The translations under genes and the position numbers were made by a program. Shown here in pieces: positions 1-64,000 of a stretch of 64,000 nucleotides of DNA (position 1 is its first letter; every line of letters starts with the position of its first letter). Source of the stretch: a virus (lineage: Duplodnaviria; Caudoviricetes); the IMG/VR virus record IMGVR_UViG_3300025357_000008, positions 1-64,000 of that record. One strand, 5' to 3'. The notes under the pieces were generated by a model that was not told where the DNA came from, ran no database searches, and saw only the letters and a list, made by a program, of their open reading frames with translations.

Positions 1-1
1 G

Positions 2-787
2 ATGTTTGCCGGTGATTCTAAGGCTCATAGAATTAAGAGAGCATTGGGCGCTTACTATAAAAAGCAAAATGAAGAAGTTGATGCTGATATGACTGAGATG
101 TATGGTGCATCTGCACAAGTTTACCATAACCCTCAAGAATATCTGGATTCTATTCAGAAGAAAAAAGAAGCCGAAAAAAAGCCTGTAAGTAAAGTTACAA
201 ACCTTGTAAAGAAACCTAACAGCACTCAAATGACTGTTAAGAAAGAAGATGTATCAGAAGAAAAGAAAGATACAAGAACTGCCTCTGAAAAGATGTCTGA
301 TTATGCCGTTAAACGTCATAAAGTTTACCAAGATATTGCAGATAAACAGAAAGAACATGTAAAGAAGTGGAATGAGGATCACAAGGATGAACCTCATTTA
401 CAAATACCGGTAAAAGAAGATATACAACAAGATTCACAATCTGCAACTCAAACTACATTTGATATGGGTAATAATACAGACGATACATCACAGACTTTTA
501 ACAGAGTCAAACGTGCTATGAAGAAAAAGCATGTCAAAGAAGATACTTACGATTGGGAGAAAGCCGATAAATCGGTAGCATCTCCAGGCAAGAAGCCTAA
601 AATGGATAAATCTAATGAAAAGGATGGGGAGGGAGTTGCTAAACCAAAAGCCGCCGCCGTTCTATCTGGTGGTACAACTATGACGGGTGAACCAAGAGAT
701 ACTATTGAAATTGACCCGTCAATGAGAGGCAGACCAGGTCAGGATGGTGGAATGCCATCGGATAAGAAAAAGATAAATAGTAAATAA
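2..787 (+). CDS. Charged hypothetical protein, likely 5'-truncated, possibly a head-internal protein
   Basis: K/E/D-rich low-complexity ORF at the window edge, upstream of other putative virion proteins. Confidence 0.45.
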   Translation: MFAGDSKAHRIKRALGAYYKKQNEEVDADMTEMYGASAQVYHNPQEYLDSIQKKKEAEKKPVSKVTNLVKKPNSTQMTVKKEDVSEEKKDTRTASEKMSDYAVKRHKVYQDIADKQKEHVKKWNEDHKDEPHLQIPVKEDIQQDSQSATQTTFDMGNNTDDTSQTFNRVKRAMKKKHVKEDTYDWEKADKSVASPGKKPKMDKSNEKDGEGVAKPKAAAVLSGGTTMTGEPRDTIEIDPSMRGRPGQDGGMPSDKKKINSK

Positions 788-810
788 CAGTTCCCTAAGG
801 AGAAAAACAA

Positions 811-1437
811 ATGTCAGCATGGTCAAATAACGACAATCACAATAGCAAACCAAAATATAATTACGAACGTGAAACAATGCCAGTAATTCAATTACCAGTT
901 CGTACCGGTAATACTTCTGGTAATAATATTATTCAAGTTTCATACAATGACGGTGGCCAAAACAACGTTGCAAACGTTGGTATCGTTGCAAATACATACG
1001 TGTATTTTTGGGCAAACGGAACAGCAGACGGTAAAGGTGGAACGTCAGGTAACGGTGTTCCTGGATTCTTTGCATCAAATACAACTGTTGCATCAACATC
1101 CGGTAATACAATTACATTGAATCAAAACCTTTTCAACACAGTTAGTGCTGGCTTCATTGCAGAATTTGATTCTTCAATTGTATACTCAACAAATAAAACT
1201 GTTGAGAAAACATACAATCAAGATACTGTTTTAGTTACAGCAACCCGTTACGCTAATGCTATTTCTACGAAATTGAATCCAGCGCACACAGGATGGACTC
1301 ACATTCAAAGAAAGATTAATAATGACGGCACAGTACGTTATATTACTGAAGTTCTAGTTGCTACAGCAAACGCAACTGCAACAAACACAGCATCTGGTAA
1401 TATCAGCAATAGTATTATTGCATTTACTGGCGTATAA
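811..1437 (+). CDS. Putative virion structural protein
   Basis: N/T/S/G-rich, AAGGAG RBS, late-promoter-like GATAAATA at ~772, followed by a terminator hairpin. Confidence 0.5.
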   Translation: MSAWSNNDNHNSKPKYNYERETMPVIQLPVRTGNTSGNNIIQVSYNDGGQNNVANVGIVANTYVYFWANGTADGKGGTSGNGVPGFFASNTTVASTSGNTITLNQNLFNTVSAGFIAEFDSSIVYSTNKTVEKTYNQDTVLVTATRYANAISTKLNPAHTGWTHIQRKINNDGTVRYITEVLVATANATATNTASGNISNSIIAFTGV

Positions 1438-1462
1438 TAAAAGGGACCTTGTGTCCCTTTCT
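1438..1462 (+). terminator. Intrinsic terminator-like hairpin
   Basis: aaagggac-cttgt-gtcccttt inverted repeat directly after the stop codon. Confidence 0.55.
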
Positions 1463-1467
1463 TAACT

Positions 1468-1854
1468 ATGTTTGAAAATTTGAATGAAGATAATTTTATG
1501 ATGTATGCGGTCAAATGCTATACATCACCTAATTGTATTATGTCGGAGTTCGAAAGTGATATTAAGCGAATCAAGTATCTTAAGAGACTTTTTAGACGTT
1601 ATAAATCTACTAAGTCTCTTAAAGAACGTTTAATATTAAATCATATTATTTTATTGAATAACGTTTTTGGTGCAGAACACATGCCAAGAATGTTGTTCTA
1701 TAAAATAGATGAACGAGATTATGATGTGCTTAAGACTTTCTTAGCATACTTGAATTTGTTACCAGATTTCGTCTATGGTGTTGACGGTAAAAACATCATA
1801 GTGTCAAATATACCATACGAAGAGAGTGTTGCAGAAATACTAAGTCAAATATGA
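1468..1854 (+). CDS. Conserved T4-like phage hypothetical protein
   Basis: EFESDIKRIKYLKRLF...ERLILNHIILLNNVFG motif recognised from T4-like marine/freshwater phages. Confidence 0.65.
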   Translation: MFENLNEDNFMMYAVKCYTSPNCIMSEFESDIKRIKYLKRLFRRYKSTKSLKERLILNHIILLNNVFGAEHMPRMLFYKIDERDYDVLKTFLAYLNLLPDFVYGVDGKNIIVSNIPYEESVAEILSQI

Positions 1855-2615
1855 AATCATTCAAGCAATTTATAAACGAATTAGATAGTATCAACGAAGC
1901 AGATACATCACATGCCACAAAAGCAGAAAGTGATTTAGTTGAGCATCTAAAGAAGCATGGTGCTATGCACAAAGATGCAAAAGCCGCAGGTAATACTGGC
2001 GGAAATGATTTTCATATTGTACACCCAAAATCAAAAGAACACGTAGAAGGCTCTGAAGTACATAAACTCGAAGGTGAGACAAAGATTAATACTAAGGGTG
2101 CTAAATTAGGTTCTGTTGCTATCAGATATCACAAAGACAAAGGTGGATGGCATATTCCTGATGAAACTAAAAAGAAAAAGCCTCACTTTGCACACGCAGT
2201 TGAAAACTCAACTGTAGGCGGTAAAAAACTAATGGATCATTTGAATCATCATTGGGGTGCACCTAAAGAAGGTAAACATTTGCCTGGTGTTACAACAGAT
2301 GAGACAGATGCACATCCTGCTCATGCTTATATGAAAGATAAAAACGTTCACGTACTTCACATTGGTGATAAAGGCACATATAGAGCAGGTGATAGTGAAC
2401 ACAAAGACCATCATAACACAAGTCTACCGTCTTTTAAAGCAAAAGGTAAACTACATATCAGTACAGAACGCAAAGGTGGCGGACAAAATAAAAACGGTAC
2501 AGGTATGCAGGTTAACTTTAGAGTAAAGCCTAATAGTGTTGAGAAATCTCACACAGATATTAGCACAGAACACGGAATTAAGAAAGTTTTACATCACATG
2601 AGTAATAGCAAATGA
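1851..2615 (+). CDS. His-rich putative head-internal protein with possible PD-(D/E)XK nuclease-like motif
   Basis: N-terminal MKSFKQFINE resembles T4 capsid-targeting sequences; GGNDFHI...EGETKI pattern. Confidence 0.45.
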   Translation: MKSFKQFINELDSINEADTSHATKAESDLVEHLKKHGAMHKDAKAAGNTGGNDFHIVHPKSKEHVEGSEVHKLEGETKINTKGAKLGSVAIRYHKDKGGWHIPDETKKKKPHFAHAVENSTVGGKKLMDHLNHHWGAPKEGKHLPGVTTDETDAHPAHAYMKDKNVHVLHIGDKGTYRAGDSEHKDHHNTSLPSFKAKGKLHISTERKGGGQNKNGTGMQVNFRVKPNSVEKSHTDISTEHGIKKVLHHMSNSK

Positions 2616-3034
2616 AATCATTCAAACAATTTTGTAATGAAGTAAAAGAGCCTACAGGTGAACTCAAAAAGGCTTGCTGGACAGGTTATACTGCTGTCGG
2701 TACAAAAAAGAAAAACGGTAGAACAGTACCTAATTGCGTACCCGAAGAAGTTATTTGGGAATCTGAAGCATGGGAAAGAAAAGAAGGTAAGAATCCTGCT
2801 GGTGGATTAAATGCCAAAGGTGTTGCATCTTACAATAGAGCAAACCCAGGACATCATTTAAAGATGGCAGTAACAACAAAACCATCTAAACTAAAACCAG
2901 GTAGTAAGTCTGCTAATCGTAGAAAATCTTTTTGTGCTAGAATGTCCGGCATGAAAAAACGCTTAACTTCATCAAAGACTGCTCACGACCCAAATTCAAG
3001 AATTAATAAGTCACTAAGAAAGTGGAACTGCTAA
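2612..3034 (+). CDS. Basic conserved phage protein (CWxGY...VPNCVP and RRKSFCARM modules), putative head-internal protein
   Basis: N-terminal MKSFKQFCNE; modules common in T4-like phage internal proteins. Confidence 0.55.
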   Translation: MKSFKQFCNEVKEPTGELKKACWTGYTAVGTKKKNGRTVPNCVPEEVIWESEAWERKEGKNPAGGLNAKGVASYNRANPGHHLKMAVTTKPSKLKPGSKSANRRKSFCARMSGMKKRLTSSKTAHDPNSRINKSLRKWNC

Positions 3035-3228
3035 TGTTTTCATTTAAACAATTTAGACAATTACAAGAAGACGGTGGAGCAGTTGCCGCAGGTCCTACAG
3101 TTGTAACTGGTGGTGTTGCAGGTATCGGTGCAGGTCCGGCTAAGTTTGCAGAGCCTGGTGTCAATAGAAAGAAAAAGAATAACCCTGTAATGGGTTCAAT
3201 GGCGAGAAGAAAACTACCTTCATATTAA
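3034..3228 (+). CDS. Small hypothetical protein with MFSFKQF start
   Basis: TAATG overlap with the upstream stop; capsid-targeting-like N-terminus. Confidence 0.5.
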   Translation: MFSFKQFRQLQEDGGAVAAGPTVVTGGVAGIGAGPAKFAEPGVNRKKKNNPVMGSMARRKLPSY

Positions 3229-3229
3229 T

Positions 3230-3793
3230 ATGTTCTCATTTAATTATTTTTTGGAATTAGTACCGACTTGGGTGCCTTGGTCAATAATAGGTTTTGGAGT
3301 TGCCCTATTTGTACTTGAAGTTTGTTTCAATAAACTCATACCTTTCTTTTATAGATTACCAATAAGATTAATTGCAATCATAATTTTTGGTGCAGGATTC
3401 TATATTGATGGTAGACAAGATGTTTTAGTAAGTGCTAAAGCAGAAATTGAAAGAACAGTATCTGAACAAAAAGTTGTTACACAAGAAGTAGTTAAAGTTA
3501 TACACGATAAAGTAATTCAAGATAGGATAGTCCATGATGAAATTGTTAAACAAATTACTACTGCTGATGACCATATGTGTGATGTGCCTCAGTCTTTCGT
3601 CCTGCTTCACGACAACGCCGCTAAAGGTACCGTTTCCGGATTATCCTCAGGAGTGGCTGGATCCAGTTCCGGAATTGCACTCTCTGACGTTGAAAAAACC
3701 ATCGCAGACAACTACGAACTCTACCACGAACTTGCCGACAAAATGACCGGTATTCAAATGTGGTTGAAAGAACAAAAGAGGATTAATCCATGA
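3230..3793 (+). CDS. Inner-membrane spanin (Rz-like)
   Basis: Two N-terminal TM segments then a helical periplasmic part; contains an embedded lipoprotein ORF; lies in the lysis cluster. Confidence 0.65.
   Translation: MFSFNYFLELVPTWVPWSIIGFGVALFVLEVCFNKLIPFFYRLPIRLIAIIIFGAGFYIDGRQDVLVSAKAEIERTVSEQKVVTQEVVKVIHDKVIQDRIVHDEIVKQITTADDHMCDVPQSFVLLHDNAAKGTVSGLSSGVAGSSSGIALSDVEKTIADNYELYHELADKMTGIQMWLKEQKRINP
3534..3746 (+). CDS. Outer-membrane spanin lipoprotein (Rz1-like), embedded in a +1 frame
   Basis: Signal peptide with lipobox LSLSS-C, then Pro-rich PLKVPFPDYPQEWLDPVPEL; fully inside 3230..3793. Confidence 0.65.
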   Translation: MMKLLNKLLLLMTICVMCLSLSSCFTTTPLKVPFPDYPQEWLDPVPELHSLTLKKPSQTTTNSTTNLPTK

Positions 3794-4149
3794 AAAAATT
3801 ATTAGCTGTCGTTTTTCTTTTAATATCAGCTTGCAGTATTCTTCAAGTGTCGCATTTTGATGCTAATGAGTACGAACTTGTCGTAAAAATTAGGTCTACA
3901 GCATCTACACAGAAATGCACACCAGATAACGTAGAGAGCCTCTACAAAACATCATTGAATTTAAAAAATTATAGTGAATATGTACCAAATAATGAAAACA
4001 CATTTACCATGTCTAAAGGTTTGTTTACACTTGTGGATGAATTACATGAGAAAACTGTAATTAATGAAACATACTGTAAACTTAAACTAAAGAGTATTGA
4101 GCAGTCAGCAGAGATTATACAAAAGACTTTAGGAGCACAAGCGAGATGA
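3790..4149 (+). CDS. Lipoprotein
   Basis: MKKLLAVVFLLISA-C lipobox. Confidence 0.65.
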   Translation: MKKLLAVVFLLISACSILQVSHFDANEYELVVKIRSTASTQKCTPDNVESLYKTSLNLKNYSEYVPNNENTFTMSKGLFTLVDELHEKTVINETYCKLKLKSIEQSAEIIQKTLGAQAR

Positions 4150-4355
4150 GTAATATAGCAGACTTAGCAATTCAAGCACAAGGTTACCAAGAACTACATG
4201 CGAAAGGTGAACTTTCGGATGAAGACTTTAAAGAACTTGTTGGTGATTTGAAGATTGAGCAATCAATACAAGAATCCGCCGCTGAAGATGAACAGACACA
4301 GATGTACCATCAGATTTTGATGGGTGTATTAATGGCGGCTGAGGCATTAGCATAA
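4146..4355 (+). CDS. Small acidic hypothetical protein
   Basis: ATGA-coupled ORF in the lysis operon. Confidence 0.5.
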   Translation: MSNIADLAIQAQGYQELHAKGELSDEDFKELVGDLKIEQSIQESAAEDEQTQMYHQILMGVLMAAEALA

Positions 4356-4356
4356 T

Positions 4357-4980
4357 ATGGAACTTACAAAAGACCAACTAAGACAAATCATACCAAAGAA
4401 TCCATATCTGGATCACTGGTATAAAGATTTGGCATTACTATTGCCTGATTATGATATCAATACACCGGCAAGAATTGCAGGATTCTTAGCTCAATGTGTA
4501 CATGAATCTAATGGGTTCACAGCACTTAAAGAGAATCTGAATTATAAACCAGAATCTCTAATTAAAATATTTCACAAGTATTTCCCAACGATTGAGTTAG
4601 CACAAGAATACTGTGCGAAGCCAAACAAACAGGAAGCGATTGCAAACCGCATCTATGCTAATCGTATGGGTAACGGACCAGAAGAATCTGGTGACGGTTA
4701 CAGATACTGTGGTCGTGGGGCTATTCAAATTACTGGTAAAGACAACTACTTTTGGTTTGCCGCCAGTATTGAAATTACACCTGAAGAAGCATCAGAGTAT
4801 ATGCAAACCTTTGAAGGCGCATTACAATCTGCTTGCTGGTTCTGGGAAACAAATAAATTAAATGATGTTGCCGATGCAGGCGATATTGTTAAGATGACTA
4901 AGATTATTAATGGTGGTGATATTGGCCTAGAAGATAGAACAGAAAAGTTTAATCACATTAAACAAATTCTAGGGGCCTAA
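4357..4980 (+). CDS. Endolysin, glycoside hydrolase family 19 (chitinase-like)
   Basis: FLAQCVHES, ENLNY, IANRIYANRMGNG, DGYRYCGRGAIQITGKDNY, TKIINGG motifs. Confidence 0.92.
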   Translation: MELTKDQLRQIIPKNPYLDHWYKDLALLLPDYDINTPARIAGFLAQCVHESNGFTALKENLNYKPESLIKIFHKYFPTIELAQEYCAKPNKQEAIANRIYANRMGNGPEESGDGYRYCGRGAIQITGKDNYFWFAASIEITPEEASEYMQTFEGALQSACWFWETNKLNDVADAGDIVKMTKIINGGDIGLEDRTEKFNHIKQILGA

Positions 4981-4981
4981 T

Positions 4982-5263
4982 ATGCACGATAAAAAATTAT
5001 TAGCATGGGCATCACTTTTGCTTATTTTACCATTGTCTTTGGCATTTTGCGGTCACGACCAATTTCGTTACCCATGCCAAGACCCTAAGAACTGGGATAA
5101 AGATGACTGTAAACCACCTATATGCGATGTTACGAGAACTTGTCCGGAACAAATTTTCAAAGGTCAAAGAGATCCTCGTTTGGGTCCGCCACCTTCACCC
5201 GATTCTCAAACTCAAACAATTACACCTTCATGTAAACCCAATGGAGCAAGCTGTGGAAAATAA
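4982..5263 (+). CDS. Small secreted Cys-rich protein
   Basis: Hydrophobic N-terminus then RYPCQDPKNW...CKPPIC...TCP. Confidence 0.55.
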   Translation: MHDKKLLAWASLLLILPLSLAFCGHDQFRYPCQDPKNWDKDDCKPPICDVTRTCPEQIFKGQRDPRLGPPPSPDSQTQTITPSCKPNGASCGK

Positions 5264-5726
5264 CGAAGTCCCATTCATGTATTCAGAAGACCAGCTTATG
5301 GCTCGTCTTAAATTTTTTATTGGTATTTGTTTAGCATTGACATTGACAGGTATTGTCTTTGTTGTGTTATATTCAATTATCTTTATTACTCAACCATTAA
5401 ACGCTATTAGTCCTATCGACCAAAAGTTCTTTGAGATGATTATTCCGATTGCTACATTCTTAACAGGTACATTATCTGGTATTATGTTAGCAGGTAACGA
5501 CAAAGACTTAAAGGCTCAAGCACTAAATGCCGCAACTAAACCACCACCAGTCTCACCAGCACCAGTTAATGCACCCAGTACAACTTATGTGCCAACAGCA
5601 TCTTATGTACCTCCGGCAGTCACAAGACCAACACCGGTTAGTACACCAGTTGCCGTATCCGCTGACCCAGTCGTTGGTTACGGTGGTAAGTTAGCACCTC
5701 CACCAGCACCTCAACCGGAGATTTAA
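5241..5726 (+). CDS. Membrane protein with two TM segments and a Pro-rich tail (holin/antiholin-like)
   Basis: Two hydrophobic helices; start uncertain (track ORF begins at 5103); next to the endolysin. Confidence 0.5.
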   Translation: MEQAVENNEVPFMYSEDQLMARLKFFIGICLALTLTGIVFVVLYSIIFITQPLNAISPIDQKFFEMIIPIATFLTGTLSGIMLAGNDKDLKAQALNAATKPPPVSPAPVNAPSTTYVPTASYVPPAVTRPTPVSTPVAVSADPVVGYGGKLAPPPAPQPEI

Positions 5727-5939
5727 ATGAGCGCATTAAAAAGTATGTTGAGCGACAACACAGAACAAATTAGTAGCAAAAGAGTCGTAACATTCTTATG
5801 CTTTCTTTTGTGTGCCGCCGCTTTCATAAGTAATACATGGTTCGGATTTAAAGTTGATGAACCATTATATAATAGCCTAATGTACATTGTAATTGCAGGC
5901 TTAGGATTCACAGCAAGCGAAAAGTTTGCATCAAAATAA
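5727..5939 (+). CDS. Holin-like two-TM protein
   Basis: SSKRVVTFLCFLL...IAGLGFTASEKF; 70 aa; lysis cluster. Confidence 0.55.
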   Translation: MSALKSMLSDNTEQISSKRVVTFLCFLLCAAAFISNTWFGFKVDEPLYNSLMYIVIAGLGFTASEKFASK

Positions 5940-5948
5940 GGAATAAAT

Positions 5949-6131
5949 ATGAAACAGATTATACTCGCATTAACATTGACTTTTTTAACTGTAGGTTCAT
6001 TTGCCGAAGAACATGAAATTAAAAAAGTTTGCGAAGTAACTAAAGATGCTTCCGGTAAAGAAAAGAAAGTTTGTAAAGACGTTAAGATTCACAAGAAACT
6101 TGACGGTGAGAAATTACCTGAAAAGAAATAA
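5949..6131 (+). CDS. Small secreted protein
   Basis: Signal peptide, two Cys, K/E-rich. Confidence 0.5.
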   Translation: MKQIILALTLTFLTVGSFAEEHEIKKVCEVTKDASGKEKKVCKDVKIHKKLDGEKLPEKK

Positions 6132-6171
6132 TTGTCACGCTTTTTGCTAGAATAGAGGACCTGTCGAGAAA

Positions 6172-6594
6172 ATGACCGAACAAGAAAGTAACGAACTCCG
6201 AATTGACGTTGGGGTGTTGAAGTCACAAGTATCGACTATAACCTCACTCTGCGAAAAGATGGACAGCGTAATAGATAAACTAATAGAACAACACGATAAG
6301 CATATTGCTAAGGTTTACACCGACATGGATGACAGACGAAAAGAAACCGACAGCGATATCAAAGAAATACACGGTCGAATAGATACCGTCATAGACAAAC
6401 TACAATTGTCTGAACTGAGGATTATGGAAGAATTGAAAGACCTCAGAAAAGATATGAAAGCACATAATGATGAGGAAGATAAAGCACTAACGGCATTAAT
6501 GCAATGGAAATGGATGATTGCCGGCGGTATACTTGTCCTTTCATGGTTGATTTCTCACATACATTATGATACAATAGAACATCTATTGAAATAA
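6172..6594 (+). CDS. Coiled-coil protein with C-terminal TM anchor (T4 gp61.1-like position)
   Basis: Heptad-rich body, WKWMIAGGILVLSWLI TM segment, directly upstream of primase. Confidence 0.55.
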   Translation: MTEQESNELRIDVGVLKSQVSTITSLCEKMDSVIDKLIEQHDKHIAKVYTDMDDRRKETDSDIKEIHGRIDTVIDKLQLSELRIMEELKDLRKDMKAHNDEEDKALTALMQWKWMIAGGILVLSWLISHIHYDTIEHLLK

Positions 6595-6616
6595 TCATTT
6601 AACTTTACTTTATATT

Positions 6617-7639
6617 ATGAGCGTTATTATTGACAGAAGTTTTCTACTTCAAGTGTCTGGTCGTCTGAGTTTGTTTACTCAGAAGAAAGATGACTTGTAC
6701 AACTTTCGTTGCCCGTTCTGCGGCGACTCACAAAAACACAAAACAAAAGCACGTGGGTACATCTATCGTAAGAAAGATGATTACTTTTACATGTGCCACA
6801 ACTGTAGCATTTCAACGTCATTCTATAACTTCTTAGACAAGGTCGATTCTGCTAAGACAAAAGAATATGCACTTGAAAGATTCAAAATAAATTCATTTGG
6901 TAAAAACACAAACGTCTCAAAAGAAAAAGTTTCTGAGCATGAACTAGAGAGTAATGCACCAGTATTTAAAAAACGATTAGATATACCGACAATTGAATCT
7001 TTACCGGAAGAGCATTATGCAAAAACATATGTTAGTGAACGGCAAATACCAAAACAATTCTTTTCTGAACTTTATTATGCCGAAGACTTTAAAGGATTCG
7101 TAGATTCTCTCGGTATTGAAAAGGATGGATTAATTGAGAATGATCCTAGACTAATTATACCGTTCTATAATCAACAAAAGAAATTAATTGCCATTCAAGG
7201 TCGAGCATTAGGTAACTCTAAGTTGCGATACATTACATTAAAGATGTCCGATGATGAAAATAAGTTCTTTGGACTTGATAGGATTGATTCAGAGAAGATG
7301 ATTAGAGTAGTTGAGGGACCAATAGACTCTATGTTTATTGAGAACGCCATAGCGACTGCCGATTCAAATCTACCATCGGTAACTAAGATATTTGATAAAT
7401 CAAAAGTGGTATTAATCTATGACAATGAACCTCGAAATAAAGAGATTGTCAAACAAATGGAAAAGGCAATAGAAGAACACTATAATGTTTTAATTTGGCC
7501 AGAAATGGTAGAAGCAAAAGACATTAACGATATGATTTTAGAAGGCTTTTCACAGTTTGAAATTGAAGATATTATTGAAAAACATACCTTTGTAAATTTA
7601 AGGGCAAAGATGGAATTTGTCAACTGGAAGAAGGTATAG
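6617..7639 (+). CDS. gp61: DNA primase (T4 gp61-like)
   Basis: Zn finger CPFCGDS...CHNC, TOPRIM VVEGPIDSMF, YDNEPRN, KDINDM. Confidence 0.95.
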   Translation: MSVIIDRSFLLQVSGRLSLFTQKKDDLYNFRCPFCGDSQKHKTKARGYIYRKKDDYFYMCHNCSISTSFYNFLDKVDSAKTKEYALERFKINSFGKNTNVSKEKVSEHELESNAPVFKKRLDIPTIESLPEEHYAKTYVSERQIPKQFFSELYYAEDFKGFVDSLGIEKDGLIENDPRLIIPFYNQQKKLIAIQGRALGNSKLRYITLKMSDDENKFFGLDRIDSEKMIRVVEGPIDSMFIENAIATADSNLPSVTKIFDKSKVVLIYDNEPRNKEIVKQMEKAIEEHYNVLIWPEMVEAKDINDMILEGFSQFEIEDIIEKHTFVNLRAKMEFVNWKKV

Positions 7640-7670
7640 AATAGCTATATAATACACTAGGAGTGATTGA

Positions 7671-8297
7671 ATGACTTTAAAAATAAACAATACAAAAAAT
7701 TCATTGTTTAAAAAATCTGGATTTTATGTATATGAAAATGCGATAAGCGAAGATACGGTAAACTTGCTTAAAACGCAATTTGAAATGATGATGAACGTCT
7801 CTGCACACAAAGACGGCATTAAAGAATTAAATTATAAGACTATTACAAAATACTCGGATAAACAAGTTCCTCATTCCTATCCACAATATTCACATCATGC
7901 ATTTGAAAGTTTGATGTTAGTGATTCAACCAAAAGTTGAAGAAGTTACCGGACTAACATTATATCCTTGTTACACATATGCAAGGGCAATGTACGAGGGT
8001 GCCATTATGTTAAAGCATAAAGATAGGCCTTCTTGCCAATATTCAGTTACCATGTGTATTGATGAGGATAAGGATTGTGAATATCCTATCTATATGGAAA
8101 ACTATGCCGGTGAAGTTAGTGAAGTTTACCTTGCACCAGGCGACATGATAGTGTATAATGGGACTGAGTTGAATCATTGGCGTGAACGGTATACTGGCAA
8201 AAGACAAATACAAGCCTTTCTACATTATGTCGATGCTAATGGTCAATACGCTGACTACAAGTTTGATAAACGTCCCATATTAGGCATCCCAAAATGA
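7671..8297 (+). CDS. 2OG-Fe(II) oxygenase
   Basis: HKDRPSCQYSVT (HxD)...HWRE...QAFLHYV. Confidence 0.85.
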   Translation: MTLKINNTKNSLFKKSGFYVYENAISEDTVNLLKTQFEMMMNVSAHKDGIKELNYKTITKYSDKQVPHSYPQYSHHAFESLMLVIQPKVEEVTGLTLYPCYTYARAMYEGAIMLKHKDRPSCQYSVTMCIDEDKDCEYPIYMENYAGEVSEVYLAPGDMIVYNGTELNHWRERYTGKRQIQAFLHYVDANGQYADYKFDKRPILGIPK

Positions 8298-8941
8298 ATG
8301 AAGTGAAATTAATTAATTACTCACAAGGTAATAATGGTAATCTATTAGAACAAGTCGCATATGCGGCAAGAGTTTCTAATCCATCAAATCAAAATAATAA
8401 TGATACTGCTGAAAAGTTAGTTCGTTATCTAATCAAGAATCAACATTGGTCTCCACTAGAAATGGTGAGTGTATGTTTAGAAATAAACACTACTAGAGAC
8501 ATAGCAAGACAAATTTTAAGACACCGTTCATTCTCATTTCAAGAGTTTTCTCAACGATATGCGGATGCTTCTAAATTGGGTTTTGAATTAAAGGAGGCTA
8601 GACTACAAGATACAAAAAACAGACAGAATAGTTTTGAGACTGATGATTTGGCATTACAAGCGTGGTGGGAACAATATCAAAATAAAGTATTAGAGGTATG
8701 TAAAGATGCTTATGCATTTGCCTTAGACAAAGGAATTGCAAAAGAACAAGCGAGAGCAGTATTGCCGGAAGGTATGACTAAAAGTAGAATGTATATGAAC
8801 GGAACACTTCGTTCATGGGTTCACTACATACAACTCCGAACAGATAAAGCGACACAAAAGGAACATCGTGATGTGGCAATTGCCTGTGCCCAAGCGATTA
8901 AAGAAATATTCCCCATGATAGAGGAATTTGTACAACAATAA
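8294..8941 (+). CDS. thyX: Flavin-dependent thymidylate synthase
   Basis: RHRSFSFQEFSQRY ThyX motif, HWSPLEM, EQARAVLP. Confidence 0.96.
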   Translation: MNEVKLINYSQGNNGNLLEQVAYAARVSNPSNQNNNDTAEKLVRYLIKNQHWSPLEMVSVCLEINTTRDIARQILRHRSFSFQEFSQRYADASKLGFELKEARLQDTKNRQNSFETDDLALQAWWEQYQNKVLEVCKDAYAFALDKGIAKEQARAVLPEGMTKSRMYMNGTLRSWVHYIQLRTDKATQKEHRDVAIACAQAIKEIFPMIEEFVQQ

Positions 8942-8958
8942 CAACAACAAGGCAGAAT

Positions 8959-10761
8959 ATGACAGAGTACGAAGGTATTAAGATAGATTTAGACAGAGAT
9001 AAACTATTTGATGAATTAGGAGTGAAGAGACTTAAAGAAAGTTACATGAAGGAGGACGAACAATCACCACAACATAGGTTTGCATATGTATCAAAAACAT
9101 TTGGAAGTAATAAGGAACATGCTCAACGTTTGTATGAGTATTCTAGTAAACATTGGCTCTCTTATTCTACTCCTATCTTATCTTTCGGTAGGAGTAAGCG
9201 TGGTTTGCCTATATCATGTTTCCTTAACTATATTGAAGATACTGCGGAGGGTTTAGTTGAAAACTTATCAGAAACTAATTGGCTTTCTATGTTGGGAGGT
9301 GGAGTGGGTATTGGGTTCGGCATTCGTTCTGCTGATGACAAGTCTACTGGTGTTATGCCTCACCTTAAAATGTATGATGCGAGTTCTTTGGCTTATCGCC
9401 AAGGCCGTACTCGCCGTGGTTCTTATGCCGCTTATCTTGATATTAGTCATCCTGACATTAATTCGTTTATTGAACTTAGAAAGCCTACGGGCGATCCTAA
9501 CATCAGATGCTTAAATCTGCATCACGGTATTAACATACCGGATTCTTTCATGCAAATCATTGAGAAGTGCATGTTAGACCCTAATGCAGATGATTCATGG
9601 GAATTAAAAGATCCTCATTCAGGTGAAGTGCGTGATGTTGTATCGGCAAAGCACTTGTGGGAACAGATTCTAGAACTACGTATGCACACAGGTGAACCAT
9701 ATATTCACTTCATTGATACGAGCAATAGAAAATTACCGAAATGGTTGAAGAAATTAGGTTTGAAAGTACATCAATCAAATCTTTGCTCAGAAATCATTTT
9801 ACCCACTAACGAAGAAAGAACGGCAGTTTGTTGTTTGTCTTCATTAAACTTGGAGTATTATGATGAATGGAAAAATGACAAACAGTTTCTCAGAGATGTG
9901 GCTGAAATGCTCGATAATGTGCTACAATACTTTATTGACAATGCTCCGGATACTGTGGCAAGAGCCAAGTATTCTGCTATGCGTGAGCGTTCTATTGGGG
10001 TGGGTGCTCTTGGGTTTCACGCTTATCTTCAGAGAAACAACATAGCATTTGAAAGTGTAATCGCCAAAGTGGCAAATAATAAAATGTTTAAGCATATAAG
10101 AAAGGGTTTAGATGAAGCGAATCATCAATTGGGTAAAGAACGAGGAGAGGCTCCAGATGCCGTTGGTACGGGCTTACGCTTTAGCCATCTTATGGCTATT
10201 GCTCCTAACGCTAGTTCCTCTATCATTATGGGTAATACTAGCCCTTCTGTGGAACCTTATCGTGCCAATGCTTATCGTCAGGATACTTTATCTGGCTCAT
10301 ACCTCAACAAAAACAGATACCTCGACAGACTCATCAAATCAAAGTTAGGTGAAGTTGATGGTGTACTTTCTGAAAAGTATAGTGATGTTTGGTCCTCTAT
10401 TATTGCTAATGATGGCTCTGTTCAGCATTTGGATATTCTTTCTGACATCGAAAAAGAAGTATTCAAAACATCAATGGAAATAGACCAACGATGGGTTATT
10501 GAACTTGCCGCTGATAGACAAGACCATATAGACCAAGCACAATCATTGAATCTGTTCTTTAGACCAGATGCACATATTAAGTATCTACATGCTATTCACT
10601 TTATGGCATGGAAGAAAGGTTTGAAGACTTTATACTATTGCCGTTCTGAGAAGATTGGTAAAGCAGATAAAGTGTCAAAGAGAATTGAAAGACAAGTAAT
10701 TGAAGAATTAGATATGACACAAGTTGCACAAGGCAACGATTGCCTAGCATGTGAGGGTTAA
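8959..10761 (+). CDS. nrdA: Ribonucleotide reductase class I alpha subunit (short form, no ATP cone)
   Basis: SNLCSEI, AVCCLSS, APNASSS, KTLYYCR, C-terminal CLACEG. Confidence 0.96.
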   Translation: MTEYEGIKIDLDRDKLFDELGVKRLKESYMKEDEQSPQHRFAYVSKTFGSNKEHAQRLYEYSSKHWLSYSTPILSFGRSKRGLPISCFLNYIEDTAEGLVENLSETNWLSMLGGGVGIGFGIRSADDKSTGVMPHLKMYDASSLAYRQGRTRRGSYAAYLDISHPDINSFIELRKPTGDPNIRCLNLHHGINIPDSFMQIIEKCMLDPNADDSWELKDPHSGEVRDVVSAKHLWEQILELRMHTGEPYIHFIDTSNRKLPKWLKKLGLKVHQSNLCSEIILPTNEERTAVCCLSSLNLEYYDEWKNDKQFLRDVAEMLDNVLQYFIDNAPDTVARAKYSAMRERSIGVGALGFHAYLQRNNIAFESVIAKVANNKMFKHIRKGLDEANHQLGKERGEAPDAVGTGLRFSHLMAIAPNASSSIIMGNTSPSVEPYRANAYRQDTLSGSYLNKNRYLDRLIKSKLGEVDGVLSEKYSDVWSSIIANDGSVQHLDILSDIEKEVFKTSMEIDQRWVIELAADRQDHIDQAQSLNLFFRPDAHIKYLHAIHFMAWKKGLKTLYYCRSEKIGKADKVSKRIERQVIEELDMTQVAQGNDCLACEG

Positions 10762-11151
10762 ATGAAAGACATTAGAGTATTAGTACAAGCAGGAGGAGAC
10801 GTAAAAGATTTTGTGTTTCCTATTGTTTTGAGTACACCCGATAGTAGCACACTTGCTACCATATGCAAAGGTCAAGAAACTGAAGTAGTCGGCAAAAAGG
10901 TCACAATTATAGTGACTGCTGACCTGACTATCAAGTTTAAAAACCCAAGAGCAAAAAGGCCATACATTGTCTTTATTGATTCTGAAAAAGGAATAAAAAA
11001 GAAAGTAAAGATGTATGAGAAGATTAATGCTCATTATGAAGATTGGACAGGAACTCATTTCTTAGTGGTACGCAGAAAAGATACCGATAGAAAAGAATTC
11101 TTATTATTGATTGCAGACGATAGATATATTAACACATTGATAACACATTAA
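10762..11151 (+). CDS. Hypothetical protein
   Basis: Operon-coupled ORF. Confidence 0.45.
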   Translation: MKDIRVLVQAGGDVKDFVFPIVLSTPDSSTLATICKGQETEVVGKKVTIIVTADLTIKFKNPRAKRPYIVFIDSEKGIKKKVKMYEKINAHYEDWTGTHFLVVRRKDTDRKEFLLLIADDRYINTLITH

Positions 11152-11152
11152 A

Positions 11153-11809
11153 ATGAAACCAACAATCGCTATGTTTATTAACGACCCAAAATGCTCAGTT
11201 CAATCTGGCAATGGGTTGATGAGAGCACTTGGCGAACATTACAATTTCAAATTATTCTCAAAGAGTGAAATGGAGGAAGGCTTCTTTGACAAGAACATTG
11301 ACATCGTAGCCTTTCCTGGTGGATTCGGTGATTCAGATTCTTTCGATACACTACTTAAAGAAAATGGTAGATATGTAAGAAAGTTTGTGAGAAAGGGTGG
11401 TAAGTACTTAGGTATCTGTATGGGTGCATTTTGGGCAGGTAGACATTACTTTAATCTATTAGAGGATGTAGATGTGTTCCAATATATAACTCAAGAAGAT
11501 GCTTGTACAAGAAGACCCCATGCTAAAAATATGCCGACAGAATGGTATGGCGGTTTGATGAAACACAATATGTTCTTTTATGACGGACCTACATTTGTGG
11601 GTGATGGTGAGTTCAATACACTTGCTACATATTCACAAAGCGGATTACCTATGGCAATCAGACAGAAGAATATTACATTGATTGGTTGCCATCCTGAAAG
11701 TGAAGAATTCTGGTATGATGGTTATTCTTATATGAAAGGTAAGTATCATGGTGGTATTCAACACGACTTACTACTAGATGTAGTGAATGAACTTATGGGG
11801 ATAAAATGA
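11153..11809 (+). CDS. Class I glutamine amidotransferase-like (BPL_N-type) protein
   Basis: FPGG, YLGICMGA nucleophile elbow, HPE motif. Confidence 0.8.
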   Translation: MKPTIAMFINDPKCSVQSGNGLMRALGEHYNFKLFSKSEMEEGFFDKNIDIVAFPGGFGDSDSFDTLLKENGRYVRKFVRKGGKYLGICMGAFWAGRHYFNLLEDVDVFQYITQEDACTRRPHAKNMPTEWYGGLMKHNMFFYDGPTFVGDGEFNTLATYSQSGLPMAIRQKNITLIGCHPESEEFWYDGYSYMKGKYHGGIQHDLLLDVVNELMGIK

Positions 11810-11936
11810 TTGTAATTGATTTGCTATTTGCAGGATTTATAACGTGTATTGGATGGTGGGGTGCAGAGCATTATGTTATTGAGCCTTATTTCCCGCCACC
11901 AATCGAACAACAAGAAACAACAACAGCAACAAAGAA

Positions 11937-12182
11937 ATGAAAAAAATACTACGATTTACAGCAGAATGGTGTAAGCCATGCGTACAGTTAACTGAGAACT
12001 TAGAACGTGCAGATTTAAAAACACCGCTTGAAGTTATCGACATTGAGTCTGATAATATTCTTGCAACAGAACATGGCGTTCGTAATTTACCGACAATGAT
12101 TATGTTACAAGACGGTAAAGAGATAAGCAGATTAGTAGGACTCAAAACACCTAAACAAATTAAAGAGTGGGCAAACGAATGA
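11937..12182 (+). CDS. Thioredoxin
   Basis: FTAEWCKPC active site, GVRNLPT; between nrdA and nrdB. Confidence 0.9.
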   Translation: MKKILRFTAEWCKPCVQLTENLERADLKTPLEVIDIESDNILATEHGVRNLPTMIMLQDGKEISRLVGLKTPKQIKEWANE

Positions 12183-13165
12183 TTAAAAAAGCTGGCACAA
12201 ATTTAACAGACACAAGAGATTCATTTAAACCATTTAGTTATCCTTGGGCTTATGAAGCCTGGTTGAAACATGAGCAGTCACATTGGTTACATACAGAAGT
12301 GCCAATGATGGAAGATGAGAAAGATTGGAAAAAGAAACTGACTGCTGGTGAGAAAAAGTTTTTAACACATATCTTTAGATTCTTTACTCAAGGCGACATT
12401 GACGTTGCCGGTGGTTACGTTAAAAACTATCTACCACATTTTGCACAACCTGAAGTTCGTATGATGCTTTTAGGTTTTGCGGCAAGAGAAGCATTACACG
12501 TTGCGGCTTATTCTCATTTGATTGAGACTTTAGGTTTACCTGATACAACGTACAATGAATTCATGGAATATGCCGCTATGAAAGAGAAGCATGAGTATTT
12601 GTTAGCACAATCAAACGTTGAAGCAACTGCATCAACAACTGCTAGAAATATTGCAATGTTCTCAGCGTTCACAGAAGGTATGCAACTGTTCAGTTCGTTC
12701 ATTATGCTCTTAAACTTCCCAAGACATGGCAAGATGAAGGGTATGGGTCAAATCGTCACATGGTCGATTGTAGACGAAACTCAACATACCGAAAATATGA
12801 TTAAATTGTTTAGAACATTCATACAAGAGAATCAAGCAGTTTGGAATGATGAACTCAAAAGTGAGATATATACAATTGCAGAAAGAATGGTACAATTAGA
12901 AGACAAGTTTATTGACTTGGCTTTTGAGATGGGACCTATGGAAGATTTAACTTCAGAAGACGTTAAAAAATACATTCGTTATATTGCAGACCGTAGATTA
13001 ATCTCTTTAGGTCTAAAAGGTGTTTTCAAAGTTAAACGTAATCCTCTACCTTGGGTAGAAGAGATGATTAACGCACCTACACACACCAACTTCTTTGAGA
13101 ATAGAGCAACTGACTATGCGAAAGGTGCTTTGAAAGGACATTGGAAGGATGTGTGGGCACATTAA
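12167..13165 (+). CDS. nrdB: Ribonucleotide reductase class I beta subunit
   Basis: REALHVAAYS, FTEGMQLFSSF, DETQH diiron ligands, NFFE tail; start may be 12179. Confidence 0.96.
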   Translation: MGKRMIKKAGTNLTDTRDSFKPFSYPWAYEAWLKHEQSHWLHTEVPMMEDEKDWKKKLTAGEKKFLTHIFRFFTQGDIDVAGGYVKNYLPHFAQPEVRMMLLGFAAREALHVAAYSHLIETLGLPDTTYNEFMEYAAMKEKHEYLLAQSNVEATASTTARNIAMFSAFTEGMQLFSSFIMLLNFPRHGKMKGMGQIVTWSIVDETQHTENMIKLFRTFIQENQAVWNDELKSEIYTIAERMVQLEDKFIDLAFEMGPMEDLTSEDVKKYIRYIADRRLISLGLKGVFKVKRNPLPWVEEMINAPTHTNFFENRATDYAKGALKGHWKDVWAH

Positions 13166-13185
13166 AATAATAATAAGGAAATAAA

Positions 13186-13371
13186 ATGGAAAGACAAGTA
13201 ACCGGAGAATGTAGCAGTTGTGAATCTCACTATACAATTGCTTTTGTTGAAGAAATAGTATCGGAAGAATTACCTGAGTATTGCCCATTTTGCGGTGAAA
13301 CCATTGAAGCCATCACGGAAGACTATATAGATGATGATGACTTCAATGAGAATGAGGAATGGGACAACTAA
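13186..13371 (+). CDS. Zn-ribbon protein with acidic tail
   Basis: CSSC...CPFCG. Confidence 0.75.
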   Translation: MERQVTGECSSCESHYTIAFVEEIVSEELPEYCPFCGETIEAITEDYIDDDDFNENEEWDN

Positions 13372-13793
13372 ATTGGAAATATAAAGAACAAGAATTTACC
13401 GAAGAAATGATTGGCGACAATTATGGCTTTGTCTACTTAATTACCAATACCGTTAATGGTAGAAAATATATCGGTAAAAAGTTCTTTTATTCTAGCAAGA
13501 CTAAACAAGTCAAAGGTAAGAAAAAACGTTACAAAATTTTTAGTGACTGGCAAACTTACTATGGAAGTAGTGAGGAATTGAAAAAAGATGTTATAATACA
13601 CACAAAGGAAAACTTTACTAGAGAGATAATTCATTTATGCAAATCTAAAGGTGAATGTGGTTATCTTGAGGCTAAAGAACAATTTGTGCAAGGTGCTTTG
13701 GAAAGTGATGACTATTACAATACATGGATTATGGTAAGAGTAAGAAAGTCACATATTAAGGAATATAATGCTGGACTATCTAAAATTAGTTGA
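13359..13793 (+). CDS. GIY-YIG endonuclease (T4 Endo II/DenA-like)
   Basis: GFVYLITN...KYIGKK, YYGSS, YYN; 144 aa with no extra DNA-binding domain. Confidence 0.85.
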   Translation: MGQLNWKYKEQEFTEEMIGDNYGFVYLITNTVNGRKYIGKKFFYSSKTKQVKGKKKRYKIFSDWQTYYGSSEELKKDVIIHTKENFTREIIHLCKSKGECGYLEAKEQFVQGALESDDYYNTWIMVRVRKSHIKEYNAGLSKIS

Positions 13794-14109
13794 AGGTTAC
13801 GATATATTATTTTTCATTCCTAATGACGAGCATGAAGATGCTATGACGGTCAGAGGTGAAACATATCTCGATAAAGGGGAAGAAATTGACCGCACATCGG
13901 TAGGACCTTCATGGACTGTAATGTTGTTTAAATACAACGAAGAAGGTATGGTAACAGACCTAGAACGATTTGATGCGGTACTTTCAGAGCCTAGAGAGTA
14001 CATTTCGACACTTATACCGGATGACTGGTTTGGTGTTGTTGCTAGAAGAACAACAAAGTCTGCCGAAATAATTGAAGATTTATTTGACAGCCTTAAAAAA
14101 TTATGTTAG
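13768..14109 (+). CDS. Acidic hypothetical protein
   Basis: Operon-coupled ORF. Confidence 0.5.
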   Translation: MLDYLKLVEGYDILFFIPNDEHEDAMTVRGETYLDKGEEIDRTSVGPSWTVMLFKYNEEGMVTDLERFDAVLSEPREYISTLIPDDWFGVVARRTTKSAEIIEDLFDSLKKLC

Positions 14110-14138
14110 AATCATACATGTAACTACCGAAAGAATAT

Positions 14139-14990
14139 ATGATTTTAATTGATATTAACCAAGTTGTGCTATCAGGACTAATGGCACAAATTGACCAGAA
14201 AAAACAGTTTGATATGCCGGAAGATATGTTCAGGCATATCGTATTAAATATTATTCGTTCACACGTTAAAAAGTTTAAAAACAAATACGGTGAAGTTATC
14301 ATCTGCTGTGATAACAGAAAATACTGGCGCAAAGAAGTCTTTGAATTCTACAAAGCAAGCCGAAAGAAGAGCAGAGAAAAGTCTAAGTTAGATTGGCACT
14401 ACATATTTGATATGCTGACTAAATTTAAAGACGAGATTAAGCAAAATATGCCTTACAAGGTCATTGACGTTGAAGGTGCAGAAGCCGATGATATTATTGC
14501 AACTCTTGCCGAAAGTTCAAACCCAAACAAAGAAAAAGTTCTAGTGCTGTCTAGTGACAATGACTTTCTACAACTTCAAATGTTTAAGAATGTCACACAA
14601 TACAATCCTGCAACTAAAAAGTTCTTAGTTTCCGAATCACCAATTCAAGACTTAAAGTTAAAAGTCATTCAAGGTGATAAAGGTGACGGCATACCTAATG
14701 TTTTATCTCCTGGTGACACGTTTGTATCCGGTGGAAGACAGAAAGCACTAACAGAGGCTAATCTTGCTCTGTTACTCAATACACCACACGAAGACTGGTC
14801 TGATGATGTGGCTAAGAAAGGATTTGAAAGAAATCGTCAACTGATTGATTTCAGATACATACCGAAAGAACTTAAAGAAAAAATTATAAACGAATACAAA
14901 ACAGTAAAGCCTCAATCAAGGCAAAAAATGTTCTCTTATTTCATTGATAAGAGACTGACTAATCTAATGGATGTAATAGAGGAATTTTAA
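14139..14990 (+). CDS. rnh: T4-type RNase H / 5'-3' exonuclease
   Basis: YWRK...YKASRKK, EADDIIA, SSDNDFLQL, GDKGDGIPN. Confidence 0.93.
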   Translation: MILIDINQVVLSGLMAQIDQKKQFDMPEDMFRHIVLNIIRSHVKKFKNKYGEVIICCDNRKYWRKEVFEFYKASRKKSREKSKLDWHYIFDMLTKFKDEIKQNMPYKVIDVEGAEADDIIATLAESSNPNKEKVLVLSSDNDFLQLQMFKNVTQYNPATKKFLVSESPIQDLKLKVIQGDKGDGIPNVLSPGDTFVSGGRQKALTEANLALLLNTPHEDWSDDVAKKGFERNRQLIDFRYIPKELKEKIINEYKTVKPQSRQKMFSYFIDKRLTNLMDVIEEF

Positions 14991-15421
14991 TGGCTACGAA
15001 AAACATATATGAGATATTCGATGAGTTCGAAAAGGCAAAAAGCCATCAAGAACGAATGAATATCATTGGTAGAAATTTAAGCGGTACACTTGTTGAAGTT
15101 TTGAAGATGACTTTTCATCCGGAATATCAATGGAAGATTACAGAGTTACCGAGTGACTACAAAATACCGACAGACCAATTACCAGGTCTTACATATGACA
15201 CAATAAGTAACAAAATTAAAAAATTATATTTGTTTAGAGAAGGACATCCTACTGCAAATTCTCTAACCCCAAAGAAACAGAATGAATTACTCATTCAAAT
15301 GCTAGAATCACTAGAGCCTCGTGATGCTGAGGTTATTTTAGGTATCTTTAACAAAGACCAAGGTGTTAAAGGTTTAGATTATAAGTTTGTGAAACAAGCA
15401 TTTCCAGCAATGTTGCCATAA
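14990..15421 (+). CDS. Conserved T4-like hypothetical protein downstream of rnh
   Basis: TAATG-coupled; IQMLESLEPRDAEV...AFP pattern. Confidence 0.6.
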   Translation: MATKNIYEIFDEFEKAKSHQERMNIIGRNLSGTLVEVLKMTFHPEYQWKITELPSDYKIPTDQLPGLTYDTISNKIKKLYLFREGHPTANSLTPKKQNELLIQMLESLEPRDAEVILGIFNKDQGVKGLDYKFVKQAFPAMLP

Positions 15422-15603
15422 GGAGGTAAATTAGGTGTCAAAATTTTTGGGTAAGTTTCGGAAGGACCAAGATACTTTAGAAGATTACAATGAGTATCAA
15501 AGGAATCGTAAGAAAAACAAAAAGAATAAGAATTTCAAGCATTTTGCCGATATGGATTATGCCGAACAGGAGTCTATAACTTTAAGACCTAGAAATAGAA
15601 AAC

Positions 15604-15655
15604 CGTTGCATTAATACAACATTGCCTTGACAAACCTCCACAGGTGTGCTAGAAT
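15604..15655 (+). promoter_or_regulatory. Sigma70 promoter with upstream (T/C)GTTG-N8-CAACA palindrome
   Basis: CGTTGcattaataCAACA, TTGACA 15627-15632, 17 bp spacer, TAGAAT. Confidence 0.7.
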
Positions 15656-15675
15656 TGAAGTTCTGGAGGTTAGAA

Positions 15676-16005
15676 ATGATTATACATCCTAGTTTTAAAA
15701 AGACAAAGAAACATAAACTACCAAAAGCAGTACGTGAACAATATGAATCGTGGCTAAAGTCACACACACCTGAGAAAAAAGTCGTTATGAAATCTGAAAA
15801 ACTTGTCTACAAACTTTCTTCCTCACCAAGAGGCGAGACAGTTCGCTATCCTTCATTAAATACCGGCTTAGCCGTTGCAACAAAAGCACCTGCTAAAGTT
15901 TATACGGGTACAAAAGTGATGGGTATTGCAACAATGCACAAATCCAACGCTGTTCCTGTGTTTAATAACGAAGAAGCCGTTGCAATTTCAAGTATGAGAC
16001 GATAA
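15676..16005 (+). CDS. Conserved phage hypothetical protein (YTG...GIATMHKSNAVPVF family)
   Basis: GGAGG RBS; recognisable C-terminal motif. Confidence 0.65.
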   Translation: MIIHPSFKKTKKHKLPKAVREQYESWLKSHTPEKKVVMKSEKLVYKLSSSPRGETVRYPSLNTGLAVATKAPAKVYTGTKVMGIATMHKSNAVPVFNNEEAVAISSMRR

Positions 16006-16006
16006 A

Positions 16007-16153
16007 ATGAAGAAAAAAACATCCTTTGTTGTAAATTTGCAACGTCCTCATTGTCGGACACCGATAAAACCTGTACAACCTCATAAAATTGAGGTAAAAT
16101 ATGCTCGTAAACCCAAACATCCACAAAAAATGAGAGAAAATTATGAAAATTAA
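16007..16153 (+). CDS. Small basic protein with KYxRKxKH motif (ArfA/T4 gp30.9-like)
   Basis: Hand-translated 48 aa: MKKKTSFVVNLQRPHCRTPIKPVQPHKIEVKYARKPKHPQKMRENYEN. Confidence 0.45.
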   Translation: MKKKTSFVVNLQRPHCRTPIKPVQPHKIEVKYARKPKHPQKMRENYEN

Positions 16154-16406
16154 CCACAAACCACTCGACAAAGTGATGAAGGCATGGGGTGAGAGCATTG
16201 AAAAACCCAATTTTTCGAGAATTTATAATGTAGAAGACCTTTTTGAAGACATTCCGGACAATCCTGACGAGATTTTATTCAAAATTCCCGATGAGGTCCT
16301 TGCGGAAGCAGGATGGCAAGAAGGAGATGAGATAGAAATCAACGCTGAAGGTCAAACTTTAGTATTAAAAAAGAAAGATGTTGCGGTAAACACACAAAGT
16401 ACTTGA
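16143..16406 (+). CDS. AbrB/MazE-type DNA-binding protein
   Basis: FKIPDEVLAEAGWQEGDEIEI...LVLKK swapped-hairpin pattern. Confidence 0.75.
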   Translation: MKINHKPLDKVMKAWGESIEKPNFSRIYNVEDLFEDIPDNPDEILFKIPDEVLAEAGWQEGDEIEINAEGQTLVLKKKDVAVNTQST

Positions 16407-16453
16407 CCTTTGGGCTATTTCTGCTATAATAGAGTCTTACTTATAGGAATGTT

Positions 16454-18568
16454 ATGCAATTAATTCAATCAAAATCTATTTTAGCTAAACTGATGGCTAC
16501 TGAGAACCTTCTCGTTGAAGAACGTAAGTGTTCTACCGCATCCTTTGATGTCAAAAATCGTATTTTGACAATTCCGATTCTTAGTAAAAAACTATCAACC
16601 GAACTTTACGACTTATTCACAGGTCACGAGGTCGGTCATGCACTCTATACACCTTTAGAAGGCATGAAAGCCGCTATCGAATCTAAGACTGTCAATCCTG
16701 GCATTCTAAATGTCGTAGAAGATGTACGTATTGAAAAGAAAATTCAATCTAAGTTTCCTGGTCTTAGAAGTTCATTCTTAAAGGCATATAATGAATTGCT
16801 TGACCGTGATTTCTTTGATACTGCCAGTAAAGACCTTAATCAATTAAATTTCATTGACCGTATTAACATGCACTCTAAAGGCGGTGCTCAACTACTCATT
16901 AAATTTAGTGATGAAGAGAAAGAACTTTTAAAAGAAGTTCAAGAAACTGAAACCTATGATGAAGTCGTTGAAGTTGCTAAACGTATTCAGGCCTTTATGA
17001 AAAAACAAGCCGAAGAAAAGCGTGAAGAGCAAAGAGAAAAAATGCGTAGGGCTGAAGACCAAGACGGTGACAGTCCTGAAGATTTCGATATGGACCATAG
17101 TGATATGGATTTTGATGACTTAACTGAGGATAATGATGATACTGATTATGAGTCTAGCAATCCTGCTGATGACGTAAAATCTTTTACCGATGAGGCTTAC
17201 CGCAGAAATGAGAATCGTTTGCTTGATGAAAAATCAAGAGACTTAACATACATGAATGTCCCACAAATCGACACTAAAAAAGTTGTATTTGATTTTAAAG
17301 ATTTGTATGCACAGTTTATTGCCGATAACGGTACATTAGACCATGCGGGTTTTCAAAAATTACGCAAAGAATCTGAAAAGATTGTTTCTTATCTTGTAAA
17401 AGAATTTGAAATGCGTAAAAATGCAGACCAGATGAAACGTGCCTCTATTTCTAAAACAGGTGAATTGAATATGAGTAAAATCTATTCTTACACCTTCGCT
17501 GAAGACCTGTTTAAGAAAATCACAGTTGTACCTAATGGTAAATCACACGGATTAGTTATGTTTATTGACTGGTCCGGTTCTATGCAAAATCACTTGAAAG
17601 GTACTGTTAAGCAATTGTTTAACTTAGTATTATTCTGCCGTAAAGTTTCAATACCTTACGAAGTGTATGCTTTTTCTGACAATCTTACTGATAGCCTCTC
17701 TGATGAAAACTCACCTACAAACTATGTCGTAGAACCTAAAAAAGGTGATATGCAACTCGGTTCTTTCAGATTATTAAATATTCTTTCTAGCCGAATGAGT
17801 TCTTCTGAATTCTCAACTGCATGTGCCGCTTTATGTTCCTATTGTAACTATAGTGCTCTGACTGACGAGTATGGTCAAATGAGTAGACGTATGCCAAGAT
17901 GGTTCAGTCTCGGCTCTACACCTTTGAACGAGACTATCATTGCCGCTATGAAACTTGTACCAGAATTCAAAGAAAAGTATAGACTTCAAAAAGTTCATGC
18001 TGTGTTTTTGACTGATGGTGAAGCCAATACAATTGACCATGTGTGGATTGATAAACCTTCTGATGGAATAACAACATATGGATGTACACAAGGTGTATCT
18101 GCATATCATGGTGCAATTATCCGTGATCCTATCAGTAGAGAACAGGTATACATCGAACAAGCGTACAGAACTTTTGTGACCAAAGGTCTAATTCAATTGA
18201 TGAAAAAGACTGTTGATTGTACTGTGATTGGTTATTATCTTTTGAGTTCCAGCGAAATGAGAAGAAATAGAAGTAACTTCTTTACATCAAGTATTCAACT
18301 TGAAGATGCTCAATTAGACTTTAGAAGAAACAAATTTGCAGTCGTTAAAACTGCTGGCTTTGATGAATACTATTTGTTGAAATCTGAAGAGAGTTCTATC
18401 TACAGTTACGGAAATAGAAAATCTGATATTGAAGAAGATGATGAAGATACTTTTGAAGTTGCCGAAAATGCAACTCGCCGTGGCATTGCATCAGCCTTTG
18501 CAAAATTCAATGCCGGTAAAATGTCGAATCGTGTTGTTCTTAACCGATTCATTAACTTAATTGCATAG
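16454..18568 (+). CDS. CobT-like protein (HExxH metallopeptidase-like N-domain, acidic linker, VWA domain)
   Basis: GHEVGHALYT, NVVEDVRIEK, DWSGSM MIDAS, STPL, FLTDGE. Confidence 0.88.
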   Translation: MQLIQSKSILAKLMATENLLVEERKCSTASFDVKNRILTIPILSKKLSTELYDLFTGHEVGHALYTPLEGMKAAIESKTVNPGILNVVEDVRIEKKIQSKFPGLRSSFLKAYNELLDRDFFDTASKDLNQLNFIDRINMHSKGGAQLLIKFSDEEKELLKEVQETETYDEVVEVAKRIQAFMKKQAEEKREEQREKMRRAEDQDGDSPEDFDMDHSDMDFDDLTEDNDDTDYESSNPADDVKSFTDEAYRRNENRLLDEKSRDLTYMNVPQIDTKKVVFDFKDLYAQFIADNGTLDHAGFQKLRKESEKIVSYLVKEFEMRKNADQMKRASISKTGELNMSKIYSYTFAEDLFKKITVVPNGKSHGLVMFIDWSGSMQNHLKGTVKQLFNLVLFCRKVSIPYEVYAFSDNLTDSLSDENSPTNYVVEPKKGDMQLGSFRLLNILSSRMSSSEFSTACAALCSYCNYSALTDEYGQMSRRMPRWFSLGSTPLNETIIAAMKLVPEFKEKYRLQKVHAVFLTDGEANTIDHVWIDKPSDGITTYGCTQGVSAYHGAIIRDPISREQVYIEQAYRTFVTKGLIQLMKKTVDCTVIGYYLLSSSEMRRNRSNFFTSSIQLEDAQLDFRRNKFAVVKTAGFDEYYLLKSEESSIYSYGNRKSDIEEDDEDTFEVAENATRRGIASAFAKFNAGKMSNRVVLNRFINLIA

Positions 18569-18749
18569 GAGATAAAATGCGCTCAACATTAATTGAACAA
18601 GTGAATGACGGATGGGTTGTTAAACTATTGGAGAATGATAAGGTTGTCAAAATGTCTGTCATCAGGGATTATGCGGATGCTGTAAAATTCTCTGAGCAGT
18701 ATATCAAAGAACAACCTATTAATGAAAAAGTATTACTTAAGGAAAACCT

Positions 18750-19037
18750 GTGAGCGATTTAACTAAAGAACAAAAAGAGATTTTCTGTATTGCACAAGAA
18801 GAATGTGCTGAGGTTACTCAAGCAATATCTAAAATTTTTAGATTCGGTATAAATGCAGAATACAATAACAAAACAAACGTACAACGATTAGAAGAAGAAA
18901 TCGGTGACTTAGTTGCAATGATTAATCTTATGGTGCGTAAAGAAATTATCAATGAAGATAATGTATTGAAAGCGGTAAATTCAAAAAATGAAAGACTTAA
19001 GACCTGGTCTAACATTAATCTAAGTGAAATTGCATGA
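18750..19037 (+). CDS. MazG-like NTP pyrophosphohydrolase
   Basis: QEECAEVTQAISK...LEEEIGDL. Confidence 0.82.
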   Translation: MSDLTKEQKEIFCIAQEECAEVTQAISKIFRFGINAEYNNKTNVQRLEEEIGDLVAMINLMVRKEIINEDNVLKAVNSKNERLKTWSNINLSEIA

Positions 19038-19237
19038 TTGATAACATAGTGTATGTTGCTATTGTATTTTTCTGTACAGGCAATCAATGCGGTGTTATCT
19101 CTGTAGAAAAGCCATATAACAATTATGATGTGTGTATGGCAGAAGTTCAAATTGCTGAAAATAAATTCAGAGAAGATAAGAGAGTCACTATCGTTGAAGG
19201 TAGATGTGCAAGTTTAAAACTAGGAGTTAAATCATAA
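19034..19237 (+). CDS. Small Cys-containing hypothetical protein
   Basis: Coupled ORF. Confidence 0.45.
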   Translation: MIDNIVYVAIVFFCTGNQCGVISVEKPYNNYDVCMAEVQIAENKFREDKRVTIVEGRCASLKLGVKS

Positions 19238-19761
19238 TGGATTGGACAAGATTCGGTGAATTAGTACAAAAACATTTTGAGAGTTCTGATGCCTCATATA
19301 TCCATCCGGATGATTTAGAGATAGGTGAAAATCTATCTGATTATCCTGAAGTAAAACTTACCTTTGAAGGGTTCGGAGATTTAGAATTCGAAGATGGTAG
19401 TAACTATAGGTATGAAGAAGGCGGCAATAAAGACATGAGGTCTTTCTGCTTATTCATACATAAGAATTCTGGTAAAGAAGGGTTTGAATTTCCTGAACAT
19501 GATGTTGCCTCATTCACATTCGGTAATATGATTTATCACCGCCCTAAAGAAGAACTGCATGTCTACGGTTGGTATGATGTTCCTAAGGACGAGTGGTATG
19601 TTGTTACCGAAGGAGTAGACCCAGGAAAAGGTGAAATGACTGCCAAGCAGGCGCTAAAAATCTTAGAAGTGTTGGATAAGCGTTACTGGCTTGAAACTGA
19701 TGAACCTTTATCAGAACAGGAACAAACACGCTGGCCATTTCCTACTGAAACTCCGCCTTAA
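19237..19761 (+). CDS. Acidic hypothetical protein
   Basis: Coupled ORF with GGAG RBS. Confidence 0.5.
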   Translation: MDWTRFGELVQKHFESSDASYIHPDDLEIGENLSDYPEVKLTFEGFGDLEFEDGSNYRYEEGGNKDMRSFCLFIHKNSGKEGFEFPEHDVASFTFGNMIYHRPKEELHVYGWYDVPKDEWYVVTEGVDPGKGEMTAKQALKILEVLDKRYWLETDEPLSEQEQTRWPFPTETPP

Positions 19762-19913
19762 GCAAATGTACGAAACAATTGTCTTTGTTGGAATTCTCTT
19801 GTGAGTCTTTCAACATCGGCAGTTGTAGATGGCTTCTTAGATTCGATATACAGTTCTAGTTCAGATTGTTTCATGCGTTGACCCAAGAATTTAAAAAATT
19901 TAATGATACCCAT
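19758..19913 (-). CDS. Small antisense-oriented protein (51 aa)
   Basis: Hand-translated MGIIKFFKFLGQRMKQSELELYIESKKPSTTADVERLTREFQQRQLFRTFA; AGGGG RBS; fills an otherwise empty gap. Confidence 0.55.
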   Translation of the reverse strand: MGIIKFFKFLGQRMKQSELELYIESKKPSTTADVERLTREFQQRQLFRTFA

Positions 19914-20105
19914 TGTTTCCCCTATTAGTGTTTATACTAATATATATACAAGTTTTATATTTCAAAACGATGACAGACGAACAAATTTTAGAGTTTTATA
20001 ACAAATTGGTAGAATTCAATGGTGGTACAGTTCCTCATCCAGAACACCACCCTTTACAGTTTGCCTACATAGTTAAAATGTACAGATATTACAAGGAGAA
20101 TAATA

Positions 20106-20300
20106 ATGGGTGACGGTGGTAAAGGGTCTTCACCAAGACCTTATAGTGTTGACAAAGAAACTTTTTCTAATAACTGGGATGCTATTTTCGGTAAGAAAGA
20201 AAAAAAGGTTGACACGGAAGTAGAAAACGTGTATAATGATGAAAGATTAGTTTCAATTTTCGATAAACAAGAACTAGCAAATAATTATATTAAGGAGTGA
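20106..20300 (+). CDS. Conserved small phage protein (GGKGSxPRP...NWDxIF)
   Basis: Recognisable motif, AGGAG RBS. Confidence 0.6.
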   Translation: MGDGGKGSSPRPYSVDKETFSNNWDAIFGKKEKKVDTEVENVYNDERLVSIFDKQELANNYIKE

Positions 20301-20486
20301 TTATGGACTTAGAGTATTATGGATTGTTTTTAGTAGGTGCCATTTTGGTGTCTTTGGGTATTGTCGTTATAGCATTAGCGGCACTTTTGATTAATCATCT
20401 GTATACCAAATACTGGAAATCGGTACAGTTGTTTAGACTTTACAATTTTGAAGAAGAAAAAATGCCAACTGAAGTGGTAGCTAATA

Positions 20487-21224
20487 ATGACATCAAAACT
20501 ACTAAAACAGTTTAAAGAGGCTCAGCCTTTTAGTCATCTGATTATGGATGACTTCTTTGGTGAGGATACTGCCAAGAAGATAGCGAATCAGTTTCCTGCA
20601 TACGACTCTGATGCATGGACTGCCCACTATCTAAATGCGATAGAAGACAAGAAGACTTCTAATCATTGGGACAAGTTTCCGGCATCTATCTACACGGCAC
20701 TCAGTTATCTCTGTTCACCATGGTGGGTAGACAAACTTACCGAAATCACAGGATTACAGGAAATCTATCCTGACTATGGTCTTCATGGCGGCGGTATGCA
20801 CTCACATAGACCTGGTGGTTATCTGAACATTCACAAAGACTATTCTATTCATCCTAAACTGAAACTAGAAAGAAAGTTCAATATCATTATCTACGTGACA
20901 CCGAACTGGCAACCTATTTGGGGTGGCGGTCTAGAATTATGGAGTCACAACGAAGAAACCGGTAAGCCTAAAGAACTGGTAACTAAAGTTGAGAACAAAT
21001 TCAATCGTGCGGTTTTGTTTGACACAACTATGAATTCATGGCATGGTCTTCCTGAACCGATTGCTTGTCCTGGTAACTTCAATAGAAACTCTCTTGCGAT
21101 GTATTATCTGACCAGACCGTCACCTGATGCAGACCCAAGAAATCGTGCTTTGTTTGTAGCAGATAAAGACCAAGAGAATGATCCTGAAGTCGAGGCTTTA
21201 ATTAAAAAACGGAGTGGTATGTAA
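20487..21224 (+). CDS. 2OG-Fe(II) oxygenase
   Basis: LHGGGMH, HKD, WGGGLELW, FNRAVLF, SWHG, RNSLA. Confidence 0.88.
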   Translation: MTSKLLKQFKEAQPFSHLIMDDFFGEDTAKKIANQFPAYDSDAWTAHYLNAIEDKKTSNHWDKFPASIYTALSYLCSPWWVDKLTEITGLQEIYPDYGLHGGGMHSHRPGGYLNIHKDYSIHPKLKLERKFNIIIYVTPNWQPIWGGGLELWSHNEETGKPKELVTKVENKFNRAVLFDTTMNSWHGLPEPIACPGNFNRNSLAMYYLTRPSPDADPRNRALFVADKDQENDPEVEALIKKRSGM

Positions 21225-22263
21225 TGCAAAAATTATTATGGGTGATTGCTGGTAATTTGTATGAATACAATAATTATATTGCCGAAAAGGACCGCAAAGG
21301 TGAAGATATACGAAATTTGGTCTACTTAATTGATGCAAACAAATTACATGGTTATAGTGAAGTTCATGGCATCTTCATCGGTACTTGGCGAAACCGTACA
21401 GATATCAATGAAATCATTTATAAAATAGGCACAATCAACGGTAAAAGACCGGTCGATTTTGTACTTGGTGCCGATTCAAAAATTGGGACAACAATCGGAA
21501 CAACACTCCCAGTATCTAATGGTGGGACTGCTATTAATAAGGTAGGCGAATTAGAAAAGAAAATCAAAGAACTCAGTCAAATCATAGAAGACAAAGTAGG
21601 AACTTCTGTGTGGGTAGAATCAAATGACGTGTAAAACACACCCTGATGCACCACATGGATTTGTCCGTGATGCAAGTCATACGGAAGACAGATATGTTTG
21701 TGAATGTGAGTTTTGGGAGGAACCGGAGGTGATTGAAAAAATTAAAGCAGGGGCCAATATTCATGCAGGTGACGGTGGTTATAGTATTGGTACTAAAGAA
21801 GCATATGAAGCCTTTGTAAAGATTCGCAATAAGTCATTAGAAGAAACCAGAGATAAAGAATGAAAGAGACCGACATAGAAAGACTTATCGAAAGAACTAC
21901 AAAATCTCTGTGTGGTTGTTATTACTGCACAAAGGAACGTGATGTATTTGAAACATTCTCAAGAATGATTGTGTGTCCAGTTTGTGGTAACAAAAGGTGT
22001 CCCAAAGCAACTGACCACAACTATGAGTGTACAGGCAGTAATGAACCAGGTCAAAAAGGGAGTCGATATTTAATATGAGTGAACTAGACATAGATGCCAT
22101 CAAAGAATACGGAGCCCCGTTGACCGGTAAATATAAACATTTCTGTAGGGACTTCGATGGTCTTCCGATAGACGAAACAAAGTATCAGTTTCAATACTGT
22201 CTTTGCTTTGAGGATTCGGTAGAAGTCAAACGTCTCAAAGAAGCCTTTGAGGAATCTCAATGA
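21224..22263 (+). other. Run of four small hypothetical genes, several Cys-rich (21224, 21624, 21860, 22075)
   Basis: Overlapping start/stop junctions; CPVCGNKRCP in 21860..22078. Confidence 0.5.
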
Positions 22264-22990
22264 ACGAACTAATTCAAAGTCTTTTACACAAAGCACAGAT
22301 TGCTCATAATCCGCCAGGAACATATCTGAGATATGACAACATTTCACCAGAACAGCTTCATAAGTTGGCCGAGTTGATTGTGAGAGAATGTTTAGAGGCT
22401 TGTAGCAGAGCAAATGAGATTAGACATTTTGTACCGCCAACACAAGAACAAGTGGTATTGAGTTGTATGCGTGAGATTGAAACAACATTTCGGAGTTGAA
22501 GAATGAACGAACGAATTAGAGAAATTTCTCAAGAAGCTAAACAATATGCTCTCGATAGTATGATTAAAATCTCAGACAAAGAAGAAGCATTAAAAGTCTA
22601 TGCGGAATCATACGACATAAAGTTTGCCGAATTGCTGATTAGAGAAGCGGCAAGAATAGCTGATATGGTCAGCGAGAATAAAGTCGAATGGGTCGGTGGA
22701 AACATCTTAAACTACTTCGGAGTCCAGGAATGAACAAACGAATAGGACAACTTGCCGAACAGGCTGGACTTCTAGGTCCTACTAGCCGAGTAGGAAACTC
22801 ACACGAAGCCACAGAGAGGTTTGCCAAACTGGTTAAAGATGACTATAGTAAAAGACACGCTCGACTATGGTTAAAGAGAATTGATGATGCCGTCAAAGCC
22901 GAACGAGAAGAAATTGAAAAGCGAGTCATGGAGTTGGATGAAACCTTAGCAACACGAGTCAATGTGATTAATAAAGCGATTCGAAGATGA
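22260..22990 (+). repeat. Tandem array of three 'MNERI...KFAELIIRE...HFGVEE' paralogs (22260..22499, 22503..22733, 22730..22990)
   Basis: Shared N-terminal, central and C-terminal motifs; junction sequence TTCGGAGTnnAnGAATGAAC repeated. Confidence 0.75.
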
Positions 22991-23585
22991 TAAAGATACC
23001 GTATGAGGACATGAAGTTCTATTATACTAAGAGTTTCTACGATTACAATATCGAAGGCACCTGTCTGTACAATGGTAAAATTGCTCTGTACCATTCTGTA
23101 GACGAGACAGACTATCAGGCTATGACTGATGCTTGTCATTATTGCTCAGACCGGACCTCAGATCCTTACCAGTGTACCTGTGAAAACGCACCGAATGTCT
23201 TCTGCTATATCACGGAGTTGCCTCTGAGTAAACGAATCTATCATAGACTGTATGCCTATCTGATATTCTTTTGGTTCCTCAAGAATTTCGGTAGAAATGG
23301 ATATACTTATTGGAGAAGATGGACGAGATGACTGAATTTATATACGGGGTTATTATAGGAGTATTCTGCCACCTTCTGTGGTTCTTTATGATTAAGCCTA
23401 TACTAAAGAACGCTTGGAAAAATTCGAAAATTCCTCTGGAGCCACCTGAAAAAAATTTTAGGAACCCAAAATCGGTAAAAATCGAAATGGCTCTAGGATC
23501 CACAGAAAATAAAAAATTGAAAAAAAGAGTTTGACCATGGTACAACTTTTTTTTATTTTATCGGCCCCCTAAGGCCCCCAAAGGA

Positions 23586-23716
23586 AAACAAAAGTACTCC
23601 CAGGGTCTCCCAACCGCAAACCAAAGTATTACCCTCTGAGGACCTCTGATATCCTCTGAGAAACCAAAGTACTACAAACGACCCGGCGCCTCGGCCGTTC
23701 CGCAAACAAAAGTACT
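23586..23716 (+). repeat. Four direct 13-mer repeats AAAC(A/C)AAAGTA(C/T)T
   Basis: Starts at 23586, 23618, 23661, 23704 (spacings 32, 43, 43 bp). Confidence 0.8.
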
Positions 23717-23761
23717 ACACTCCAATCCATTTTGAGAACCTGGGTTCTCAACCGGTATCCT

Positions 23762-23827
23762 AATACCACTCCGGAACCTGGGGGCATTTTCGGTATCCTT
23801 GACAACCTTGCCATTCCGGTGTATAAT
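23762..23827 (+). promoter_or_regulatory. Island promoter P1 (sigma70) with degenerate AATACC...GGGG operator
   Basis: TTGACA 23799-23804, 17 bp spacer, TATAAT 23822-23827. Confidence 0.75.
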
Positions 23828-23857
23828 GGCTCCTTTATAACCAATGAGGTAAATTTT

Positions 23858-24115
23858 ATGCCAAAATCTAAAAGCGAGGTGGTTCCTAGCCTGGTATTGT
23901 CCGAGGCTCTAATGAACCACATTAATACCAGCCAAAGGCTCAAAGGTTCTCCACAGGACTCTGCCGACCGGTATACAATAGGCTACCTGGTCTCCATGAT
24001 AGCCGATTTTATCGAAGCCGAACCAGCGATTGCCGATATGGTTGAAAATAGAATTAAGGTTATTCAATTGAGAATATTAGAGGATAATTTTAAGGGGTTC
24101 CACAATGTACAGTAA
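23858..24115 (+). CDS. Early hypothetical protein
   Basis: GAGGT RBS after P1; the track ORF start at 23732 runs through the promoter. Confidence 0.6.
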   Translation: MPKSKSEVVPSLVLSEALMNHINTSQRLKGSPQDSADRYTIGYLVSMIADFIEAEPAIADMVENRIKVIQLRILEDNFKGFHNVQ

Positions 24116-24221
24116 AACCGAAGAGACAATCTTAAAGGTCCTTTTTATAGTAGGCTACTCAATAGCCATTGGCGTGATTCTATTAGAGACAATGGGATGG
24201 CTAGGGGGTCCTGTGAGATAA
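24105..24221 (+). CDS. 38-aa membrane peptide
   Basis: Hand-translated MYSKTEETILKVLFIVGYSIAIGVILLETMGWLGGPVR; AAGGGG RBS. Confidence 0.45.
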   Translation: MYSKTEETILKVLFIVGYSIAIGVILLETMGWLGGPVR

Positions 24222-24248
24222 TGAGAGTATATTAGAGACCCTCTAAGA

Positions 24249-24433
24249 ACCGAAAACCTTGGAAAACCTCCAAGGTTTTTTTTGGTTCCGAATGGAAAAT
24301 CGGCAACAACGGCCGAAAGTGGTACCGGCAACTATACCAGCGACCACTAGCCCGCTTTTCGGTATCTTGCCGGTTTATCTGTGGATATCCTGTGGACAAT
24401 AAAAAAGCCCCTATACTTTGGGGCTATTCTTTT
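24249..24433. terminator. Terminators between the convergent transcription units
   Basis: aaccttgg-aaaacct-ccaaggtt + T run (~24255-24283); aaaaaagcccc-tatacttt-ggggct (24401-24425). Confidence 0.6.
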
Positions 24434-24454
24434 AGGTTATTCGGTAACCTTTAT

Positions 24455-25237
24455 TTACTCTTCAATTATGCCTACTTGAGTCATTTTAGATAATATACCT
24501 TCCATGCTGTAATTTTCGAAGCCTTGGAAACCGGTGCGGAAGATATCGGCAAGGATTTTCCTTTGTTCGGTAGGCTCTTGGTCCATAAACCATTCTACCT
24601 CATAATCGGTTATTTTGGTAATAATAGTATTCATTTAATCTCCTCAATTGCCAGTACTATACGGCTTATTTTAAAAATCCAATTGGCATATTCGGATGCC
24701 TCTTGAAGGGTGCGGAAGGTTTTGGTATCTACTCGGTACATTATGGGGTTCCTAGGTTATAATACAATTCATTAAAAGGGTGAACGGTAACCATGGCATA
24801 GAATACTTGGCCTAAGGCACCGGAATTAATCTTAGACTGGCACATGGCGGCCTTATTTTTGGTACCGAAAACACCAACGACCTTAAATGGTTTGTCCTGG
24901 GTCAATTTTACATGGACAATGTATATGGATTTTTTATTCATTAAACGGCTCTAATAATACGTTGGAGGGAATGTACGGAATTATCTGCCATTTTGGCAAG
25001 GCTCTGAAGCCCTACGGTTGACATGAAAACCCCAAGGAGAAAACCTACTAAAATTTTAATCATATATTAATCCTTTTTATCAAATTCGGTTACATTGGAA
25101 AACAGGAGGTTTTCCTCATACTGGCATAATTCTTGGATCTCGGCATCGGTCATGGTTTCTAATGATTCGGTAGAATACATGCACATTCTAAGGAAAACCT
25201 CGGCATTGTGTCTCATGGTGGATTTTTCGGTATTCAT
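24455..25237 (-). other. Five coupled small early genes (25067..25237, 24941..25063, 24741..24941, 24631..24741, 24455..24634)
   Basis: Hand-translated; TAATG/ATGA overlaps; downstream of promoter P2. Confidence 0.6.
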
Positions 25238-25273
25238 ATATTTTTTAATCTCTTATTGTCTTAATATGGATCT

Positions 25274-25331
25274 ATTATAACCGAATTCGGTAGAATTGTC
25301 AAGTATTACCCCTCTGGAGTGTAGGGGTATT
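25274..25331 (-). promoter_or_regulatory. Island promoter P2 with AATACCC-N13-GGGTA operator
   Basis: Minus strand reads aatacccctacactccagaggggtaatac-TTGACA-17-TATAAT. Confidence 0.8.
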
Positions 25332-25376
25332 ATTTGAAAACTCAAGTATTCATTTTAGGAATGAATACTTTTATAT

Positions 25377-25640
25377 TCAACAATCAGGATCATAATCTGC
25401 CCATTCGGTAGCCTCTGAAGGCTCATACTCGGCAAATTCCTCATACCGTGATTCCGCATCCTGTTCCATGCGGTACTCGGATTGTGCCCTTACAAGGTTG
25501 GCAAACCTCACAAGGTCGATCCCTTCGGTATAAAAATAACCAGTGGTGGTGTCATAGGTCGCACCTGAACGGATGGCAAATTCCATTAGGTCTTGGTTTT
25601 CTGGATCGGTAATGAATTCCATGGTTTCTCCTTTATTCAT
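25377..25640 (-). CDS. Acidic early protein
   Basis: ORF track; ends EPSEATEWADYDPDC; likely start at 25622 after AAGGAG. Confidence 0.6.
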   Translation of the reverse strand: MNKGETMEFITDPENQDLMEFAIRSGATYDTTTGYFYTEGIDLVRFANLVRAQSEYRMEQDAESRYEEFAEYEPSEATEWADYDPDC

Positions 25641-25977
25641 TAATATGGGAATAATCGTCTAATTCAATTTCCAGGTTTTCCTCATACCGTGATTCCGCAT
25701 CCTGTTCCATGCGGTCTCGGTATTGGGCTCTTTCCATATTCTCAAAATAAGAATCGGAATCCGCTTGGTCGGTAGGATCAATTTCCAGGTTTTCCTCAAA
25801 TAGTTCGGATATATCTCGGTCCTTTAATTCTTGGATCAATTGGTCGTCCGTCATATTGAAATAACCAACAAACCCAAATTCCAGATAGGAATCCAATAGT
25901 TCGGCACCTGAGCCGTGCATAATGTATTCAAAATCGGCGGCGCATAATTCTTGGATGGCTTTTTCTCGGTTGTACAT
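25633..25977 (-). CDS. Very acidic early protein (candidate DNA mimic)
   Basis: 33 D/E versus about 8 K/R in 114 aa. Confidence 0.55.
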   Translation of the reverse strand: MYNREKAIQELCAADFEYIMHGSGAELLDSYLEFGFVGYFNMTDDQLIQELKDRDISELFEENLEIDPTDQADSDSYFENMERAQYRDRMEQDAESRYEENLEIELDDYSHINE

Positions 25978-25996
25978 TTAATTTCCTTTTTTTAAA

Positions 25997-26377
25997 TTAT
26001 ATGGGGCAGACTGAAAATTGGAGAGTATTTTTAGTGGATTCGGAAAGGGCTGATACATTCCATACCTCGGTTTCGGTTGTGAAAAGGTAGGCGTATTCAC
26101 AACCGCACTGGTAATAATAGTCGGTAAATTCCTCTATGGAATTAAATTCTCGAAAATCATTACCGGCACCGTGGCTCTCATTGTAGAATTTACATTCCTC
26201 AAGGGTAGGGGCAATGACGGACAGGTCGCCTCTGGCAATAAGGGCAATGGCATGGGACAAGGAATTGTGGTACTCGGTAAGGTGCCTACCCATATGGGCA
26301 GGATAACCGTCCCAATGAGCATATATTGCCACAATTTTATTACCACATTTTACACCTATACAGGATCTGGTTGCCAT
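25997..26377 (-). CDS. Conserved phage protein (MATRS...YxHWDGYP family)
   Basis: IYAHWDGYP, GDLS, EYAYLF motifs; own promoter P3. Confidence 0.65.
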   Translation of the reverse strand: MATRSCIGVKCGNKIVAIYAHWDGYPAHMGRHLTEYHNSLSHAIALIARGDLSVIAPTLEECKFYNESHGAGNDFREFNSIEEFTDYYYQCGCEYAYLFTTETEVWNVSALSESTKNTLQFSVCPI

Positions 26378-26403
26378 ATTCTTTTCCTCTCAAATAAAAT
26401 TAA

Positions 26404-26461
26404 ATTATAACCTAAAACGGTAAAATTGTCAAGGAATACCCCTACACTTGGCAAGGGTATT
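26404..26461 (-). promoter_or_regulatory. Island promoter P3 with operator
   Basis: aatacccttgccaagtgtaggggtattcc-TTGACA-17-TATAAT. Confidence 0.85.
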
Positions 26462-26473
26462 AATATCACAATT

Positions 26474-26884
26474 TTAAACCATAAAAATGTAAGGCTTATC
26501 CCATGATCCGATATCTAAGTCGGTATAATAAGCGGTATCAAAATAATCAATTTGGGCATCGGAATTATCATACCAGCCGGCAGATTTTAGGGCGGCCATA
26601 ATTTTGGTAATGGTCTCTAATGCTTTGCCGGTGAAGGCATTTTGGTAGTGGTATGGGTTCACTTGGATATAACGGTCGGCTATCGTACCTCTACCGGATG
26701 AAAGGTAGGAGGTCTTGGCCGTCTCATTATAATTGGTAATAAAATCAATCGGTGCGGATTTTATTGTCATGGCAATGGTCATATGGCTACGGACTTTTAA
26801 GGAGTATTTGATGCCTAAAGGCTTGCAAATTTTCTTAAGGTTCTCATTAATGATTTTTTTACGCTCTTGGTTCATATATGCCAT
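26474..26884 (-). CDS. Conserved phage protein, possibly LPD29-like
   Basis: DNSDAQIDYFDTAYY...IGSWDKPY motif; own promoter P4. Confidence 0.5.
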   Translation of the reverse strand: MAYMNQERKKIINENLKKICKPLGIKYSLKVRSHMTIAMTIKSAPIDFITNYNETAKTSYLSSGRGTIADRYIQVNPYHYQNAFTGKALETITKIMAALKSAGWYDNSDAQIDYFDTAYYTDLDIGSWDKPYIFMV

Positions 26885-26914
26885 TTTGGTTTCCTTTCAA
26901 ATTTTGATGGATCA

Positions 26915-26972
26915 ATTATAACGGTTTTCGGTAAGATTGTCAAGGAATACCCCTACGGAATGCAAGGGTATT
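26915..26972 (-). promoter_or_regulatory. Island promoter P4 with operator
   Basis: aatacccttgcattccgtaggggtattcc-TTGACA-17-TATAAT. Confidence 0.85.
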
Positions 26973-26979
26973 AATTTGA

Positions 26980-27171
26980 CTACCCTACTAAGGACTGGAG
27001 GTACTCGGTTAGCCCCAATTCGGATTCCATGGCACTTATGAGGCTGGCACCGCTGGTGATATAATATTCTCCGGCTCTTTCCATGAGGTATTGAGCATAA
27101 CCCTCCTCAATACCGTATTCCACTTCCTCATATGCCATAATGGCACGTTTCAGGGTTTTAAATTTTAGCAT
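26980..27171 (-). CDS. Small acidic early protein
   Basis: AAGGA RBS; own promoter P5. Confidence 0.6.
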   Translation of the reverse strand: MLKFKTLKRAIMAYEEVEYGIEEGYAQYLMERAGEYYITSGASLISAMESELGLTEYLQSLVG

Positions 27172-27204
27172 TTTATTTCCTTTGTTTTCTTAAATTATGG
27201 CTCT

Positions 27205-27262
27205 ATTATAGCCTACAATTGCCGAATTGTCAACCAGTACCCCCACGGAATGGTCGGGTATT
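27205..27262 (-). promoter_or_regulatory. Island promoter P5 with operator
   Basis: aatacccgaccattccgtgggggtactgg-TTGACA-17-TATAAT. Confidence 0.8.
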
Positions 27263-27379
27263 AAAATTAATACTAAGGTTCGGCACGCCGGGGGATTTTT
27301 TAATACTTTTGTTTCTTAAATTTACCGCAAACCAAAGTACTACATTTTATGGCATTTTGAATACTCAGGTTTGCAGGAA

Positions 27380-27437
27380 AATACCCTAGTAAATTGTAGG
27401 GGTATGCCTTGACAATTCGGCAATTATGGTATACAAT
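27380..27437 (+). promoter_or_regulatory. Island promoter P6 with operator (divergent from P5)
   Basis: aataccctagtaaattgtaggggtatgcc-TTGACA-17-TACAAT. Confidence 0.8.
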
Positions 27438-27472
27438 AGAGCCTTATTAGATTAAAAGTGAAAGGAAAAACA

Positions 27473-27733
27473 ATGGCAAAATCATTAATTAAGGGAGTAA
27501 AAAACTCCCAATGGATCCGTGTTATCATGGAAGGCCAGTACCAAGTGGATGTACAGGTCGGAAAATTAGATACCATTAGACCCCTAGCCCACCGGCTAGC
27601 CGTATGGTCAGGATTAGAGGACCTTGTCCGTAAAAACCAATTGAACCCTGGCAATGGTGGCGGCCAGTCCTCATATTTTTATGATGACCAATTTAACCGC
27701 CATCCATACCAAGTCCAATTTTACATTCTATAA
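27473..27733 (+). CDS. Early hypothetical protein
   Basis: AAGGA RBS before ATG 27473. Confidence 0.6.
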   Translation: MAKSLIKGVKNSQWIRVIMEGQYQVDVQVGKLDTIRPLAHRLAVWSGLEDLVRKNQLNPGNGGGQSSYFYDDQFNRHPYQVQFYIL

Positions 27734-27745
27734 AATTGTGATATT

Positions 27746-27803
27746 AATACCCTTCCATTCCGTAGGGGTATTCCTTGACAATTTTACCAGTTTAGGATAT
27801 AAT
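27746..27803 (+). promoter_or_regulatory. Island promoter P7 with operator
   Basis: aatacccttccattccgtaggggtattcc-TTGACA-17-TATAAT. Confidence 0.85.
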
Positions 27804-27837
27804 AGAGCCATAGTTTAAGAAAATAAAGGAAATTAGA

Positions 27838-28503
27838 ATGCCAAAATTAAAACCAACCGTCCGCCTTTCCAAGGTTTCAAAATTAGACGGTAACCTATCA
27901 TGGTCCCTCCAAGCCTTAGATACCTGCCCAGGTTCTAAGGATGCCAATGGCGACCTAGTTCCTGCCTGTTCCGGTTGCTATGCTACCGACGGACTTTACC
28001 ATATGCCTACCGTTATGGAACCACGTATTTTCAACCAGCAGGACTGGAAACGTGATGGGTGGGTTGCCGATATGATCCAAGCCCTTGCCAAGTCCAAGCA
28101 TTTCCGCTGGTTTGATTCCGGGGATGCCTATGCACTAGAATTGTGCGAGAAAATTTACCAGGTTATGGCAGGTACTCCTAACACCAAGCATTGGTTACCA
28201 ACCCGCATGGGTAAATTTTTCAAATTCCAGGCTATACTTGCCAAAATGCAGGCATTGCCTAATGTAATGGTCCGATTCTCCAGTGATTCTATTATGGGTG
28301 AATTTACACCAGGTGTCCACGGTTCCACAATTGTGAACGATCCTACCGTGGTTCCAGAAGGTGCTACCCTTTGCCGTGCATATGAGAATGCCGGCAAGTG
28401 TTCCGGTTGCCGTGCGTGTTGGGATAAGGAGGTTGCCGTTATAGCCTACCCAACCCATGGCCGCAAAATGGCGAAGGTTATCCGCATTGCCCTAGCCGCT
28501 TAA
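27838..28503 (+). CDS. GP88-family Cys-rich (radical-SAM-like/Fe-S) protein
   Basis: TCPG...ACSGCYA, FRWFDSGD, HWLPTR, C...CSGCRACW. Confidence 0.75.
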   Translation: MPKLKPTVRLSKVSKLDGNLSWSLQALDTCPGSKDANGDLVPACSGCYATDGLYHMPTVMEPRIFNQQDWKRDGWVADMIQALAKSKHFRWFDSGDAYALELCEKIYQVMAGTPNTKHWLPTRMGKFFKFQAILAKMQALPNVMVRFSSDSIMGEFTPGVHGSTIVNDPTVVPEGATLCRAYENAGKCSGCRACWDKEVAVIAYPTHGRKMAKVIRIALAA

Positions 28504-28573
28504 ACTAAAGTATTCAAAAAGCCCCGGCGCCTCGGGGTAATACTTTTTTCTTATACCGTATACTTTCCGTGTA

Positions 28574-28685
28574 CTGTATAAAAAAACAGTAAAACTTTTT
28601 TCTTACTGTATGAAATTGCAGTACAACTTTTGTAGTACTGTATAAATTTACAGTAAAACTTTTTTCTTACTGTATAAAAACCCTG
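28574..28685. promoter_or_regulatory. Array of four LexA/SOS boxes at 32-bp period
   Basis: CTGTATAAAAAAACAG (28574), CTGTATGAAATTGCAG (28606), CTGTATAAATTTACAG (28638), CTGTATAAAAACCCTG (28670). Confidence 0.8.
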
Positions 28686-28711
28686 TAACACTTTTTTACT
28701 AAGGAGCCTTT

Positions 28712-28867
28712 ATGAATACTAATTCAGTAACCGTCACACCAGTCCCTTGGGCTCTTATGTGGAACCACCTCATGCGTGGCAAGACCTCACCACTTTCCGT
28801 ACAGTTTGTCCATTCCTATGTTCAAACCCTTGGCAAAGTGACCACGAGCCATGACCCTTCCAAGTAG
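28712..28867 (+). CDS. 51-aa hypothetical protein downstream of the SOS-box array
   Basis: AAGGAG at 28701; MNTNSVTVTPVPWALMWNHLMRGKTSPLSVQFVHSYVQTLGKVTTSHDPSK. Confidence 0.5.
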   Translation: MNTNSVTVTPVPWALMWNHLMRGKTSPLSVQFVHSYVQTLGKVTTSHDPSK

Positions 28868-28975
28868 GACGAGGTAGGACGAGGTGAATAAATTGAGTGT
28901 TGTTTTCCGGCAACATTCACTTGATTTTCTTCAGGAAATGCTTTATAATCAATCTTTTAAATGACGAGGTAAATT

Positions 28976-29851
28976 ATGTCAGACATCAAACAGGTAAACG
29001 GTATGTTCCAAACTGTAATCAACGGCAAGACCGTGAGACGTACTAAAATGTCCAGTCTACAATATGCTATCCGCAAAGCAGGTGGCACTACAGGTAGCAC
29101 CGAGCAAGTCGAGGTAAAAGAATCCAGATTTTCAATCAACGAGCGTTTCGGTTTCCTATCCGATATGGTGACAATGTTAGCACGAGGTGACCAAGCCTCT
29201 GTGGTTGTAACAGGTCCTGGCGGTCTAGGTAAGTCACATACCGTTACCAGTGCCCTAGTTAAAACAGGTTTCACCGATACATCCACACTTGAGGAGGGTA
29301 GTGTAGTCAATAAAGAAAAAGCCTTTAATGTAATCAAAGGTTATTCAACACCTAAAGGTCTATACCGTACATTGTATGAGAACCGAGACGGTGTTGTGGT
29401 ATTTGATGATTGTGATTCCGTGTTAAAAGATCCAGTATCCGTTAACCTGTTAAAAGCGGCACTTGATTCCTATGACCGCCGCATTATTTCATGGAGAGCA
29501 GATTTTAGAGACGAGGAATTGCCTAATTCATTCGAATTTAAAGGTCGTGTTGTGTTTATTTCCAACATGGATTCTGGCAAACTAGACCAAGCCATTGTGA
29601 CGAGGTCCCTTGCCGTTGACCTGTCTATGACCAACAAACAAAAGGTTGAGCGTATGCAACACCTTTGCAAGTCTAAAGAGTTTATGAGTGAGTACGCACA
29701 AAATCTAAAAGATGATGCCATGGCATTAATCGAATCATTACAGGACGAGGTAAAAGAATTGAGCCTTCGTACTCTCATTCAAGTTACCAAAATCCGTAAG
29801 AGTGCCGGTGCAAACTGGAAAGAATTAGCAGAGTATGCAATTTGTGGGTAA
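28976..29851 (+). CDS. AAA+/P-loop ATPase
   Basis: Walker A GPGGLGKS, Walker B VVVFDDCD, LLKAALD, VFISN, R-finger; TGTTG-N8-CAACA promoter at 28898-28949. Confidence 0.85.
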   Translation: MSDIKQVNGMFQTVINGKTVRRTKMSSLQYAIRKAGGTTGSTEQVEVKESRFSINERFGFLSDMVTMLARGDQASVVVTGPGGLGKSHTVTSALVKTGFTDTSTLEEGSVVNKEKAFNVIKGYSTPKGLYRTLYENRDGVVVFDDCDSVLKDPVSVNLLKAALDSYDRRIISWRADFRDEELPNSFEFKGRVVFISNMDSGKLDQAIVTRSLAVDLSMTNKQKVERMQHLCKSKEFMSEYAQNLKDDAMALIESLQDEVKELSLRTLIQVTKIRKSAGANWKELAEYAICG

Positions 29852-29855
29852 TCAT

Positions 29856-32800
29856 ATGTACAAACTAAAAGAAACAACCAAGTGGGATGTAAAGGTGTCT
29901 AATGGCACCTACATATTCGAAAAGAAATTTAAAGGTAATACTGGTAAGGCTATTGGGTTCATTCCTTACAATTCATCCATCCCTACTATGTTCAAGAAAC
30001 CTACCACAATCGAGATGAAAGGTCGAACCTTTGACGAGGTAATTTAAATTGATTGTGTTGCCAAAAAACCACACTTTGGTTGACATAAGTCCCCTCTTCC
30101 GTTATAATTGTATTATGTTTAAAAGGAGTTTAAAATGAGACAGATTGCAGACATTCAGGAGTTATCAGAAAATGGTTATGATTATGATGACATTTGTAGT
30201 ATCCTTGGTTGCGAGATGGCTGATATTGTTAGCATCCTTGGTGAAGAACCTATTCAACTAGATGATGACGAGGTAGAATTTTATGGATAAATTTGTAAAA
30301 GATGACCTGGTAGCCGTATTGGTATCACCAGGTTACGGTGCAGGCTGGTACTCATGGTCAAATGATGAATCAATGTTATTTGATCCTGGTCTAGTTCAAT
30401 TGATATTGAAAGAGGCTACGTTTGAGGAAAAACTAGAATACGCAAGCACCAGATGGCCCGATGCATACGTTGGCGGCCTAAATGATGTTGAGGTAGAATG
30501 GGTGCCTGTAGATACCGAGTTTATGATTGAAGAGCGTGATGGTTCAGAAACTATTGCATATAAAATACATGATGGTTGGCTTAGAGCATAAGGAATGAAA
30601 ATGAGTAAAGAATTAACATTTGAAGATGAGATTGAGGCATTGGTATTAGAAGATGCAGTATTGTTTTATAATACCGGTTCTATTACAAGTACAAGTAGAA
30701 GTCGGTTACAGCAATACGCTGAAGAACATAACCGTGATTTTGAAGAGGCACAATTGATGCATACTGTATTGTTCCCACATGGTTTTCATTGGGCAGGTGA
30801 ATACAATTTGCAATTGAATAAGGAATATCAATGGACGAGCAACACCTAATTGAATGGGATGTTAAACTGTGGACATATGTGTTATACTATAAAGGTAAAC
30901 AATATGTACTTAATGTCAATAATATTGTAGAAGCCTATAAACGATTTGAATTGATTAAATACGGACTTGAAAAAAATGAAGATACTGTTTATTAGTAGAG
31001 GCAAAGACCAAACTGTTATTACCTTGATGTATACTGAGGATAGTTTCGAGATACATTTACATAATGACAATGGTCATGGTGAACTGTGGAGTACAGCCAA
31101 CAACTTTGCCGATGCCGTGATGTATCACAAATCATTATGTGAAAAATGTTCTATAAAGTTGAATATGTGATGAAAAAATGGATGGAAAAAGAATATAGTT
31201 CATGGGTATATTATGATGATGAAGATGGTATGATAATAGGTTCAACATTCAAATATGGTAATTCAGGTAGCATATGGGGTGCAAAGGTTACTAATGAAAA
31301 TCAGGATAAAGTATTGGGGCAATTTATTGATTCTGATTTTGCCAGAAGAGCAGTAGAAAACTATTGGGATATGATGAGCAGAACATTATTGGAGCACAAA
31401 TGAAGTGGTTGTACTTGATTATTAGAATGTTTAAGTGTCCTCACAAGTGGCAACGGTACTCTGAGGTTAATATATGGGAAGATGGTAAAGATATGCCTTC
31501 CAATAGGATTTTTGTAACCAAGTGTGCTAGATGTGGCAATATCAAGAAAACTAAAGCGATATGAATTCAACACAATCACGACTACAACCAGGAACTCAAG
31601 TAATGTTATGGTTAGGTCCGAGAGATATGCTACCAAATCCTCCACGAGATGATAAACAGTATTGGGACAAAGGTGTAGTGGTTGATGAGCCAGAAATGTG
31701 GTCCGGAAGTTGGCAAGTTTTAGTAAAATCGGAGCGCAAAGGTCAATCACCTATTAGTCCCGAGCGTGTATTTGTTATTAAACAACAAGATGAAATTAAA
31801 TAATGAACGAACGAATTAAAGAACTAGCAAGGAAATCTCAAATGGTTTTCTGGCCAACTGATCCTGAAGTGGTCGAACTGTCCAAGGATATTGATATTGA
31901 AAAGTTTGCCGAGTTGTTGATTCGGGAATGTGCCCAAGTTTGTCGAGATCAACCTAATCATTATGCTTTGAAAGCAGACAGAGATAATTGTGCTATTGCT
32001 ATTGAAGAACATTTCGGAGTTGAAGAATGAAACCTATATTACATATTATAATTGTTATATCATTCGGTGCGTTATTATTTTGGTTGCTATTTACATCCGA
32101 AACTGTGTATGAATGTGTTGATGGTAAGTTATATGCGAGACACCTTAACTATTTGTTAGAAACTAAGTATTATTGTTTGCCGATATCTAAAGATTAAAGG
32201 AGAAAATCATGGCTGAATGGATAATTGAACCTACAATGAAAAAATCACTTGTTGAGAGATTAGAGTACTTGAATGGTAAAAAGAGAATCGTAGTTGAAAC
32301 TGGATGGCGTTGGGGTTCATTCAGTTGCACCACCGAAGGTGATGAGCCACCAGTAATCGAAGAAGGTGATGACCTATATGAGTGCGGATATGATGTTGAA
32401 TTGATTGAGACATGGGACGGATGTTGGGAAGAGCATGAGTTCTATGGCTTTACAGAGAAACAGGAAGAGAAGATGCGTGAGTGGTTAGAAGAAAACTCAG
32501 CCTTTGATTTAGAAGAAAAAGGTTTTGAATGTGGTGATACTCAAATGATTATTACCTGTGAGCCTGAAATTAAAAAGGTAGAAAATGAGTCCTGAACTAG
32601 ACGATAAACTATGCCAGGCATACCCTAAACTATTCTCTCAACGTAATGATGACCCTACTACAACTGCTATGTGTTGGGGATTAGAAGTTGGGGATGGATG
32701 GTTTACATTAATAGATAATATGTGCTTCCTCATACAAAACCATATTGATTGGATGGAGAAGAAAAGTATTCCTATTCCTCAAGTGGTTGTAACACAAGTT

Positions 32801-33634
32801 AAAGAGAAATTCGGCACACTAAGATTCTACTATGATGGTGGTGATGAACACATTGATGGTATTGTAAGACTGGCAGAGTCTATGTCAGGTTCTATGTGTG
32901 AGAATTGTGGTGCCGTTGCTAAAACAGAAAACAATAATGGTTGGCTAAGTACTAAGTGTTTAAATTGTAGAGGAGCAAAATAATGAAAATTGATTTAAGT
33001 GATGATATGATTGACAAAATTGTGGTTGAGGCATGTACAAACTATAGAAACATATTAAAAGAAGAACTTGCATTGTATGATGAGGATCCGGATAAGTTTT
33101 GGATGCATGATAATGATGTGGTTCATGGCAAACATATGATTGTACACCTCGATGCCGTCATACGAGATTTTGGGGGATAAATGTTTGAATTCTTAGAGTT
33201 ATTTTGGATTGAAATCAAAAGCCGTGTATTCTTAATGGTACTTGGTTGTATGATATTTGTGATTGGTTTTTTTAGTCCTCATGTATGCCTAGGAGCATTA
33301 TCGAGAATAAGAGTAATTAAGAAAAGAGATGGAGATTTTGATGTATCGAACTAATTGGGATGATTTAAATGGTAAAGAGCAATATGTTCAAATTCTAAAA
33401 GATGAAGTTGAAGAACTTAAAACAAGGTTGCGTGAACATGATACCGGACACATCCGTACCACTATTGATGTGATGCAGGATCGCATAGCCGAACTACAGT
33501 TACCACAATGGTCTGTTCATATATACGAGGGTGAAAATGATAATTCGATTGAATCTTTCAACAATTATGGGGATGTAATAAACTATTTGATGAAAAAGAA
33601 ATTTGCACGACAAATTAAAATTGTAAGAAAATAA
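29856..33634 (+). other. Run of about 15 small hypothetical genes, including a fourth MNERI paralog (31803..32030) and a QVKEKFGTLRFY-family protein (32585..32983)
   Basis: ORF track; coupled junctions; RBS motifs. Confidence 0.55.
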
Positions 33635-33663
33635 TAAATATTAGACCTACAAGGAGAACTATT

Positions 33664-33966
33664 ATGAAAAAGATTTTACTTGCAATTCTATTAGTATCTA
33701 CATTCACCGTTGCTGATGCATGTTGCTATCGAGGATATAATCGTGGTGGTTATTATTGGGGTGGTAATGGTTGGGTAGCACCAGCATTAATTGGTGGTGT
33801 AATCGGTTACGAACTTGCCCGTCCACCATTGTATGTGGAACAACCAGTAATTGTACAACCACCTGTTGTAATTCCGCAACAAACTGTAGCACCAGTTGGC
33901 TACCATTTTGTGACTATTCAGGATCCATCCTGTAATTGCTACAAACAGGCATTAGTACCGAATTAA
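33664..33966 (+). CDS. Secreted Gly/Pro-rich protein
   Basis: Signal peptide, WVAPALIGGVIGYEL, PVIVQPPVV; AAGGAG RBS. Confidence 0.6.
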   Translation: MKKILLAILLVSTFTVADACCYRGYNRGGYYWGGNGWVAPALIGGVIGYELARPPLYVEQPVIVQPPVVIPQQTVAPVGYHFVTIQDPSCNCYKQALVPN

Positions 33967-34059
33967 TGTTGTATACCGACAACAAATTGGTAAATAGTGC
34001 TTGACATTTTCGGTGGTTATGATACAATAGAGTTTTAAATGTGTGAATAAAGGTACATT

Positions 34060-35205
34060 ATGATTAAATTGAATGACAATCAACGCCAGTTTGTAGTCGC
34101 CGCTGAAAAGCATTATGGTGCTAATGCCGTCTTAACCAGAGACAATATTAGCCATGTAGTAAGTGAGGAAGATGTATCATATCCTTACTGGTTAACTAAT
34201 CGTACCGAACACCGTGCAGGTCGAGGTACATATCAACTACCAAGTCTAGGTAACACATCAATGAAAACTCCTGAGCCAGAATTAGAAGTTGCATTGTCTG
34301 CCCAAGTGATGGCATTCAAACAACCTAAGTTACTTGATGAATCCGATCCATCAGTACCAGAACCTTATCCTGACTTTGTTCCTTTCGGTTTCTACAATGA
34401 CCTTAGAACTATTATCAAGTCTAAAGATTTCTATCCTGTATTTGTTACCGGCATGTCAGGTAACGGTAAGACCTTGATGGTCGAGCAAGTTTGTGCAACT
34501 TTAAAAAGAGAATGTATCCGTGTTAACATATCTATTGAAACTGATGAGTCCGATTTACTTGGCGGTCCTACTCTGGTCAACGGTAATGTTGTCAATCGTG
34601 ATGGTCCTGTGCTTACAGCTATGAAACGTGGCGCTATCTTGTTGATTGACGAGGTAGACCGTGGTTCTAATAAACTTATGTGTTTACAAGGTATCCTTGA
34701 AGGTAAACCTTACTACAATAAGAAAAACGGTGAGTTAGTGCATCCAGCACCTGGCTTCAACGTAGTTGCTACTGCTAATACTAAAGGTCGTGGCTCTGAA
34801 GAAGGTCGTTACCTGTCTCAAATCCTCGATGATGCGTTCCTTGAGCGTTTTGTAGTTACCGTTGAGCAAGAATATCCTCCCGTATCAACTGAGAAGAAAA
34901 TCCTCAAGCCGTTGATTGATGATGAAGAGTTTGTTGAAAATCTTGTGAATTGGGCTGACGTTGTACGTGCCTCATTCAAGCAAGATGCCGTAGATGAAAT
35001 CATATCTACTCGCCGCCTTGTGCATATTGCCAAGACGTACAAGATTTTCAACGATAGAATGAAGGCGATAGAGTTGTGTGTGAATCGTTTTGATGAGCAA
35101 ACAAAAACTGCCTTCTTAGACCTGTACTCTAAAGTGGATGCAAAGGTTAATCCTCCTGCTCCTGTAGAGCCTACAGCAACACCAACTGATGAAATACCAT
35201 TCTAA
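34060..35205 (+). CDS. CobS-like MoxR AAA+ ATPase
   Basis: GMSGNGKT, ILLIDEVD, ATANTKGRG, DAFLERF, ISTRRLVH. Confidence 0.9.
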   Translation: MIKLNDNQRQFVVAAEKHYGANAVLTRDNISHVVSEEDVSYPYWLTNRTEHRAGRGTYQLPSLGNTSMKTPEPELEVALSAQVMAFKQPKLLDESDPSVPEPYPDFVPFGFYNDLRTIIKSKDFYPVFVTGMSGNGKTLMVEQVCATLKRECIRVNISIETDESDLLGGPTLVNGNVVNRDGPVLTAMKRGAILLIDEVDRGSNKLMCLQGILEGKPYYNKKNGELVHPAPGFNVVATANTKGRGSEEGRYLSQILDDAFLERFVVTVEQEYPPVSTEKKILKPLIDDEEFVENLVNWADVVRASFKQDAVDEIISTRRLVHIAKTYKIFNDRMKAIELCVNRFDEQTKTAFLDLYSKVDAKVNPPAPVEPTATPTDEIPF

Positions 35206-35305
35206 GTTGTTGTTAAAAAGCAACATAACTATTGACAATTGCCGGTAGTTATGTTACAATGAAGTGTGAGTTAAATTATTATTTGTTTTTGAAAAGGAAA
35301 TTAAA

Positions 35306-35620
35306 ATGGCTAAAGATAACAATCGTCACCAAAAGTTTGCCCAAGTTATGCTTACTGGTAAACCTGTAACACCGCAAGACTTTGCTGAAGTATTCAAAGG
35401 CACAGATACAGAACCTGTATTGTACCGTTTGTCTACCTATATCTATGATATTAAAAAGTATGAGCACGGTGTTATCAAAGTAATCAAAAACGGTAGAAAA
35501 GTTCAAGCCTACCAACTGGTAAACTTTGATGAGTTCAATGATGATGGTTCTTACCGTGGTCCTGTAACCGCAGTAAAAGCTCCTGTTGCAGTAGAGCAAA
35601 AAGAACCCCTAGCGGCCTAA
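35306..35620 (+). CDS. Putative winged-helix DNA-binding protein
   Basis: LYRLSTYIYDIKK...KVQAYQLVN; own TGTTG-N8-CAACA promoter at 35208-35260. Confidence 0.45.
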   Translation: MAKDNNRHQKFAQVMLTGKPVTPQDFAEVFKGTDTEPVLYRLSTYIYDIKKYEHGVIKVIKNGRKVQAYQLVNFDEFNDDGSYRGPVTAVKAPVAVEQKEPLAA

Positions 35621-36070
35621 ATATTAAGAGTGGTGCCTAGTGCACCACGATTAACTAAAGGAGAAAACAATGAATGAATGGGATAAGAGTAATCTGTTAT
35701 TCATTATTCATAGTTCGCACAAGGAATTCGATGCTTGGATGGCTCAGGCAACTCCTGATGATATCAGGTATGCGTTAGAGTTAATTGCACTAGCAAAAAA
35801 AGAAAACACTCGTAGAGCATTGAATATTGATCCACCTCTTGAAGGTAGTAACTTCAAAGAGGCCAAGAATGTATTAAAGAAATTTATGTTAGGTAAAAAG
35901 AATGTATGAATTGCGTTGGTATGTACCTAAAAGTGATAACGGCATTAAACCCGTCTTACAGTACCGCACTCAATTAGATATGGATGAATGGGATGAACAC
36001 CTAAGAATCAATGTCAGATTAAAAGTGTGGTCAGACTGGAAGAATGTTCCAACTGTAGAGGAAAAATAAA

Positions 36071-36298
36071 ATGAAATATTCGTTATGTTTTGTTCTTTTA
36101 TTGACTGCCTGTGGTAGTCCTAAACTAAAGAACTATGATGGTCCTGTTGCTATGGATAGAGGCTCAGTTGTATCCGGTGCAAGAGATTGTATCAATGGTA
36201 GAATGAAGCCAGAGGTACAATATGTATCTCAGAAAACACCACAAGGTGTTGTGTTAGTTCCAGTTGAAGTTTTATGTACTCCCTATGCATCAAGGTGA
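36071..36298 (+). CDS. Lipoprotein
   Basis: LLLTA-C lipobox. Confidence 0.65.
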   Translation: MKYSLCFVLLLTACGSPKLKNYDGPVAMDRGSVVSGARDCINGRMKPEVQYVSQKTPQGVVLVPVEVLCTPYASR

Positions 36299-36301
36299 TT
36301 T

Positions 36302-36700
36302 ATGCTTGAACAATTTGGTATTCATCAAGGTACCGCAGAGGTACTAATCATAGTCTGCATGGCTGTAGCGGCCTGCGGTGTCATACTAATGATGTTTTGG
36401 AAATATATTGCCGCAGGTCTTGTAGCTGTATTTTGCCTCTACACATTCGCTCAACGTATACCAGAACAACCAGCAAAAGAAGTTGCAAAGGCAGTCGCAC
36501 CTATCGAAACTGCCGTTGTAGAAGATACAAAGAAAATCCTAGCCGATGCTAAAGAAGAAGAAAGAAAATTCTTTATGCGTGATTGTATGAAGATTGCCGA
36601 TTACACAGAGGATCAATGTAAAGAGCATTGGGAAGACAGACAATCCGAAGAGTTTATGGTAAGAAACGGAAAGGATGAAAAATGGGTAGTCAATCGTTAA
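36302..36700 (+). CDS. Membrane protein
   Basis: Two N-terminal TM segments. Confidence 0.55.
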   Translation: MLEQFGIHQGTAEVLIIVCMAVAACGVILMMFWKYIAAGLVAVFCLYTFAQRIPEQPAKEVAKAVAPIETAVVEDTKKILADAKEEERKFFMRDCMKIADYTEDQCKEHWEDRQSEEFMVRNGKDEKWVVNR

Positions 36701-36994
36701 GTAATGAAGAAATACGGCAACTAGCAGGAGACGTTGACGATTTCTTTCATAAAATAGCCCTCACATACAATTGTGATTACATGCAAATGAGTGCTACCAT
36801 ACTCGCCAGATTAGTCAGGTTAGGGTTGGAATCATTCAATGAGGAAGGACTTGAAATGCTATTGGAGTCCGCTCAAAACACGTTAAAACAATCAAAAAAG
36901 AGACCTGGTAGGATGCAATAGTGTTGCTAAAATACAACACAATAGATTGACACTACCAGTTTATTGTGTTATAATATAATTTTAAAGGATAAAA

Positions 36995-37843
36995 ATGAGA
37001 GTAGCACTAGCATCCGATGTACACTTAGAGTTTGGTGATTTGAATTTGAAAAATGATGACAATGCGGATGTATTGTTGTTGGCCGGAGATATTTGTGTTG
37101 CTAAAGAGTTGCCATTTACCGATAGCCGTTATTATGATAGATTTCACGATTTCTTTGCTCGTTGTGCATCCGAATTCAAAGATATAATCTACATTGCCGG
37201 TAACCATGAGCATTATCATGGCACTTATGATGAGACCCATCCTATCATCCGTACCGCACTAGAAAAACACACCAATATCCATGTACTAGACAGAGAACAT
37301 ATTACCATTGGTGATACGTTATTCTTTGGTGGTACATTGTGGACTGATTTCAACAATGAAGATCCAAGTACAATGAGGTCTATCCGTGAGATGATGAATG
37401 ATTTTAGAATCATTTCTGCACCTGGTGACCGTAAGTCCTCTTGGAAAGATGCTGAAGGTAATTTACATTACAGGATTTCCAAATTGACACCTGAAGATGT
37501 ATTAGTTGACCATAAAGACTTCTTAGATAAGTTGAATCAGCTGTTACTTGCACAAAGGCTGTTGAATTCGCATAACAAAGTTGTGGTTGTGGGTCACCAC
37601 TCACCAAGCAAATTGTCTACAAAACCCCAATACGAAGATGATTGGGAAATGAATGGTGGGTATAGTTCAGATTTGAATGACTTTATTATGGATCATCCTG
37701 AGATTAATCTTTGGGTGCACGGACATACCCACCATGCCTTTGACTATATGGTAGGTAAAACACGTATCTTATGTAATCCTAGAGGTTATGTTGGCTATGA
37801 GGTTAATGAAGATGAATTTAAATTGGTGACTGTTGAGGTGTAA
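36995..37843 (+). CDS. Calcineurin-like metallophosphoesterase
   Basis: SDVHLE, AGDI, GNHEHY, GHHSP, HGHTH, NPRGY. Confidence 0.92.
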   Translation: MRVALASDVHLEFGDLNLKNDDNADVLLLAGDICVAKELPFTDSRYYDRFHDFFARCASEFKDIIYIAGNHEHYHGTYDETHPIIRTALEKHTNIHVLDREHITIGDTLFFGGTLWTDFNNEDPSTMRSIREMMNDFRIISAPGDRKSSWKDAEGNLHYRISKLTPEDVLVDHKDFLDKLNQLLLAQRLLNSHNKVVVVGHHSPSKLSTKPQYEDDWEMNGGYSSDLNDFIMDHPEINLWVHGHTHHAFDYMVGKTRILCNPRGYVGYEVNEDEFKLVTVEV

Positions 37844-38539
37844 TATGAATAATGCGATTAAAACAATAATTAAAACTGCTACAGGTAGAAACGCCCCCTA
37901 TGACGAGGTAACAACACTTGAACTTGAAAGCATAATTAGATTGACATTGGATGATATTGATGCTATAATATTTGAATTGCATCAAGAATCCGAATCGGAT
38001 AAAGCGATGATTTTAACTGAATTGACTGCAAGAATTATGAAACATTTCTATAGTAAGGAAATTTAAAAATGGTTGATAAGACTGAACGTAAGAATAAAGA
38101 CCGTAAGATTTTCATTGTTGAATCGGTAAGTATGTTTCGGTTAAGATATGCGGTGTTTGCAACCTGTGCAGAAGATGCAATGGATGAATTCACATTGAGG
38201 ACAGAGGATGCAGATTTCCATGAGATGTCACAACAACATATTGGTGAGAATATTATATCTGTTCGCAAAGTATCAGAGAAAAAATTCTTAAAACAATACG
38301 ACAATGACAATGGTCCTTGCACTTGGACTGACGACCAGAAACTGGGGGTAATAAACGTAATTGATTATGAAGAGTAACATTAGGGAAATTAAAACCTATG
38401 ACGGTAAACAACACCGTAGCCGTGACCCATACGATACTAGATTACAAACTGAAGTAAAGGTTGATAAACTGTATCAATGTATGGATTGCGGTGAATACAT
38501 GACAAAGAAACCTGAAGAGCATATTTGCAAAAAATCATA

Positions 38540-39145
38540 ATGAATACATTACAAAATTACCTATCACTAGACCTTGAGTTGAATAATGCTGAGGATGGAT
38601 CTACGCCTAATCCAAAAATAATTCAAGTAGGTATAGCGGTAGGTTCATATGAAGATTACTTTAATGGTACGTTGTACAAACAGAAATGGTACATAGACCC
38701 ACAAGAGGCAATCTTTCCGTTTATCACAGAACTAACTGGTATAACTGATGATGATATTGCCAGAAATGCCGTACCACATGAGCATGTAGCAAAAGAACTG
38801 AGTGCATTAATCAAGGCAAGAGATTGCTTTGTTAATCCTATCACATGGGGTGGTGGTGATTCTGTTGAATTAAAAGATGAATTCAAAGCAAGAGGTATAT
38901 ACTTTCCTTGTTTCGGTCGTAGATGGATAGATGTGAAAACATGGTATACATTTTTGAGATTTTCTAAAGGTCAAGAGGCTAAAGCAGGACTAAAGTCTGC
39001 CGTGCGTGAGTTTAAATTAAATTTTGATGGCGAACCTCATCGTGCAGATGATGATGCATTAAATACATTGAGATTGTTTTTCAAGTTCTTAGAATTACAA
39101 GGTGAGATGAATATCGTTATTAATATGGCAAAGAGGATACAATGA
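38540..39145 (+). CDS. DEDDh 3'-5' exonuclease
   Basis: LDLE, ELTGIT, WGGGD, HRADDDA; start uncertain (track 38525). Confidence 0.85.
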   Translation: MNTLQNYLSLDLELNNAEDGSTPNPKIIQVGIAVGSYEDYFNGTLYKQKWYIDPQEAIFPFITELTGITDDDIARNAVPHEHVAKELSALIKARDCFVNPITWGGGDSVELKDEFKARGIYFPCFGRRWIDVKTWYTFLRFSKGQEAKAGLKSAVREFKLNFDGEPHRADDDALNTLRLFFKFLELQGEMNIVINMAKRIQ

Positions 39146-39804
39146 AGATATACAAAAGCAATTACAGAGACCATTGGGTTTCTCCCTATACAATACTTGA
39201 GAAGGTTTGTTTTTGGGAAAAAGATACTGACGTATTCTATGAAGACGGTGGTGTATACGAAAAGATAACCGACTTATTGGTGCCTGTTTCTAAGGCAATG
39301 AAATGGGTACTAAACCTCATCTATCCAAGAATCAACTATGTTAAGATTGACCGTTGGGATACTTATTCAATGGATCATACATTGGGTGACATTATTTTAC
39401 CAATGTTAAGACAATTGAAAGAAAAAAATCATGGTGCACCATATGTTGATGACGAAGATGTGCCATATGAATTAAAATCTATCAATGATTCACCATATGT
39501 TAAAGAATACAGTATTGATGAATGTAGGCATTTTGCTCGATGGGATTATGTAATGAATCAAATGATATTTGCCTTTGAATGTAAGGTTGATGATTCATGG
39601 GAAGATTTGTTCCGTTCCGGTAAACATGATATGAAAAGTGTACCATGTCAATGGGATGAAAACGGTAAACCAACAATGCACACCTTTGAAAAAGGTCCTA
39701 ATGATACCTATGTGTGTGACTATGAAGGCATAAGAGAGTATGAAAAGCGTATACAGAATGGTTTTAGACTATTCGGTAAATATTATCAAAACTTATGGGA
39801 TTAA
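39142..39804 (+). CDS. Conserved phage hypothetical protein
   Basis: IDRWDTYSMDHTL...GFRLFGKYYQNLWD family motif. Confidence 0.65.
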   Translation: MKIYKSNYRDHWVSPYTILEKVCFWEKDTDVFYEDGGVYEKITDLLVPVSKAMKWVLNLIYPRINYVKIDRWDTYSMDHTLGDIILPMLRQLKEKNHGAPYVDDEDVPYELKSINDSPYVKEYSIDECRHFARWDYVMNQMIFAFECKVDDSWEDLFRSGKHDMKSVPCQWDENGKPTMHTFEKGPNDTYVCDYEGIREYEKRIQNGFRLFGKYYQNLWD

Positions 39805-41570
39805 ATTATGAAGGTAAAAATTTATAAGAGTGAATGGCATCAAATGGAAAGAAAATATGTTGTCGAAATTGATGAAGATTTGGTCAATGAACTTTATCCC
39901 GATAACACCAAAAAGAAAAACAAAGAAATTCTAAAAGGTTTAAAAGATGGCACCACAGATATTGATGAGTTTATGGGTGATGCTTTTGGTGAGATAGATA
40001 TTGATTGGGACCATGTGGAAGATGATTTATGGACGGACCGTAAAGGCGGATATGAAATAACTTATGAGGTAGAACAATGAACAAGTATATACATGAAAGA
40101 TATGAAAATAAACTCGGCTATGGGCAAGTAAGTCAGACTGCACGAGATGAAAGAAATTATGAAAACTATGCCGGCGAACATGTTTCAACGGAAGAAATAT
40201 TGAGAAAACGTAGTTATGCACAGAGTTACCAAGAAAGCCAAGTTGCGGAACCTAAAATTTCTCTAATGGAAATGCTTACTATTATTGAAAAGTCTTTAGA
40301 TGTATTGGGTGAGCATATGCAAACATTGAATCTTAATTTCTTTCCAGTAATGAGAAGTGGTATTGGTTTGGAAGCAAAACAGGAAGCCGTAACGAGACCT
40401 CATCATTCAGAAGCGGTATTATACGCAATCAATATTAATGAAAAAATTGGTGAGTTACAGGACAGAGTTTTACAAATGTTGGATAGGAATGAACTATGAG
40501 TGAGAAAATGAGTCTAGAAGAATTTCTAAATCACAATGCACCATCAGAAGAGGCTATTGAAGAGATTGCTTTCAATACACTATCAAGACGGTATATTAAT
40601 AAAGAAGAAATTGATTTCAATATTGAATTTAACAAAGCAGTCGATGCGTTAGTGAATGAAATGTACCGTTTATATGTGGAGTCTGATGAATGATGTCTTT
40701 AATACATTTATTGTCCGCTAAACGTAGGTTAAAAGAGTTGCAAAAAACTGTTACTATGTTAAAGCATGACAAGTATAAAGAAGATGATGTACCGACAATG
40801 ATACTTGCACAAAGAGATTTTGTTAAGTTAGAAGTAGAATACTATCAAGATGAGGTAAGAAATCTTTTAGCGTATACTCTTTTTGCCATAGGCGTTTTGT
40901 TTCTTATCGGGGTGGCTTCGTATCCGTTTCTTATTAACTATGGAGTAATATAATGTTGGATAAAATCAAATTGTATATAAAACCAATCCTTCAACTTATA
41001 GTCGGTGTTTTTATTATTGCTATAATAGGACAGTTTTTTTCAGACAGACTAAATAATAATACACCTGAGGCTCTCAAAGAGTTCAAAGATGGAGTTCAGA
41101 ATCATTTAGTGTGGTCAATCAGAGGAGAATGTTTCTTTGTTAGACCTCATTCTGATGTGACTGTGTATTTAATTCGAGTAACGGATTGTGATAAAAAATA
41201 AGGAGATAATATGAGTTTATTTGTAGAAGTTGATTCCGTAGAAAAAGGTTGCCCTGTCATTATCAATCTAGATAATGTATTAGAGATTGCCCCATTACGT
41301 ACCGGTGGCGTAACAATATTTTTTGCAGATGCCGCATCTGTTAACGGTAAACATGCAATGAAGGTTCACAATGAATACGATGAGTTTAAACAGTTCGTAT
41401 TGCAAAGAGTTTCTTCAGAAGATATTGCAAAAACAATCGAACGAATTACACCTAAGGATGCTAAAACAAAAGCAAAACCGGCACCCGCAAAGTCTTTCGC
41501 TGAAATTACAAATTCATTAGAACAAGGTAAACTGTGAAGTTTACTGAGACGCTTGATATTATAAAGGAAG

Positions 41571-42317
41571 ATGATGGCACGAGTACGCAAAATTGAAACT
41601 GAGGTTGAAAAACCAAAAGGTGTTAAAACTAAAAAGACTAAGAAATCCTCTGATGTGGTAATCATTGATACTGATGACAAAAAGTATGATAACCCGTCAG
41701 AAGATAAAACTGAAATACCACAATCTAATGGTGGCTCATGGCCATTTATGAATGACCAGTTAGAAAATTGGGCATTTTGGGACAAGGCGTTTACACTAGA
41801 AGAATGTAAAAAGATTATTGATATTGGTGAAAGACGTAGGAAAATAATTGCTAAAGTCGGTGGTGGTGTAGAAGGTGTTGCAAATCCTGATATCAGACGT
41901 AGTGATATTGTTTGGTTATTTCCACAAGATGATATGGCATGGGTATTTCAAAAGATGACCGGTTATATTATGGCACTCAACGAAAAGTTCTTTAAGTTTG
42001 ACCTATGGGGTTTCAATGAAGGCTTTCAGTTTACCAAATATGATTCTAAACAAAAAGGATTCTATGGTCAACATGTTGATAGAACTTACTTAGGTCCTGC
42101 ACCACGTAAACTATCAATAACTTTACAGTTATCTGATCCTGATGAGTATGAAGGTGGTAATTTGAATCTGTATTTTGGTAAAGAACCGACCCCATCCAAG
42201 CGTGACCAAGGGTTTTTGACAGTCTTTCCTAGCTATACAATGCATGAGGTTACGCCAGTAACTAAAGGCACCAGATACTCGCTGGTAGCGTGGATAACGG
42301 GTCCTCAGTTCAAATAA
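41571..42317 (+). CDS. 2OG-Fe(II) oxygenase (PKHD-type)
   Basis: HVD, RKLSITLQLS, YEGG, FPSYTMHEVTPVTKGTRYSLV. Confidence 0.92.
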   Translation: MMARVRKIETEVEKPKGVKTKKTKKSSDVVIIDTDDKKYDNPSEDKTEIPQSNGGSWPFMNDQLENWAFWDKAFTLEECKKIIDIGERRRKIIAKVGGGVEGVANPDIRRSDIVWLFPQDDMAWVFQKMTGYIMALNEKFFKFDLWGFNEGFQFTKYDSKQKGFYGQHVDRTYLGPAPRKLSITLQLSDPDEYEGGNLNLYFGKEPTPSKRDQGFLTVFPSYTMHEVTPVTKGTRYSLVAWITGPQFK

Positions 42318-42680
42318 AGTGTCTCTTTTAAGCAACATTCGTGTTGCTTTTTTGTCTCAACTGTGATATAATTATATTATGAATACTACATTATCTACCG
42401 GCAAACTTGTATGTACTTACAATTCTTCAAACCAAACTCTCAATGTTGGCTCATTAACTGATTTCAAAATACCGGCACCTGAGATATGGATACCTCATAT
42501 ACCTACCTACAATTTCCGTGTAGCCGAGTATGTGAATAAAGAAGACAAAATCACTTCGGTCGGTTTACAATATCAAGTTGTAATGCACAATCAATATGGT
42601 AGTGTAGAGTCTACAGGTCCTTGGGTATCTGTAGATAGAGTTAAAATAGATGAATTAGGAAACGTTATAGGCACAAACGC

Positions 42681-43247
42681 ATGAACATTTTTTACCTCCA
42701 CAATGACCCAAAAATCTGTGCAGAAATGCATACCGATAAACATTCCATTAAAATGATCCTTGAATATGCTCAACTTTTATCAACTGCTCACCGTGTACTT
42801 GATGGGACTCCTACCGTGGGTCTGTCTAAGATGGGAAGAAAGAAAACCTCTTATGTTCTTTCTGATTTTCGTGATTCTATTTTGTATAGTGCAACTCACT
42901 TAAATCATCCTTCTGCCATATGGGCAAGACGAAGTAAAGCAAACTATCAATGGCTACATTCATTATTGATTGAGTTGTGCAAAGAATACACCTACAGATA
43001 CGGCAAAGTTCACCTATGCGAACGTTCAGGTTTAGTTACCGCATTGACTATGGTACCTAAAAATCTTGAGACTGTAGATAGAAATTTTGAAGAGCCTTTT
43101 CCTGCCATGCCGGACGAGGTAAAAGTTCCTGGTAATTCTATACAATCGTACCGCAACTACTATATAAATAATAAACAGCACCTCGCATCATGGCGAGGCA
43201 AAGTAAATTCTAGACCTACACCGGAGTGGTTTCATGCCAATGTATGA
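42681..43247 (+). CDS. Pyrimidine-dimer DNA glycosylase-like protein
   Basis: MNIFYL...DKHSIKMILEYAQLLSTAH, HLNHPSAIW, EYTYRYGKVH, AMPD, YRNYY. Confidence 0.75.
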   Translation: MNIFYLHNDPKICAEMHTDKHSIKMILEYAQLLSTAHRVLDGTPTVGLSKMGRKKTSYVLSDFRDSILYSATHLNHPSAIWARRSKANYQWLHSLLIELCKEYTYRYGKVHLCERSGLVTALTMVPKNLETVDRNFEEPFPAMPDEVKVPGNSIQSYRNYYINNKQHLASWRGKVNSRPTPEWFHANV

Positions 43248-43515
43248 TTTTATGAATAAGAATACGAATGAAGTCGAAGTTCATTCTATGTCTTATAAAG
43301 ACCTTGACAAGTTTAAAGAAGACAATCCCCATTTAGAGAGATACTTTTCTGCCGAGACTTTACCAGGTTTCGGTGATGGTATGCGTATGAGTACACCAGG
43401 TACAGGTAAAGCCGATTCAACTTTCGAGAAATATGTCATTAATCGTATGAAAGAAACGATTCCTGGCAATACAATCAAGGCCGGTCATAAAACAAAGATG
43501 CAAAGAGAATGGTAA
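43234..43515 (+). CDS. FmdB-like small protein lacking the Zn cysteines
   Basis: MPMYDF start; usual T4-like neighbourhood. Confidence 0.5.
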   Translation: MPMYDFMNKNTNEVEVHSMSYKDLDKFKEDNPHLERYFSAETLPGFGDGMRMSTPGTGKADSTFEKYVINRMKETIPGNTIKAGHKTKMQREW

Positions 43516-43779
43516 AAGTGACACAAATCCCAGCCTTATTTCTACCCCCAATTAGGAGTGCCGATGACAAGAAGCCTAATGTAATACCCAATGTTAAAAG
43601 AAAAAAATCTAATAACAATGGGAGAAAGAATGAGCAAAAAACGAATGATGCCAAAAGCTGTGCGTATCTACTACGAACAAATGAAGAAAGAACGTTTAAT
43701 CAAGGAATTGGCAGAATATGCTAGACAGAAACAAGAGTATGAGATGGCGAATCACATAACACCAAATATAAGACAATAA

Positions 43780-45315
43780 ATGAGTTTAAATTCCACAGGG
43801 CCAATAAGTTTAGGTGGTTCTACATCAGGACAATCAATTGAACTAGAATTAGGAGAAACAGGGACACAACCTATTTCGATGGGAGATTCTATTGTTAGGG
43901 GATTTCTTGGAGTGCCATCTGGTGCAATCTCTTTAGACATTGCCCACGGTAAAAGTTTATTTGCAGGCACACTACAAACAACTATAACACAACCCTCTAA
44001 TGCCTATGCTAATACATACGCAGGATTTGGTTATTCAAATGCAATATCGGATGATGGTTTGACAATGATAATTGGTGGGCCTAATGATTATGCTTTTGGG
44101 TATGGCGGTACTGGTCACCCAACAACATTAGGTGCGGCATGGATATTCACTAGAGCAAACACCAATACAACGACTTGGACTCAGCAAGCGAAGTTATTAG
44201 GTAGTGGTGGTGTTGGTGCAATGACTGCTTCACAATACACTACAGGTTTTTCAGTATCGGTCGGATGGTCAGTTGCAATTTCAAATGATGGAAATACTGT
44301 TGCTATTGGTAGTCCTCCACGGGTAGAAAATCCACCATCTGGTGGTGTTGACTATGGAGTTGGTGGTGTATGGGTGTACACTAGGTCAGGAACTACATGG
44401 TCTCAACAAGCAGGACCTTTAACTTATACTAGCAATAATTGCGGCACAAATTCATGGGGTATCGGATGGTCATTAGCAATTTCAGGTGATGGTAATACAA
44501 TTGCGGCAGGTCAACCAAATTATGGAACAAATTCAGGAGGTAATGCTAATCAAGGTGGTGTTGTAGTTTTTGTTAGGTCGGGAACTACGTGGTCGGCGCA
44601 AAGCGGCCTTTTACAAGGTTCTGACACCACAAGAGCATTAGGTACTTTTATGGGATGGTCTGTTAGTTTGTCTAAAGACGGCAACACATTAGCGTTTGGT
44701 GGTTTTGGTGATGGGTATAATTCTACTACTGGTGTCGCTGTAGGGGCAACATGGATATTTACTAGATCCGGTTCAACATGGTCGCAACAAGGAACAAAAA
44801 AAATAGGTACCGGTGGAGTTCCTGGATCAGGACAGGGTAGTGTAGTGGCCTTATCTGGTGATGGAACTGTATTAGCAACTTCCGATCCTACAGATAATTC
44901 AAATGTAGGGGCAATATGGATATTTACTAGATCCGGTTCAACATGGACTCAACAAGGATCTAAACTTGTTGGTACTGGAGGATCGACTGCATCAGGATCA
45001 GTAGGGCAAGGAAGTGCATTGGCATTAAATTATGCGGGAACACTATTGGCCGTAGGTGCCTATCAAGATAGCGGATCAGGCACAACTGCAAATGGTGCTA
45101 TGTGGATGTTCAAATCAAATGCTGATGCCGGTACATTTACTCAATTAGGTTCAAAAATTGTTGGTAATAATCAACAAGGCGTATTCTTAGGTGAAGGTAT
45201 TTCAATTGCAAATACCGCCGGTACTGTCGTAGTAAGTGGTGCTGGTGCCGGTGCACCATACGGTGATGCCGGATATTCAACAATTGCAAATCAACAGGTT
45301 TTAGTTTATAATTAA
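43780..45315 (+). CDS. FG-GAP repeat beta-propeller protein with adhesin-type N-terminal module
   Basis: About seven repeats of GxSVAISxDGNTxAxG...GAxWIFTRSGxTWxQQ. Confidence 0.8.
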   Translation: MSLNSTGPISLGGSTSGQSIELELGETGTQPISMGDSIVRGFLGVPSGAISLDIAHGKSLFAGTLQTTITQPSNAYANTYAGFGYSNAISDDGLTMIIGGPNDYAFGYGGTGHPTTLGAAWIFTRANTNTTTWTQQAKLLGSGGVGAMTASQYTTGFSVSVGWSVAISNDGNTVAIGSPPRVENPPSGGVDYGVGGVWVYTRSGTTWSQQAGPLTYTSNNCGTNSWGIGWSLAISGDGNTIAAGQPNYGTNSGGNANQGGVVVFVRSGTTWSAQSGLLQGSDTTRALGTFMGWSVSLSKDGNTLAFGGFGDGYNSTTGVAVGATWIFTRSGSTWSQQGTKKIGTGGVPGSGQGSVVALSGDGTVLATSDPTDNSNVGAIWIFTRSGSTWTQQGSKLVGTGGSTASGSVGQGSALALNYAGTLLAVGAYQDSGSGTTANGAMWMFKSNADAGTFTQLGSKIVGNNQQGVFLGEGISIANTAGTVVVSGAGAGAPYGDAGYSTIANQQVLVYN

Positions 45316-45324
45316 AAAAGTATT

Positions 45325-45978
45325 ATGTTTATATCATGTAAGCCAAAAGAGATTGAAGACTTAAAATCAGTAACACAAAAAGACGGTAAAAGAATTTATA
45401 CGTTACCTGATGGTACTAAACTTCTTTCTGTTACTACTGTTATTGGTCTAAAATCAAGAGAGAAGTTCTTTGACTGGCGCCAACAGGTTGGTGAAGAAGA
45501 AGCCAATAGAATTTCAAAGATAGCATCAACAAGAGGTACATCTGTTCATAGTCTCTGTGAGGCTTATCTGAACAATGAAAAGTTACCTACAGCAATGCCT
45601 GATGCAAGAGCATCATTCATACAAATAAAACACATACTTGATAAGATTAACAATATACACTATCAAGAACAGGCCCTATGGTCTACTAAATTAAAATTAG
45701 CTGGCCGTGTCGATTGTATTGCTGAGTTTGAAGGTGAGTTATCTGTTATCGACTTTAAGACTTCTAAACGTTTCAAAGCAATCGAAGACATTCAAGATTA
45801 CTTTTGGCAAACTGCCGCTTATGCGTTGATGTATGAAGAACTGGTAGGTCAACCAATACATAATCTTGTTATCATAATGGCTGTTGATGACGGACCACCT
45901 ATCATATATAAACAAAAGACTAAAGACCATATACATGGTTTGATTGATGCAATTCGTTATTACAATAGGAAGAATTAA
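45325..45978 (+). CDS. PD-(D/E)XK Cas4-like exonuclease
   Basis: SVTTVI, RGTSVH, AGRVDC, IDFKTS, QTAAYA. Confidence 0.9.
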   Translation: MFISCKPKEIEDLKSVTQKDGKRIYTLPDGTKLLSVTTVIGLKSREKFFDWRQQVGEEEANRISKIASTRGTSVHSLCEAYLNNEKLPTAMPDARASFIQIKHILDKINNIHYQEQALWSTKLKLAGRVDCIAEFEGELSVIDFKTSKRFKAIEDIQDYFWQTAAYALMYEELVGQPIHNLVIIMAVDDGPPIIYKQKTKDHIHGLIDAIRYYNRKN

Positions 45979-46677
45979 ATGGCTAAAGTGAAAAAAGTCA
46001 AAGCAAAAGTTGAAGAGAAGGTAATCTTAAATGAAATGATGGCGTATTCATATTTTCCATCATTAATTTACATAGTAGAAGAACCTAAATTTTTAGACAA
46101 TGCAAGAACGGTTGCAAGAGAATACCTTAAAGAAGCCAGAAAGAATCAAGGCAACACTTTACATAAATTGTATCCTGTTGTGATGTCGAATACATTTCAG
46201 AATGATCTTAGAGTTGAAGAGTTAGTTCAATATACCGCACAAGCGGGTTGGAATATCCTTGACAGTCAAGGTTATGACATGCAACACTATAATGTGTATG
46301 TACAAGACTTTTGGGCGCAAGAACACCACGAACATTCACATAATGAAGAGCATATTCACCCGTTTGGTGCTCAATTAACCGGTTTTTATATGTTAGAGTG
46401 TCCACAAGATTGCTCTAATATTATTTTTCACGACCCAAGACCTGGTAAGAAACAGATTAATCTACCTGAAAAGAACATGTCAGAGGTAACCCCGGCAAGT
46501 ATTGCAGTTAATTTTCCTGCTAAATCTGGTACCTTTATGTTTTCTAATGCTTGGTTGCCCCATGCATTTGGTAGACATGGTTCTGATAGCCCCTTTATAT
46601 TCATTCACTTTAACTTAAGTATTGTTCCGGTAGGTATGACAGGTCAAGTTTGTCAACCAAGAGCGGAGGTAATATGA
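45979..46677 (+). CDS. Putative 2OG-Fe(II) oxygenase
   Basis: HIH, FHDPR, FSNAWLPH, HFN. Confidence 0.8.
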   Translation: MAKVKKVKAKVEEKVILNEMMAYSYFPSLIYIVEEPKFLDNARTVAREYLKEARKNQGNTLHKLYPVVMSNTFQNDLRVEELVQYTAQAGWNILDSQGYDMQHYNVYVQDFWAQEHHEHSHNEEHIHPFGAQLTGFYMLECPQDCSNIIFHDPRPGKKQINLPEKNMSEVTPASIAVNFPAKSGTFMFSNAWLPHAFGRHGSDSPFIFIHFNLSIVPVGMTGQVCQPRAEVI

Positions 46678-46922
46678 ATAAATACCATATTAGGTTCAAT
46701 AAATCACGAGGACAACCAGGACGAGGTTCGATGGAACACGTATGGCGAGTCTTTGAAAATGGTAAAAAAGAATATCTTGTCAAACATTTTAAACTAAATG
46801 TTGATGCACATGATGAAGTCACAGGTAATGGTCAAGGAAATGATGACTGGAATATCTGTTGTGAAGGTTATATTAAATTTGACAAGGAAACCTCAACTGC
46901 AATAATATCAAATAAAAAATAA

Positions 46923-48284
46923 ATGGCAATTATACCTGCATCAAATCCTGGACCAAAATCAATTGCGTTAGGTGGCAATTTAAGTTGCGGCACACTTAAT
47001 CAATCTATTGAAAAAGAATTAGGTGTCGGTGCAACCCCAAACTATAATCCTACATATACTGGTGCAATATCATTTTATTGTGGTGTCGTAAAGAATATGC
47101 TAGGCGGTTCACCTACTGGAGTATTTTCAATGCAATGTGCATACGGAAAACATGCATTCCCAGGAAAAATGGCGGTTTTAGCTGTTGGTGGTGGCGGTGG
47201 TGGTGGACAACTCGGTGGTGGCGGTGGTGGTGGTTTTTATTCTAGTAACTTTGGTGTGGTAACAGGTGGCATGACGTTCAATGTTACTATTGGTGCTGGT
47301 GGGGCTAGTTTTGCCTATACTGGTTGTAGTCCAGCTCCACAATTAAGTAGAGGAACCGCAGGTACGCCAACTACAATAGCCGGACCTGATCCTTCTATGT
47401 CGATTACTGCATATGGAGGTGGGGGTGGTGGTGGAGGTAATAATCCAGGTAGAGGCGGAACATTTTCTCCAACACCGACAGGAGGTATATATTATTGTCC
47501 TGGTACAGTACTTGAAGGGGGTGGATATGGCCTCCCATCTGCATATATTGCGGCGGGACCTGGTGGTGGTGCCGGAGTACTTATAAGTTGCCAAAAAAGT
47601 CCTACACCGACAACTGTTTTAGGTGGGTATACATGTCTCACACCAATGAAAGGTGGTAATGTTATTTTAGGAACAGGTTTGACTGGTACAATGTATCTTG
47701 GTGCAGGTGGCGGAGGTGCATTTGTTGGGGGAGGAAATTCAACATTAGCACCTCAATCATGTAATGGTCCAAATAGGCTTACTGTAGGGGCTGGAGGTAC
47801 AGGCGCACAATGGTATGATGGTTCTTACTACGGTGGTGGTGGAGGAGGTAGTTCGAGCGGAATATATGATTTGACTCAACCCCCATCAGGTAATCAATAT
47901 CTACCGAGTTGCTCACGCTATGTGGGTGCAGGTGGTGCAGGTGGTGGCGGACGAGGTACTTACACTTATAAATGTCTTACTAACCCAACAGCAGGTGGGC
48001 ATAAAATATGTCAAGGTAGTGGAGGCACACCAGGAACAGGAGGTGGTGCAGGTGGTGGGGTACAAACACCAGGCACTAATACGATTACAGGAGGACCTGG
48101 AGTTGCGATATTCATTTACTCAAACCCAAAACAACTTGCAACTGGCGGAAATTCAATTGTAAACGTTACCACCTTGGTTTCCGGAACATGCGGTACTTTA
48201 CCAGCACCATATGTACCTTCTGTAATAGGTTCTGGTCCTTATTGGATACATAAATTTACTTCACCAGGAACACTCATAACATGA
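46923..48284 (+). CDS. Polyglycine-rich tail/adhesin-like protein
   Basis: VGGGGGGG...GGGGGG repeats, C-terminal IHKFTSPGTL; N-terminus paralogous to 43780. Confidence 0.75.
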   Translation: MAIIPASNPGPKSIALGGNLSCGTLNQSIEKELGVGATPNYNPTYTGAISFYCGVVKNMLGGSPTGVFSMQCAYGKHAFPGKMAVLAVGGGGGGGQLGGGGGGGFYSSNFGVVTGGMTFNVTIGAGGASFAYTGCSPAPQLSRGTAGTPTTIAGPDPSMSITAYGGGGGGGGNNPGRGGTFSPTPTGGIYYCPGTVLEGGGYGLPSAYIAAGPGGGAGVLISCQKSPTPTTVLGGYTCLTPMKGGNVILGTGLTGTMYLGAGGGGAFVGGGNSTLAPQSCNGPNRLTVGAGGTGAQWYDGSYYGGGGGGSSSGIYDLTQPPSGNQYLPSCSRYVGAGGAGGGGRGTYTYKCLTNPTAGGHKICQGSGGTPGTGGGAGGGVQTPGTNTITGGPGVAIFIYSNPKQLATGGNSIVNVTTLVSGTCGTLPAPYVPSVIGSGPYWIHKFTSPGTLIT

Positions 48285-48567
48285 AATCCGTATTATATAC
48301 TTTTAACAACTTAACTAATGAACAGACCATTGTTACTAATAAATGGTCTGAGGCTCAATATTTTATTGATATATTTGAGAGTAAAGAACATCGTTACGGT
48401 TTAACTGTATTTTGTGAATATGAAGATGGTAGAATTTGTTTCTGTTTCGTAGATACAAAGACTGGTATTCATTATGTCAGACAAGGACATGCGGATGGGC
48501 AGATGTTTACACCAGACGAAACGTTTGGATAATTACCTTGACAAACAAACCTAAATAGAGTACAATA

Positions 48568-48699
48568 ATGAAAACGAACAAATTAATCTTTAAGCTAAAC
48601 AAAGCAGAGTTCAAGCATCAAAAACGTAAAGCTAAGAAACTGTGGCTTAAGATTTTAAGAAAGTCATTTAAGAGAAAGCAAACGCAATCTGTTAGATGA
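48568..48699 (+). CDS. 43-aa highly basic peptide upstream of tmRNA
   Basis: Hand-translated MKTNKLIFKLNKAEFKHQKRKAKKLWLKILRKSFKRKQTQSVR. Confidence 0.4.
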   Translation: MKTNKLIFKLNKAEFKHQKRKAKKLWLKILRKSFKRKQTQSVR

Positions 48700-48702
48700 T
48701 TA

Positions 48703-48992
48703 TGGTTGTATGAAGTAAATCAAAAGGTGCTCTGGACGGGAGTTCGAATCTCCCCACCTCCACCAAAAGCATACTGTGAGTCGGCTTGCTGATAAACTTT
48801 AAGTAGAGATAGTATGCTTTTGATGGGGGTGCACTTGGTTTCGACAGGGTAAATAGTAGAGGCACAGACAACTCGTCAGGAGTAGACGTAAAAAGCAAAA
48901 TTTAATAACTGCAAACGATGAGTTATTCGCATTAGCCGCCTAAACGTGGCTTAGGGTTTCGGTTAGTTTCCTCGTAACAGAATAACTAACCA
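48703..48992 (+). ncRNA. ssrA: Circularly permuted two-piece tmRNA; tag peptide ANDELFALAA
   Basis: T-arm and acceptor end GGGAGTTCGAATCTCCCCACCTCCACCA (ends 48765) precedes the 5' piece GGGGGTG...GGTTTCGAC (starts 48825); G3:U70 pair; resume codon GCA at 48911, stop 48941-48943; outer ends approximate. Confidence 0.93.
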
Positions 48993-49016
48993 ATTTTTTT
49001 AACTTAAGGAGAAAAG

Positions 49017-49565
49017 ATGAGAAAGACAATTGTTGCAATCGCCACTATGGCAGTTCTAGGAATGGCATCTGCCGCTGATTTCGTATCAGTAGGTGTTGAT
49101 GCAAACCAAAGCCGTTCTGATAAGTCTCAACATGCTACAGTAGAAACTATTCGTGCAGGTAAAGATATCGGTGCAGGTTTTGATGTCGTGATTCAAGACC
49201 GTACTCAAGTTCAAACTCAAGGCGGAATGTATAATAGTATTGAAGGTACTTTAGGTTTTCAAGCAAGTGTTTTAAACGTGTATGCAGGTCTTGGTCGTGA
49301 CCAAGGTTTGAATGCCGCTAAAGATACAGCATACAACTATGGTTTAGTTGGTGGTACTTTGGGTAGCAAAGTTGGTCCTGTTTATGCATTTGCTGGTGCA
49401 AAGACACACGCTAACTGGGACAAAGATGCACCTAAGCAAACTGTAGCATATACAGGCGTTTCATATCCAGTAACTAAATCTTTAGCTGTTGAATTGAACG
49501 CATCTGCATCATTCCAAGACATTAAAGACAAACAAGCTGGCGTTGCCGCTCGTGTAAGTTTCTAA
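49017..49565 (+). CDS. Outer-membrane beta-barrel (porin-like) protein
   Basis: Signal peptide ...ASA, alternating amphipathic strands, C-terminal ARVSF (terminal Phe). Confidence 0.7.
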   Translation: MRKTIVAIATMAVLGMASAADFVSVGVDANQSRSDKSQHATVETIRAGKDIGAGFDVVIQDRTQVQTQGGMYNSIEGTLGFQASVLNVYAGLGRDQGLNAAKDTAYNYGLVGGTLGSKVGPVYAFAGAKTHANWDKDAPKQTVAYTGVSYPVTKSLAVELNASASFQDIKDKQAGVAARVSF

Positions 49566-49581
49566 TAGTCTAAATAAATCA

Positions 49582-49688
49582 ATGAGTTAAGGGACTCTCA
49601 ATAAAAGTCCCAATTATGAATCTACGCTATTCATAATCTCATCCTCCACACACCATATAGGAGGCCGGCAACTCATCAGAGTTATGCC
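49582..49688 (+). ncRNA. Candidate structured RNA or leader (three-way junction plus two hairpins)
   Basis: ATGAG/CTCAT encloses GGGACT/AGTCCC and ATTATGAA/TTCATAAT; then CCTCC/GGAGG and GGCAACTC/GAGTTATGCC. Confidence 0.4.
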
Positions 49689-49707
49689 CAATCATCAAGG
49701 AGACCGA

Positions 49708-50199
49708 ATGAAGTTCCTAAACAAGACTTTGTTTCTAATTCTATCATTGGCATTAATTACTACTAATGCAAAAGAGTCACCATCTATAACTCAAGCAGTT
49801 AAAGATGATTTCAATAAACAAGTGCTTTGCATGGCAAAGAATCTATACTATGAAGCCGCTACCGAGCCATATGAGGGAAAGTTGGCCGTAGCACAAGTCG
49901 TTATGAATCGTACACAAAACAAAAACTATCCATCAGATATCTGTGGGGTTGTGTATCAGAAAACAGGTGACACATGCCAATTTACATGGGTATGTGAAAA
50001 AGTATCAAATATTCGCAACGAATATGCATGGGAAGAATCTCTGTTAGTTGCAAAGAAAGCGATGACAGAAAGTATCTTACATAAAGATATTGCTAAGGCA
50101 AAGATTCTATTCTATCACGCCAATTACGTCCATCCTGCATGGAGTAATATACATCCGGTAAAGACTATTGGCAATCATATCTTTTATGCCAAATATTAA
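49708..50199 (+). CDS. SleB-like cell wall hydrolase (Hydrolase_2)
   Basis: CMAKNLYYEA, AVAQVVMNR, ICGVVYQ, CQFTW, FYHANYV, IGNHIFY. Confidence 0.92.
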   Translation: MKFLNKTLFLILSLALITTNAKESPSITQAVKDDFNKQVLCMAKNLYYEAATEPYEGKLAVAQVVMNRTQNKNYPSDICGVVYQKTGDTCQFTWVCEKVSNIRNEYAWEESLLVAKKAMTESILHKDIAKAKILFYHANYVHPAWSNIHPVKTIGNHIFYAKY

Positions 50200-50235
50200 C
50201 TTGACTTGAATCACTTAGTGTGATATAATTATATT

Positions 50236-50463
50236 ATGACAACACCTACTAAATCTGAAATAAGCAACTTTTCTCTTTTGATTGAAACAATATCAAAGGA
50301 TAAAGGTTTATCTAAAATGGAAGCTATTCTTTGGCATTGTGAGCAAACGGGACTAGAGGTTGATGTAGCATCAAAGCTAATCACCTCTGCCCTTAAAGCA
50401 AAGATACGAGAAGAGGCGCAAGAACTTAATTTACTTAAGAGAACCTCTAAACTACCTATATGA
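50236..50463 (+). CDS. gp33: Late transcription co-activator (T4 gp33-like)
   Basis: LITSALKAKIREEAQELNLL; synteny with gp59 and gp32. Confidence 0.85.
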   Translation: MTTPTKSEISNFSLLIETISKDKGLSKMEAILWHCEQTGLEVDVASKLITSALKAKIREEAQELNLLKRTSKLPI

Positions 50464-51062
50464 TTGACGAGAACACAGGCTTTGCGGCATGTTCATTATA
50501 TAATGCGATTAAACTTCATTTTACTACTGATTCTTACGATTACTTTAAGTACAACGGTAAAACCAATGTCTCAAAGGATCAATTTTCAAAACGAAAAGAC
50601 AAGTTTCAGTTTTACAAATTAGCCAAAAAGTATAGTTATGATGAACTGAAAGACTTCTTAGTTGCCAATTTTTTAGTAACTAATGTTAAGTGGGCCGGTA
50701 ATCTTTTAGAGAATGATGCACATGAGAACTATCTCAAATGGCAGAAAAGAAATCAAGCATTGACTTATAACTTCAAACAAGATATAATGCATCTCAGAGA
50801 CTTGGTTGAAGAGCCAAGAGAGTTATTATATGTTAACAATGGTGAGTATCCTATATTGCTGAGAGAGTTAATGCATGATGATGTGAAAATTGAAACGGTA
50901 TGCATTATGGAGAATCTTCTGCAATTCATACCGATGTGGAGTGAGAAGATAAGCGATTCAATAATATGGCCAAATTACAGACTTCAGATTTTAAAATACA
51001 CACCGTTTTTAAAATATGATAAAGATGACTTTAAGAAAACTTTGAAAGATATTTTATTATGA
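50460..51062 (+). CDS. gp59: Helicase loader (T4 gp59-like)
   Basis: YNAIKLHFTTDSYDYFKYNGK...FSKRKDKFQFYKLAKKY. Confidence 0.9.
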   Translation: MIDENTGFAACSLYNAIKLHFTTDSYDYFKYNGKTNVSKDQFSKRKDKFQFYKLAKKYSYDELKDFLVANFLVTNVKWAGNLLENDAHENYLKWQKRNQALTYNFKQDIMHLRDLVEEPRELLYVNNGEYPILLRELMHDDVKIETVCIMENLLQFIPMWSEKISDSIIWPNYRLQILKYTPFLKYDKDDFKKTLKDILL

Positions 51063-51538
51063 TTGAAACTATTTACCTTGATATGGATGGTGTTATCTGT
51101 GACTTTCAAAAACGGTACATTGACTTGTACAAGAATCACACAGACATGGCAGAACGTAAAGGTACATTTGGTACATGTTTTACGCATTTCATTAACACTC
51201 GTCAGTTTGAAACGCTAGAACCTATGGAAGACATGAAAGAACTCATCAAGTTCTTAGATGAAGCCTACCCACCTGTACACATTCTATCCTCATCTGCAAG
51301 AGAAGATTCACATGAAACAATCTCTGAGCAAAAGACAGTATGGCTAAAGAATCATGGTATTGAATACCCAAGACACTTTGTACCTGGTAAGTCTCTCAAG
51401 TACAAATATGCGAATAAGGACTCAATCATTATTGATGACACTAGAAGTGTTATTGACGATTGGATTGAAGCCGGTGGAATTGCTATTTGGCATAAAAGTG
51501 CCAAAGAAACAATAGAAGAGTTACAAAAACTCTTATAA
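51059..51538 (+). CDS. HAD-family 5'(3')-deoxyribonucleotidase-like protein
   Basis: YLDMDGVICDF, K..WL, IIIDD, W..AGG. Confidence 0.85.
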   Translation: MIETIYLDMDGVICDFQKRYIDLYKNHTDMAERKGTFGTCFTHFINTRQFETLEPMEDMKELIKFLDEAYPPVHILSSSAREDSHETISEQKTVWLKNHGIEYPRHFVPGKSLKYKYANKDSIIIDDTRSVIDDWIEAGGIAIWHKSAKETIEELQKLL

Positions 51539-51604
51539 ATAGACTATATTATGAATAATGCGAAATAAGTCGAAATACAACGTATACAACGAAAGGAAAT
51601 ACAT

Positions 51605-52486
51605 ATGGTAGATTTTTCTAAACTAAAGAAAAGAGCGGAAGAAGGTTCAAATCTAGACCGTCTTGCAAAAGCCGCTGAAGCACTCAACACCTCATTCGAT
51701 GGTGCACAAAACAAAGAACTATTTTGGAAACCTGAAGTCGATAAGGCTGGCAATGGTATGGCCGAAATTCGTTTCTTACCTACACCTCCACAAGATGGTG
51801 AAGATGGTTTACAATGGGTCAAATACTTTCATCACGGCTTTCAAGGTCCTGGTGGCTGGTTAATTGATAATTGTTTGACAACTCACGGTAAGAACTGTCC
51901 TGTTTGTGAGAGCAATAGTTTGTTATGGAACTCCGGTATTGAAGCCAATAAACAAGTAGCAAGAGATAGAAAGCGTAAGTTAAATTACGTATCTAATGTC
52001 TACATTGTTTCTGACCCAAAACATCCAGAGAATGAAGGTAAGGTATTCTTATTCAAATACGGTAAGAAAATCTACGAAAAATTGGTAGAGGCATGGAACC
52101 CATCATTCCCTGATGAGAAGCCATTTGATCCATTTGATTTGTGGAAAGGTGCCAACTTCAAGTTGAAGATTCGTAAAGTTGATGGTTACCAATCTTATGA
52201 TAAGTCTGAGTTTACATCACCAGCACCATTGAGTAATGATGATGACGAACTTGAAAAGATTTATAACTCTGAGCACTCTTTACAAGTACTTGTAGGCGAT
52301 AAAGAGTTCAAGTCTTATGATGACCTCAAAAAGCGTTTAGACAAGGTCCTAGGGGTTTCTGATACGCCTAAGACTACTGTAGAAACAATCAAAGCGGAAG
52401 CTCCTAAAGCAAAGTTTAAAGATGCCGAATTGGTAGCAGAAGACGATGACTTAGATTACTTCTCACGCTTGGCAGAGGAAGATTGA
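51605..52486 (+). CDS. gp32: Single-stranded DNA-binding protein (T4 gp32-like)
   Basis: DKAGNG..IRFLP, H..C..CPVC Zn site, GANFKLK, acidic tail DDDLDYFSRLAEED. Confidence 0.96.
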   Translation: MVDFSKLKKRAEEGSNLDRLAKAAEALNTSFDGAQNKELFWKPEVDKAGNGMAEIRFLPTPPQDGEDGLQWVKYFHHGFQGPGGWLIDNCLTTHGKNCPVCESNSLLWNSGIEANKQVARDRKRKLNYVSNVYIVSDPKHPENEGKVFLFKYGKKIYEKLVEAWNPSFPDEKPFDPFDLWKGANFKLKIRKVDGYQSYDKSEFTSPAPLSNDDDELEKIYNSEHSLQVLVGDKEFKSYDDLKKRLDKVLGVSDTPKTTVETIKAEAPKAKFKDAELVAEDDDLDYFSRLAEED

Positions 52487-52503
52487 GTCAACTAATAACA
52501 TTC

Positions 52504-52549
52504 ATAGAAAAAATCAATTAGATTTTAATATGAAATTGTGATAAACTAT
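52504..52549. promoter_or_regulatory. OxyR/LysR-type operator upstream of rubrerythrin
   Basis: ATAG-N7-CAAT-N16-ATTG-N7-CTAT. Confidence 0.55.
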
Positions 52550-52598
52550 GATAAGTAGTCCATAAGATTACTTATCATTTTTTAACTAAGGAGATTAT

Positions 52599-53051
52599 AT
52601 GAGTGGAACGTTAAACAATCTTGAAAGTGCATTGGCCGGTGAGTCAATGGCACATATCAAGTATAGATACTTTGCTAAGATTGCAAGGGAAGAAGGCTTT
52701 GAAGATGTTGCAAAACACTTTGAGCATACAGCAGACCAAGAAATCAAACACGCATGGGGTCATTTAGAATTGCTAATTGGTAAACCTTCTACGAAAGAAT
52801 GCCTACAAAAAGCAATTGACGGTGAAACGTATGAGTTTACCGAAATGTATCCTAAGTTTCATACTATTGCAGTAGCCGAAGGTAAGTCTGAAATTATGAA
52901 AGAGTTTCAGGATCAAATTACCGAATCAAAAGAACATGCAGAGCAATTTTCATTAGTTCTTAAGAAAGCGGAAAAGAGATTTGCGGCTCTTGCTAAAGTA
53001 GAAAAGAAACATGCGGAAGCATATCAAGCAGTATTAGGAGGTTTACAATGA
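52599..53051 (+). CDS. Rubrerythrin
   Basis: NLESALAGESMA..KY..FA..AREEG, EIKHA, ETYE..EMYP, ESKEHA diiron motifs. Confidence 0.92.
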   Translation: MSGTLNNLESALAGESMAHIKYRYFAKIAREEGFEDVAKHFEHTADQEIKHAWGHLELLIGKPSTKECLQKAIDGETYEFTEMYPKFHTIAVAEGKSEIMKEFQDQITESKEHAEQFSLVLKKAEKRFAALAKVEKKHAEAYQAVLGGLQ

Positions 53052-53179
53052 GATATTACCGTTGTGTAGTTTGTGGACACATTCTTTCTGAAGAAGATTA
53101 TGCATCTTTACCCGACTCTGTTGGATGCCCTGAGTGTGGTGTTTCTAAAGAAGATTACGAACTCGTTATCGAAGATTAA
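53048..53179 (+). CDS. Rubredoxin (43 aa)
   Basis: Hand-translated MRYYRCVVCGHILSEEDYASLPDSVGCPECGVSKEDYELVIED; AGGAGG RBS; ATGA overlap. Confidence 0.88.
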   Translation: MRYYRCVVCGHILSEEDYASLPDSVGCPECGVSKEDYELVIED

Positions 53180-53215
53180 AACTCTTTCTTCTTAAGTGTC
53201 TTCTGGAGAGTTTTG

Positions 53216-53240
53216 ACCCACCGCAAGGTGGGTTTTTTGT
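53216..53240 (+). terminator. Intrinsic terminator
   Basis: acccacc-gcaa-ggtgggt followed by a T run. Confidence 0.8.
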
Positions 53241-55216
53241 TAGCAGGCTATAGCATAATTCAACTGACATTGACGTAGTGACGTATCGGTACTTCTAACA
53301 AGACCGATACCATCACCTTCCTTACGTTTTAAACCTGGACCTTCTGTAGTATTTGTGACGGTAGGCATTATAATAGTTGCACCGTTGTTCATGTCGGTAT
53401 CAGTTGCAAGATTTTCAACTTTTTTAAGCATTATTTGTGCATTACTCAGTAAATCATTATAACCGGATCTCATATTATTTTTCGCAATATGAGTTTCTTT
53501 GTTTACAGAAGTTATTGCATTTTGTTCTAATTGCACAGACCAATTTTTTAATTTGTTAACATCAAATCCGGTAAGTTCTTTGAGTTTATCGAATTGTGTA
53601 TTGGCTTTTTTCTGAAGAATTTCCTCAAGTGTTCTTGAAAGTAATTCTTTTGAGTCAACTTGATTGCCTTCTTCATCATAAAAATACGGCTTCATTTGAG
53701 TCATATCATAACGCAGTTCATTTGTCTTTGGATTTGCTAATCTCAAACCTTGACGTACCATATCAGGAACAAGATGTTCTTTTTGGTAGTTCATAATCAT
53801 TTTAGATATTTCTGGATCAGTAGGACCTTTACCTGTGTTATCCATTTCCATTGTTGCTTCAGGTCCATAATATAATAATTTTTCTTTACTCTCTGCACTT
53901 TGATTAGTTTCTGCAAATGCTTTTTTATATTCGGCGGCACCTAAAGCAAAACCTGCCATACCAGCACCTTTTGCACCTTCAATTATTATATTCGCTAAAG
54001 CTACTTCTGGTGCCGCTGGTCCAGCCTTTGGAGCCTTTATACGACTCTCTACCGCACCAACACCAGCCCCTGCAACTTCTCCAACAACACCCCCTTGCAT
54101 TGCGGCACCTAAAACACCCAAAAGTTTATCTACCGTACTTGCATTAGTATACGGATTTTCTTGTTCTTTCTTTAAAATTTCAAGAAGGTCATATTTTTGT
54201 TTTTCTTCTTCAGGAGTTGGCATAGTTGTATTTTGCAAAATTGCCATTCCTGCTTTTAACAAAAGTCTTCGTCTCGCAATTTTATTTTTTTCTTCTGCCT
54301 CAGATTGAGAACCACCTTCACCTGTACCGGTTAATGCTTGAAGGGCTTTCATAGCACCAAGTTTAGCCTCATGTTTCGATAACCATTTAAAAATTTCTTC
54401 AATAGCCAAACCGATAGCGGCAAATGTTTTATTGAAGATAGGTCCTATTAACCCTACGACTTTTAAAACTGCTTTACCAACCATCTCAGCAAAATCTAAT
54501 CCTATTTCACCCACAAATTTAAGAACATCAACAAGACCTTTACCAATTTCAAAAAGAGTTTTACCAATATTCAAAAAGATTTTTTCGACAAACTTGAATA
54601 CATCTTTAAAGAATTCACCAATTGCTTCAATCGGTTTCATTATATCTTTAAATAGAGCCTCAAGTTTTTCCTTGAGTGATTTAGATTTTTTCTTTTCATC
54701 ATCATTATCAACTTTTACTGTAGTATGACCCATACCAGCAATTGCTTTTAATAACTCTTGATGTCTCTTTTCTTCATCATCTTTTCTTTGTTGTGAATGT
54801 TCCGATTCAAGTTCCCAACGTTTTAGACTTTCATCATGTTCTTTTTGCATCAAATTAAACATCTTTGCAAGAATATCTGCACTAGAATCACCAATACGTA
54901 ATTTAGTTGCACGACCAGGACCAACTTTGGTATAGTTTGGATTTTTATTACGTTTTTGTTTGTCGAGATAATATCTAATCGTACTAGATTTCCTACCAAA
55001 TAATCTACCAACAATAGCAGTAGTCAACGGTGAGTTAAGCATATTAACCCAATTCAATGGGTCAAATTTCTCTTGCAACTTAGTTGCTCTAGCTTTAAAT
55101 TTAGAACCGATAGCAGTTTTATATGAACCAACAATACTACCTCCATTGGCAATATTTTGAATTGTTAATTCTTTAACACTTCTACCTCTGACTCTTCGTG
55201 CTGTTTCGTAATCCAT
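53240..55216 (-). CDS. Large helical tail/baseplate-hub protein (tape-measure-like)
   Basis: Amphipathic helical repeats; lies after gp51 and gp26. Confidence 0.5.
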   Translation of the reverse strand: MDYETARRVRGRSVKELTIQNIANGGSIVGSYKTAIGSKFKARATKLQEKFDPLNWVNMLNSPLTTAIVGRLFGRKSSTIRYYLDKQKRNKNPNYTKVGPGRATKLRIGDSSADILAKMFNLMQKEHDESLKRWELESEHSQQRKDDEEKRHQELLKAIAGMGHTTVKVDNDDEKKKSKSLKEKLEALFKDIMKPIEAIGEFFKDVFKFVEKIFLNIGKTLFEIGKGLVDVLKFVGEIGLDFAEMVGKAVLKVVGLIGPIFNKTFAAIGLAIEEIFKWLSKHEAKLGAMKALQALTGTGEGGSQSEAEEKNKIARRRLLLKAGMAILQNTTMPTPEEEKQKYDLLEILKKEQENPYTNASTVDKLLGVLGAAMQGGVVGEVAGAGVGAVESRIKAPKAGPAAPEVALANIIIEGAKGAGMAGFALGAAEYKKAFAETNQSAESKEKLLYYGPEATMEMDNTGKGPTDPEISKMIMNYQKEHLVPDMVRQGLRLANPKTNELRYDMTQMKPYFYDEEGNQVDSKELLSRTLEEILQKKANTQFDKLKELTGFDVNKLKNWSVQLEQNAITSVNKETHIAKNNMRSGYNDLLSNAQIMLKKVENLATDTDMNNGATIIMPTVTNTTEGPGLKRKEGDGIGLVRSTDTSLRQCQLNYAIAC

Positions 55217-56601
55217 TATTGTAATCCAAATTGTTTAACTATGTGAGCAGGTATCTCTTTGTTTGCTTGCCAGTTTCTAGCTTCAACATCTTGTATACCT
55301 TGTTTCACATCTTCAGTTTTATAGATATTGTACAAATCTTGTTTGATAATTGTGACTTTAGGTTTTCTCGGTTGACCTTTTGCATCTTGCATCGCTTTAA
55401 CTTTAACATCAGCATCTGCAAGTGGTGCTGTTTTTGGTACTAATTGTAGTTTAGTTGGTGTTTCAGGTTTTACGGCATTTGTTTCTGGTGCTTGAATGTC
55501 AGTAGTTTTTGACTCTATCTCAGGCTGTGCCATAGGCTTAGGTGTTTGTAAATGGTAATGTCCAGTCGGATTAGCACCACTTTTATCTGGTGGCTCATAT
55601 ATAACTTTTGTACCTGGTACTGTGCTTTGAAGTTCTGATTGAAGTTTCATTGCACCTTCACTTGTTAATTTTTCCGATGGTATGTTAATATCAGCACCAA
55701 ATCCACCTGGGTGCGGATGACTCATATCTTGATGTAATATATCTTGATGGTATTTGTCATTTAGTGCATTGATTTTTACATCAGGATGCATTTCTTTGAT
55801 TTTATTCATCACGGCAAGTAATTCTGGTGTTGATCCACCACCTGCAACTGCTTCTGGTGATTTTAAATTATCTACAAGATTGCCAAAATCTGTTTTGAGT
55901 TTACTAAATTTTGGTACTTTTTGTTCCATTGATTTAAGTAACTCACCTAAATCAGGAAATTTAAAGTCACTTACATTTTTCTTAAAACCCGCAAATGCTT
56001 TATCCATGCCAAATAAACCTAATCCCGCTAAACTAGCAAAAGCGGCATACTTAAGCCATGAATAGTTTTCAACATACTTTTGTTTTTTCTTTTTAGGTTG
56101 TTGATGACCTAATGCTTCAAGTAGTTTTTTGTTTCTATTATTCTTATGTTCATCTTCTAATTTTAACATTTTATCGCTTTCGAGTTGCGATTTTCTTTTC
56201 TTATCATAATTCTCGTTCATCATGTTTAACATTTTGGCAAGAATGTCGGCTTCCGAATCACCTTTTTTCAACTTTAAATGTGTGTTGGGTGCAACTTTAG
56301 ATATTTGTGGGTCTTTTTTAGGGCTAGAAATCTCTTCTTCTTCATTTTCTTGCATATTATCATCAGTCTTACCTTTTAATTTAGAGTTGCCGGTCATTGC
56401 TTTTGCAACTCTTTGAGGTTCAAATTTTTGTTGAACGTTTTCAACATACTCATTCATTACCGGTGATTCTTTTTGTCCCTTACGAATACCCAAGCCAATT
56501 TCAACAGACCTTTTTTGTTCGGGTGTGAGAGTCTCTAAGTTACTATAGAGAACTTCTAATTCACCCCCACCAAATAGTTTGTTGAATATTTCTTTTTCCA
56601 T
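55216..56601 (-). CDS. Tail-associated protein with peptidase M15-like (Hedgehog/DD-peptidase) domain
   Basis: TM segment, then SHPHPGGFGADI (H-x6-D) and GHYHLQ (HxH). Confidence 0.55.
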   Translation of the reverse strand: MEKEIFNKLFGGGELEVLYSNLETLTPEQKRSVEIGLGIRKGQKESPVMNEYVENVQQKFEPQRVAKAMTGNSKLKGKTDDNMQENEEEEISSPKKDPQISKVAPNTHLKLKKGDSEADILAKMLNMMNENYDKKRKSQLESDKMLKLEDEHKNNRNKKLLEALGHQQPKKKKQKYVENYSWLKYAAFASLAGLGLFGMDKAFAGFKKNVSDFKFPDLGELLKSMEQKVPKFSKLKTDFGNLVDNLKSPEAVAGGGSTPELLAVMNKIKEMHPDVKINALNDKYHQDILHQDMSHPHPGGFGADINIPSEKLTSEGAMKLQSELQSTVPGTKVIYEPPDKSGANPTGHYHLQTPKPMAQPEIESKTTDIQAPETNAVKPETPTKLQLVPKTAPLADADVKVKAMQDAKGQPRKPKVTIIKQDLYNIYKTEDVKQGIQDVEARNWQANKEIPAHIVKQFGLQ

Positions 56602-56604
56602 TTA

Positions 56605-56787
56605 TTACTTCTTAGCCCTTTGTTTTGCTTTCTCGTTTTCTTCTTCAATATATTGCATCAACAAAGTGATATAGATGTCTCTTTCCCAAGGTATCATTGT
56701 TTCAAGTTCGGTTAAACTATATTTGTGGTGTTGCAAAAGGGAAAAATTTGTCATATAGTAGTTTTTTAAACTATCATAACCGAACAT
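56605..56787 (-). CDS. gp51: Baseplate hub assembly protein (gp51-like)
   Basis: NYYMTNFSLLQHHKYSLTELETMIPWERDIY. Confidence 0.85.
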   Translation of the reverse strand: MFGYDSLKNYYMTNFSLLQHHKYSLTELETMIPWERDIYITLLMQYIEEENEKAKQRAKK

Positions 56788-57521
56788 TATCCGAAAAAAT
56801 TCTCTAGCCCTTCTACATCCATTGAATGATCAAAACCACATTTACTACATTTCATATCAACATGTTGTCTAATTCTTGGTAAATTTGAAAAGAAGTCTTC
56901 TAGTTTACTGAATTGTTCTTGACTCAAAGATTCTACAAATTCTGTAAGTTCTTCTTTTGTGCTATCAACCGCATAAAAGTATTGTTGCCCATCAAAGATG
57001 TATTCAATAGATTCAATCATAATATCAAATGCAACGTCTACCGCAGAATCTTTCTGTGCAAGTTTAGTTAGAATTGAGAACTTTGGGTATTTCAATTTAA
57101 TTGACATGGTATCTGTCAACTGTATTACATCTGGTTGATCCGGCATCTCAACATTGACTTCGAGCAAGTTGAGTTTGATTTCCATCTTGTTACCACATTG
57201 ACTTTCCCCAACTGTATTTGTACAGATATATTTGTTCTCTACAATCTCACCGACTGACCTTGCTCTTAAGTTTATGAAATAATACTCAATATCAGTAACC
57301 GGTAAGTCTTCAATGTCTAAATCTTTTGTTAAAGTACAATTCACTAATACTTGTCGAACATTACGCTCTAAAGTTTCTTTTTCATCGGCTTCTAAAGCCA
57401 TCATTAAGTTTCTTTGTTCTTTTACTAAAAAAGGTCTGAACAAAACTTCTTTTTTACTTACCGGTAAAACCAACGTATACGTTGGTGTATCAATTTTAGG
57501 CAATGCCATAATAATCTCCAA
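56787..57521 (-). CDS. gp26: Baseplate hub subunit (gp26-like)
   Basis: MALPKI.TPTY, FRPFLVKE, LRARSVGE, C-terminal CSKCG...EGLENFF. Confidence 0.9.
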   Translation of the reverse strand: MEIIMALPKIDTPTYTLVLPVSKKEVLFRPFLVKEQRNLMMALEADEKETLERNVRQVLVNCTLTKDLDIEDLPVTDIEYYFINLRARSVGEIVENKYICTNTVGESQCGNKMEIKLNLLEVNVEMPDQPDVIQLTDTMSIKLKYPKFSILTKLAQKDSAVDVAFDIMIESIEYIFDGQQYFYAVDSTKEELTEFVESLSQEQFSKLEDFFSNLPRIRQHVDMKCSKCGFDHSMDVEGLENFFG

Positions 57522-57526
57522 TCAAT

Positions 57527-58111
57527 TTAAAATGTTAATAGTGCTTGTTTTGCTGTTTGTCCTATTGACTTCAGGCTTATTGGGCTTGAAGTAGTGTTTG
57601 TCCAATATGTATATGCAAAATCTACAGAAACTCTATGAAAGTCTTCTGAATTCCATGCTAGATCCATTTGATTGACTGTCGTAGGAAACGCATCAATCAA
57701 TTTTACCTGATATGTTTTATTACCAGACATATCATATTGTGTAATTAAAATATCTACCACATAACTTGATTTGTAGTTGAAATTGAAATCTGTAGATGGG
57801 TTTACTAAATCCATCCATGCATCAAAGAAAACTTTCTCACCCATGTTACCGTTAACGATAAAATCTAATACGACATCGTTATAAGAAGTATGATACGGAA
57901 ACTTTTCTACCGGTGCAGAACCGATTTTCTTATCCATCATGGCAATGTTTCTGCCTGGTAACATTGCATTGTCGCAACGAAACGTTAATTGTCTACCGGT
58001 ACTAGCATAACTTGCAAGTGCAAGAGGTACTGGTATTGTCACATCAAACATAAACTTTCTGGCTACGTCTGAGCCAAAAGTGCTAATGAAATTACTGATT
58101 GGTGACGGCAT
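57527..58111 (-). CDS. Tail tube initiator / tube-fold protein (gp54/gp19-like)
   Basis: CDNAMLPGR, FFDAWMD, DAFPT, VDFAYTYW. Confidence 0.75.
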   Translation of the reverse strand: MPSPISNFISTFGSDVARKFMFDVTIPVPLALASYASTGRQLTFRCDNAMLPGRNIAMMDKKIGSAPVEKFPYHTSYNDVVLDFIVNGNMGEKVFFDAWMDLVNPSTDFNFNYKSSYVVDILITQYDMSGNKTYQVKLIDAFPTTVNQMDLAWNSEDFHRVSVDFAYTYWTNTTSSPISLKSIGQTAKQALLTF

Positions 58112-58711
58112 TTATGAGTTCCTTATCTCGTTTAATGAATCGTGCCACACTTCTTTTGCCGTGGCTTTCTTAAATTGTTGTACTGGTAATGCTAAAGCGA
58201 CATCCCATTCTTCTGGTTGTACCGCCAAAATCCTTGAACGAGTATGTTCGTACAGGTATCGTTTTAAACAGGGTCTAAACTCTTTCAGAGTGCGTGTGGC
58301 GTTGAGTATGTCATAAGTGACGGTCAAACGCTTAATCTCTTCCTCCTCGTTTTTAACGGCTCCATGACGTACCAGTTTTGACATCAATGCCACTCTATAA
58401 TTAAACGGCAAGTAATGCATGTTTAAACCTAAGAAACCATCGTTATACTTTTCAAGCATTAATACCAGTGGAAACTTATCGTAGTACGGCAACTCTTCTT
58501 TCATCTTAGGATCATAGTAGAAGAAGTACATCGCACCTTTTCTAACTGTTTTGGTATTCCTAGAATCTTCTTTTCTAATTGCGGCCGGTATTAATGTAGG
58601 ATTACGCAATTCGGTAATCTTATGTCCGAGCCATTTCAAAGAATCTTGGGACATTGATTTATGTCCAAGAGCCTTTCTTTCGTTTGAGAGTATTGTTAGT
58701 TTTGATGCCAT
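58112..58711 (-). CDS. gp2: DNA end protector (gp2-like)
   Basis: YFFYYDPK..LPYYDKFPLV, GLNMHYLP, PCLKRYL. Confidence 0.9.
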   Translation of the reverse strand: MASKLTILSNERKALGHKSMSQDSLKWLGHKITELRNPTLIPAAIRKEDSRNTKTVRKGAMYFFYYDPKMKEELPYYDKFPLVLMLEKYNDGFLGLNMHYLPFNYRVALMSKLVRHGAVKNEEEEIKRLTVTYDILNATRTLKEFRPCLKRYLYEHTRSRILAVQPEEWDVALALPVQQFKKATAKEVWHDSLNEIRNS

Positions 58712-58714
58712 CTA

Positions 58715-59155
58715 TTATTTAGACAGGCCTAAGTCATCTTCGGTAAGTACTTTGAACTCCCAACCACGGTCTAAACAGTACTCTGTAGCGGCTTTCCATT
58801 TGTTTTGATTGACACCATAAGTATATACTTCATTAACATACTTCTTAGTGATTCGCTGTTGTTTCTTAGGTTCCATAGTCTGAACCTTCGGTTTAATCTC
58901 TATTAAATAAGACTTAATAGTGCCGTCCTTTGTTTTCATTTGAGCATAGAAATCAACAAAGTATCGTCTAGGTCTGCCATCAGATGGGTCACGATACGGT
59001 ATCACAATCTCTTCACTTGCCCAAGATACTACGGCATCGGTCTCATCGAGCCATTTCATATATCGGTATTCCCAAGTAGAACGCCATCTGATGTTTTTGT
59101 GGTCGCCACGATACTTTTGTGGGTTTCGTGGGACAAATTTTCCGCTATAAGCCAT
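58715..59155 (-). CDS. gp4: Head completion nuclease (gp4-like)
   Basis: YSGKF.P.NP.KY.GD, RSTWE, WASEE, RYFVDF, EIKP, NQNKWKAA. Confidence 0.92.
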   Translation of the reverse strand: MAYSGKFVPRNPQKYRGDHKNIRWRSTWEYRYMKWLDETDAVVSWASEEIVIPYRDPSDGRPRRYFVDFYAQMKTKDGTIKSYLIEIKPKVQTMEPKKQQRITKKYVNEVYTYGVNQNKWKAATEYCLDRGWEFKVLTEDDLGLSK

Positions 59156-59182
59156 ATTATTACCAATTATTGAATGTCCCGT

Positions 59183-59199
59183 TATTTATGATATAAATA
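59183..59199. promoter_or_regulatory. Divergent T4-type late promoters
   Basis: TATAAATA on + (59192-59199) before gp48 and CATAAATA on - (59183-59190) before gp4. Confidence 0.7.
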
Positions 59200-59224
59200 C
59201 CTCTAACAACTATTCTCTAGGCAC

Positions 59225-60568
59225 ATGTCATTTATTACCAATCCAGCCAAAAACGGGCTACAAGTACCATTTAAGCAACTTGCAGGCCCTCTAGCAAAAC
59301 TTTTTAATAAAGAAGGTTCTGGCAATTTTGTTTATCCATCAGATTTAACAACAAATCCGGCAATGAGTCATGCCGTACAGTTTTCAATTTACGATTGGAA
59401 CACACCTTTTGCAGAATCTATTAGTAATGCCCCATATACTGCAAGTGCGGCCGCTCAAACTGCTGTCGGTGCATATCAAGAAGCGGTAACAAAATTTAAT
59501 GAGGCAAGAAGTGCGTATTCAAAAGAAGGTGGTTCGATACCAGCTAATCTTGAAGCATTACAAGCCGCTACAACTTCATTAGAAGCAAAATTAGTTAGTG
59601 CCGCTCCTGCACTTTTCAGTTTATTTCAATCTAGTTATTCAGCAACAACATATAAGCCAAGAAAAAAATCAAACATACTTTCAAAAATATCTTTGTATTT
59701 ACCGGATACATTAACTGCATCTTGGGATTCAAATTACAATTCGGTAAGTATGACTCAAGAACTTGGCAAACTTGGTTTTTTAGCGAGTGCGGCAGATTCT
59801 ATTAAAAGTCTTTCTAAGAATGGTATTTCAAATATAACTGCATCAGATATTCTATCCGATCCTAATGCTAAATCTGCAATATCAACACTATTAGGTACGT
59901 TAGGTGGTAAATTAGGTGGTTCTGCCGATAATCAAACACAATTATTAGAACAAGCCCTAGGTCAGTTTGTTAATCCTCAAACTCAATTAATATATCAAGG
60001 TAGAGACTTCAGAAACTTTACGATGACCTTTATATTCACACCAAAAAGTTCTGCTGAGGCTGAGACTGTTCAAAATATTATTGACACATTCACATACTAT
60101 TCTTCACCTGGTCTAATAAATGCTGGTTCAACAGATGCCGGTAGATACTTAACACCACCACAACTAATGTCTGTAAAAATGGTATTCACAGGACAAAATG
60201 GTATTACTGGTTCTGTTATCACTCAACTCAAAAGTGCATTAAATAATGCAGGATTAGGTTTCTTAAATTCAAATCATAGTCTAACTGATACAATTTCAAG
60301 CGGACAAAAAGCAAAGATTTTTGATATTAAAGAATGTGTAATCACAAACGTTGCGGTTGATTATGCACCTAACGGTTGGGCCGCATTTAGTGATGGTTAT
60401 CCTGTTCAAACTACAATGACACTTAGTATGATGGAAACATCTATCTTTACAAAAGCAGACGTTAAGAATAGTAAAGTTAGTAAAAACTATCAAGATTATC
60501 AAGCCGCACTTGCAAAACAAGCGGCTGAAGACCAGCAACATTATCTTGGTGGAGGTTACGGCGCATGA
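59225..60568 (+). CDS. gp48: Baseplate tail-tube cap (gp48-like)
   Basis: YPSDL, ISLYLP, NPQTQLIYQG..FRNF.MTF.FTPKS..E, VDYAPNG. Confidence 0.85.
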   Translation: MSFITNPAKNGLQVPFKQLAGPLAKLFNKEGSGNFVYPSDLTTNPAMSHAVQFSIYDWNTPFAESISNAPYTASAAAQTAVGAYQEAVTKFNEARSAYSKEGGSIPANLEALQAATTSLEAKLVSAAPALFSLFQSSYSATTYKPRKKSNILSKISLYLPDTLTASWDSNYNSVSMTQELGKLGFLASAADSIKSLSKNGISNITASDILSDPNAKSAISTLLGTLGGKLGGSADNQTQLLEQALGQFVNPQTQLIYQGRDFRNFTMTFIFTPKSSAEAETVQNIIDTFTYYSSPGLINAGSTDAGRYLTPPQLMSVKMVFTGQNGITGSVITQLKSALNNAGLGFLNSNHSLTDTISSGQKAKIFDIKECVITNVAVDYAPNGWAAFSDGYPVQTTMTLSMMETSIFTKADVKNSKVSKNYQDYQAALAKQAAEDQQHYLGGGYGA

Positions 60569-61194
60569 AATACTTTAGTACTTTGCCGGCAACAGCAGTC
60601 TTAGACCAGAACAATAATATTATTGGTGCAGTAGATTTAACTGCAAGAGCATCATTAATACCAAAGTTATCTTTACAGCCTTTATTGTTCTATCAATATA
60701 CAATACAAGAGCAAGATACACCGGAAAATATTGCATACAAATATTATAATGACCAGTACAGATACTGGATGATATTTTATGCAAATAATATTATGGATCC
60801 CAAAGGCGATTGGCCTATGAGCAATCGAGATTTTACAGCATATTTGAATGACAAGTATGGTACTTTAGCGGCGGCAAACAATCAAACCGTGACTGCATAT
60901 TGTCAATCTACAATATATAGCTATCAAAAAGTTATAACTACATACGATAGTTCATCAACACAAACGTCAATTAAAACGGTAACTATTGATGCACCAACGT
61001 ATGCAAATACTGCAATATCAAGTTCAACTGCAACGTTCCCAAGCGGTACTGTAACGTATACTGTTTCAAAAAATATCATATCAGTTTTAGATTATGAAAA
61101 TCAACTGAATGAATCTAAAAGAAATATAAACATAATCAATAGTATATACGCAAACGATATTGAAAATCAATTTACTTCGTTAATGAATAGTTAA
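60565..61194 (+). CDS. gp53: Baseplate wedge protein (gp53-like, LysM-like)
   Basis: MKYFS, DTPENIAYKYY...YWMI..AN..DP..DWPMS, YENQLNESKR. Confidence 0.9.
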   Translation: MKYFSTLPATAVLDQNNNIIGAVDLTARASLIPKLSLQPLLFYQYTIQEQDTPENIAYKYYNDQYRYWMIFYANNIMDPKGDWPMSNRDFTAYLNDKYGTLAAANNQTVTAYCQSTIYSYQKVITTYDSSSTQTSIKTVTIDAPTYANTAISSSTATFPSGTVTYTVSKNIISVLDYENQLNESKRNINIINSIYANDIENQFTSLMNS

Positions 61195-61195
61195 A

Positions 61196-62650
61196 ATGGC
61201 AGACCAAATTTCGTCACTTAAAAGTGTCATAGATTTTGAGTTAGATTACATCAATCTATTGACTCCATCTTTAGCAAATCCTTTACCATTAAAGGAACAA
61301 TTTAAAGAGTTAAATTATTATGAAGACATCTATAGTAGCACAATTTATGGTGAATTGGTATTGTTTGATGCAACGAATATTATCTCTAATTTGAGATTAA
61401 ACGGTACAGAGTTTATCGAATTTAAATTAAGAAAACATAAAAACGATAATGTAGCAATCGAAAGAACGTTCAGGATTTATAAAATCGGTGAACGTATTAT
61501 GGATGTTTCAAAGAATCAAGAATCATTCATTGTATATTTCTGCTCTGAAGAATTAATGTTATCTGAAAGATACAGAATATCAAAATCATTTAAGAATTCT
61601 CAAATAAGTGATATCGTAAACGATATATTTACCACATATCTTAAACTCACACCACAGTCGGTAACTTTAACAAGACCTAAGAACGCACAAACGAAACGTT
61701 TTTATATTGACCCAACACTAGGTCTGTATGATTTTATTCTGCCAAACAAAAAAATATTTGAGACCTTACATTGGTTAACATTGTATGCAAGACCGGCAAC
61801 ATTAAATCCTGGTGCAGATTATCTGTTCTTCGAGAACATTAATGGTTATAACTTTGTGTCATTGCAGTCTCTGTTTACAAAAGAACCATTCAAAACTTTC
61901 TATTACAATCCGCAGAACGTCTCAATTGAAATCTCTGCTCAAGCAGTTGCGGTAAATCATATGGAAGTGGTAAAGTTTTTTGATGTTTTAGAAGCGACAT
62001 CACAAGGTATTTTTAATAATCGTTTGATAAGTATTGACCCATTGACACGAAATGTTAATGTAACAGATTTCTTTTATGACCAGTACTTTGCATTATCGCA
62101 AACATTAAACAAAGCACCGTTAACTACATCATTACAAAATCGTTGGGGTGATGTAATGTATCATTCACCTAATGATTCTAGAATGGAAGTCGGTGCTTTA
62201 AGGCTTGCCCCAACTAATTATAATGAGAAACAACTTTTCACTTCACCTGAAACTAATTCATCTGTCGCACATGACATACATATTGAACAATATATACCGA
62301 ATAGAGTTGCTCAGTTAGGTCTTGCAAACTATATGAAAATTAAGATTATTATTCCTGGTGACAGTCAAATTTATGTTGGTATGGTTTTGAATTTCAAAAC
62401 ATATGATTTGACACCGACACAATTATCTACACCGAATAGTGAGGCAAAGAAATATGATTTATTCTATTCTGGTAAATATCTTGTTACTGGTGTAAGACAC
62501 ATAGTCGGTAAGACAGAATACAAAACAATAATTGAAATGGTAAAAGAAAGTTTTGGTACTAATGATAAACATTATTTGCCAGCACCACCAAATCCTTTAA
62601 CGCAAGGCTTTCAGAATGCCGTGAACGGAATACAAAATGTCGAATCGTAA
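61196..62650 (+). CDS. Baseplate hub protein (gp27-like position)
   Basis: YEDIYS, YLFFEN..GYNFVSL, IPGD, SGKYLVTGVRH; between gp53 and gp5. Confidence 0.65.
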   Translation: MADQISSLKSVIDFELDYINLLTPSLANPLPLKEQFKELNYYEDIYSSTIYGELVLFDATNIISNLRLNGTEFIEFKLRKHKNDNVAIERTFRIYKIGERIMDVSKNQESFIVYFCSEELMLSERYRISKSFKNSQISDIVNDIFTTYLKLTPQSVTLTRPKNAQTKRFYIDPTLGLYDFILPNKKIFETLHWLTLYARPATLNPGADYLFFENINGYNFVSLQSLFTKEPFKTFYYNPQNVSIEISAQAVAVNHMEVVKFFDVLEATSQGIFNNRLISIDPLTRNVNVTDFFYDQYFALSQTLNKAPLTTSLQNRWGDVMYHSPNDSRMEVGALRLAPTNYNEKQLFTSPETNSSVAHDIHIEQYIPNRVAQLGLANYMKIKIIIPGDSQIYVGMVLNFKTYDLTPTQLSTPNSEAKKYDLFYSGKYLVTGVRHIVGKTEYKTIIEMVKESFGTNDKHYLPAPPNPLTQGFQNAVNGIQNVES

Positions 62651-62960
62651 TACTTTTTTTGGTTTCAATGGTTTTGTTTGGTGGGTTGGTGTCATCACTA
62701 ACAATTCAGACCCATTAACAATAGGTAGATGTCAAGTTAGAATTTTTGGTTGGCATTCACCTTTACAAGAGATGCTTCCTGATTCGGATTTGCCTTGGGC
62801 ACATCCATTACTACCTATAAATAATTCGACTTCATTTGAGACGCCTGATATAGGTGAATGGGTGATGGGTTTCTTTATGGACGGTGAGTCAGGACAATTT
62901 CCAATAATGATGGGTATTTTACCTAAAGCGACAACAGACGGTATCACACCGAATGAATAA
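62637..62960 (+). CDS. Stand-alone gp5 N-terminal OB-fold domain
   Basis: FVWWVGV...DPLTIGRCQVRIFGWH...LPWA...GEWVMGFFMDG...P. Confidence 0.85.
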   Translation: MSNRNTFFGFNGFVWWVGVITNNSDPLTIGRCQVRIFGWHSPLQEMLPDSDLPWAHPLLPINNSTSFETPDIGEWVMGFFMDGESGQFPIMMGILPKATTDGITPNE

Positions 62961-62970
62961 GGAGTAATAA

Positions 62971-63702
62971 ATGGCAGATTCAACAACACAAGGTTCTACA
63001 GGTTCGCAACCAGTTTCAGATTTACAAAAAGCAAGAGAGTTCTATGCGGCTCAACCTTTGTCACCTCTTGCAAATACAAATGCCTCCGCTACAAGTGTTC
63101 TACCGGCAGGTGTGAATCTTGAAGCTGTATCTGCACCAGCAACAGCAGGAACTAATCCATTTGATATTGCGGGTAATGCCACAGTCGTTGAGGTACCTAA
63201 TGTATCAGCGACATCAGCAAGTAATAATACAAACCCAAATATTGCACAGAAAACAGGTACAAGCGGAACAACACCTGCTACTGCAACAGGTGTGACAAAA
63301 GGTACGCCAGTAGCAAACGCAAATTCAAAAACAGTTCACGTATGTGATATTTGTAATGGTATGGCGAGTACAATTGCACAAGCAAGGTCTGCAATTCTAA
63401 AAGCGTTGAAAGAACTTAGAACTGCAATTCTTAAAGCATTGGGCTTAGGTGATGTTGAGGCTCAAATTAAAGCGGCTAAGGCCGCCGCCGCTTGGGTTAA
63501 GAAAGTAATTAAAACAATACAAGATACAATTCAAACCATTCAAGCATACATAAAGTGGATTACAAATTTGATTGAGACACTTAAGAAGGCAATTGAAGAT
63601 GCAATTAAGAACGGTCTTCAACATCTAGTGGATCAATTTAAACAATGTCTTGCTGAAGCAGAAGCATCAGCGGCAAAAGCAGTTTCCGCATCGAAAGCAT
63701 AA
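62971..63702 (+). CDS. Ala/Thr-rich and coiled-coil protein between the gp5 halves
   Basis: Own AAGGAG RBS; low-complexity N-half, HVCDIC, helical C-half. Confidence 0.55.
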   Translation: MADSTTQGSTGSQPVSDLQKAREFYAAQPLSPLANTNASATSVLPAGVNLEAVSAPATAGTNPFDIAGNATVVEVPNVSATSASNNTNPNIAQKTGTSGTTPATATGVTKGTPVANANSKTVHVCDICNGMASTIAQARSAILKALKELRTAILKALGLGDVEAQIKAAKAAAAWVKKVIKTIQDTIQTIQAYIKWITNLIETLKKAIEDAIKNGLQHLVDQFKQCLAEAEASAAKAVSASKA

Positions 63703-63714
63703 TAGGATTAAATT

Positions 63715-64000
63715 ATGACAATACCTGATAGTTCATGGTCTGAACCGTTTTCAACGGCAAAACCACAGTACCCCTACAACAATGTAAAGCAGACTAGGGG
63801 TGGTCATCTATTTGAAATGGATGATACACCTGGTGCAGAAAGAATTCGTTTGCAACATGGAACGGCAAACAATTTTACAGAATGGCAAGCAGACGGCACA
63901 GGAATTACTAAGATTTTCGGTAATGGTTATCAAATTACAATGGCAAACAACAATGTCTACATAGGTGGACAATGTAATATTACCGTTGTAGGTCCTTCAG
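63715..64000 (+). CDS. gp5 C-terminal part (beta-helix spike), truncated by the window end
   Basis: Hand-translated WSEP...PQYPYNNVKQTRGGHLFEMDDTPGAERIRLQH. Confidence 0.85.
   Translation, partial: MTIPDSSWSEPFSTAKPQYPYNNVKQTRGGHLFEMDDTPGAERIRLQHGTANNFTEWQADGTGITKIFGNGYQITMANNNVYIGGQCNITVVGPS

Follow-up and report, generated by a model that had tools for sequence, protein, structure and literature searches.

The window, which is the whole stretch of DNA analysed (64,000 nucleotides), is the first 64 kb of the 170,261-bp genome of a freshwater T4-like phage (CheckV-complete). The features considered, one of which lies outside the window, are listed below in window positions unless stated otherwise.

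1 to 64000, no strand: compositional footprint in which restriction-type words are purged and survive almost only where they overlap CC/GG (shuffle and word counts)
31947 to 31950, no strand: exceptional GATC (AGATCA) without GG/CC overlap, within a 75-aa ORF at 31803-32030
46204 to 46207, no strand: exceptional GATC (TGATCT) without GG/CC overlap, within the ORF at 45979-46677
56828 to 56831, no strand: exceptional GATC (TGATCA) without GG/CC overlap, within the minus-strand ORF at 56787-57521
48911 to 48943, plus strand: tmRNA tag reading frame ANDELFALAA, its Ala-Ala written GCC GCC (then TAA) in keeping with the avoidance of GCWGC
23169 to 23174, plus strand: one of the surviving CAGTG sites, present as CCAGTG, the rescued form
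62840 to 62845, plus strand: surviving HgaI-type site as GACGCC, the CC-overlapping form
Genome positions 136970 to 138550, plus strand: candidate SPPY methyltransferase gene, 72,970 nt past the end of the window

Word depletion and codon choice

Word counts were compared with a null model of 200 within-gene synonymous (codon-preserving) shuffles, in which the protein sequence and codon usage were kept. In the window, 61 of the 64 GATC sites were GGATC or GATCC, and HGATCD was observed 3 times where 97.9±7.9 were expected. The whole genome contains 134 GATC sites, and the exceptions to the flank rule are the same 3 as in the window (HGATCD, 3 versus 230.9±12.1 expected; GGATC/GATCC, 131 versus 175.4±9.9). 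The original prediction had located these exceptions exactly and had proposed the codon-preserving shuffle, under which the context bias persists and is larger than first stated; its estimate that about a third of GATC sites should carry such a flank was too low, the shuffles giving approximately 43%. GGATC/GATCC was kept in each of the three reading frames, on either strand, and HGATCD was absent from two frames and reduced to 3 of an expected 137.5 in the third. Retention regardless of frame and strand argues that the effect acts on the DNA and not on translation.

Other short words were depleted in the same test. GCWGC was missing from the window (0 versus 51.9±4.6 expected; GCAGC 0, GCTGC 0) and GCSGC was in excess (78 versus 33.4; GCCGC 39, GCGGC 39), while CGCG stood at 0 versus 33.3, AGCT at 34 versus 154, and CCGG was present 118 times. 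Genome-wide observed/expected values were 2/210.8±7.2 for GCWGC, 283/89.0 for GCSGC, 0/81 for CGCG, 2/89 for CGWCG and 142/489 for AGCT, and AAGCTT, ACTAGT, ATCGAT and TCATGA were each found 0 times against 27-39 expected. The corresponding codon preferences were also recovered. The Asp codon of Asp-Gln pairs was GAC 69 times and GAT 10 times, and the first codon of Ala-Ala pairs was GCC (171), GCG (82), GCT (1) or GCA (0), unlike Ala codons overall, among which GCA and GCT predominate. These preferences, with the tmRNA tag among the Ala-Ala examples, the lack of GCAGC and GCTGC in the window and the abundance of CCGG had all been described earlier and were borne out by the counts; the tag ends in GCC GCC TAA.

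Depletion against the codon-preserving null identifies restriction-site avoidance by codon choice, and about twenty kinds of restriction-type word are purged while their CC/GG-overlapping copies are kept. Lytic phages are known to avoid restriction sites, chiefly short palindromes, a familiar case being the GATC-free Staphylococcus phage K. The present genome resembles phage K in its strong, selected depletion of 4-6 bp words through synonymous codons; it differs in that the purge is flank-dependent, with CC/GG copies near-neutral, whereas GATC in phage K is purged in every context (0/54 and 0/47).

The flank rule at other words

One flank rule, overlap with CC/GG, predicts the survivors of GATC, CAGTG, GACGC, CTGCAG, GCGC and AGCTG (below, values are observed/expected unless given as simple counts, and a hyphen separates flank and word). 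All 7 CAGTG/CACTG sites in the window (23170, 25541, 28281, 29248, 58466, 4414 and 26106) are CCAGTG/CACTGG, and genome-wide CACTG-G was found at 28/43.4 versus 4/127 for the other three flanks. Likewise, G-GACGC stood at 8/14.4 versus 4/75.3 for HGACGCD, the only window copy of GACGC/GCGTC besides that at 62840 being the unprotected form AGACGCT at 41548. All five surviving CTGCAG sites carry a CC/GG flank, and GGCGCW (0.73) and GGCGCC (1.05) exceeded WGCGCW (0.43). In an unbiased scan of 210 flank options, CC/GG is created by 27, and every one of the 15 most significant rescues was among these. Palindromic hexamers with four G/C were purged in 15 of 16 cases if they lacked CC/GG (36 observed versus 253 expected) and in 0 of 8 if they contained it (163 versus 161); CC/GG occurs in only 1 of the 10 strongly purged 5-mers, the base rate being 38%.

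The rule also has limits. Only the duplicating flank rescues in this genome, G-CAGTG (1/38) and G-CTGCAG (0/20) not being rescued. Some CC/GG overlaps give no rescue (C-CGCG, 0/35; C-CGWCG, 2/33; G-GCWGC, 3/55; C-CACTG, 6/37), and CCSGG is itself purged (11/44). Rescue was seen both where the 5' C of CC lies in the site (GATC-C) and where the 3' C does (C-CAGTG, C-CTGCAG), and a single methylated position fails to account for both geometries.

The original prediction had derived the GATC and GCNGC patterns from one rule. The GATC part held and extends to CAGTG, GACGC, CTGCAG, GCGC and AGCTG; the GCNGC part lends the rule no support, GGCWGC/GCWGCC showing almost no rescue and GCWGC avoidance being decoupled from the GATC pattern among relatives. 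The GCNGC pattern is not diagnostic, because every GCSGC contains CC/GG and a GCWGC-specific enzyme alone would suffice. Such enzymes (TseI/ApeKI/BbvI type) and many 6-bp enzymes are known, which would suit a reading without any common rule, in which many host sites (GCWGC, CGCG, several 6-mers) are avoided independently and flank effects have separate causes, such as a GGATC-specific protection. The decoupling of GCWGC and the failure of an outer CC/GG to rescue GCWGC, CGCG or CGWCG fit that reading too. It is nevertheless improbable: for each of five unrelated sites the flank that rescues is precisely the one that creates CC/GG, and such flanks supply the top 15 of 210 options, the hexamers split 15/16 versus 0/8, nine NGATCN contexts would each require an enzyme of their own, and the rule recurs in relatives at GATC, CAGTG and GCGC and, in one of them, at GTAC.

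Relatives and Pelagibacter phages

The sampled relatives were all found through the candidate methyltransferase, here called P0001, so that every one carries a homologue. Surviving GATC sites were GG/CC-flanked in 86% of cases in GATC-avoiding relatives versus 38% in non-avoiders (p 5e-14), and surviving CAGTG carried a 5' C in 67% versus 23% (p 1e-5). In relative L040, 20 of 21 surviving GTAC sites are GGTAC/GTACC, and hexamers pooled over the relatives stood at 0.72 with CC/GG versus 0.23 without. The list of purged sites varies among relatives, which implies different hosts, and the CC/GG rule is constant. Five contigs with an intact methyltransferase, from three lineages (L033, L041 and L052/L058/L061), are without GATC in any context, a loss that calls for the extra assumption of a GATC enzyme insensitive to the mark.

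Two Pelagibacter phages allow a comparison on one host. The podophage HTVC019P has lost GATC entirely (0/84, including GGATC at 0/32) and has purged both classes of G/C-rich hexamer (0/14.9 and 4/48.6), whereas the myophage HTVC008M keeps flank-protected copies (HGATCD 0/179, GGATC/GATCC 83/123). As the host is the same, the protection comes from the phage. This pair, the one testable case of its kind, weighs against a host-supplied explanation, in which a conserved host orphan methylase marks CC/GG or host enzymes spare GG/CC-flanked sites. Clade-conserved orphan methylases such as Dam and CcrM do exist, but the rule stays while the relatives' purged lists, and by implication their hosts, change, and one and the same blindness to flanks would be required of cutters as different as those of GATC, CAGTG, GACGC and CTGCAG; we consider a host origin very improbable.

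HTVC008M is a T4-like relative and resembles the present phage in its flank-conditional purge with GGATC/GATCC kept. Its rule is a different one, best described as "5' G". A 5' G is needed for GANTC and GATGC to be kept, and the same flank rescues sites that start with C (G-CGATG, 12/15.5; G-CCGA, 13/41.4; G-CTGCAG, 9/18.6). Words with internal CC/GG (CCGA, AGGCC, ACCGGT), which are spared in the present phage, are purged in HTVC008M, where 8 of 21 purged 5-mers contain CC/GG (the base rate) and CCGA stands at 16/163; HTVC008M is without general CC/GG immunity. Its whole genome contains no P0001 homologue. The absence of both from the same phage supports the candidacy of P0001.

A competing explanation is that flank-dependent protection is supplied by a mechanism common to HTVC008M-type myophages and unrelated to the SPPY methyltransferase, be it a different modifying enzyme or some non-covalent protector. 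GGATC is kept, with HGATCD at 0, in HTVC008M and at five HTVC008M-like loci; no P0001 homologue was found at 4 of these 5 loci (±10 kb sampled), and the remaining one (L160) has a distant P0001-like domain. Hexamers of the GG..CC and CC..GG types are spared in HTVC008M-like phages (61/73.8), 63 genes are common to HTVC008M and the present phage, and the relatives that have lost all GATC retain an intact methyltransferase. Against this, the two rules differ, since rescue in the present phage requires the duplicating flank and its words with CC/GG are hardly ever purged, and different flank rules fit different enzymes; a shared candidate gene was not found, and the genome of the present phage has none of the DruA-like genes of HTVC008M. 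This explanation appears unlikely overall, but it is the strongest of the alternatives.

Candidate methyltransferase and proposed mechanism

P0001 is a conserved 526-aa SPPY (N4-cytosine-type) methyltransferase-like protein, encoded within the replication module between gp46/def and gp45, and profile searches of the whole genome identified its gene as the sole DNA-methylase-like one. It carries a SAM motif I (DPSSGWAGR, approximately residue 303) and a motif IV of the (S/D/N)PP(Y/F) form of DNA amino-methyltransferases (FTSPPY, residues 397-402), SPPY being typical of N4-cytosine enzymes. FTSPPY and DPxSGWxGR are invariant across 35 P0001 homologues and likewise in the 14 relatives checked. 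The protein matched PF01555 (N6_N4_Mtase) at 29.9 bits (cut-off 26.7) over only profile positions 1-61 of 221, and neither an NCBIfam match nor a PDB sequence match was found. An AF2 model (pLDDT 85) has a class-I methyltransferase fold, the nearest folds to which are the tRNA m2G enzymes Trm11, Trm14 and TrmN and not DNA methylases, at Z 15-16, values that barely exceed those of generic methyltransferases (Z 13-15). The N-terminal 292 aa gave no fold match (best Z 4.6). Judged by its sequence, P0001 is a candidate cytosine amino-methyltransferase with a putative role in shielding.

Other modification systems were searched for in the complete genome. For 7-deazaguanine, no DpdA/TGT (PF01702) or QueC (PF06508) gene was found in the CheckV-complete 170-kb genome, the same searches having matched in 14 and 13 reference genomes as controls, and this modification was rejected. 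T-even hydroxymethylcytosine with glycosylation was likewise set aside, as no dCMP hydroxymethylase (PF00303, thymidylate-synthase family) was matched and C-containing sites are so strongly purged that most cytosines are probably ordinary. No match was obtained for C5-cytosine methyltransferases of the M.CviPII or SPR type (PF00145), or for Dam and other adenine methylases (PF02086, PF05869, PF02384). A PF18909 gene is present (E 3e-36), but no PurZ (PF00709) match accompanies it, and a Z-genome (2-aminoadenine) was rejected. Of the earlier proposal of a modification at CC/GG, the core is favoured by the flank rule, the relatives, the phage comparisons and the SPPY candidate, and its 7-deazaguanine variant fell away, as did a C5 methylase as the source of the mark; the gene search that it had suggested yielded one DNA methyltransferase candidate and no dpdA or queC.

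Modification directed at CC/GG is the best explanation of the flank rule. We lean slightly towards the view that the phage marks CC/GG, most likely as N4-methylcytosine made by P0001, and purges the sites that it cannot shield. The phage would face hosts with many restriction enzymes and meet them with two complementary defences. Its own DNA would be marked at CC/GG dinucleotides, the N4-methylcytosine probably being added during replication by the 526-aa SPPY methyltransferase, and a marked base in or beside a site would block many enzymes, one marked strand being enough. Copies of targeted sites that lie beyond such a shield are removed through synonymous codon choice, as the shuffles demonstrate, and copies with the CC/GG overlap drift at near-neutral frequency. 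What the mark is, which position carries it and which enzyme adds it are all inferred.

Several known systems resemble parts of this scheme. The methylases M.CviPII (CCD, 5-methylcytosine) and M.CviPI (GpC) of Chlorella virus NYs-1 resemble it in recognising 2-3-base cytosine motifs (a CC core in CviPII), in marking a large share of cytosines and in blocking many enzymes. They are C5-methyltransferases, whereas the present bacteriophage has no PF00145 match and encodes an amino-methyltransferase of the SPPY type whose N-terminal domain is new and whose product and motif are putative. M.BamHI, one of the SPPY/SPPF-type N4-cytosine methyltransferases, makes GGATm4CC; it shares the SPPY motif IV, and methylation of the C of GATC before another C would make GATCC resistant. 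The recognition site of BamHI-type enzymes is a complete 6-bp sequence, and their motif IV comes ahead of motif I; P0001 has the opposite motif order, and its presumed recognition sequence is only CC. Self-methylating phages (Bacillus SPR, phi3T and rho11s; T-even and P1 with Dam; lactococcal 936 phages) likewise use a phage-encoded methylase as an anti-restriction device, but they copy full host specificities, whereas in the present phage a single very short motif would protect in part against many systems, the remainder being left to purging. Site purging and self-modification would be combined in this way, each filling the gaps of the other.

If the favoured reading is correct, the genome sequence is by itself enough to read the restriction pressure on an uncultured phage, here about twenty words, together with the context of the phage's own DNA modification. 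Metagenomes could then be screened cheaply, by computation, for new phage DNA modifications, and attention would be drawn to one particular enzyme family, open to testing and with a very short motif; short-motif methylases, for example the GpC and CpG methylases used for footprinting, are useful as tools. Should phages indeed purge only those host restriction sites that their mark leaves uncovered, flank-conditional word statistics would be a general way to read a phage modification motif, and the analogous but different rule of the cultured HTVC008M, set against HTVC019P on the same host, makes the general idea bench-testable. Only tentatively do we suggest that a freshwater T4-like lineage marks CC with a new amino-methyltransferase family (an SPPY domain joined to a 290-aa recognition domain) acting on about one fifth of cytosines; as an N4-cytosine DNA methyltransferase specific for a dinucleotide, it would be the first of its kind. 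The genome holds a CC/GG total of 11,515 among 63,164 G+C, and modification of the 5' C of every CC would mean that approximately 18% of cytosines are marked.

Context-dependent site avoidance in the genome

The window covers the opening 64 kb of one contig of 170,261 bp, an IMG/VR virus record that was rated complete by CheckV and has a GC content of 37%. T4-type genes for ribonucleotide reductase, the baseplate tail-tube cap, gp47, gp46, gp45, gp44, and gp62 were present in the genome. ORF calling gave 229 ORFs and 94% coverage of the genome, and synonymous codons were shuffled within each gene 200 times to provide the null. Counts written with a slash are observed/expected.

GATC occurred 64 times in the window, and 61 of these sites were GGATC or GATCC, with the three exceptions located exactly where the original prediction had placed them. 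The context bias held genome-wide under the codon-preserving shuffle that had been proposed as a check: GATC flanked by neither G on the 5' side nor C on the 3' side (HGATCD) was found 3 times against 230.9±12.1 expected (3/97.9 in the window alone), and GGATC or GATCC 131 times against 175.4±9.9. Because GGATC and GATCC were kept in all reading frames and on both strands, the effect acts on DNA, and a translational or codon-pair constraint was ruled out on the same ground.

GCAGC and GCTGC, which had been reported as unseen, were both absent from the window (GCWGC 0/51.9); genome-wide, GCWGC was found at 2/210.8 and GCSGC at 283/89.0. The codon preferences noted by eye were also recovered, the first codon of Ala-Ala pairs being GCC 171 times, GCG 82, GCT once, and GCA never, and Asp before Gln being GAC 69 times and GAT 10. 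The use of GCNGC as evidence for modification did not stand. Every GCSGC includes CC or GG by its very composition; survival of GCNGC only at CC/GG overlaps is therefore built into the definition and is not diagnostic. A GCWGC-specific enzyme accounts for the pattern with no modification needed, and the threefold GCSGC excess is a by-product of Ala-Ala recoding. Among relatives, avoidance of GCWGC occurred independently of the GATC pattern. Those GCWGC sites that do survive, in this genome and in relatives, are few and have GG or CC flanks, which is weak support at best for the rule that purged words survive where they overlap CC/GG (the flank rule).

The purge is much wider than the GATC and GCNGC words originally noted. 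Strong genome-wide depletion was found for CGCG (0/81), CGWCG (2/89), GACGC (17/105), CASTG (32/173), and AGCT (142/489), and for the hexamers CAGCTG (2/38) and CTGCAG (5/50); AAGCTT, ACTAGT, ATCGAT, TCATGA, and AGATCT were all at 0, and CCSGG was also purged (11/44). The non-palindromic hexamer AGAGCT/AGCTCT was nearly missing genome-wide (1/47.9), pointing to a possible target of a Type IIS or Type III enzyme. Over-represented words were ACCGGT (64/30.6), CGGCCG (17/5.0), CCGG (282/200), and GCSGC (283/89).

For each strongly purged word, the neighboring bases of the survivors were tallied. CACTG followed by G (CCAGTG on the other strand) was kept at 28/43.4, and at 4/127 when followed by A, C, or T. 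GACGC stood at 8/14.4 with a 5' G and at 4/75.3 in the form HGACGCD, all 5 of the 5 CTGCAG survivors had a CC/GG flank, and the ratios for GCGC were 0.73 (GGCGCW), 1.05 (GGCGCC), and 0.43 (WGCGCW). An unbiased scan was made of 210 word-and-flank options, 27 of which make a junction CC/GG, and the top 15 rescues by significance were all among these 27. Palindromic hexamers with four G/C were split in the same way: 15 of the 16 without CC/GG were purged (the exception being GTGCAC) and none of the 8 with it. Of the ten 5-mers with the strongest purging, only one contained CC/GG, where the base rate is 38%. The rule has exceptions: rescue was not seen for C|CGCG (0/35), C|CGWCG (2/33), G|GCWGC (3/55), or C|CACTG (6/37), and the purged CCSGG itself contains CC/GG. 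The CAGTG rescue was nearly limited to ACCAGTG (24/22.6), with CCCAGTG, GCCAGTG, and TCCAGTG together at 4/20.8; other purged words (CCCAG, TCCA) account for part of this preference only.

Examples of surviving CAGTG sites
Window 23170: CAGTG survivor
Window 29248: CAGTG survivor

Control phages and related contigs

Staphylococcus phage K purged GATC in all contexts (0/54 and 0/47). Cyanophage S-CRM01 purged nearly nothing and therefore says nothing on rescue. The informative pair was the podophage HTVC019P and the myophage HTVC008M, both of which infect Pelagibacter ubique HTCC1062. In HTVC019P, GATC (0/84), GGATC/GATCC (0/32), GACTC (0/21), and GGCC (0/14) were lost, and both classes of hexamer were purged (0/14.9 and 4/48.6). 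In HTVC008M, HGATCD was at 0/179 and GGATC or GATCC at 83/123, and GANTC and GATGC were kept only with a 5' G. Since the laboratory host is the same and the outcomes are opposite, flank rescue does not come from host enzyme specificity or a host methylase; these data show that protection is supplied by the phage.

The rule of HTVC008M differs from that of the phage studied here. In HTVC008M a 5' G also rescues sites that start with C (G|CGATG 12/15.5, G|CCGA 13/41.4, G|CTGCAG 9/18.6), and CC/GG occurs inside purged words as often as the base rate predicts (8 of 21; CCGA 16/163, ACCGGT 0/5.8), whereas here rescue comes only from a duplicating flank and words with CC/GG are spared. The HTVC008M replication module holds two DruA-like (PF14236) genes and a JmjC/cupin gene (L097, 1575-3258 and 15535-16659), all annotated as hypothetical, and one DruA-like gene lies directly after gp46, the place taken by the methyltransferase in this phage. 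These genes are possible candidates for HTVC008M's own flank-dependent protection; the literature search on DruA gave no functional information.

Eighty related viral contigs were fetched using the 526-aa methyltransferase P0001 as the probe, and all sampled members of the lineage thus carry this gene. The words purged vary from contig to contig, implying different hosts. Three GATC patterns were found: many contigs had no HGATCD and kept GGATC, five had lost all GATC, and many did not avoid GATC and served as an internal control for survivor flanks. Surviving GATC had a GG/CC flank in 86% of cases in avoiders versus 38% in non-avoiders (p 5e-14); the corresponding values were 67% versus 23% for CAGTG with a 5' C (p 1e-5) and 73% versus 37% for GCGC with a GG/CC flank. 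In contig L040, 20 of 21 surviving GTAC sites were GGTAC/GTACC. A codon-aware null applied to 30 loci gave 10 rescues with p<0.01, and 9 of these made CC/GG. Pooled over 570 kb of relatives, four-G/C palindromic hexamers stood at 0.72 with CC/GG versus 0.23 without. Contigs L062 and L069 had a reversed GATC pattern, with HGATCD above expectation (53/33 and 72/43) and GGATC or GATCC at about half of what base composition predicts (11/16 and 10/20), a pattern that would fit targeting of GGATC itself in these contigs.

Candidate methyltransferase and other readings

Genes around the candidate
Genome 136338-136970: peptide deformylase (PF01327)
Genome 136970-138550, + strand: P0001, 526 aa, 72,970 nt past the window end; the only DNA-methylase-like gene in the genome
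Genome 139781-140140 (L082, 9782-10141): dATP/dGTP diphosphohydrolase N-terminal domain gene (PF18909, E 3e-36), two genes after the methyltransferase

P0001 lies inside the replication module, as indicated by the gene order gp47, gp46, peptide deformylase, methyltransferase, HTH_39, GT-A-like gene, PF18909 diphosphohydrolase, gp45, gp44, gp62. Motif I (DPSSGWAGR) is near residue 303 and motif IV (FTSPPY) at 397-402; SPPY is the signature of N4-cytosine methyltransferases. The Pfam N6_N4_Mtase match was just over the cut-off and covered the first 61 profile positions only. Its homologues are numerous in metagenomes and form an unnamed family with high conservation over the full length, in which both motifs are invariant. 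The AF2 model was confident (pLDDT 85), and the catalytic half is a class-I methyltransferase whose nearest solved structures, tRNA m2G enzymes, scored Z 15-16, barely above generic matches. A fold search with the N-terminal 292 aa matched no solved fold (best Z 4.6).

A phage-made mark at CC/GG, with P0001 as its likely source, is somewhat favored, and the assignment to this enzyme is the more tentative part, held at a little under even. The assignment is based on P0001 being the sole candidate in the genome, on its conservation in a lineage whose members follow the rule but purge different words, and on the different rule of HTVC008M, which is without the gene. Against it, the relatives that have lost all GATC carry an intact gene. 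Inactivation of the methylase there was rejected, as the motifs are intact and CC/GG hexamers are still spared (0.45, versus 0.14 without CC/GG). HTVC008M-like phages also keep GGATC without P0001, a homologue having been sought in the whole of HTVC008M and within ±10 kb of the other five loci, one of which (L160) holds a distant P0001-like domain. Finally, one methylated position in CC cannot serve both rescue where the 5' C lies in the site (GATC|C) and rescue where the 3' C does (C|CAGTG).

The 7-deazaguanine put forward originally was not borne out: neither DpdA/TGT (PF01702) nor QueC (PF06508) was found in the genome. C5-methylase (PF00145), Dam-type (PF02086/PF05869), N6_Mtase (PF02384), thymidylate-synthase/hydroxymethylase (PF00303), and PurZ (PF00709) families also had no match in the genome; because PurZ is missing, the phage is not a Z-genome phage despite its PF18909 gene. 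That gene seemed to track the pattern, but rescue also occurred without it (L025, L028, L061). A GGATC-specific (AlwI-like) methylase as the sole cause leaves CCAGTG, CCTGCAG, GGACGC, GGCGC, GGTACC (L040), and the hexamer split unexplained. Adenine methylation specific to GGA suits GGATC and GGACGC, but not GGTACC, CCATGG, CCTAGG, ACCGGT, or CCAGTG. A phosphorothioate placed at GpG/CpC steps, where it would block the scissile bond, suits ^GATC; the cleavage positions of PstI-, HgaI-, and TspRI-type enzymes do not fit it.

Avoidance of sites and self-methylation by phages are each textbook phenomena. The flank-conditional pattern is real and statistically very strong; the modification chemistry behind it is putative. 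The literature searched held no description of flank-conditional purging as the footprint of a dinucleotide-context modification, and nothing pertinent on a GGATC-conditional purge or a CC-specific N4-cytosine (m4C) enzyme. Chlorella viruses methylate very short motifs (CCD, GpC), using C5 enzymes, whereas the candidate here would be of the SPPY type.

Relatives by gene content and host signals

Megablast of the window against isolate phages gave no match, and no close isolate relative was found; 63 genes are common to this phage and HTVC008M, at 23-61% protein identity. Near-identical DNA was present in many freshwater metagenomes. About 186,000 species genomes were searched for the tmRNA tag in degenerate form; the one match, a contig of 1.8 kb, comes from a lake MAG labelled Bacteroidetes. 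It may be a piece of phage DNA binned there in error, and it does not identify the host. The remaining methyltransferases in the genome were rejected as DNA methylases, being small-molecule or sugar types in the glycan cluster.

Other features
Window 48673-49034: phage-encoded tmRNA, tag ANDELFALAA
Genome 150369-151106: D-Ala-D-Ala carboxypeptidase (Peptidase_S11, E 3e-44)
Genome 160573-164913 (L083, 12573-16913): glycan-type cluster with GT2 glycosyltransferase, HtrL/YibB (E 3e-53), Methyltransf_23, and Methyltransf_24/TylF-like genes

Follow-up and report, generated by a model that had tools for sequence, protein, structure and literature searches.

In Escherichia coli, several high-affinity SOS boxes of one 20-bp motif class lie side by side in the recN, lexA and colicin operons, where two or three boxes overlap the -35 and -10 elements of a sigma-70 promoter, those of the colicin operons being two overlapping boxes. 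The locus described here has boxes of the same class, but it differs from these operons in having three to at least five or six boxes, a 32-bp period, a conserved linker and no promoter, and in lying in a lytic phage. The Bacillus phage GIL01 has a promoter, P1, with LexA boxes, and a co-repressor, gp7 (PMC4551915; PMC6182141). GIL01 resembles the present phage in that no classical repressor is encoded and host LexA is (or, in the present case, would be) borrowed via SOS boxes in the phage DNA; it is however temperate, with LexA holding lysogeny at the promoter, whereas the present phage is T4-like, lacks lysogeny genes and carries its boxes in tandem and without a promoter. The lytic phage phi29 reads the state of its host through Spo0A boxes at its promoters and origins. 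The likeness lies in a strictly lytic life style combined with multiple sites for a global regulator of the host; the regulator, the host and the arrangement are different, as the phi29 sites do not form a phased tandem array.

Two further kinds of element resemble the array in layout. The hyperplastic regions of T4-type phages reportedly contain promoter-early stem-loop (PeSL) cassettes (work said to be that of Arbiol et al. in 2010); the array lies in the same kind of genome island, but its units lack the promoter half and are in tandem, not dispersed. In the F sopC centromere and in iteron arrays, tandem repeats each hold an inverted repeat, and the present array is likewise made of helically phased, tandem palindromic units in variable copy number. 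It differs from them in that no cognate binder family (ParB, Rep or other) was found beside it by family searches, and in that its palindrome is an SOS box. Our literature searches gave no account of an SOS-box array in a lytic phage, T4-like or otherwise.

The window, i.e. the whole stretch of DNA that was analysed, is the first 64 kb of a 170,261-bp IMG/VR record of about 37% GC. The genome encodes the Gp23 major capsid protein (PF07068, E 5.5e-142), which is 62–65% identical to that of Stenotrophomonas phage DLP6, Pelagibacter phage Mosig, Methylophilales phage Melnitz and cyanomyophages. The genome gave no match to the tyrosine integrase family PF00589, and no LexA DNA-binding or S24 peptidase domain was found in it. 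A phage-encoded LexA was rejected as a candidate, the single weak match to a LexA domain being out of frame inside a gp41-like helicase gene. With Gp23, no integrase and no LexA of its own, this is indeed, as initially proposed, a lytic T4-like phage (Straboviridae-type).

About 40 near-consensus TTGACA-N17-TATAAT promoters were found in the phage, a set that fits a sigma-70 of the proteobacterial type and a proteobacterial host. A two-piece (circularly permuted) tmRNA with the tag ANDELFALAA is present in the window at 48653-49001; it scored 140.5 bits with the Rfam model beta_tmRNA (cut-off 84) and 135 bits with tmRNA_permuted. From this beta-type tmRNA we infer that the host is probably a betaproteobacterium; Betaproteobacteria use an SOS box of the E. 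coli type. The tmRNA type of a phage can differ from that of its host, as in Melnitz (PMC9004378). A degenerate tmRNA-tag scan of GTDB genomes returned one 1.8-kb contig in the bin of a Bacteroidetes MAG; it has only the tmRNA region in common with the phage and is most likely a fragment of a related phage that contaminates the MAG. For the host, a megablast search against phage records gave no match. Close variants of the phage were present in JGI samples, which from their sample codes we take to be a bog-lake series, and in an ENA series named GROS21.

Reading of the sequence revealed four head-to-tail units of 32 bp in the window, each composed of a 20-bp box and a 12-bp linker (Table 1), and Tandem Repeats Finder reported 28572-28697 with a period of 32, 3.9 copies and a score of 154. 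The CTG-N10-CAG cores begin at 28574, 28606, 28638 and 28670, as given in the preliminary description, and its grading of the boxes (two perfect, one near-perfect, one degenerate) agrees with the sequence, in which two boxes are perfect, one has a GCAG right arm and one retains only its left half. Boxes 1–3 are of the form TACTGTAT-N7-CAGTA and the fourth is a half-site, one base away from the CCCAG form of lineages L112 and L115. The right arm of box 2 is a perfect ACAG in alleles L094 and L098, and the position of the decayed unit 0 is occupied by a perfect box in lineage L111. The linker of unit 0 is fused to the T-run of a terminator-like hairpin that ends the upstream GP88-family gene. 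Downstream, the AAGGAG ribosome-binding site (RBS) and the 51-aa open reading frame at 28712-28867, hereafter ORF51, directly follow the array, as reported.

Table 1. Features of the array region (coordinates in the window)
Feature	Position	Strand	Remarks
GP88-family gene (221 aa), upstream	27838..28503	+	Pfam PF17338, E 2.6e-24
GC-rich hairpin and T-run, terminator-like	28521..28549	+	Tail AATACTTTTTT, of the same form as the array linkers
Decayed unit 0	28537..28571	+	Intact linker, then TACCGTATACTTTCCGTG; 3-bp indel
Box 1, TACTGTATAAAAAAACAGTA	28572..28591	.	Perfect CTGT-N8-ACAG
Box 2, TACTGTATGAAATTGCAGTA	28604..28623	.	Right arm GCAG
Box 3, TACTGTATAAATTTACAGTA	28636..28655	.	Perfect CTGT-N8-ACAG
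Box 4, TACTGTATAAAAACCCTGTA	28668..28687	.	Left half-site only
Span with four 12-bp linkers, A(A/C)AACTTTT(T/G)T..	28592..28699	+	Interleaved with boxes 2-4
Individual linkers	28592-28603, 28624-28635, 28656-28667, 28688-28699	+	
RBS AAGGAG	28701..28706	+	5 nt before the ORF51 ATG
ORF51, orphan gene	28712..28867	+	51 aa (47-53 aa in relatives)
10-bp tandem repeat GTAGGACGAG, 2.2 copies	28864..28885	+	Starts at the ORF51 stop codon
Stem-loop TGAGTGTTGTT..GGCAACATTCA, then promoter TTGATT-17-TATAAT of the next gene	28894..28949	+	
P-loop ATPase, similar to T4 nrdC.10	28976..29851	+	phrog_1250, E 8.9e-61

The pattern TACTGTAT-N7-CAGTA with up to two mismatches occurs 10 times in the window compared with 2.08 expected, and none of 100 shuffled sequences reached 10 matches. 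With at most one mismatch, in the whole 170,261-bp genome, it occurs only in the array and at one half-site-like match at 68291. The four boxes are copies of a single tandem unit and therefore represent one event, amplified later, and not four independent ones. Elsewhere in the 170-kb genome the words of the array unit are neither enriched nor dispersed; for lack of such enrichment we rejected the idea that they belong to a dispersed family of promoters or repeats.

Boxes 1–3 match the 20-mer consensus TACTGTATATATATACAGTA of the Beta- and Gammaproteobacterial SOS box (core CTGT-N8-ACAG with an AT-rich spacer) at 17–18 of 20 positions. One base separates box 1 from the umuD and sbmC operators of E. 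coli, and two bases separate box 3 from the istR/tisB operator. The pattern TACTGTAT-N7-CAGTA, allowing one mismatch, gave 19 strand-wise matches (about 14 sites) in E. coli K-12, compared with three for the reversed control. These matches are mostly SOS operators: recA, umuD, sbmC and istR/tisB were checked against the annotation, and the matches at 1020942, at 2751727 and 2751749 (two boxes 22 bp apart) and at 1930765 are presumably those of sulA, recN and yebG, respectively. In IMG/VR, the pattern TACTGTAT-N(0-8)-ATACAGTA was considered over the first 120 loci listed (121 matches); among these listed matches, 98 of 121 have the 20-bp LexA spacing and none the 18-bp (N6) spacing. This prevalence of the LexA spacing suggests that, in viral DNA generally, the palindrome serves as a LexA site, and the array boxes share this very geometry. 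The proposed match to the LexA operator of Beta- and Gammaproteobacteria thus holds at the level of the consensus, including the TA flanks, AT at positions 7-8 and the N8 spacing. Against the LexA reading, several units lack the right arm (box 4 of the window, and units in L113, L115 and L112), and any modification of the phage DNA could block LexA contacts.

Arrays of strong SOS-type boxes, two to about 10 in number and either in tandem or overlapping, are present in several unrelated IMG/VR contigs; among the matches listed, these contigs are L066/L078, L068, L067, L076, L069/L070/L072, L065/L071/L074 and L073. The arrays lie 0.2–3 kb from a terminase large-subunit gene in L065, L066, L069, L073 and L076, while that of L067 is at the end of a 347-kb contig and that of L068 (about 10 boxes with a 16–17-bp period) is also at a contig end. 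Tandem palindromes AATGAGAATCATT (AATGA-N3-TCATT) adjoin the SOS-box arrays in L076 (4570-4690 and 4745-4800), L070 and L067. We take AATGA-N3-TCATT to be the core of the Fur box; such Fur-box-like palindromes beside SOS-box arrays hint that operators for several host regulators are crowded together in these regions.

The upstream GP88-family gene has its own sigma-70 promoter near 27775, and the terminator-like hairpin that follows the gene is a different one in the twin lineage L079, where the site is 43% divergent and has been swapped. In lineage L112 (336-430) the repeat GTAGGACGAG forms part of a longer unit of about 38–39 bp that is present in three copies, and the repeat is similar to GACGAGGTAAAT, the ribosome-binding region of early genes nearby. 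A tblastn search with the downstream ATPase matched nrdC.10 of CC31 and others, and in relatives the ATPase gene is preceded by the same hairpin-plus-promoter layout as that at 28894-28949. This element has the stem-loop followed by a sigma-70 early promoter that characterizes a PeSL cassette, and it shares its layout with elements at 23.8–27.8 kb, within an island (23.7–30 kb) rich in such cassettes. Two classes of stem-loop-plus-early-promoter cassette were distinguished, one of the form TAATACCC-N11-GGGGTATT directly ahead of TTGACA (a divergent island has seven copies), the other with TGTTG-N8-CAACA ahead of TTGACA-N17-TA.AAT. Taken together they occur in the window at 23799-27775, 28898, 33967, 35208 and 36922, and in the genome at 145009 and 145961; the second class is found upstream of the ATPase gene in relatives and is in tandem in L020-L022.

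A sigma-70 promoter scan of 28537-28711 detected none in the array or overlapping the boxes. Real SOS boxes usually overlap a promoter; those of the array neither overlap nor abut the promoter of a regulated gene, and the units, being devoid of a promoter, do not have the make-up of PeSL cassettes. T4-type late promoters were rejected as well: the late-promoter word TATAAATA has 13 copies genome-wide but none within the array, where similar words vary from allele to allele. As to intrinsic terminators, only the hairpin at 28521-28549 qualifies, and the array units do not. Their stems consist of 6–7 AT-rich bp with loops of 6–8 nt and a T-run starting 4 nt past the stem; being weak and too far from the T-run, they would be poor terminators.

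Searches of 5.8 and 1.84 billion proteins gave no homologue of ORF51 outside its own cluster, and it had no match in Pfam, PHROGs or PDB sequences. Three diverged lineages (the window, L111 and L112) keep its frame with a dN/dS of 0.38–0.43 at a dS of 0.40–0.57, and it is therefore a real gene. The protein is small and basic. An AF2 model of low confidence (pLDDT 54.5) predicted two helices after an extended N-terminus and no strand; a ribbon-helix-helix fold was unsupported, a proline being found in L112 in the middle of the putative strand.

The array-RBS-ORF51 module is kept in the same three lineages (dS 0.40–0.57), and the array is placed directly before the ORF51 RBS in every lineage seen. 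The joint inheritance of the array and the small open reading frame supports the proposed tie between them. The preliminary description proposed a search of the syntenic site in related phages, and this gave no array: it was absent from 16 loci in which the ATPase is 51–72% identical, where the site holds just a GTTGT..ACAAC stem-loop and a sigma-70 promoter, and eight GP88 loci that were searched lacked it too. The complete relatives G001-G003 had no boxes above the reversed-pattern control, and no ORF51. Natural alleles comprise three units (L087 group), four units (the window, L079 and L094 types), four perfect CTGT-N8-ACAG boxes with an exact 32-bp period (L111), and at least five or six units (L112 and L115, in which the contigs end inside the array). 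The 32-bp period, first described as exact, is so in the window and in L111; elsewhere one spacing of 33 bp (L079-type) and partial units (L112) depart from it.

Between lineages, the left arm TACTGTAT showed 0 differences out of 78 and the right arm CAGTA 3 out of 78, whereas drift is seen at box positions 9-15. The consensus of the unit differs at 2/32 and 5/32 positions, compared with 18% and 31% at ATPase fourfold sites (P 0.058 and 0.036); these statistics are modest, suggestive but not strong. In the per-position table the linker AACTTTT.T is as invariant as the box arms, which is more than LexA binding alone explains and counts against the reading of the array as a LexA operator. In close variants, divergence over the array, ORF51 and the spacer that follows is about 3%, compared with 13–19% at fourfold sites of the flanking genes, a low value that fits either constraint at the sequence level or a recent cassette exchange. 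The close alleles have about seven variable sites, too few to test for sparing of the arms.

Related elements were found in two other kinds of contig. In L024, whose GP88 protein is 70% identical, a single box preceded by a 13-bp partial duplicate is present at 1797-1830 on the minus strand; the interior and 3' flank of this box agree in 23 of 24 bases with those of window box 2 in its L094-type allele, a likeness which indicates that the box travels from phage to phage as one unit. It lies about 25–45 nt downstream of a sigma-70-like promoter (TTGTCG-N17-TATAAT), and spans the start codon of a small gene other than ORF51, which encodes an acidic protein of 53 aa (MKTLYEITVKL...); this position is roadblock-like. 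No ORF51 was found in the 71-kb L024 fragment, which is 42% complete. In L116 (1990-2130) and L118, which represent a different phage with a distant GP88/DUF7227-like gene, the linker ACTTTTTCAC occurs as in the array, between three CTGT-N6-ACAG palindromes; binding of canonical LexA is not expected at this spacing. The L116/L118 element stands beside other short repeats, CAGGCCAAAATCAGGCC and GC-rich CAGC/CAGG runs.

The presence of a LexA-type array is confirmed by these analyses, and LexA is a fairly probable binder of it. In the reading that we favour, which is put forward tentatively as possible rather than probable, host LexA would bind the array boxes as SOS operators of the E. coli type and the array would act in cis on the ORF51 module. 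LexA bound in tandem would block read-through transcripts that start at the early promoter near 27775 and get past a suboptimal terminator, so that ORF51 would be made only upon LexA cleavage (host SOS) or once replicating phage DNA outnumbers LexA. Since the array contains no promoter, any gating would be a roadblock on read-through and not the action of a classical operator; its position between the terminator-like hairpin and the ORF51 RBS makes a roadblock the most likely mechanism. The same quality of the boxes would equally serve a LexA sponge, in which amplified genomes, with high-affinity operators numbering in the hundreds, would soak up free LexA in trans and shift the host SOS response, the linkage to ORF51 being incidental. 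Such a sponge would account for an array that has no promoter to regulate, and for a copy number that ranges from three to at least five or six, which is dosage-like, as expected of a decoy, and beyond the need of a switch. An E. coli cell contains of the order of 1,000 LexA molecules, and 100–200 genomes with 3–8 boxes each would be about equivalent to the LexA pool. However, three to four sites per genome make a small decoy, the constant placement of the array directly before the ORF51 RBS points to a role in cis, and the complete relatives G001-G003 are devoid of any such boxes. Furthermore, T4-type phages generally shut down host transcription, under which derepression of the host SOS genes may be pointless. 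We regard the sponge as unlikely, and an expandable decoy array, in which amplification would tune the amount of LexA removed per genome and thereby set the host SOS response or time delayed-early genes, as quite unlikely.

A binder encoded by the phage itself, with ORF51 possibly regulating its own synthesis, would make the likeness to SOS boxes coincidental and due to one palindromic half-site. The strict co-occurrence of the array and ORF51, both missing from G001-G003, would then be expected; the conserved linker suggests contacts outside the LexA footprint, and L116/L118 keep the arms and the linker at the N6 spacing, as if for another reader. In addition, the palindrome amounts to about 6–8 independent positions, for which a chance look-alike is not absurd in about 250,000 scanned windows, and a small basic protein with two predicted helices is compatible with a small DNA binder. 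We nevertheless consider this explanation somewhat unlikely: ORF51 has no detectable relative by family or structure and its model is poor, the L112 proline argues against a ribbon-helix-helix, L024 has a box with no ORF51 found in its partial sequence, and the match to the SOS box, beyond the core, takes in the TA flanks and positions 7-8 as well as the exact N8 spacing. In another view the array is a structural or recombinational repeat with no dedicated binder, made of copied terminator-tail modules or acting as a cassette boundary or an origin-like element. Each unit does mimic the layout of the preceding terminator (hairpin, AA.ACTTTTTT, CTTA), stem-loop-plus-promoter cassettes abound in the surrounding island, whole units have been gained or lost and others duplicated in part, ORF51 is flanked by a second tandem repeat, and the region folds as RNA with a z of -6.1. 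Yet the stems are weak and AT-rich with the T-run 4 nt away, the units pair with each other in the minimum-energy fold and not as unit hairpins, the array has no match in Rfam even with E values of up to 10 allowed, and GC skew shows no inflection at its position. SOS-consensus arms at the LexA spacing, kept while the loops drift, would be left unexplained by this view, which we hold to be quite unlikely.

The SOS boxes of mobile elements have been described chiefly as switches for lysogeny or transfer. In the present case they make up an array that is promoter-less, helically phased with three turns per unit and polymorphic in copy number, in a strictly lytic T4-type phage, and that is inherited with an orphan gene. 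For an abundant uncultured bog-lake phage, the type of box is a further, independent hint that the host is a Beta- or Gammaproteobacterium. The natural alleles, with three units, four units, four perfect boxes and at least five or six units, constitute a ready series for dose effects. If the decoy reading were true, the multi-box arrays of unrelated uncultured phages, some of which lie by Fur-box-like repeats, would represent a general class of sponges by which phages titrate host transcription factors. If LexA binds the array, lytic phages too would read or manipulate the DNA-damage state of their host, via roadblocks or by repressor titration.
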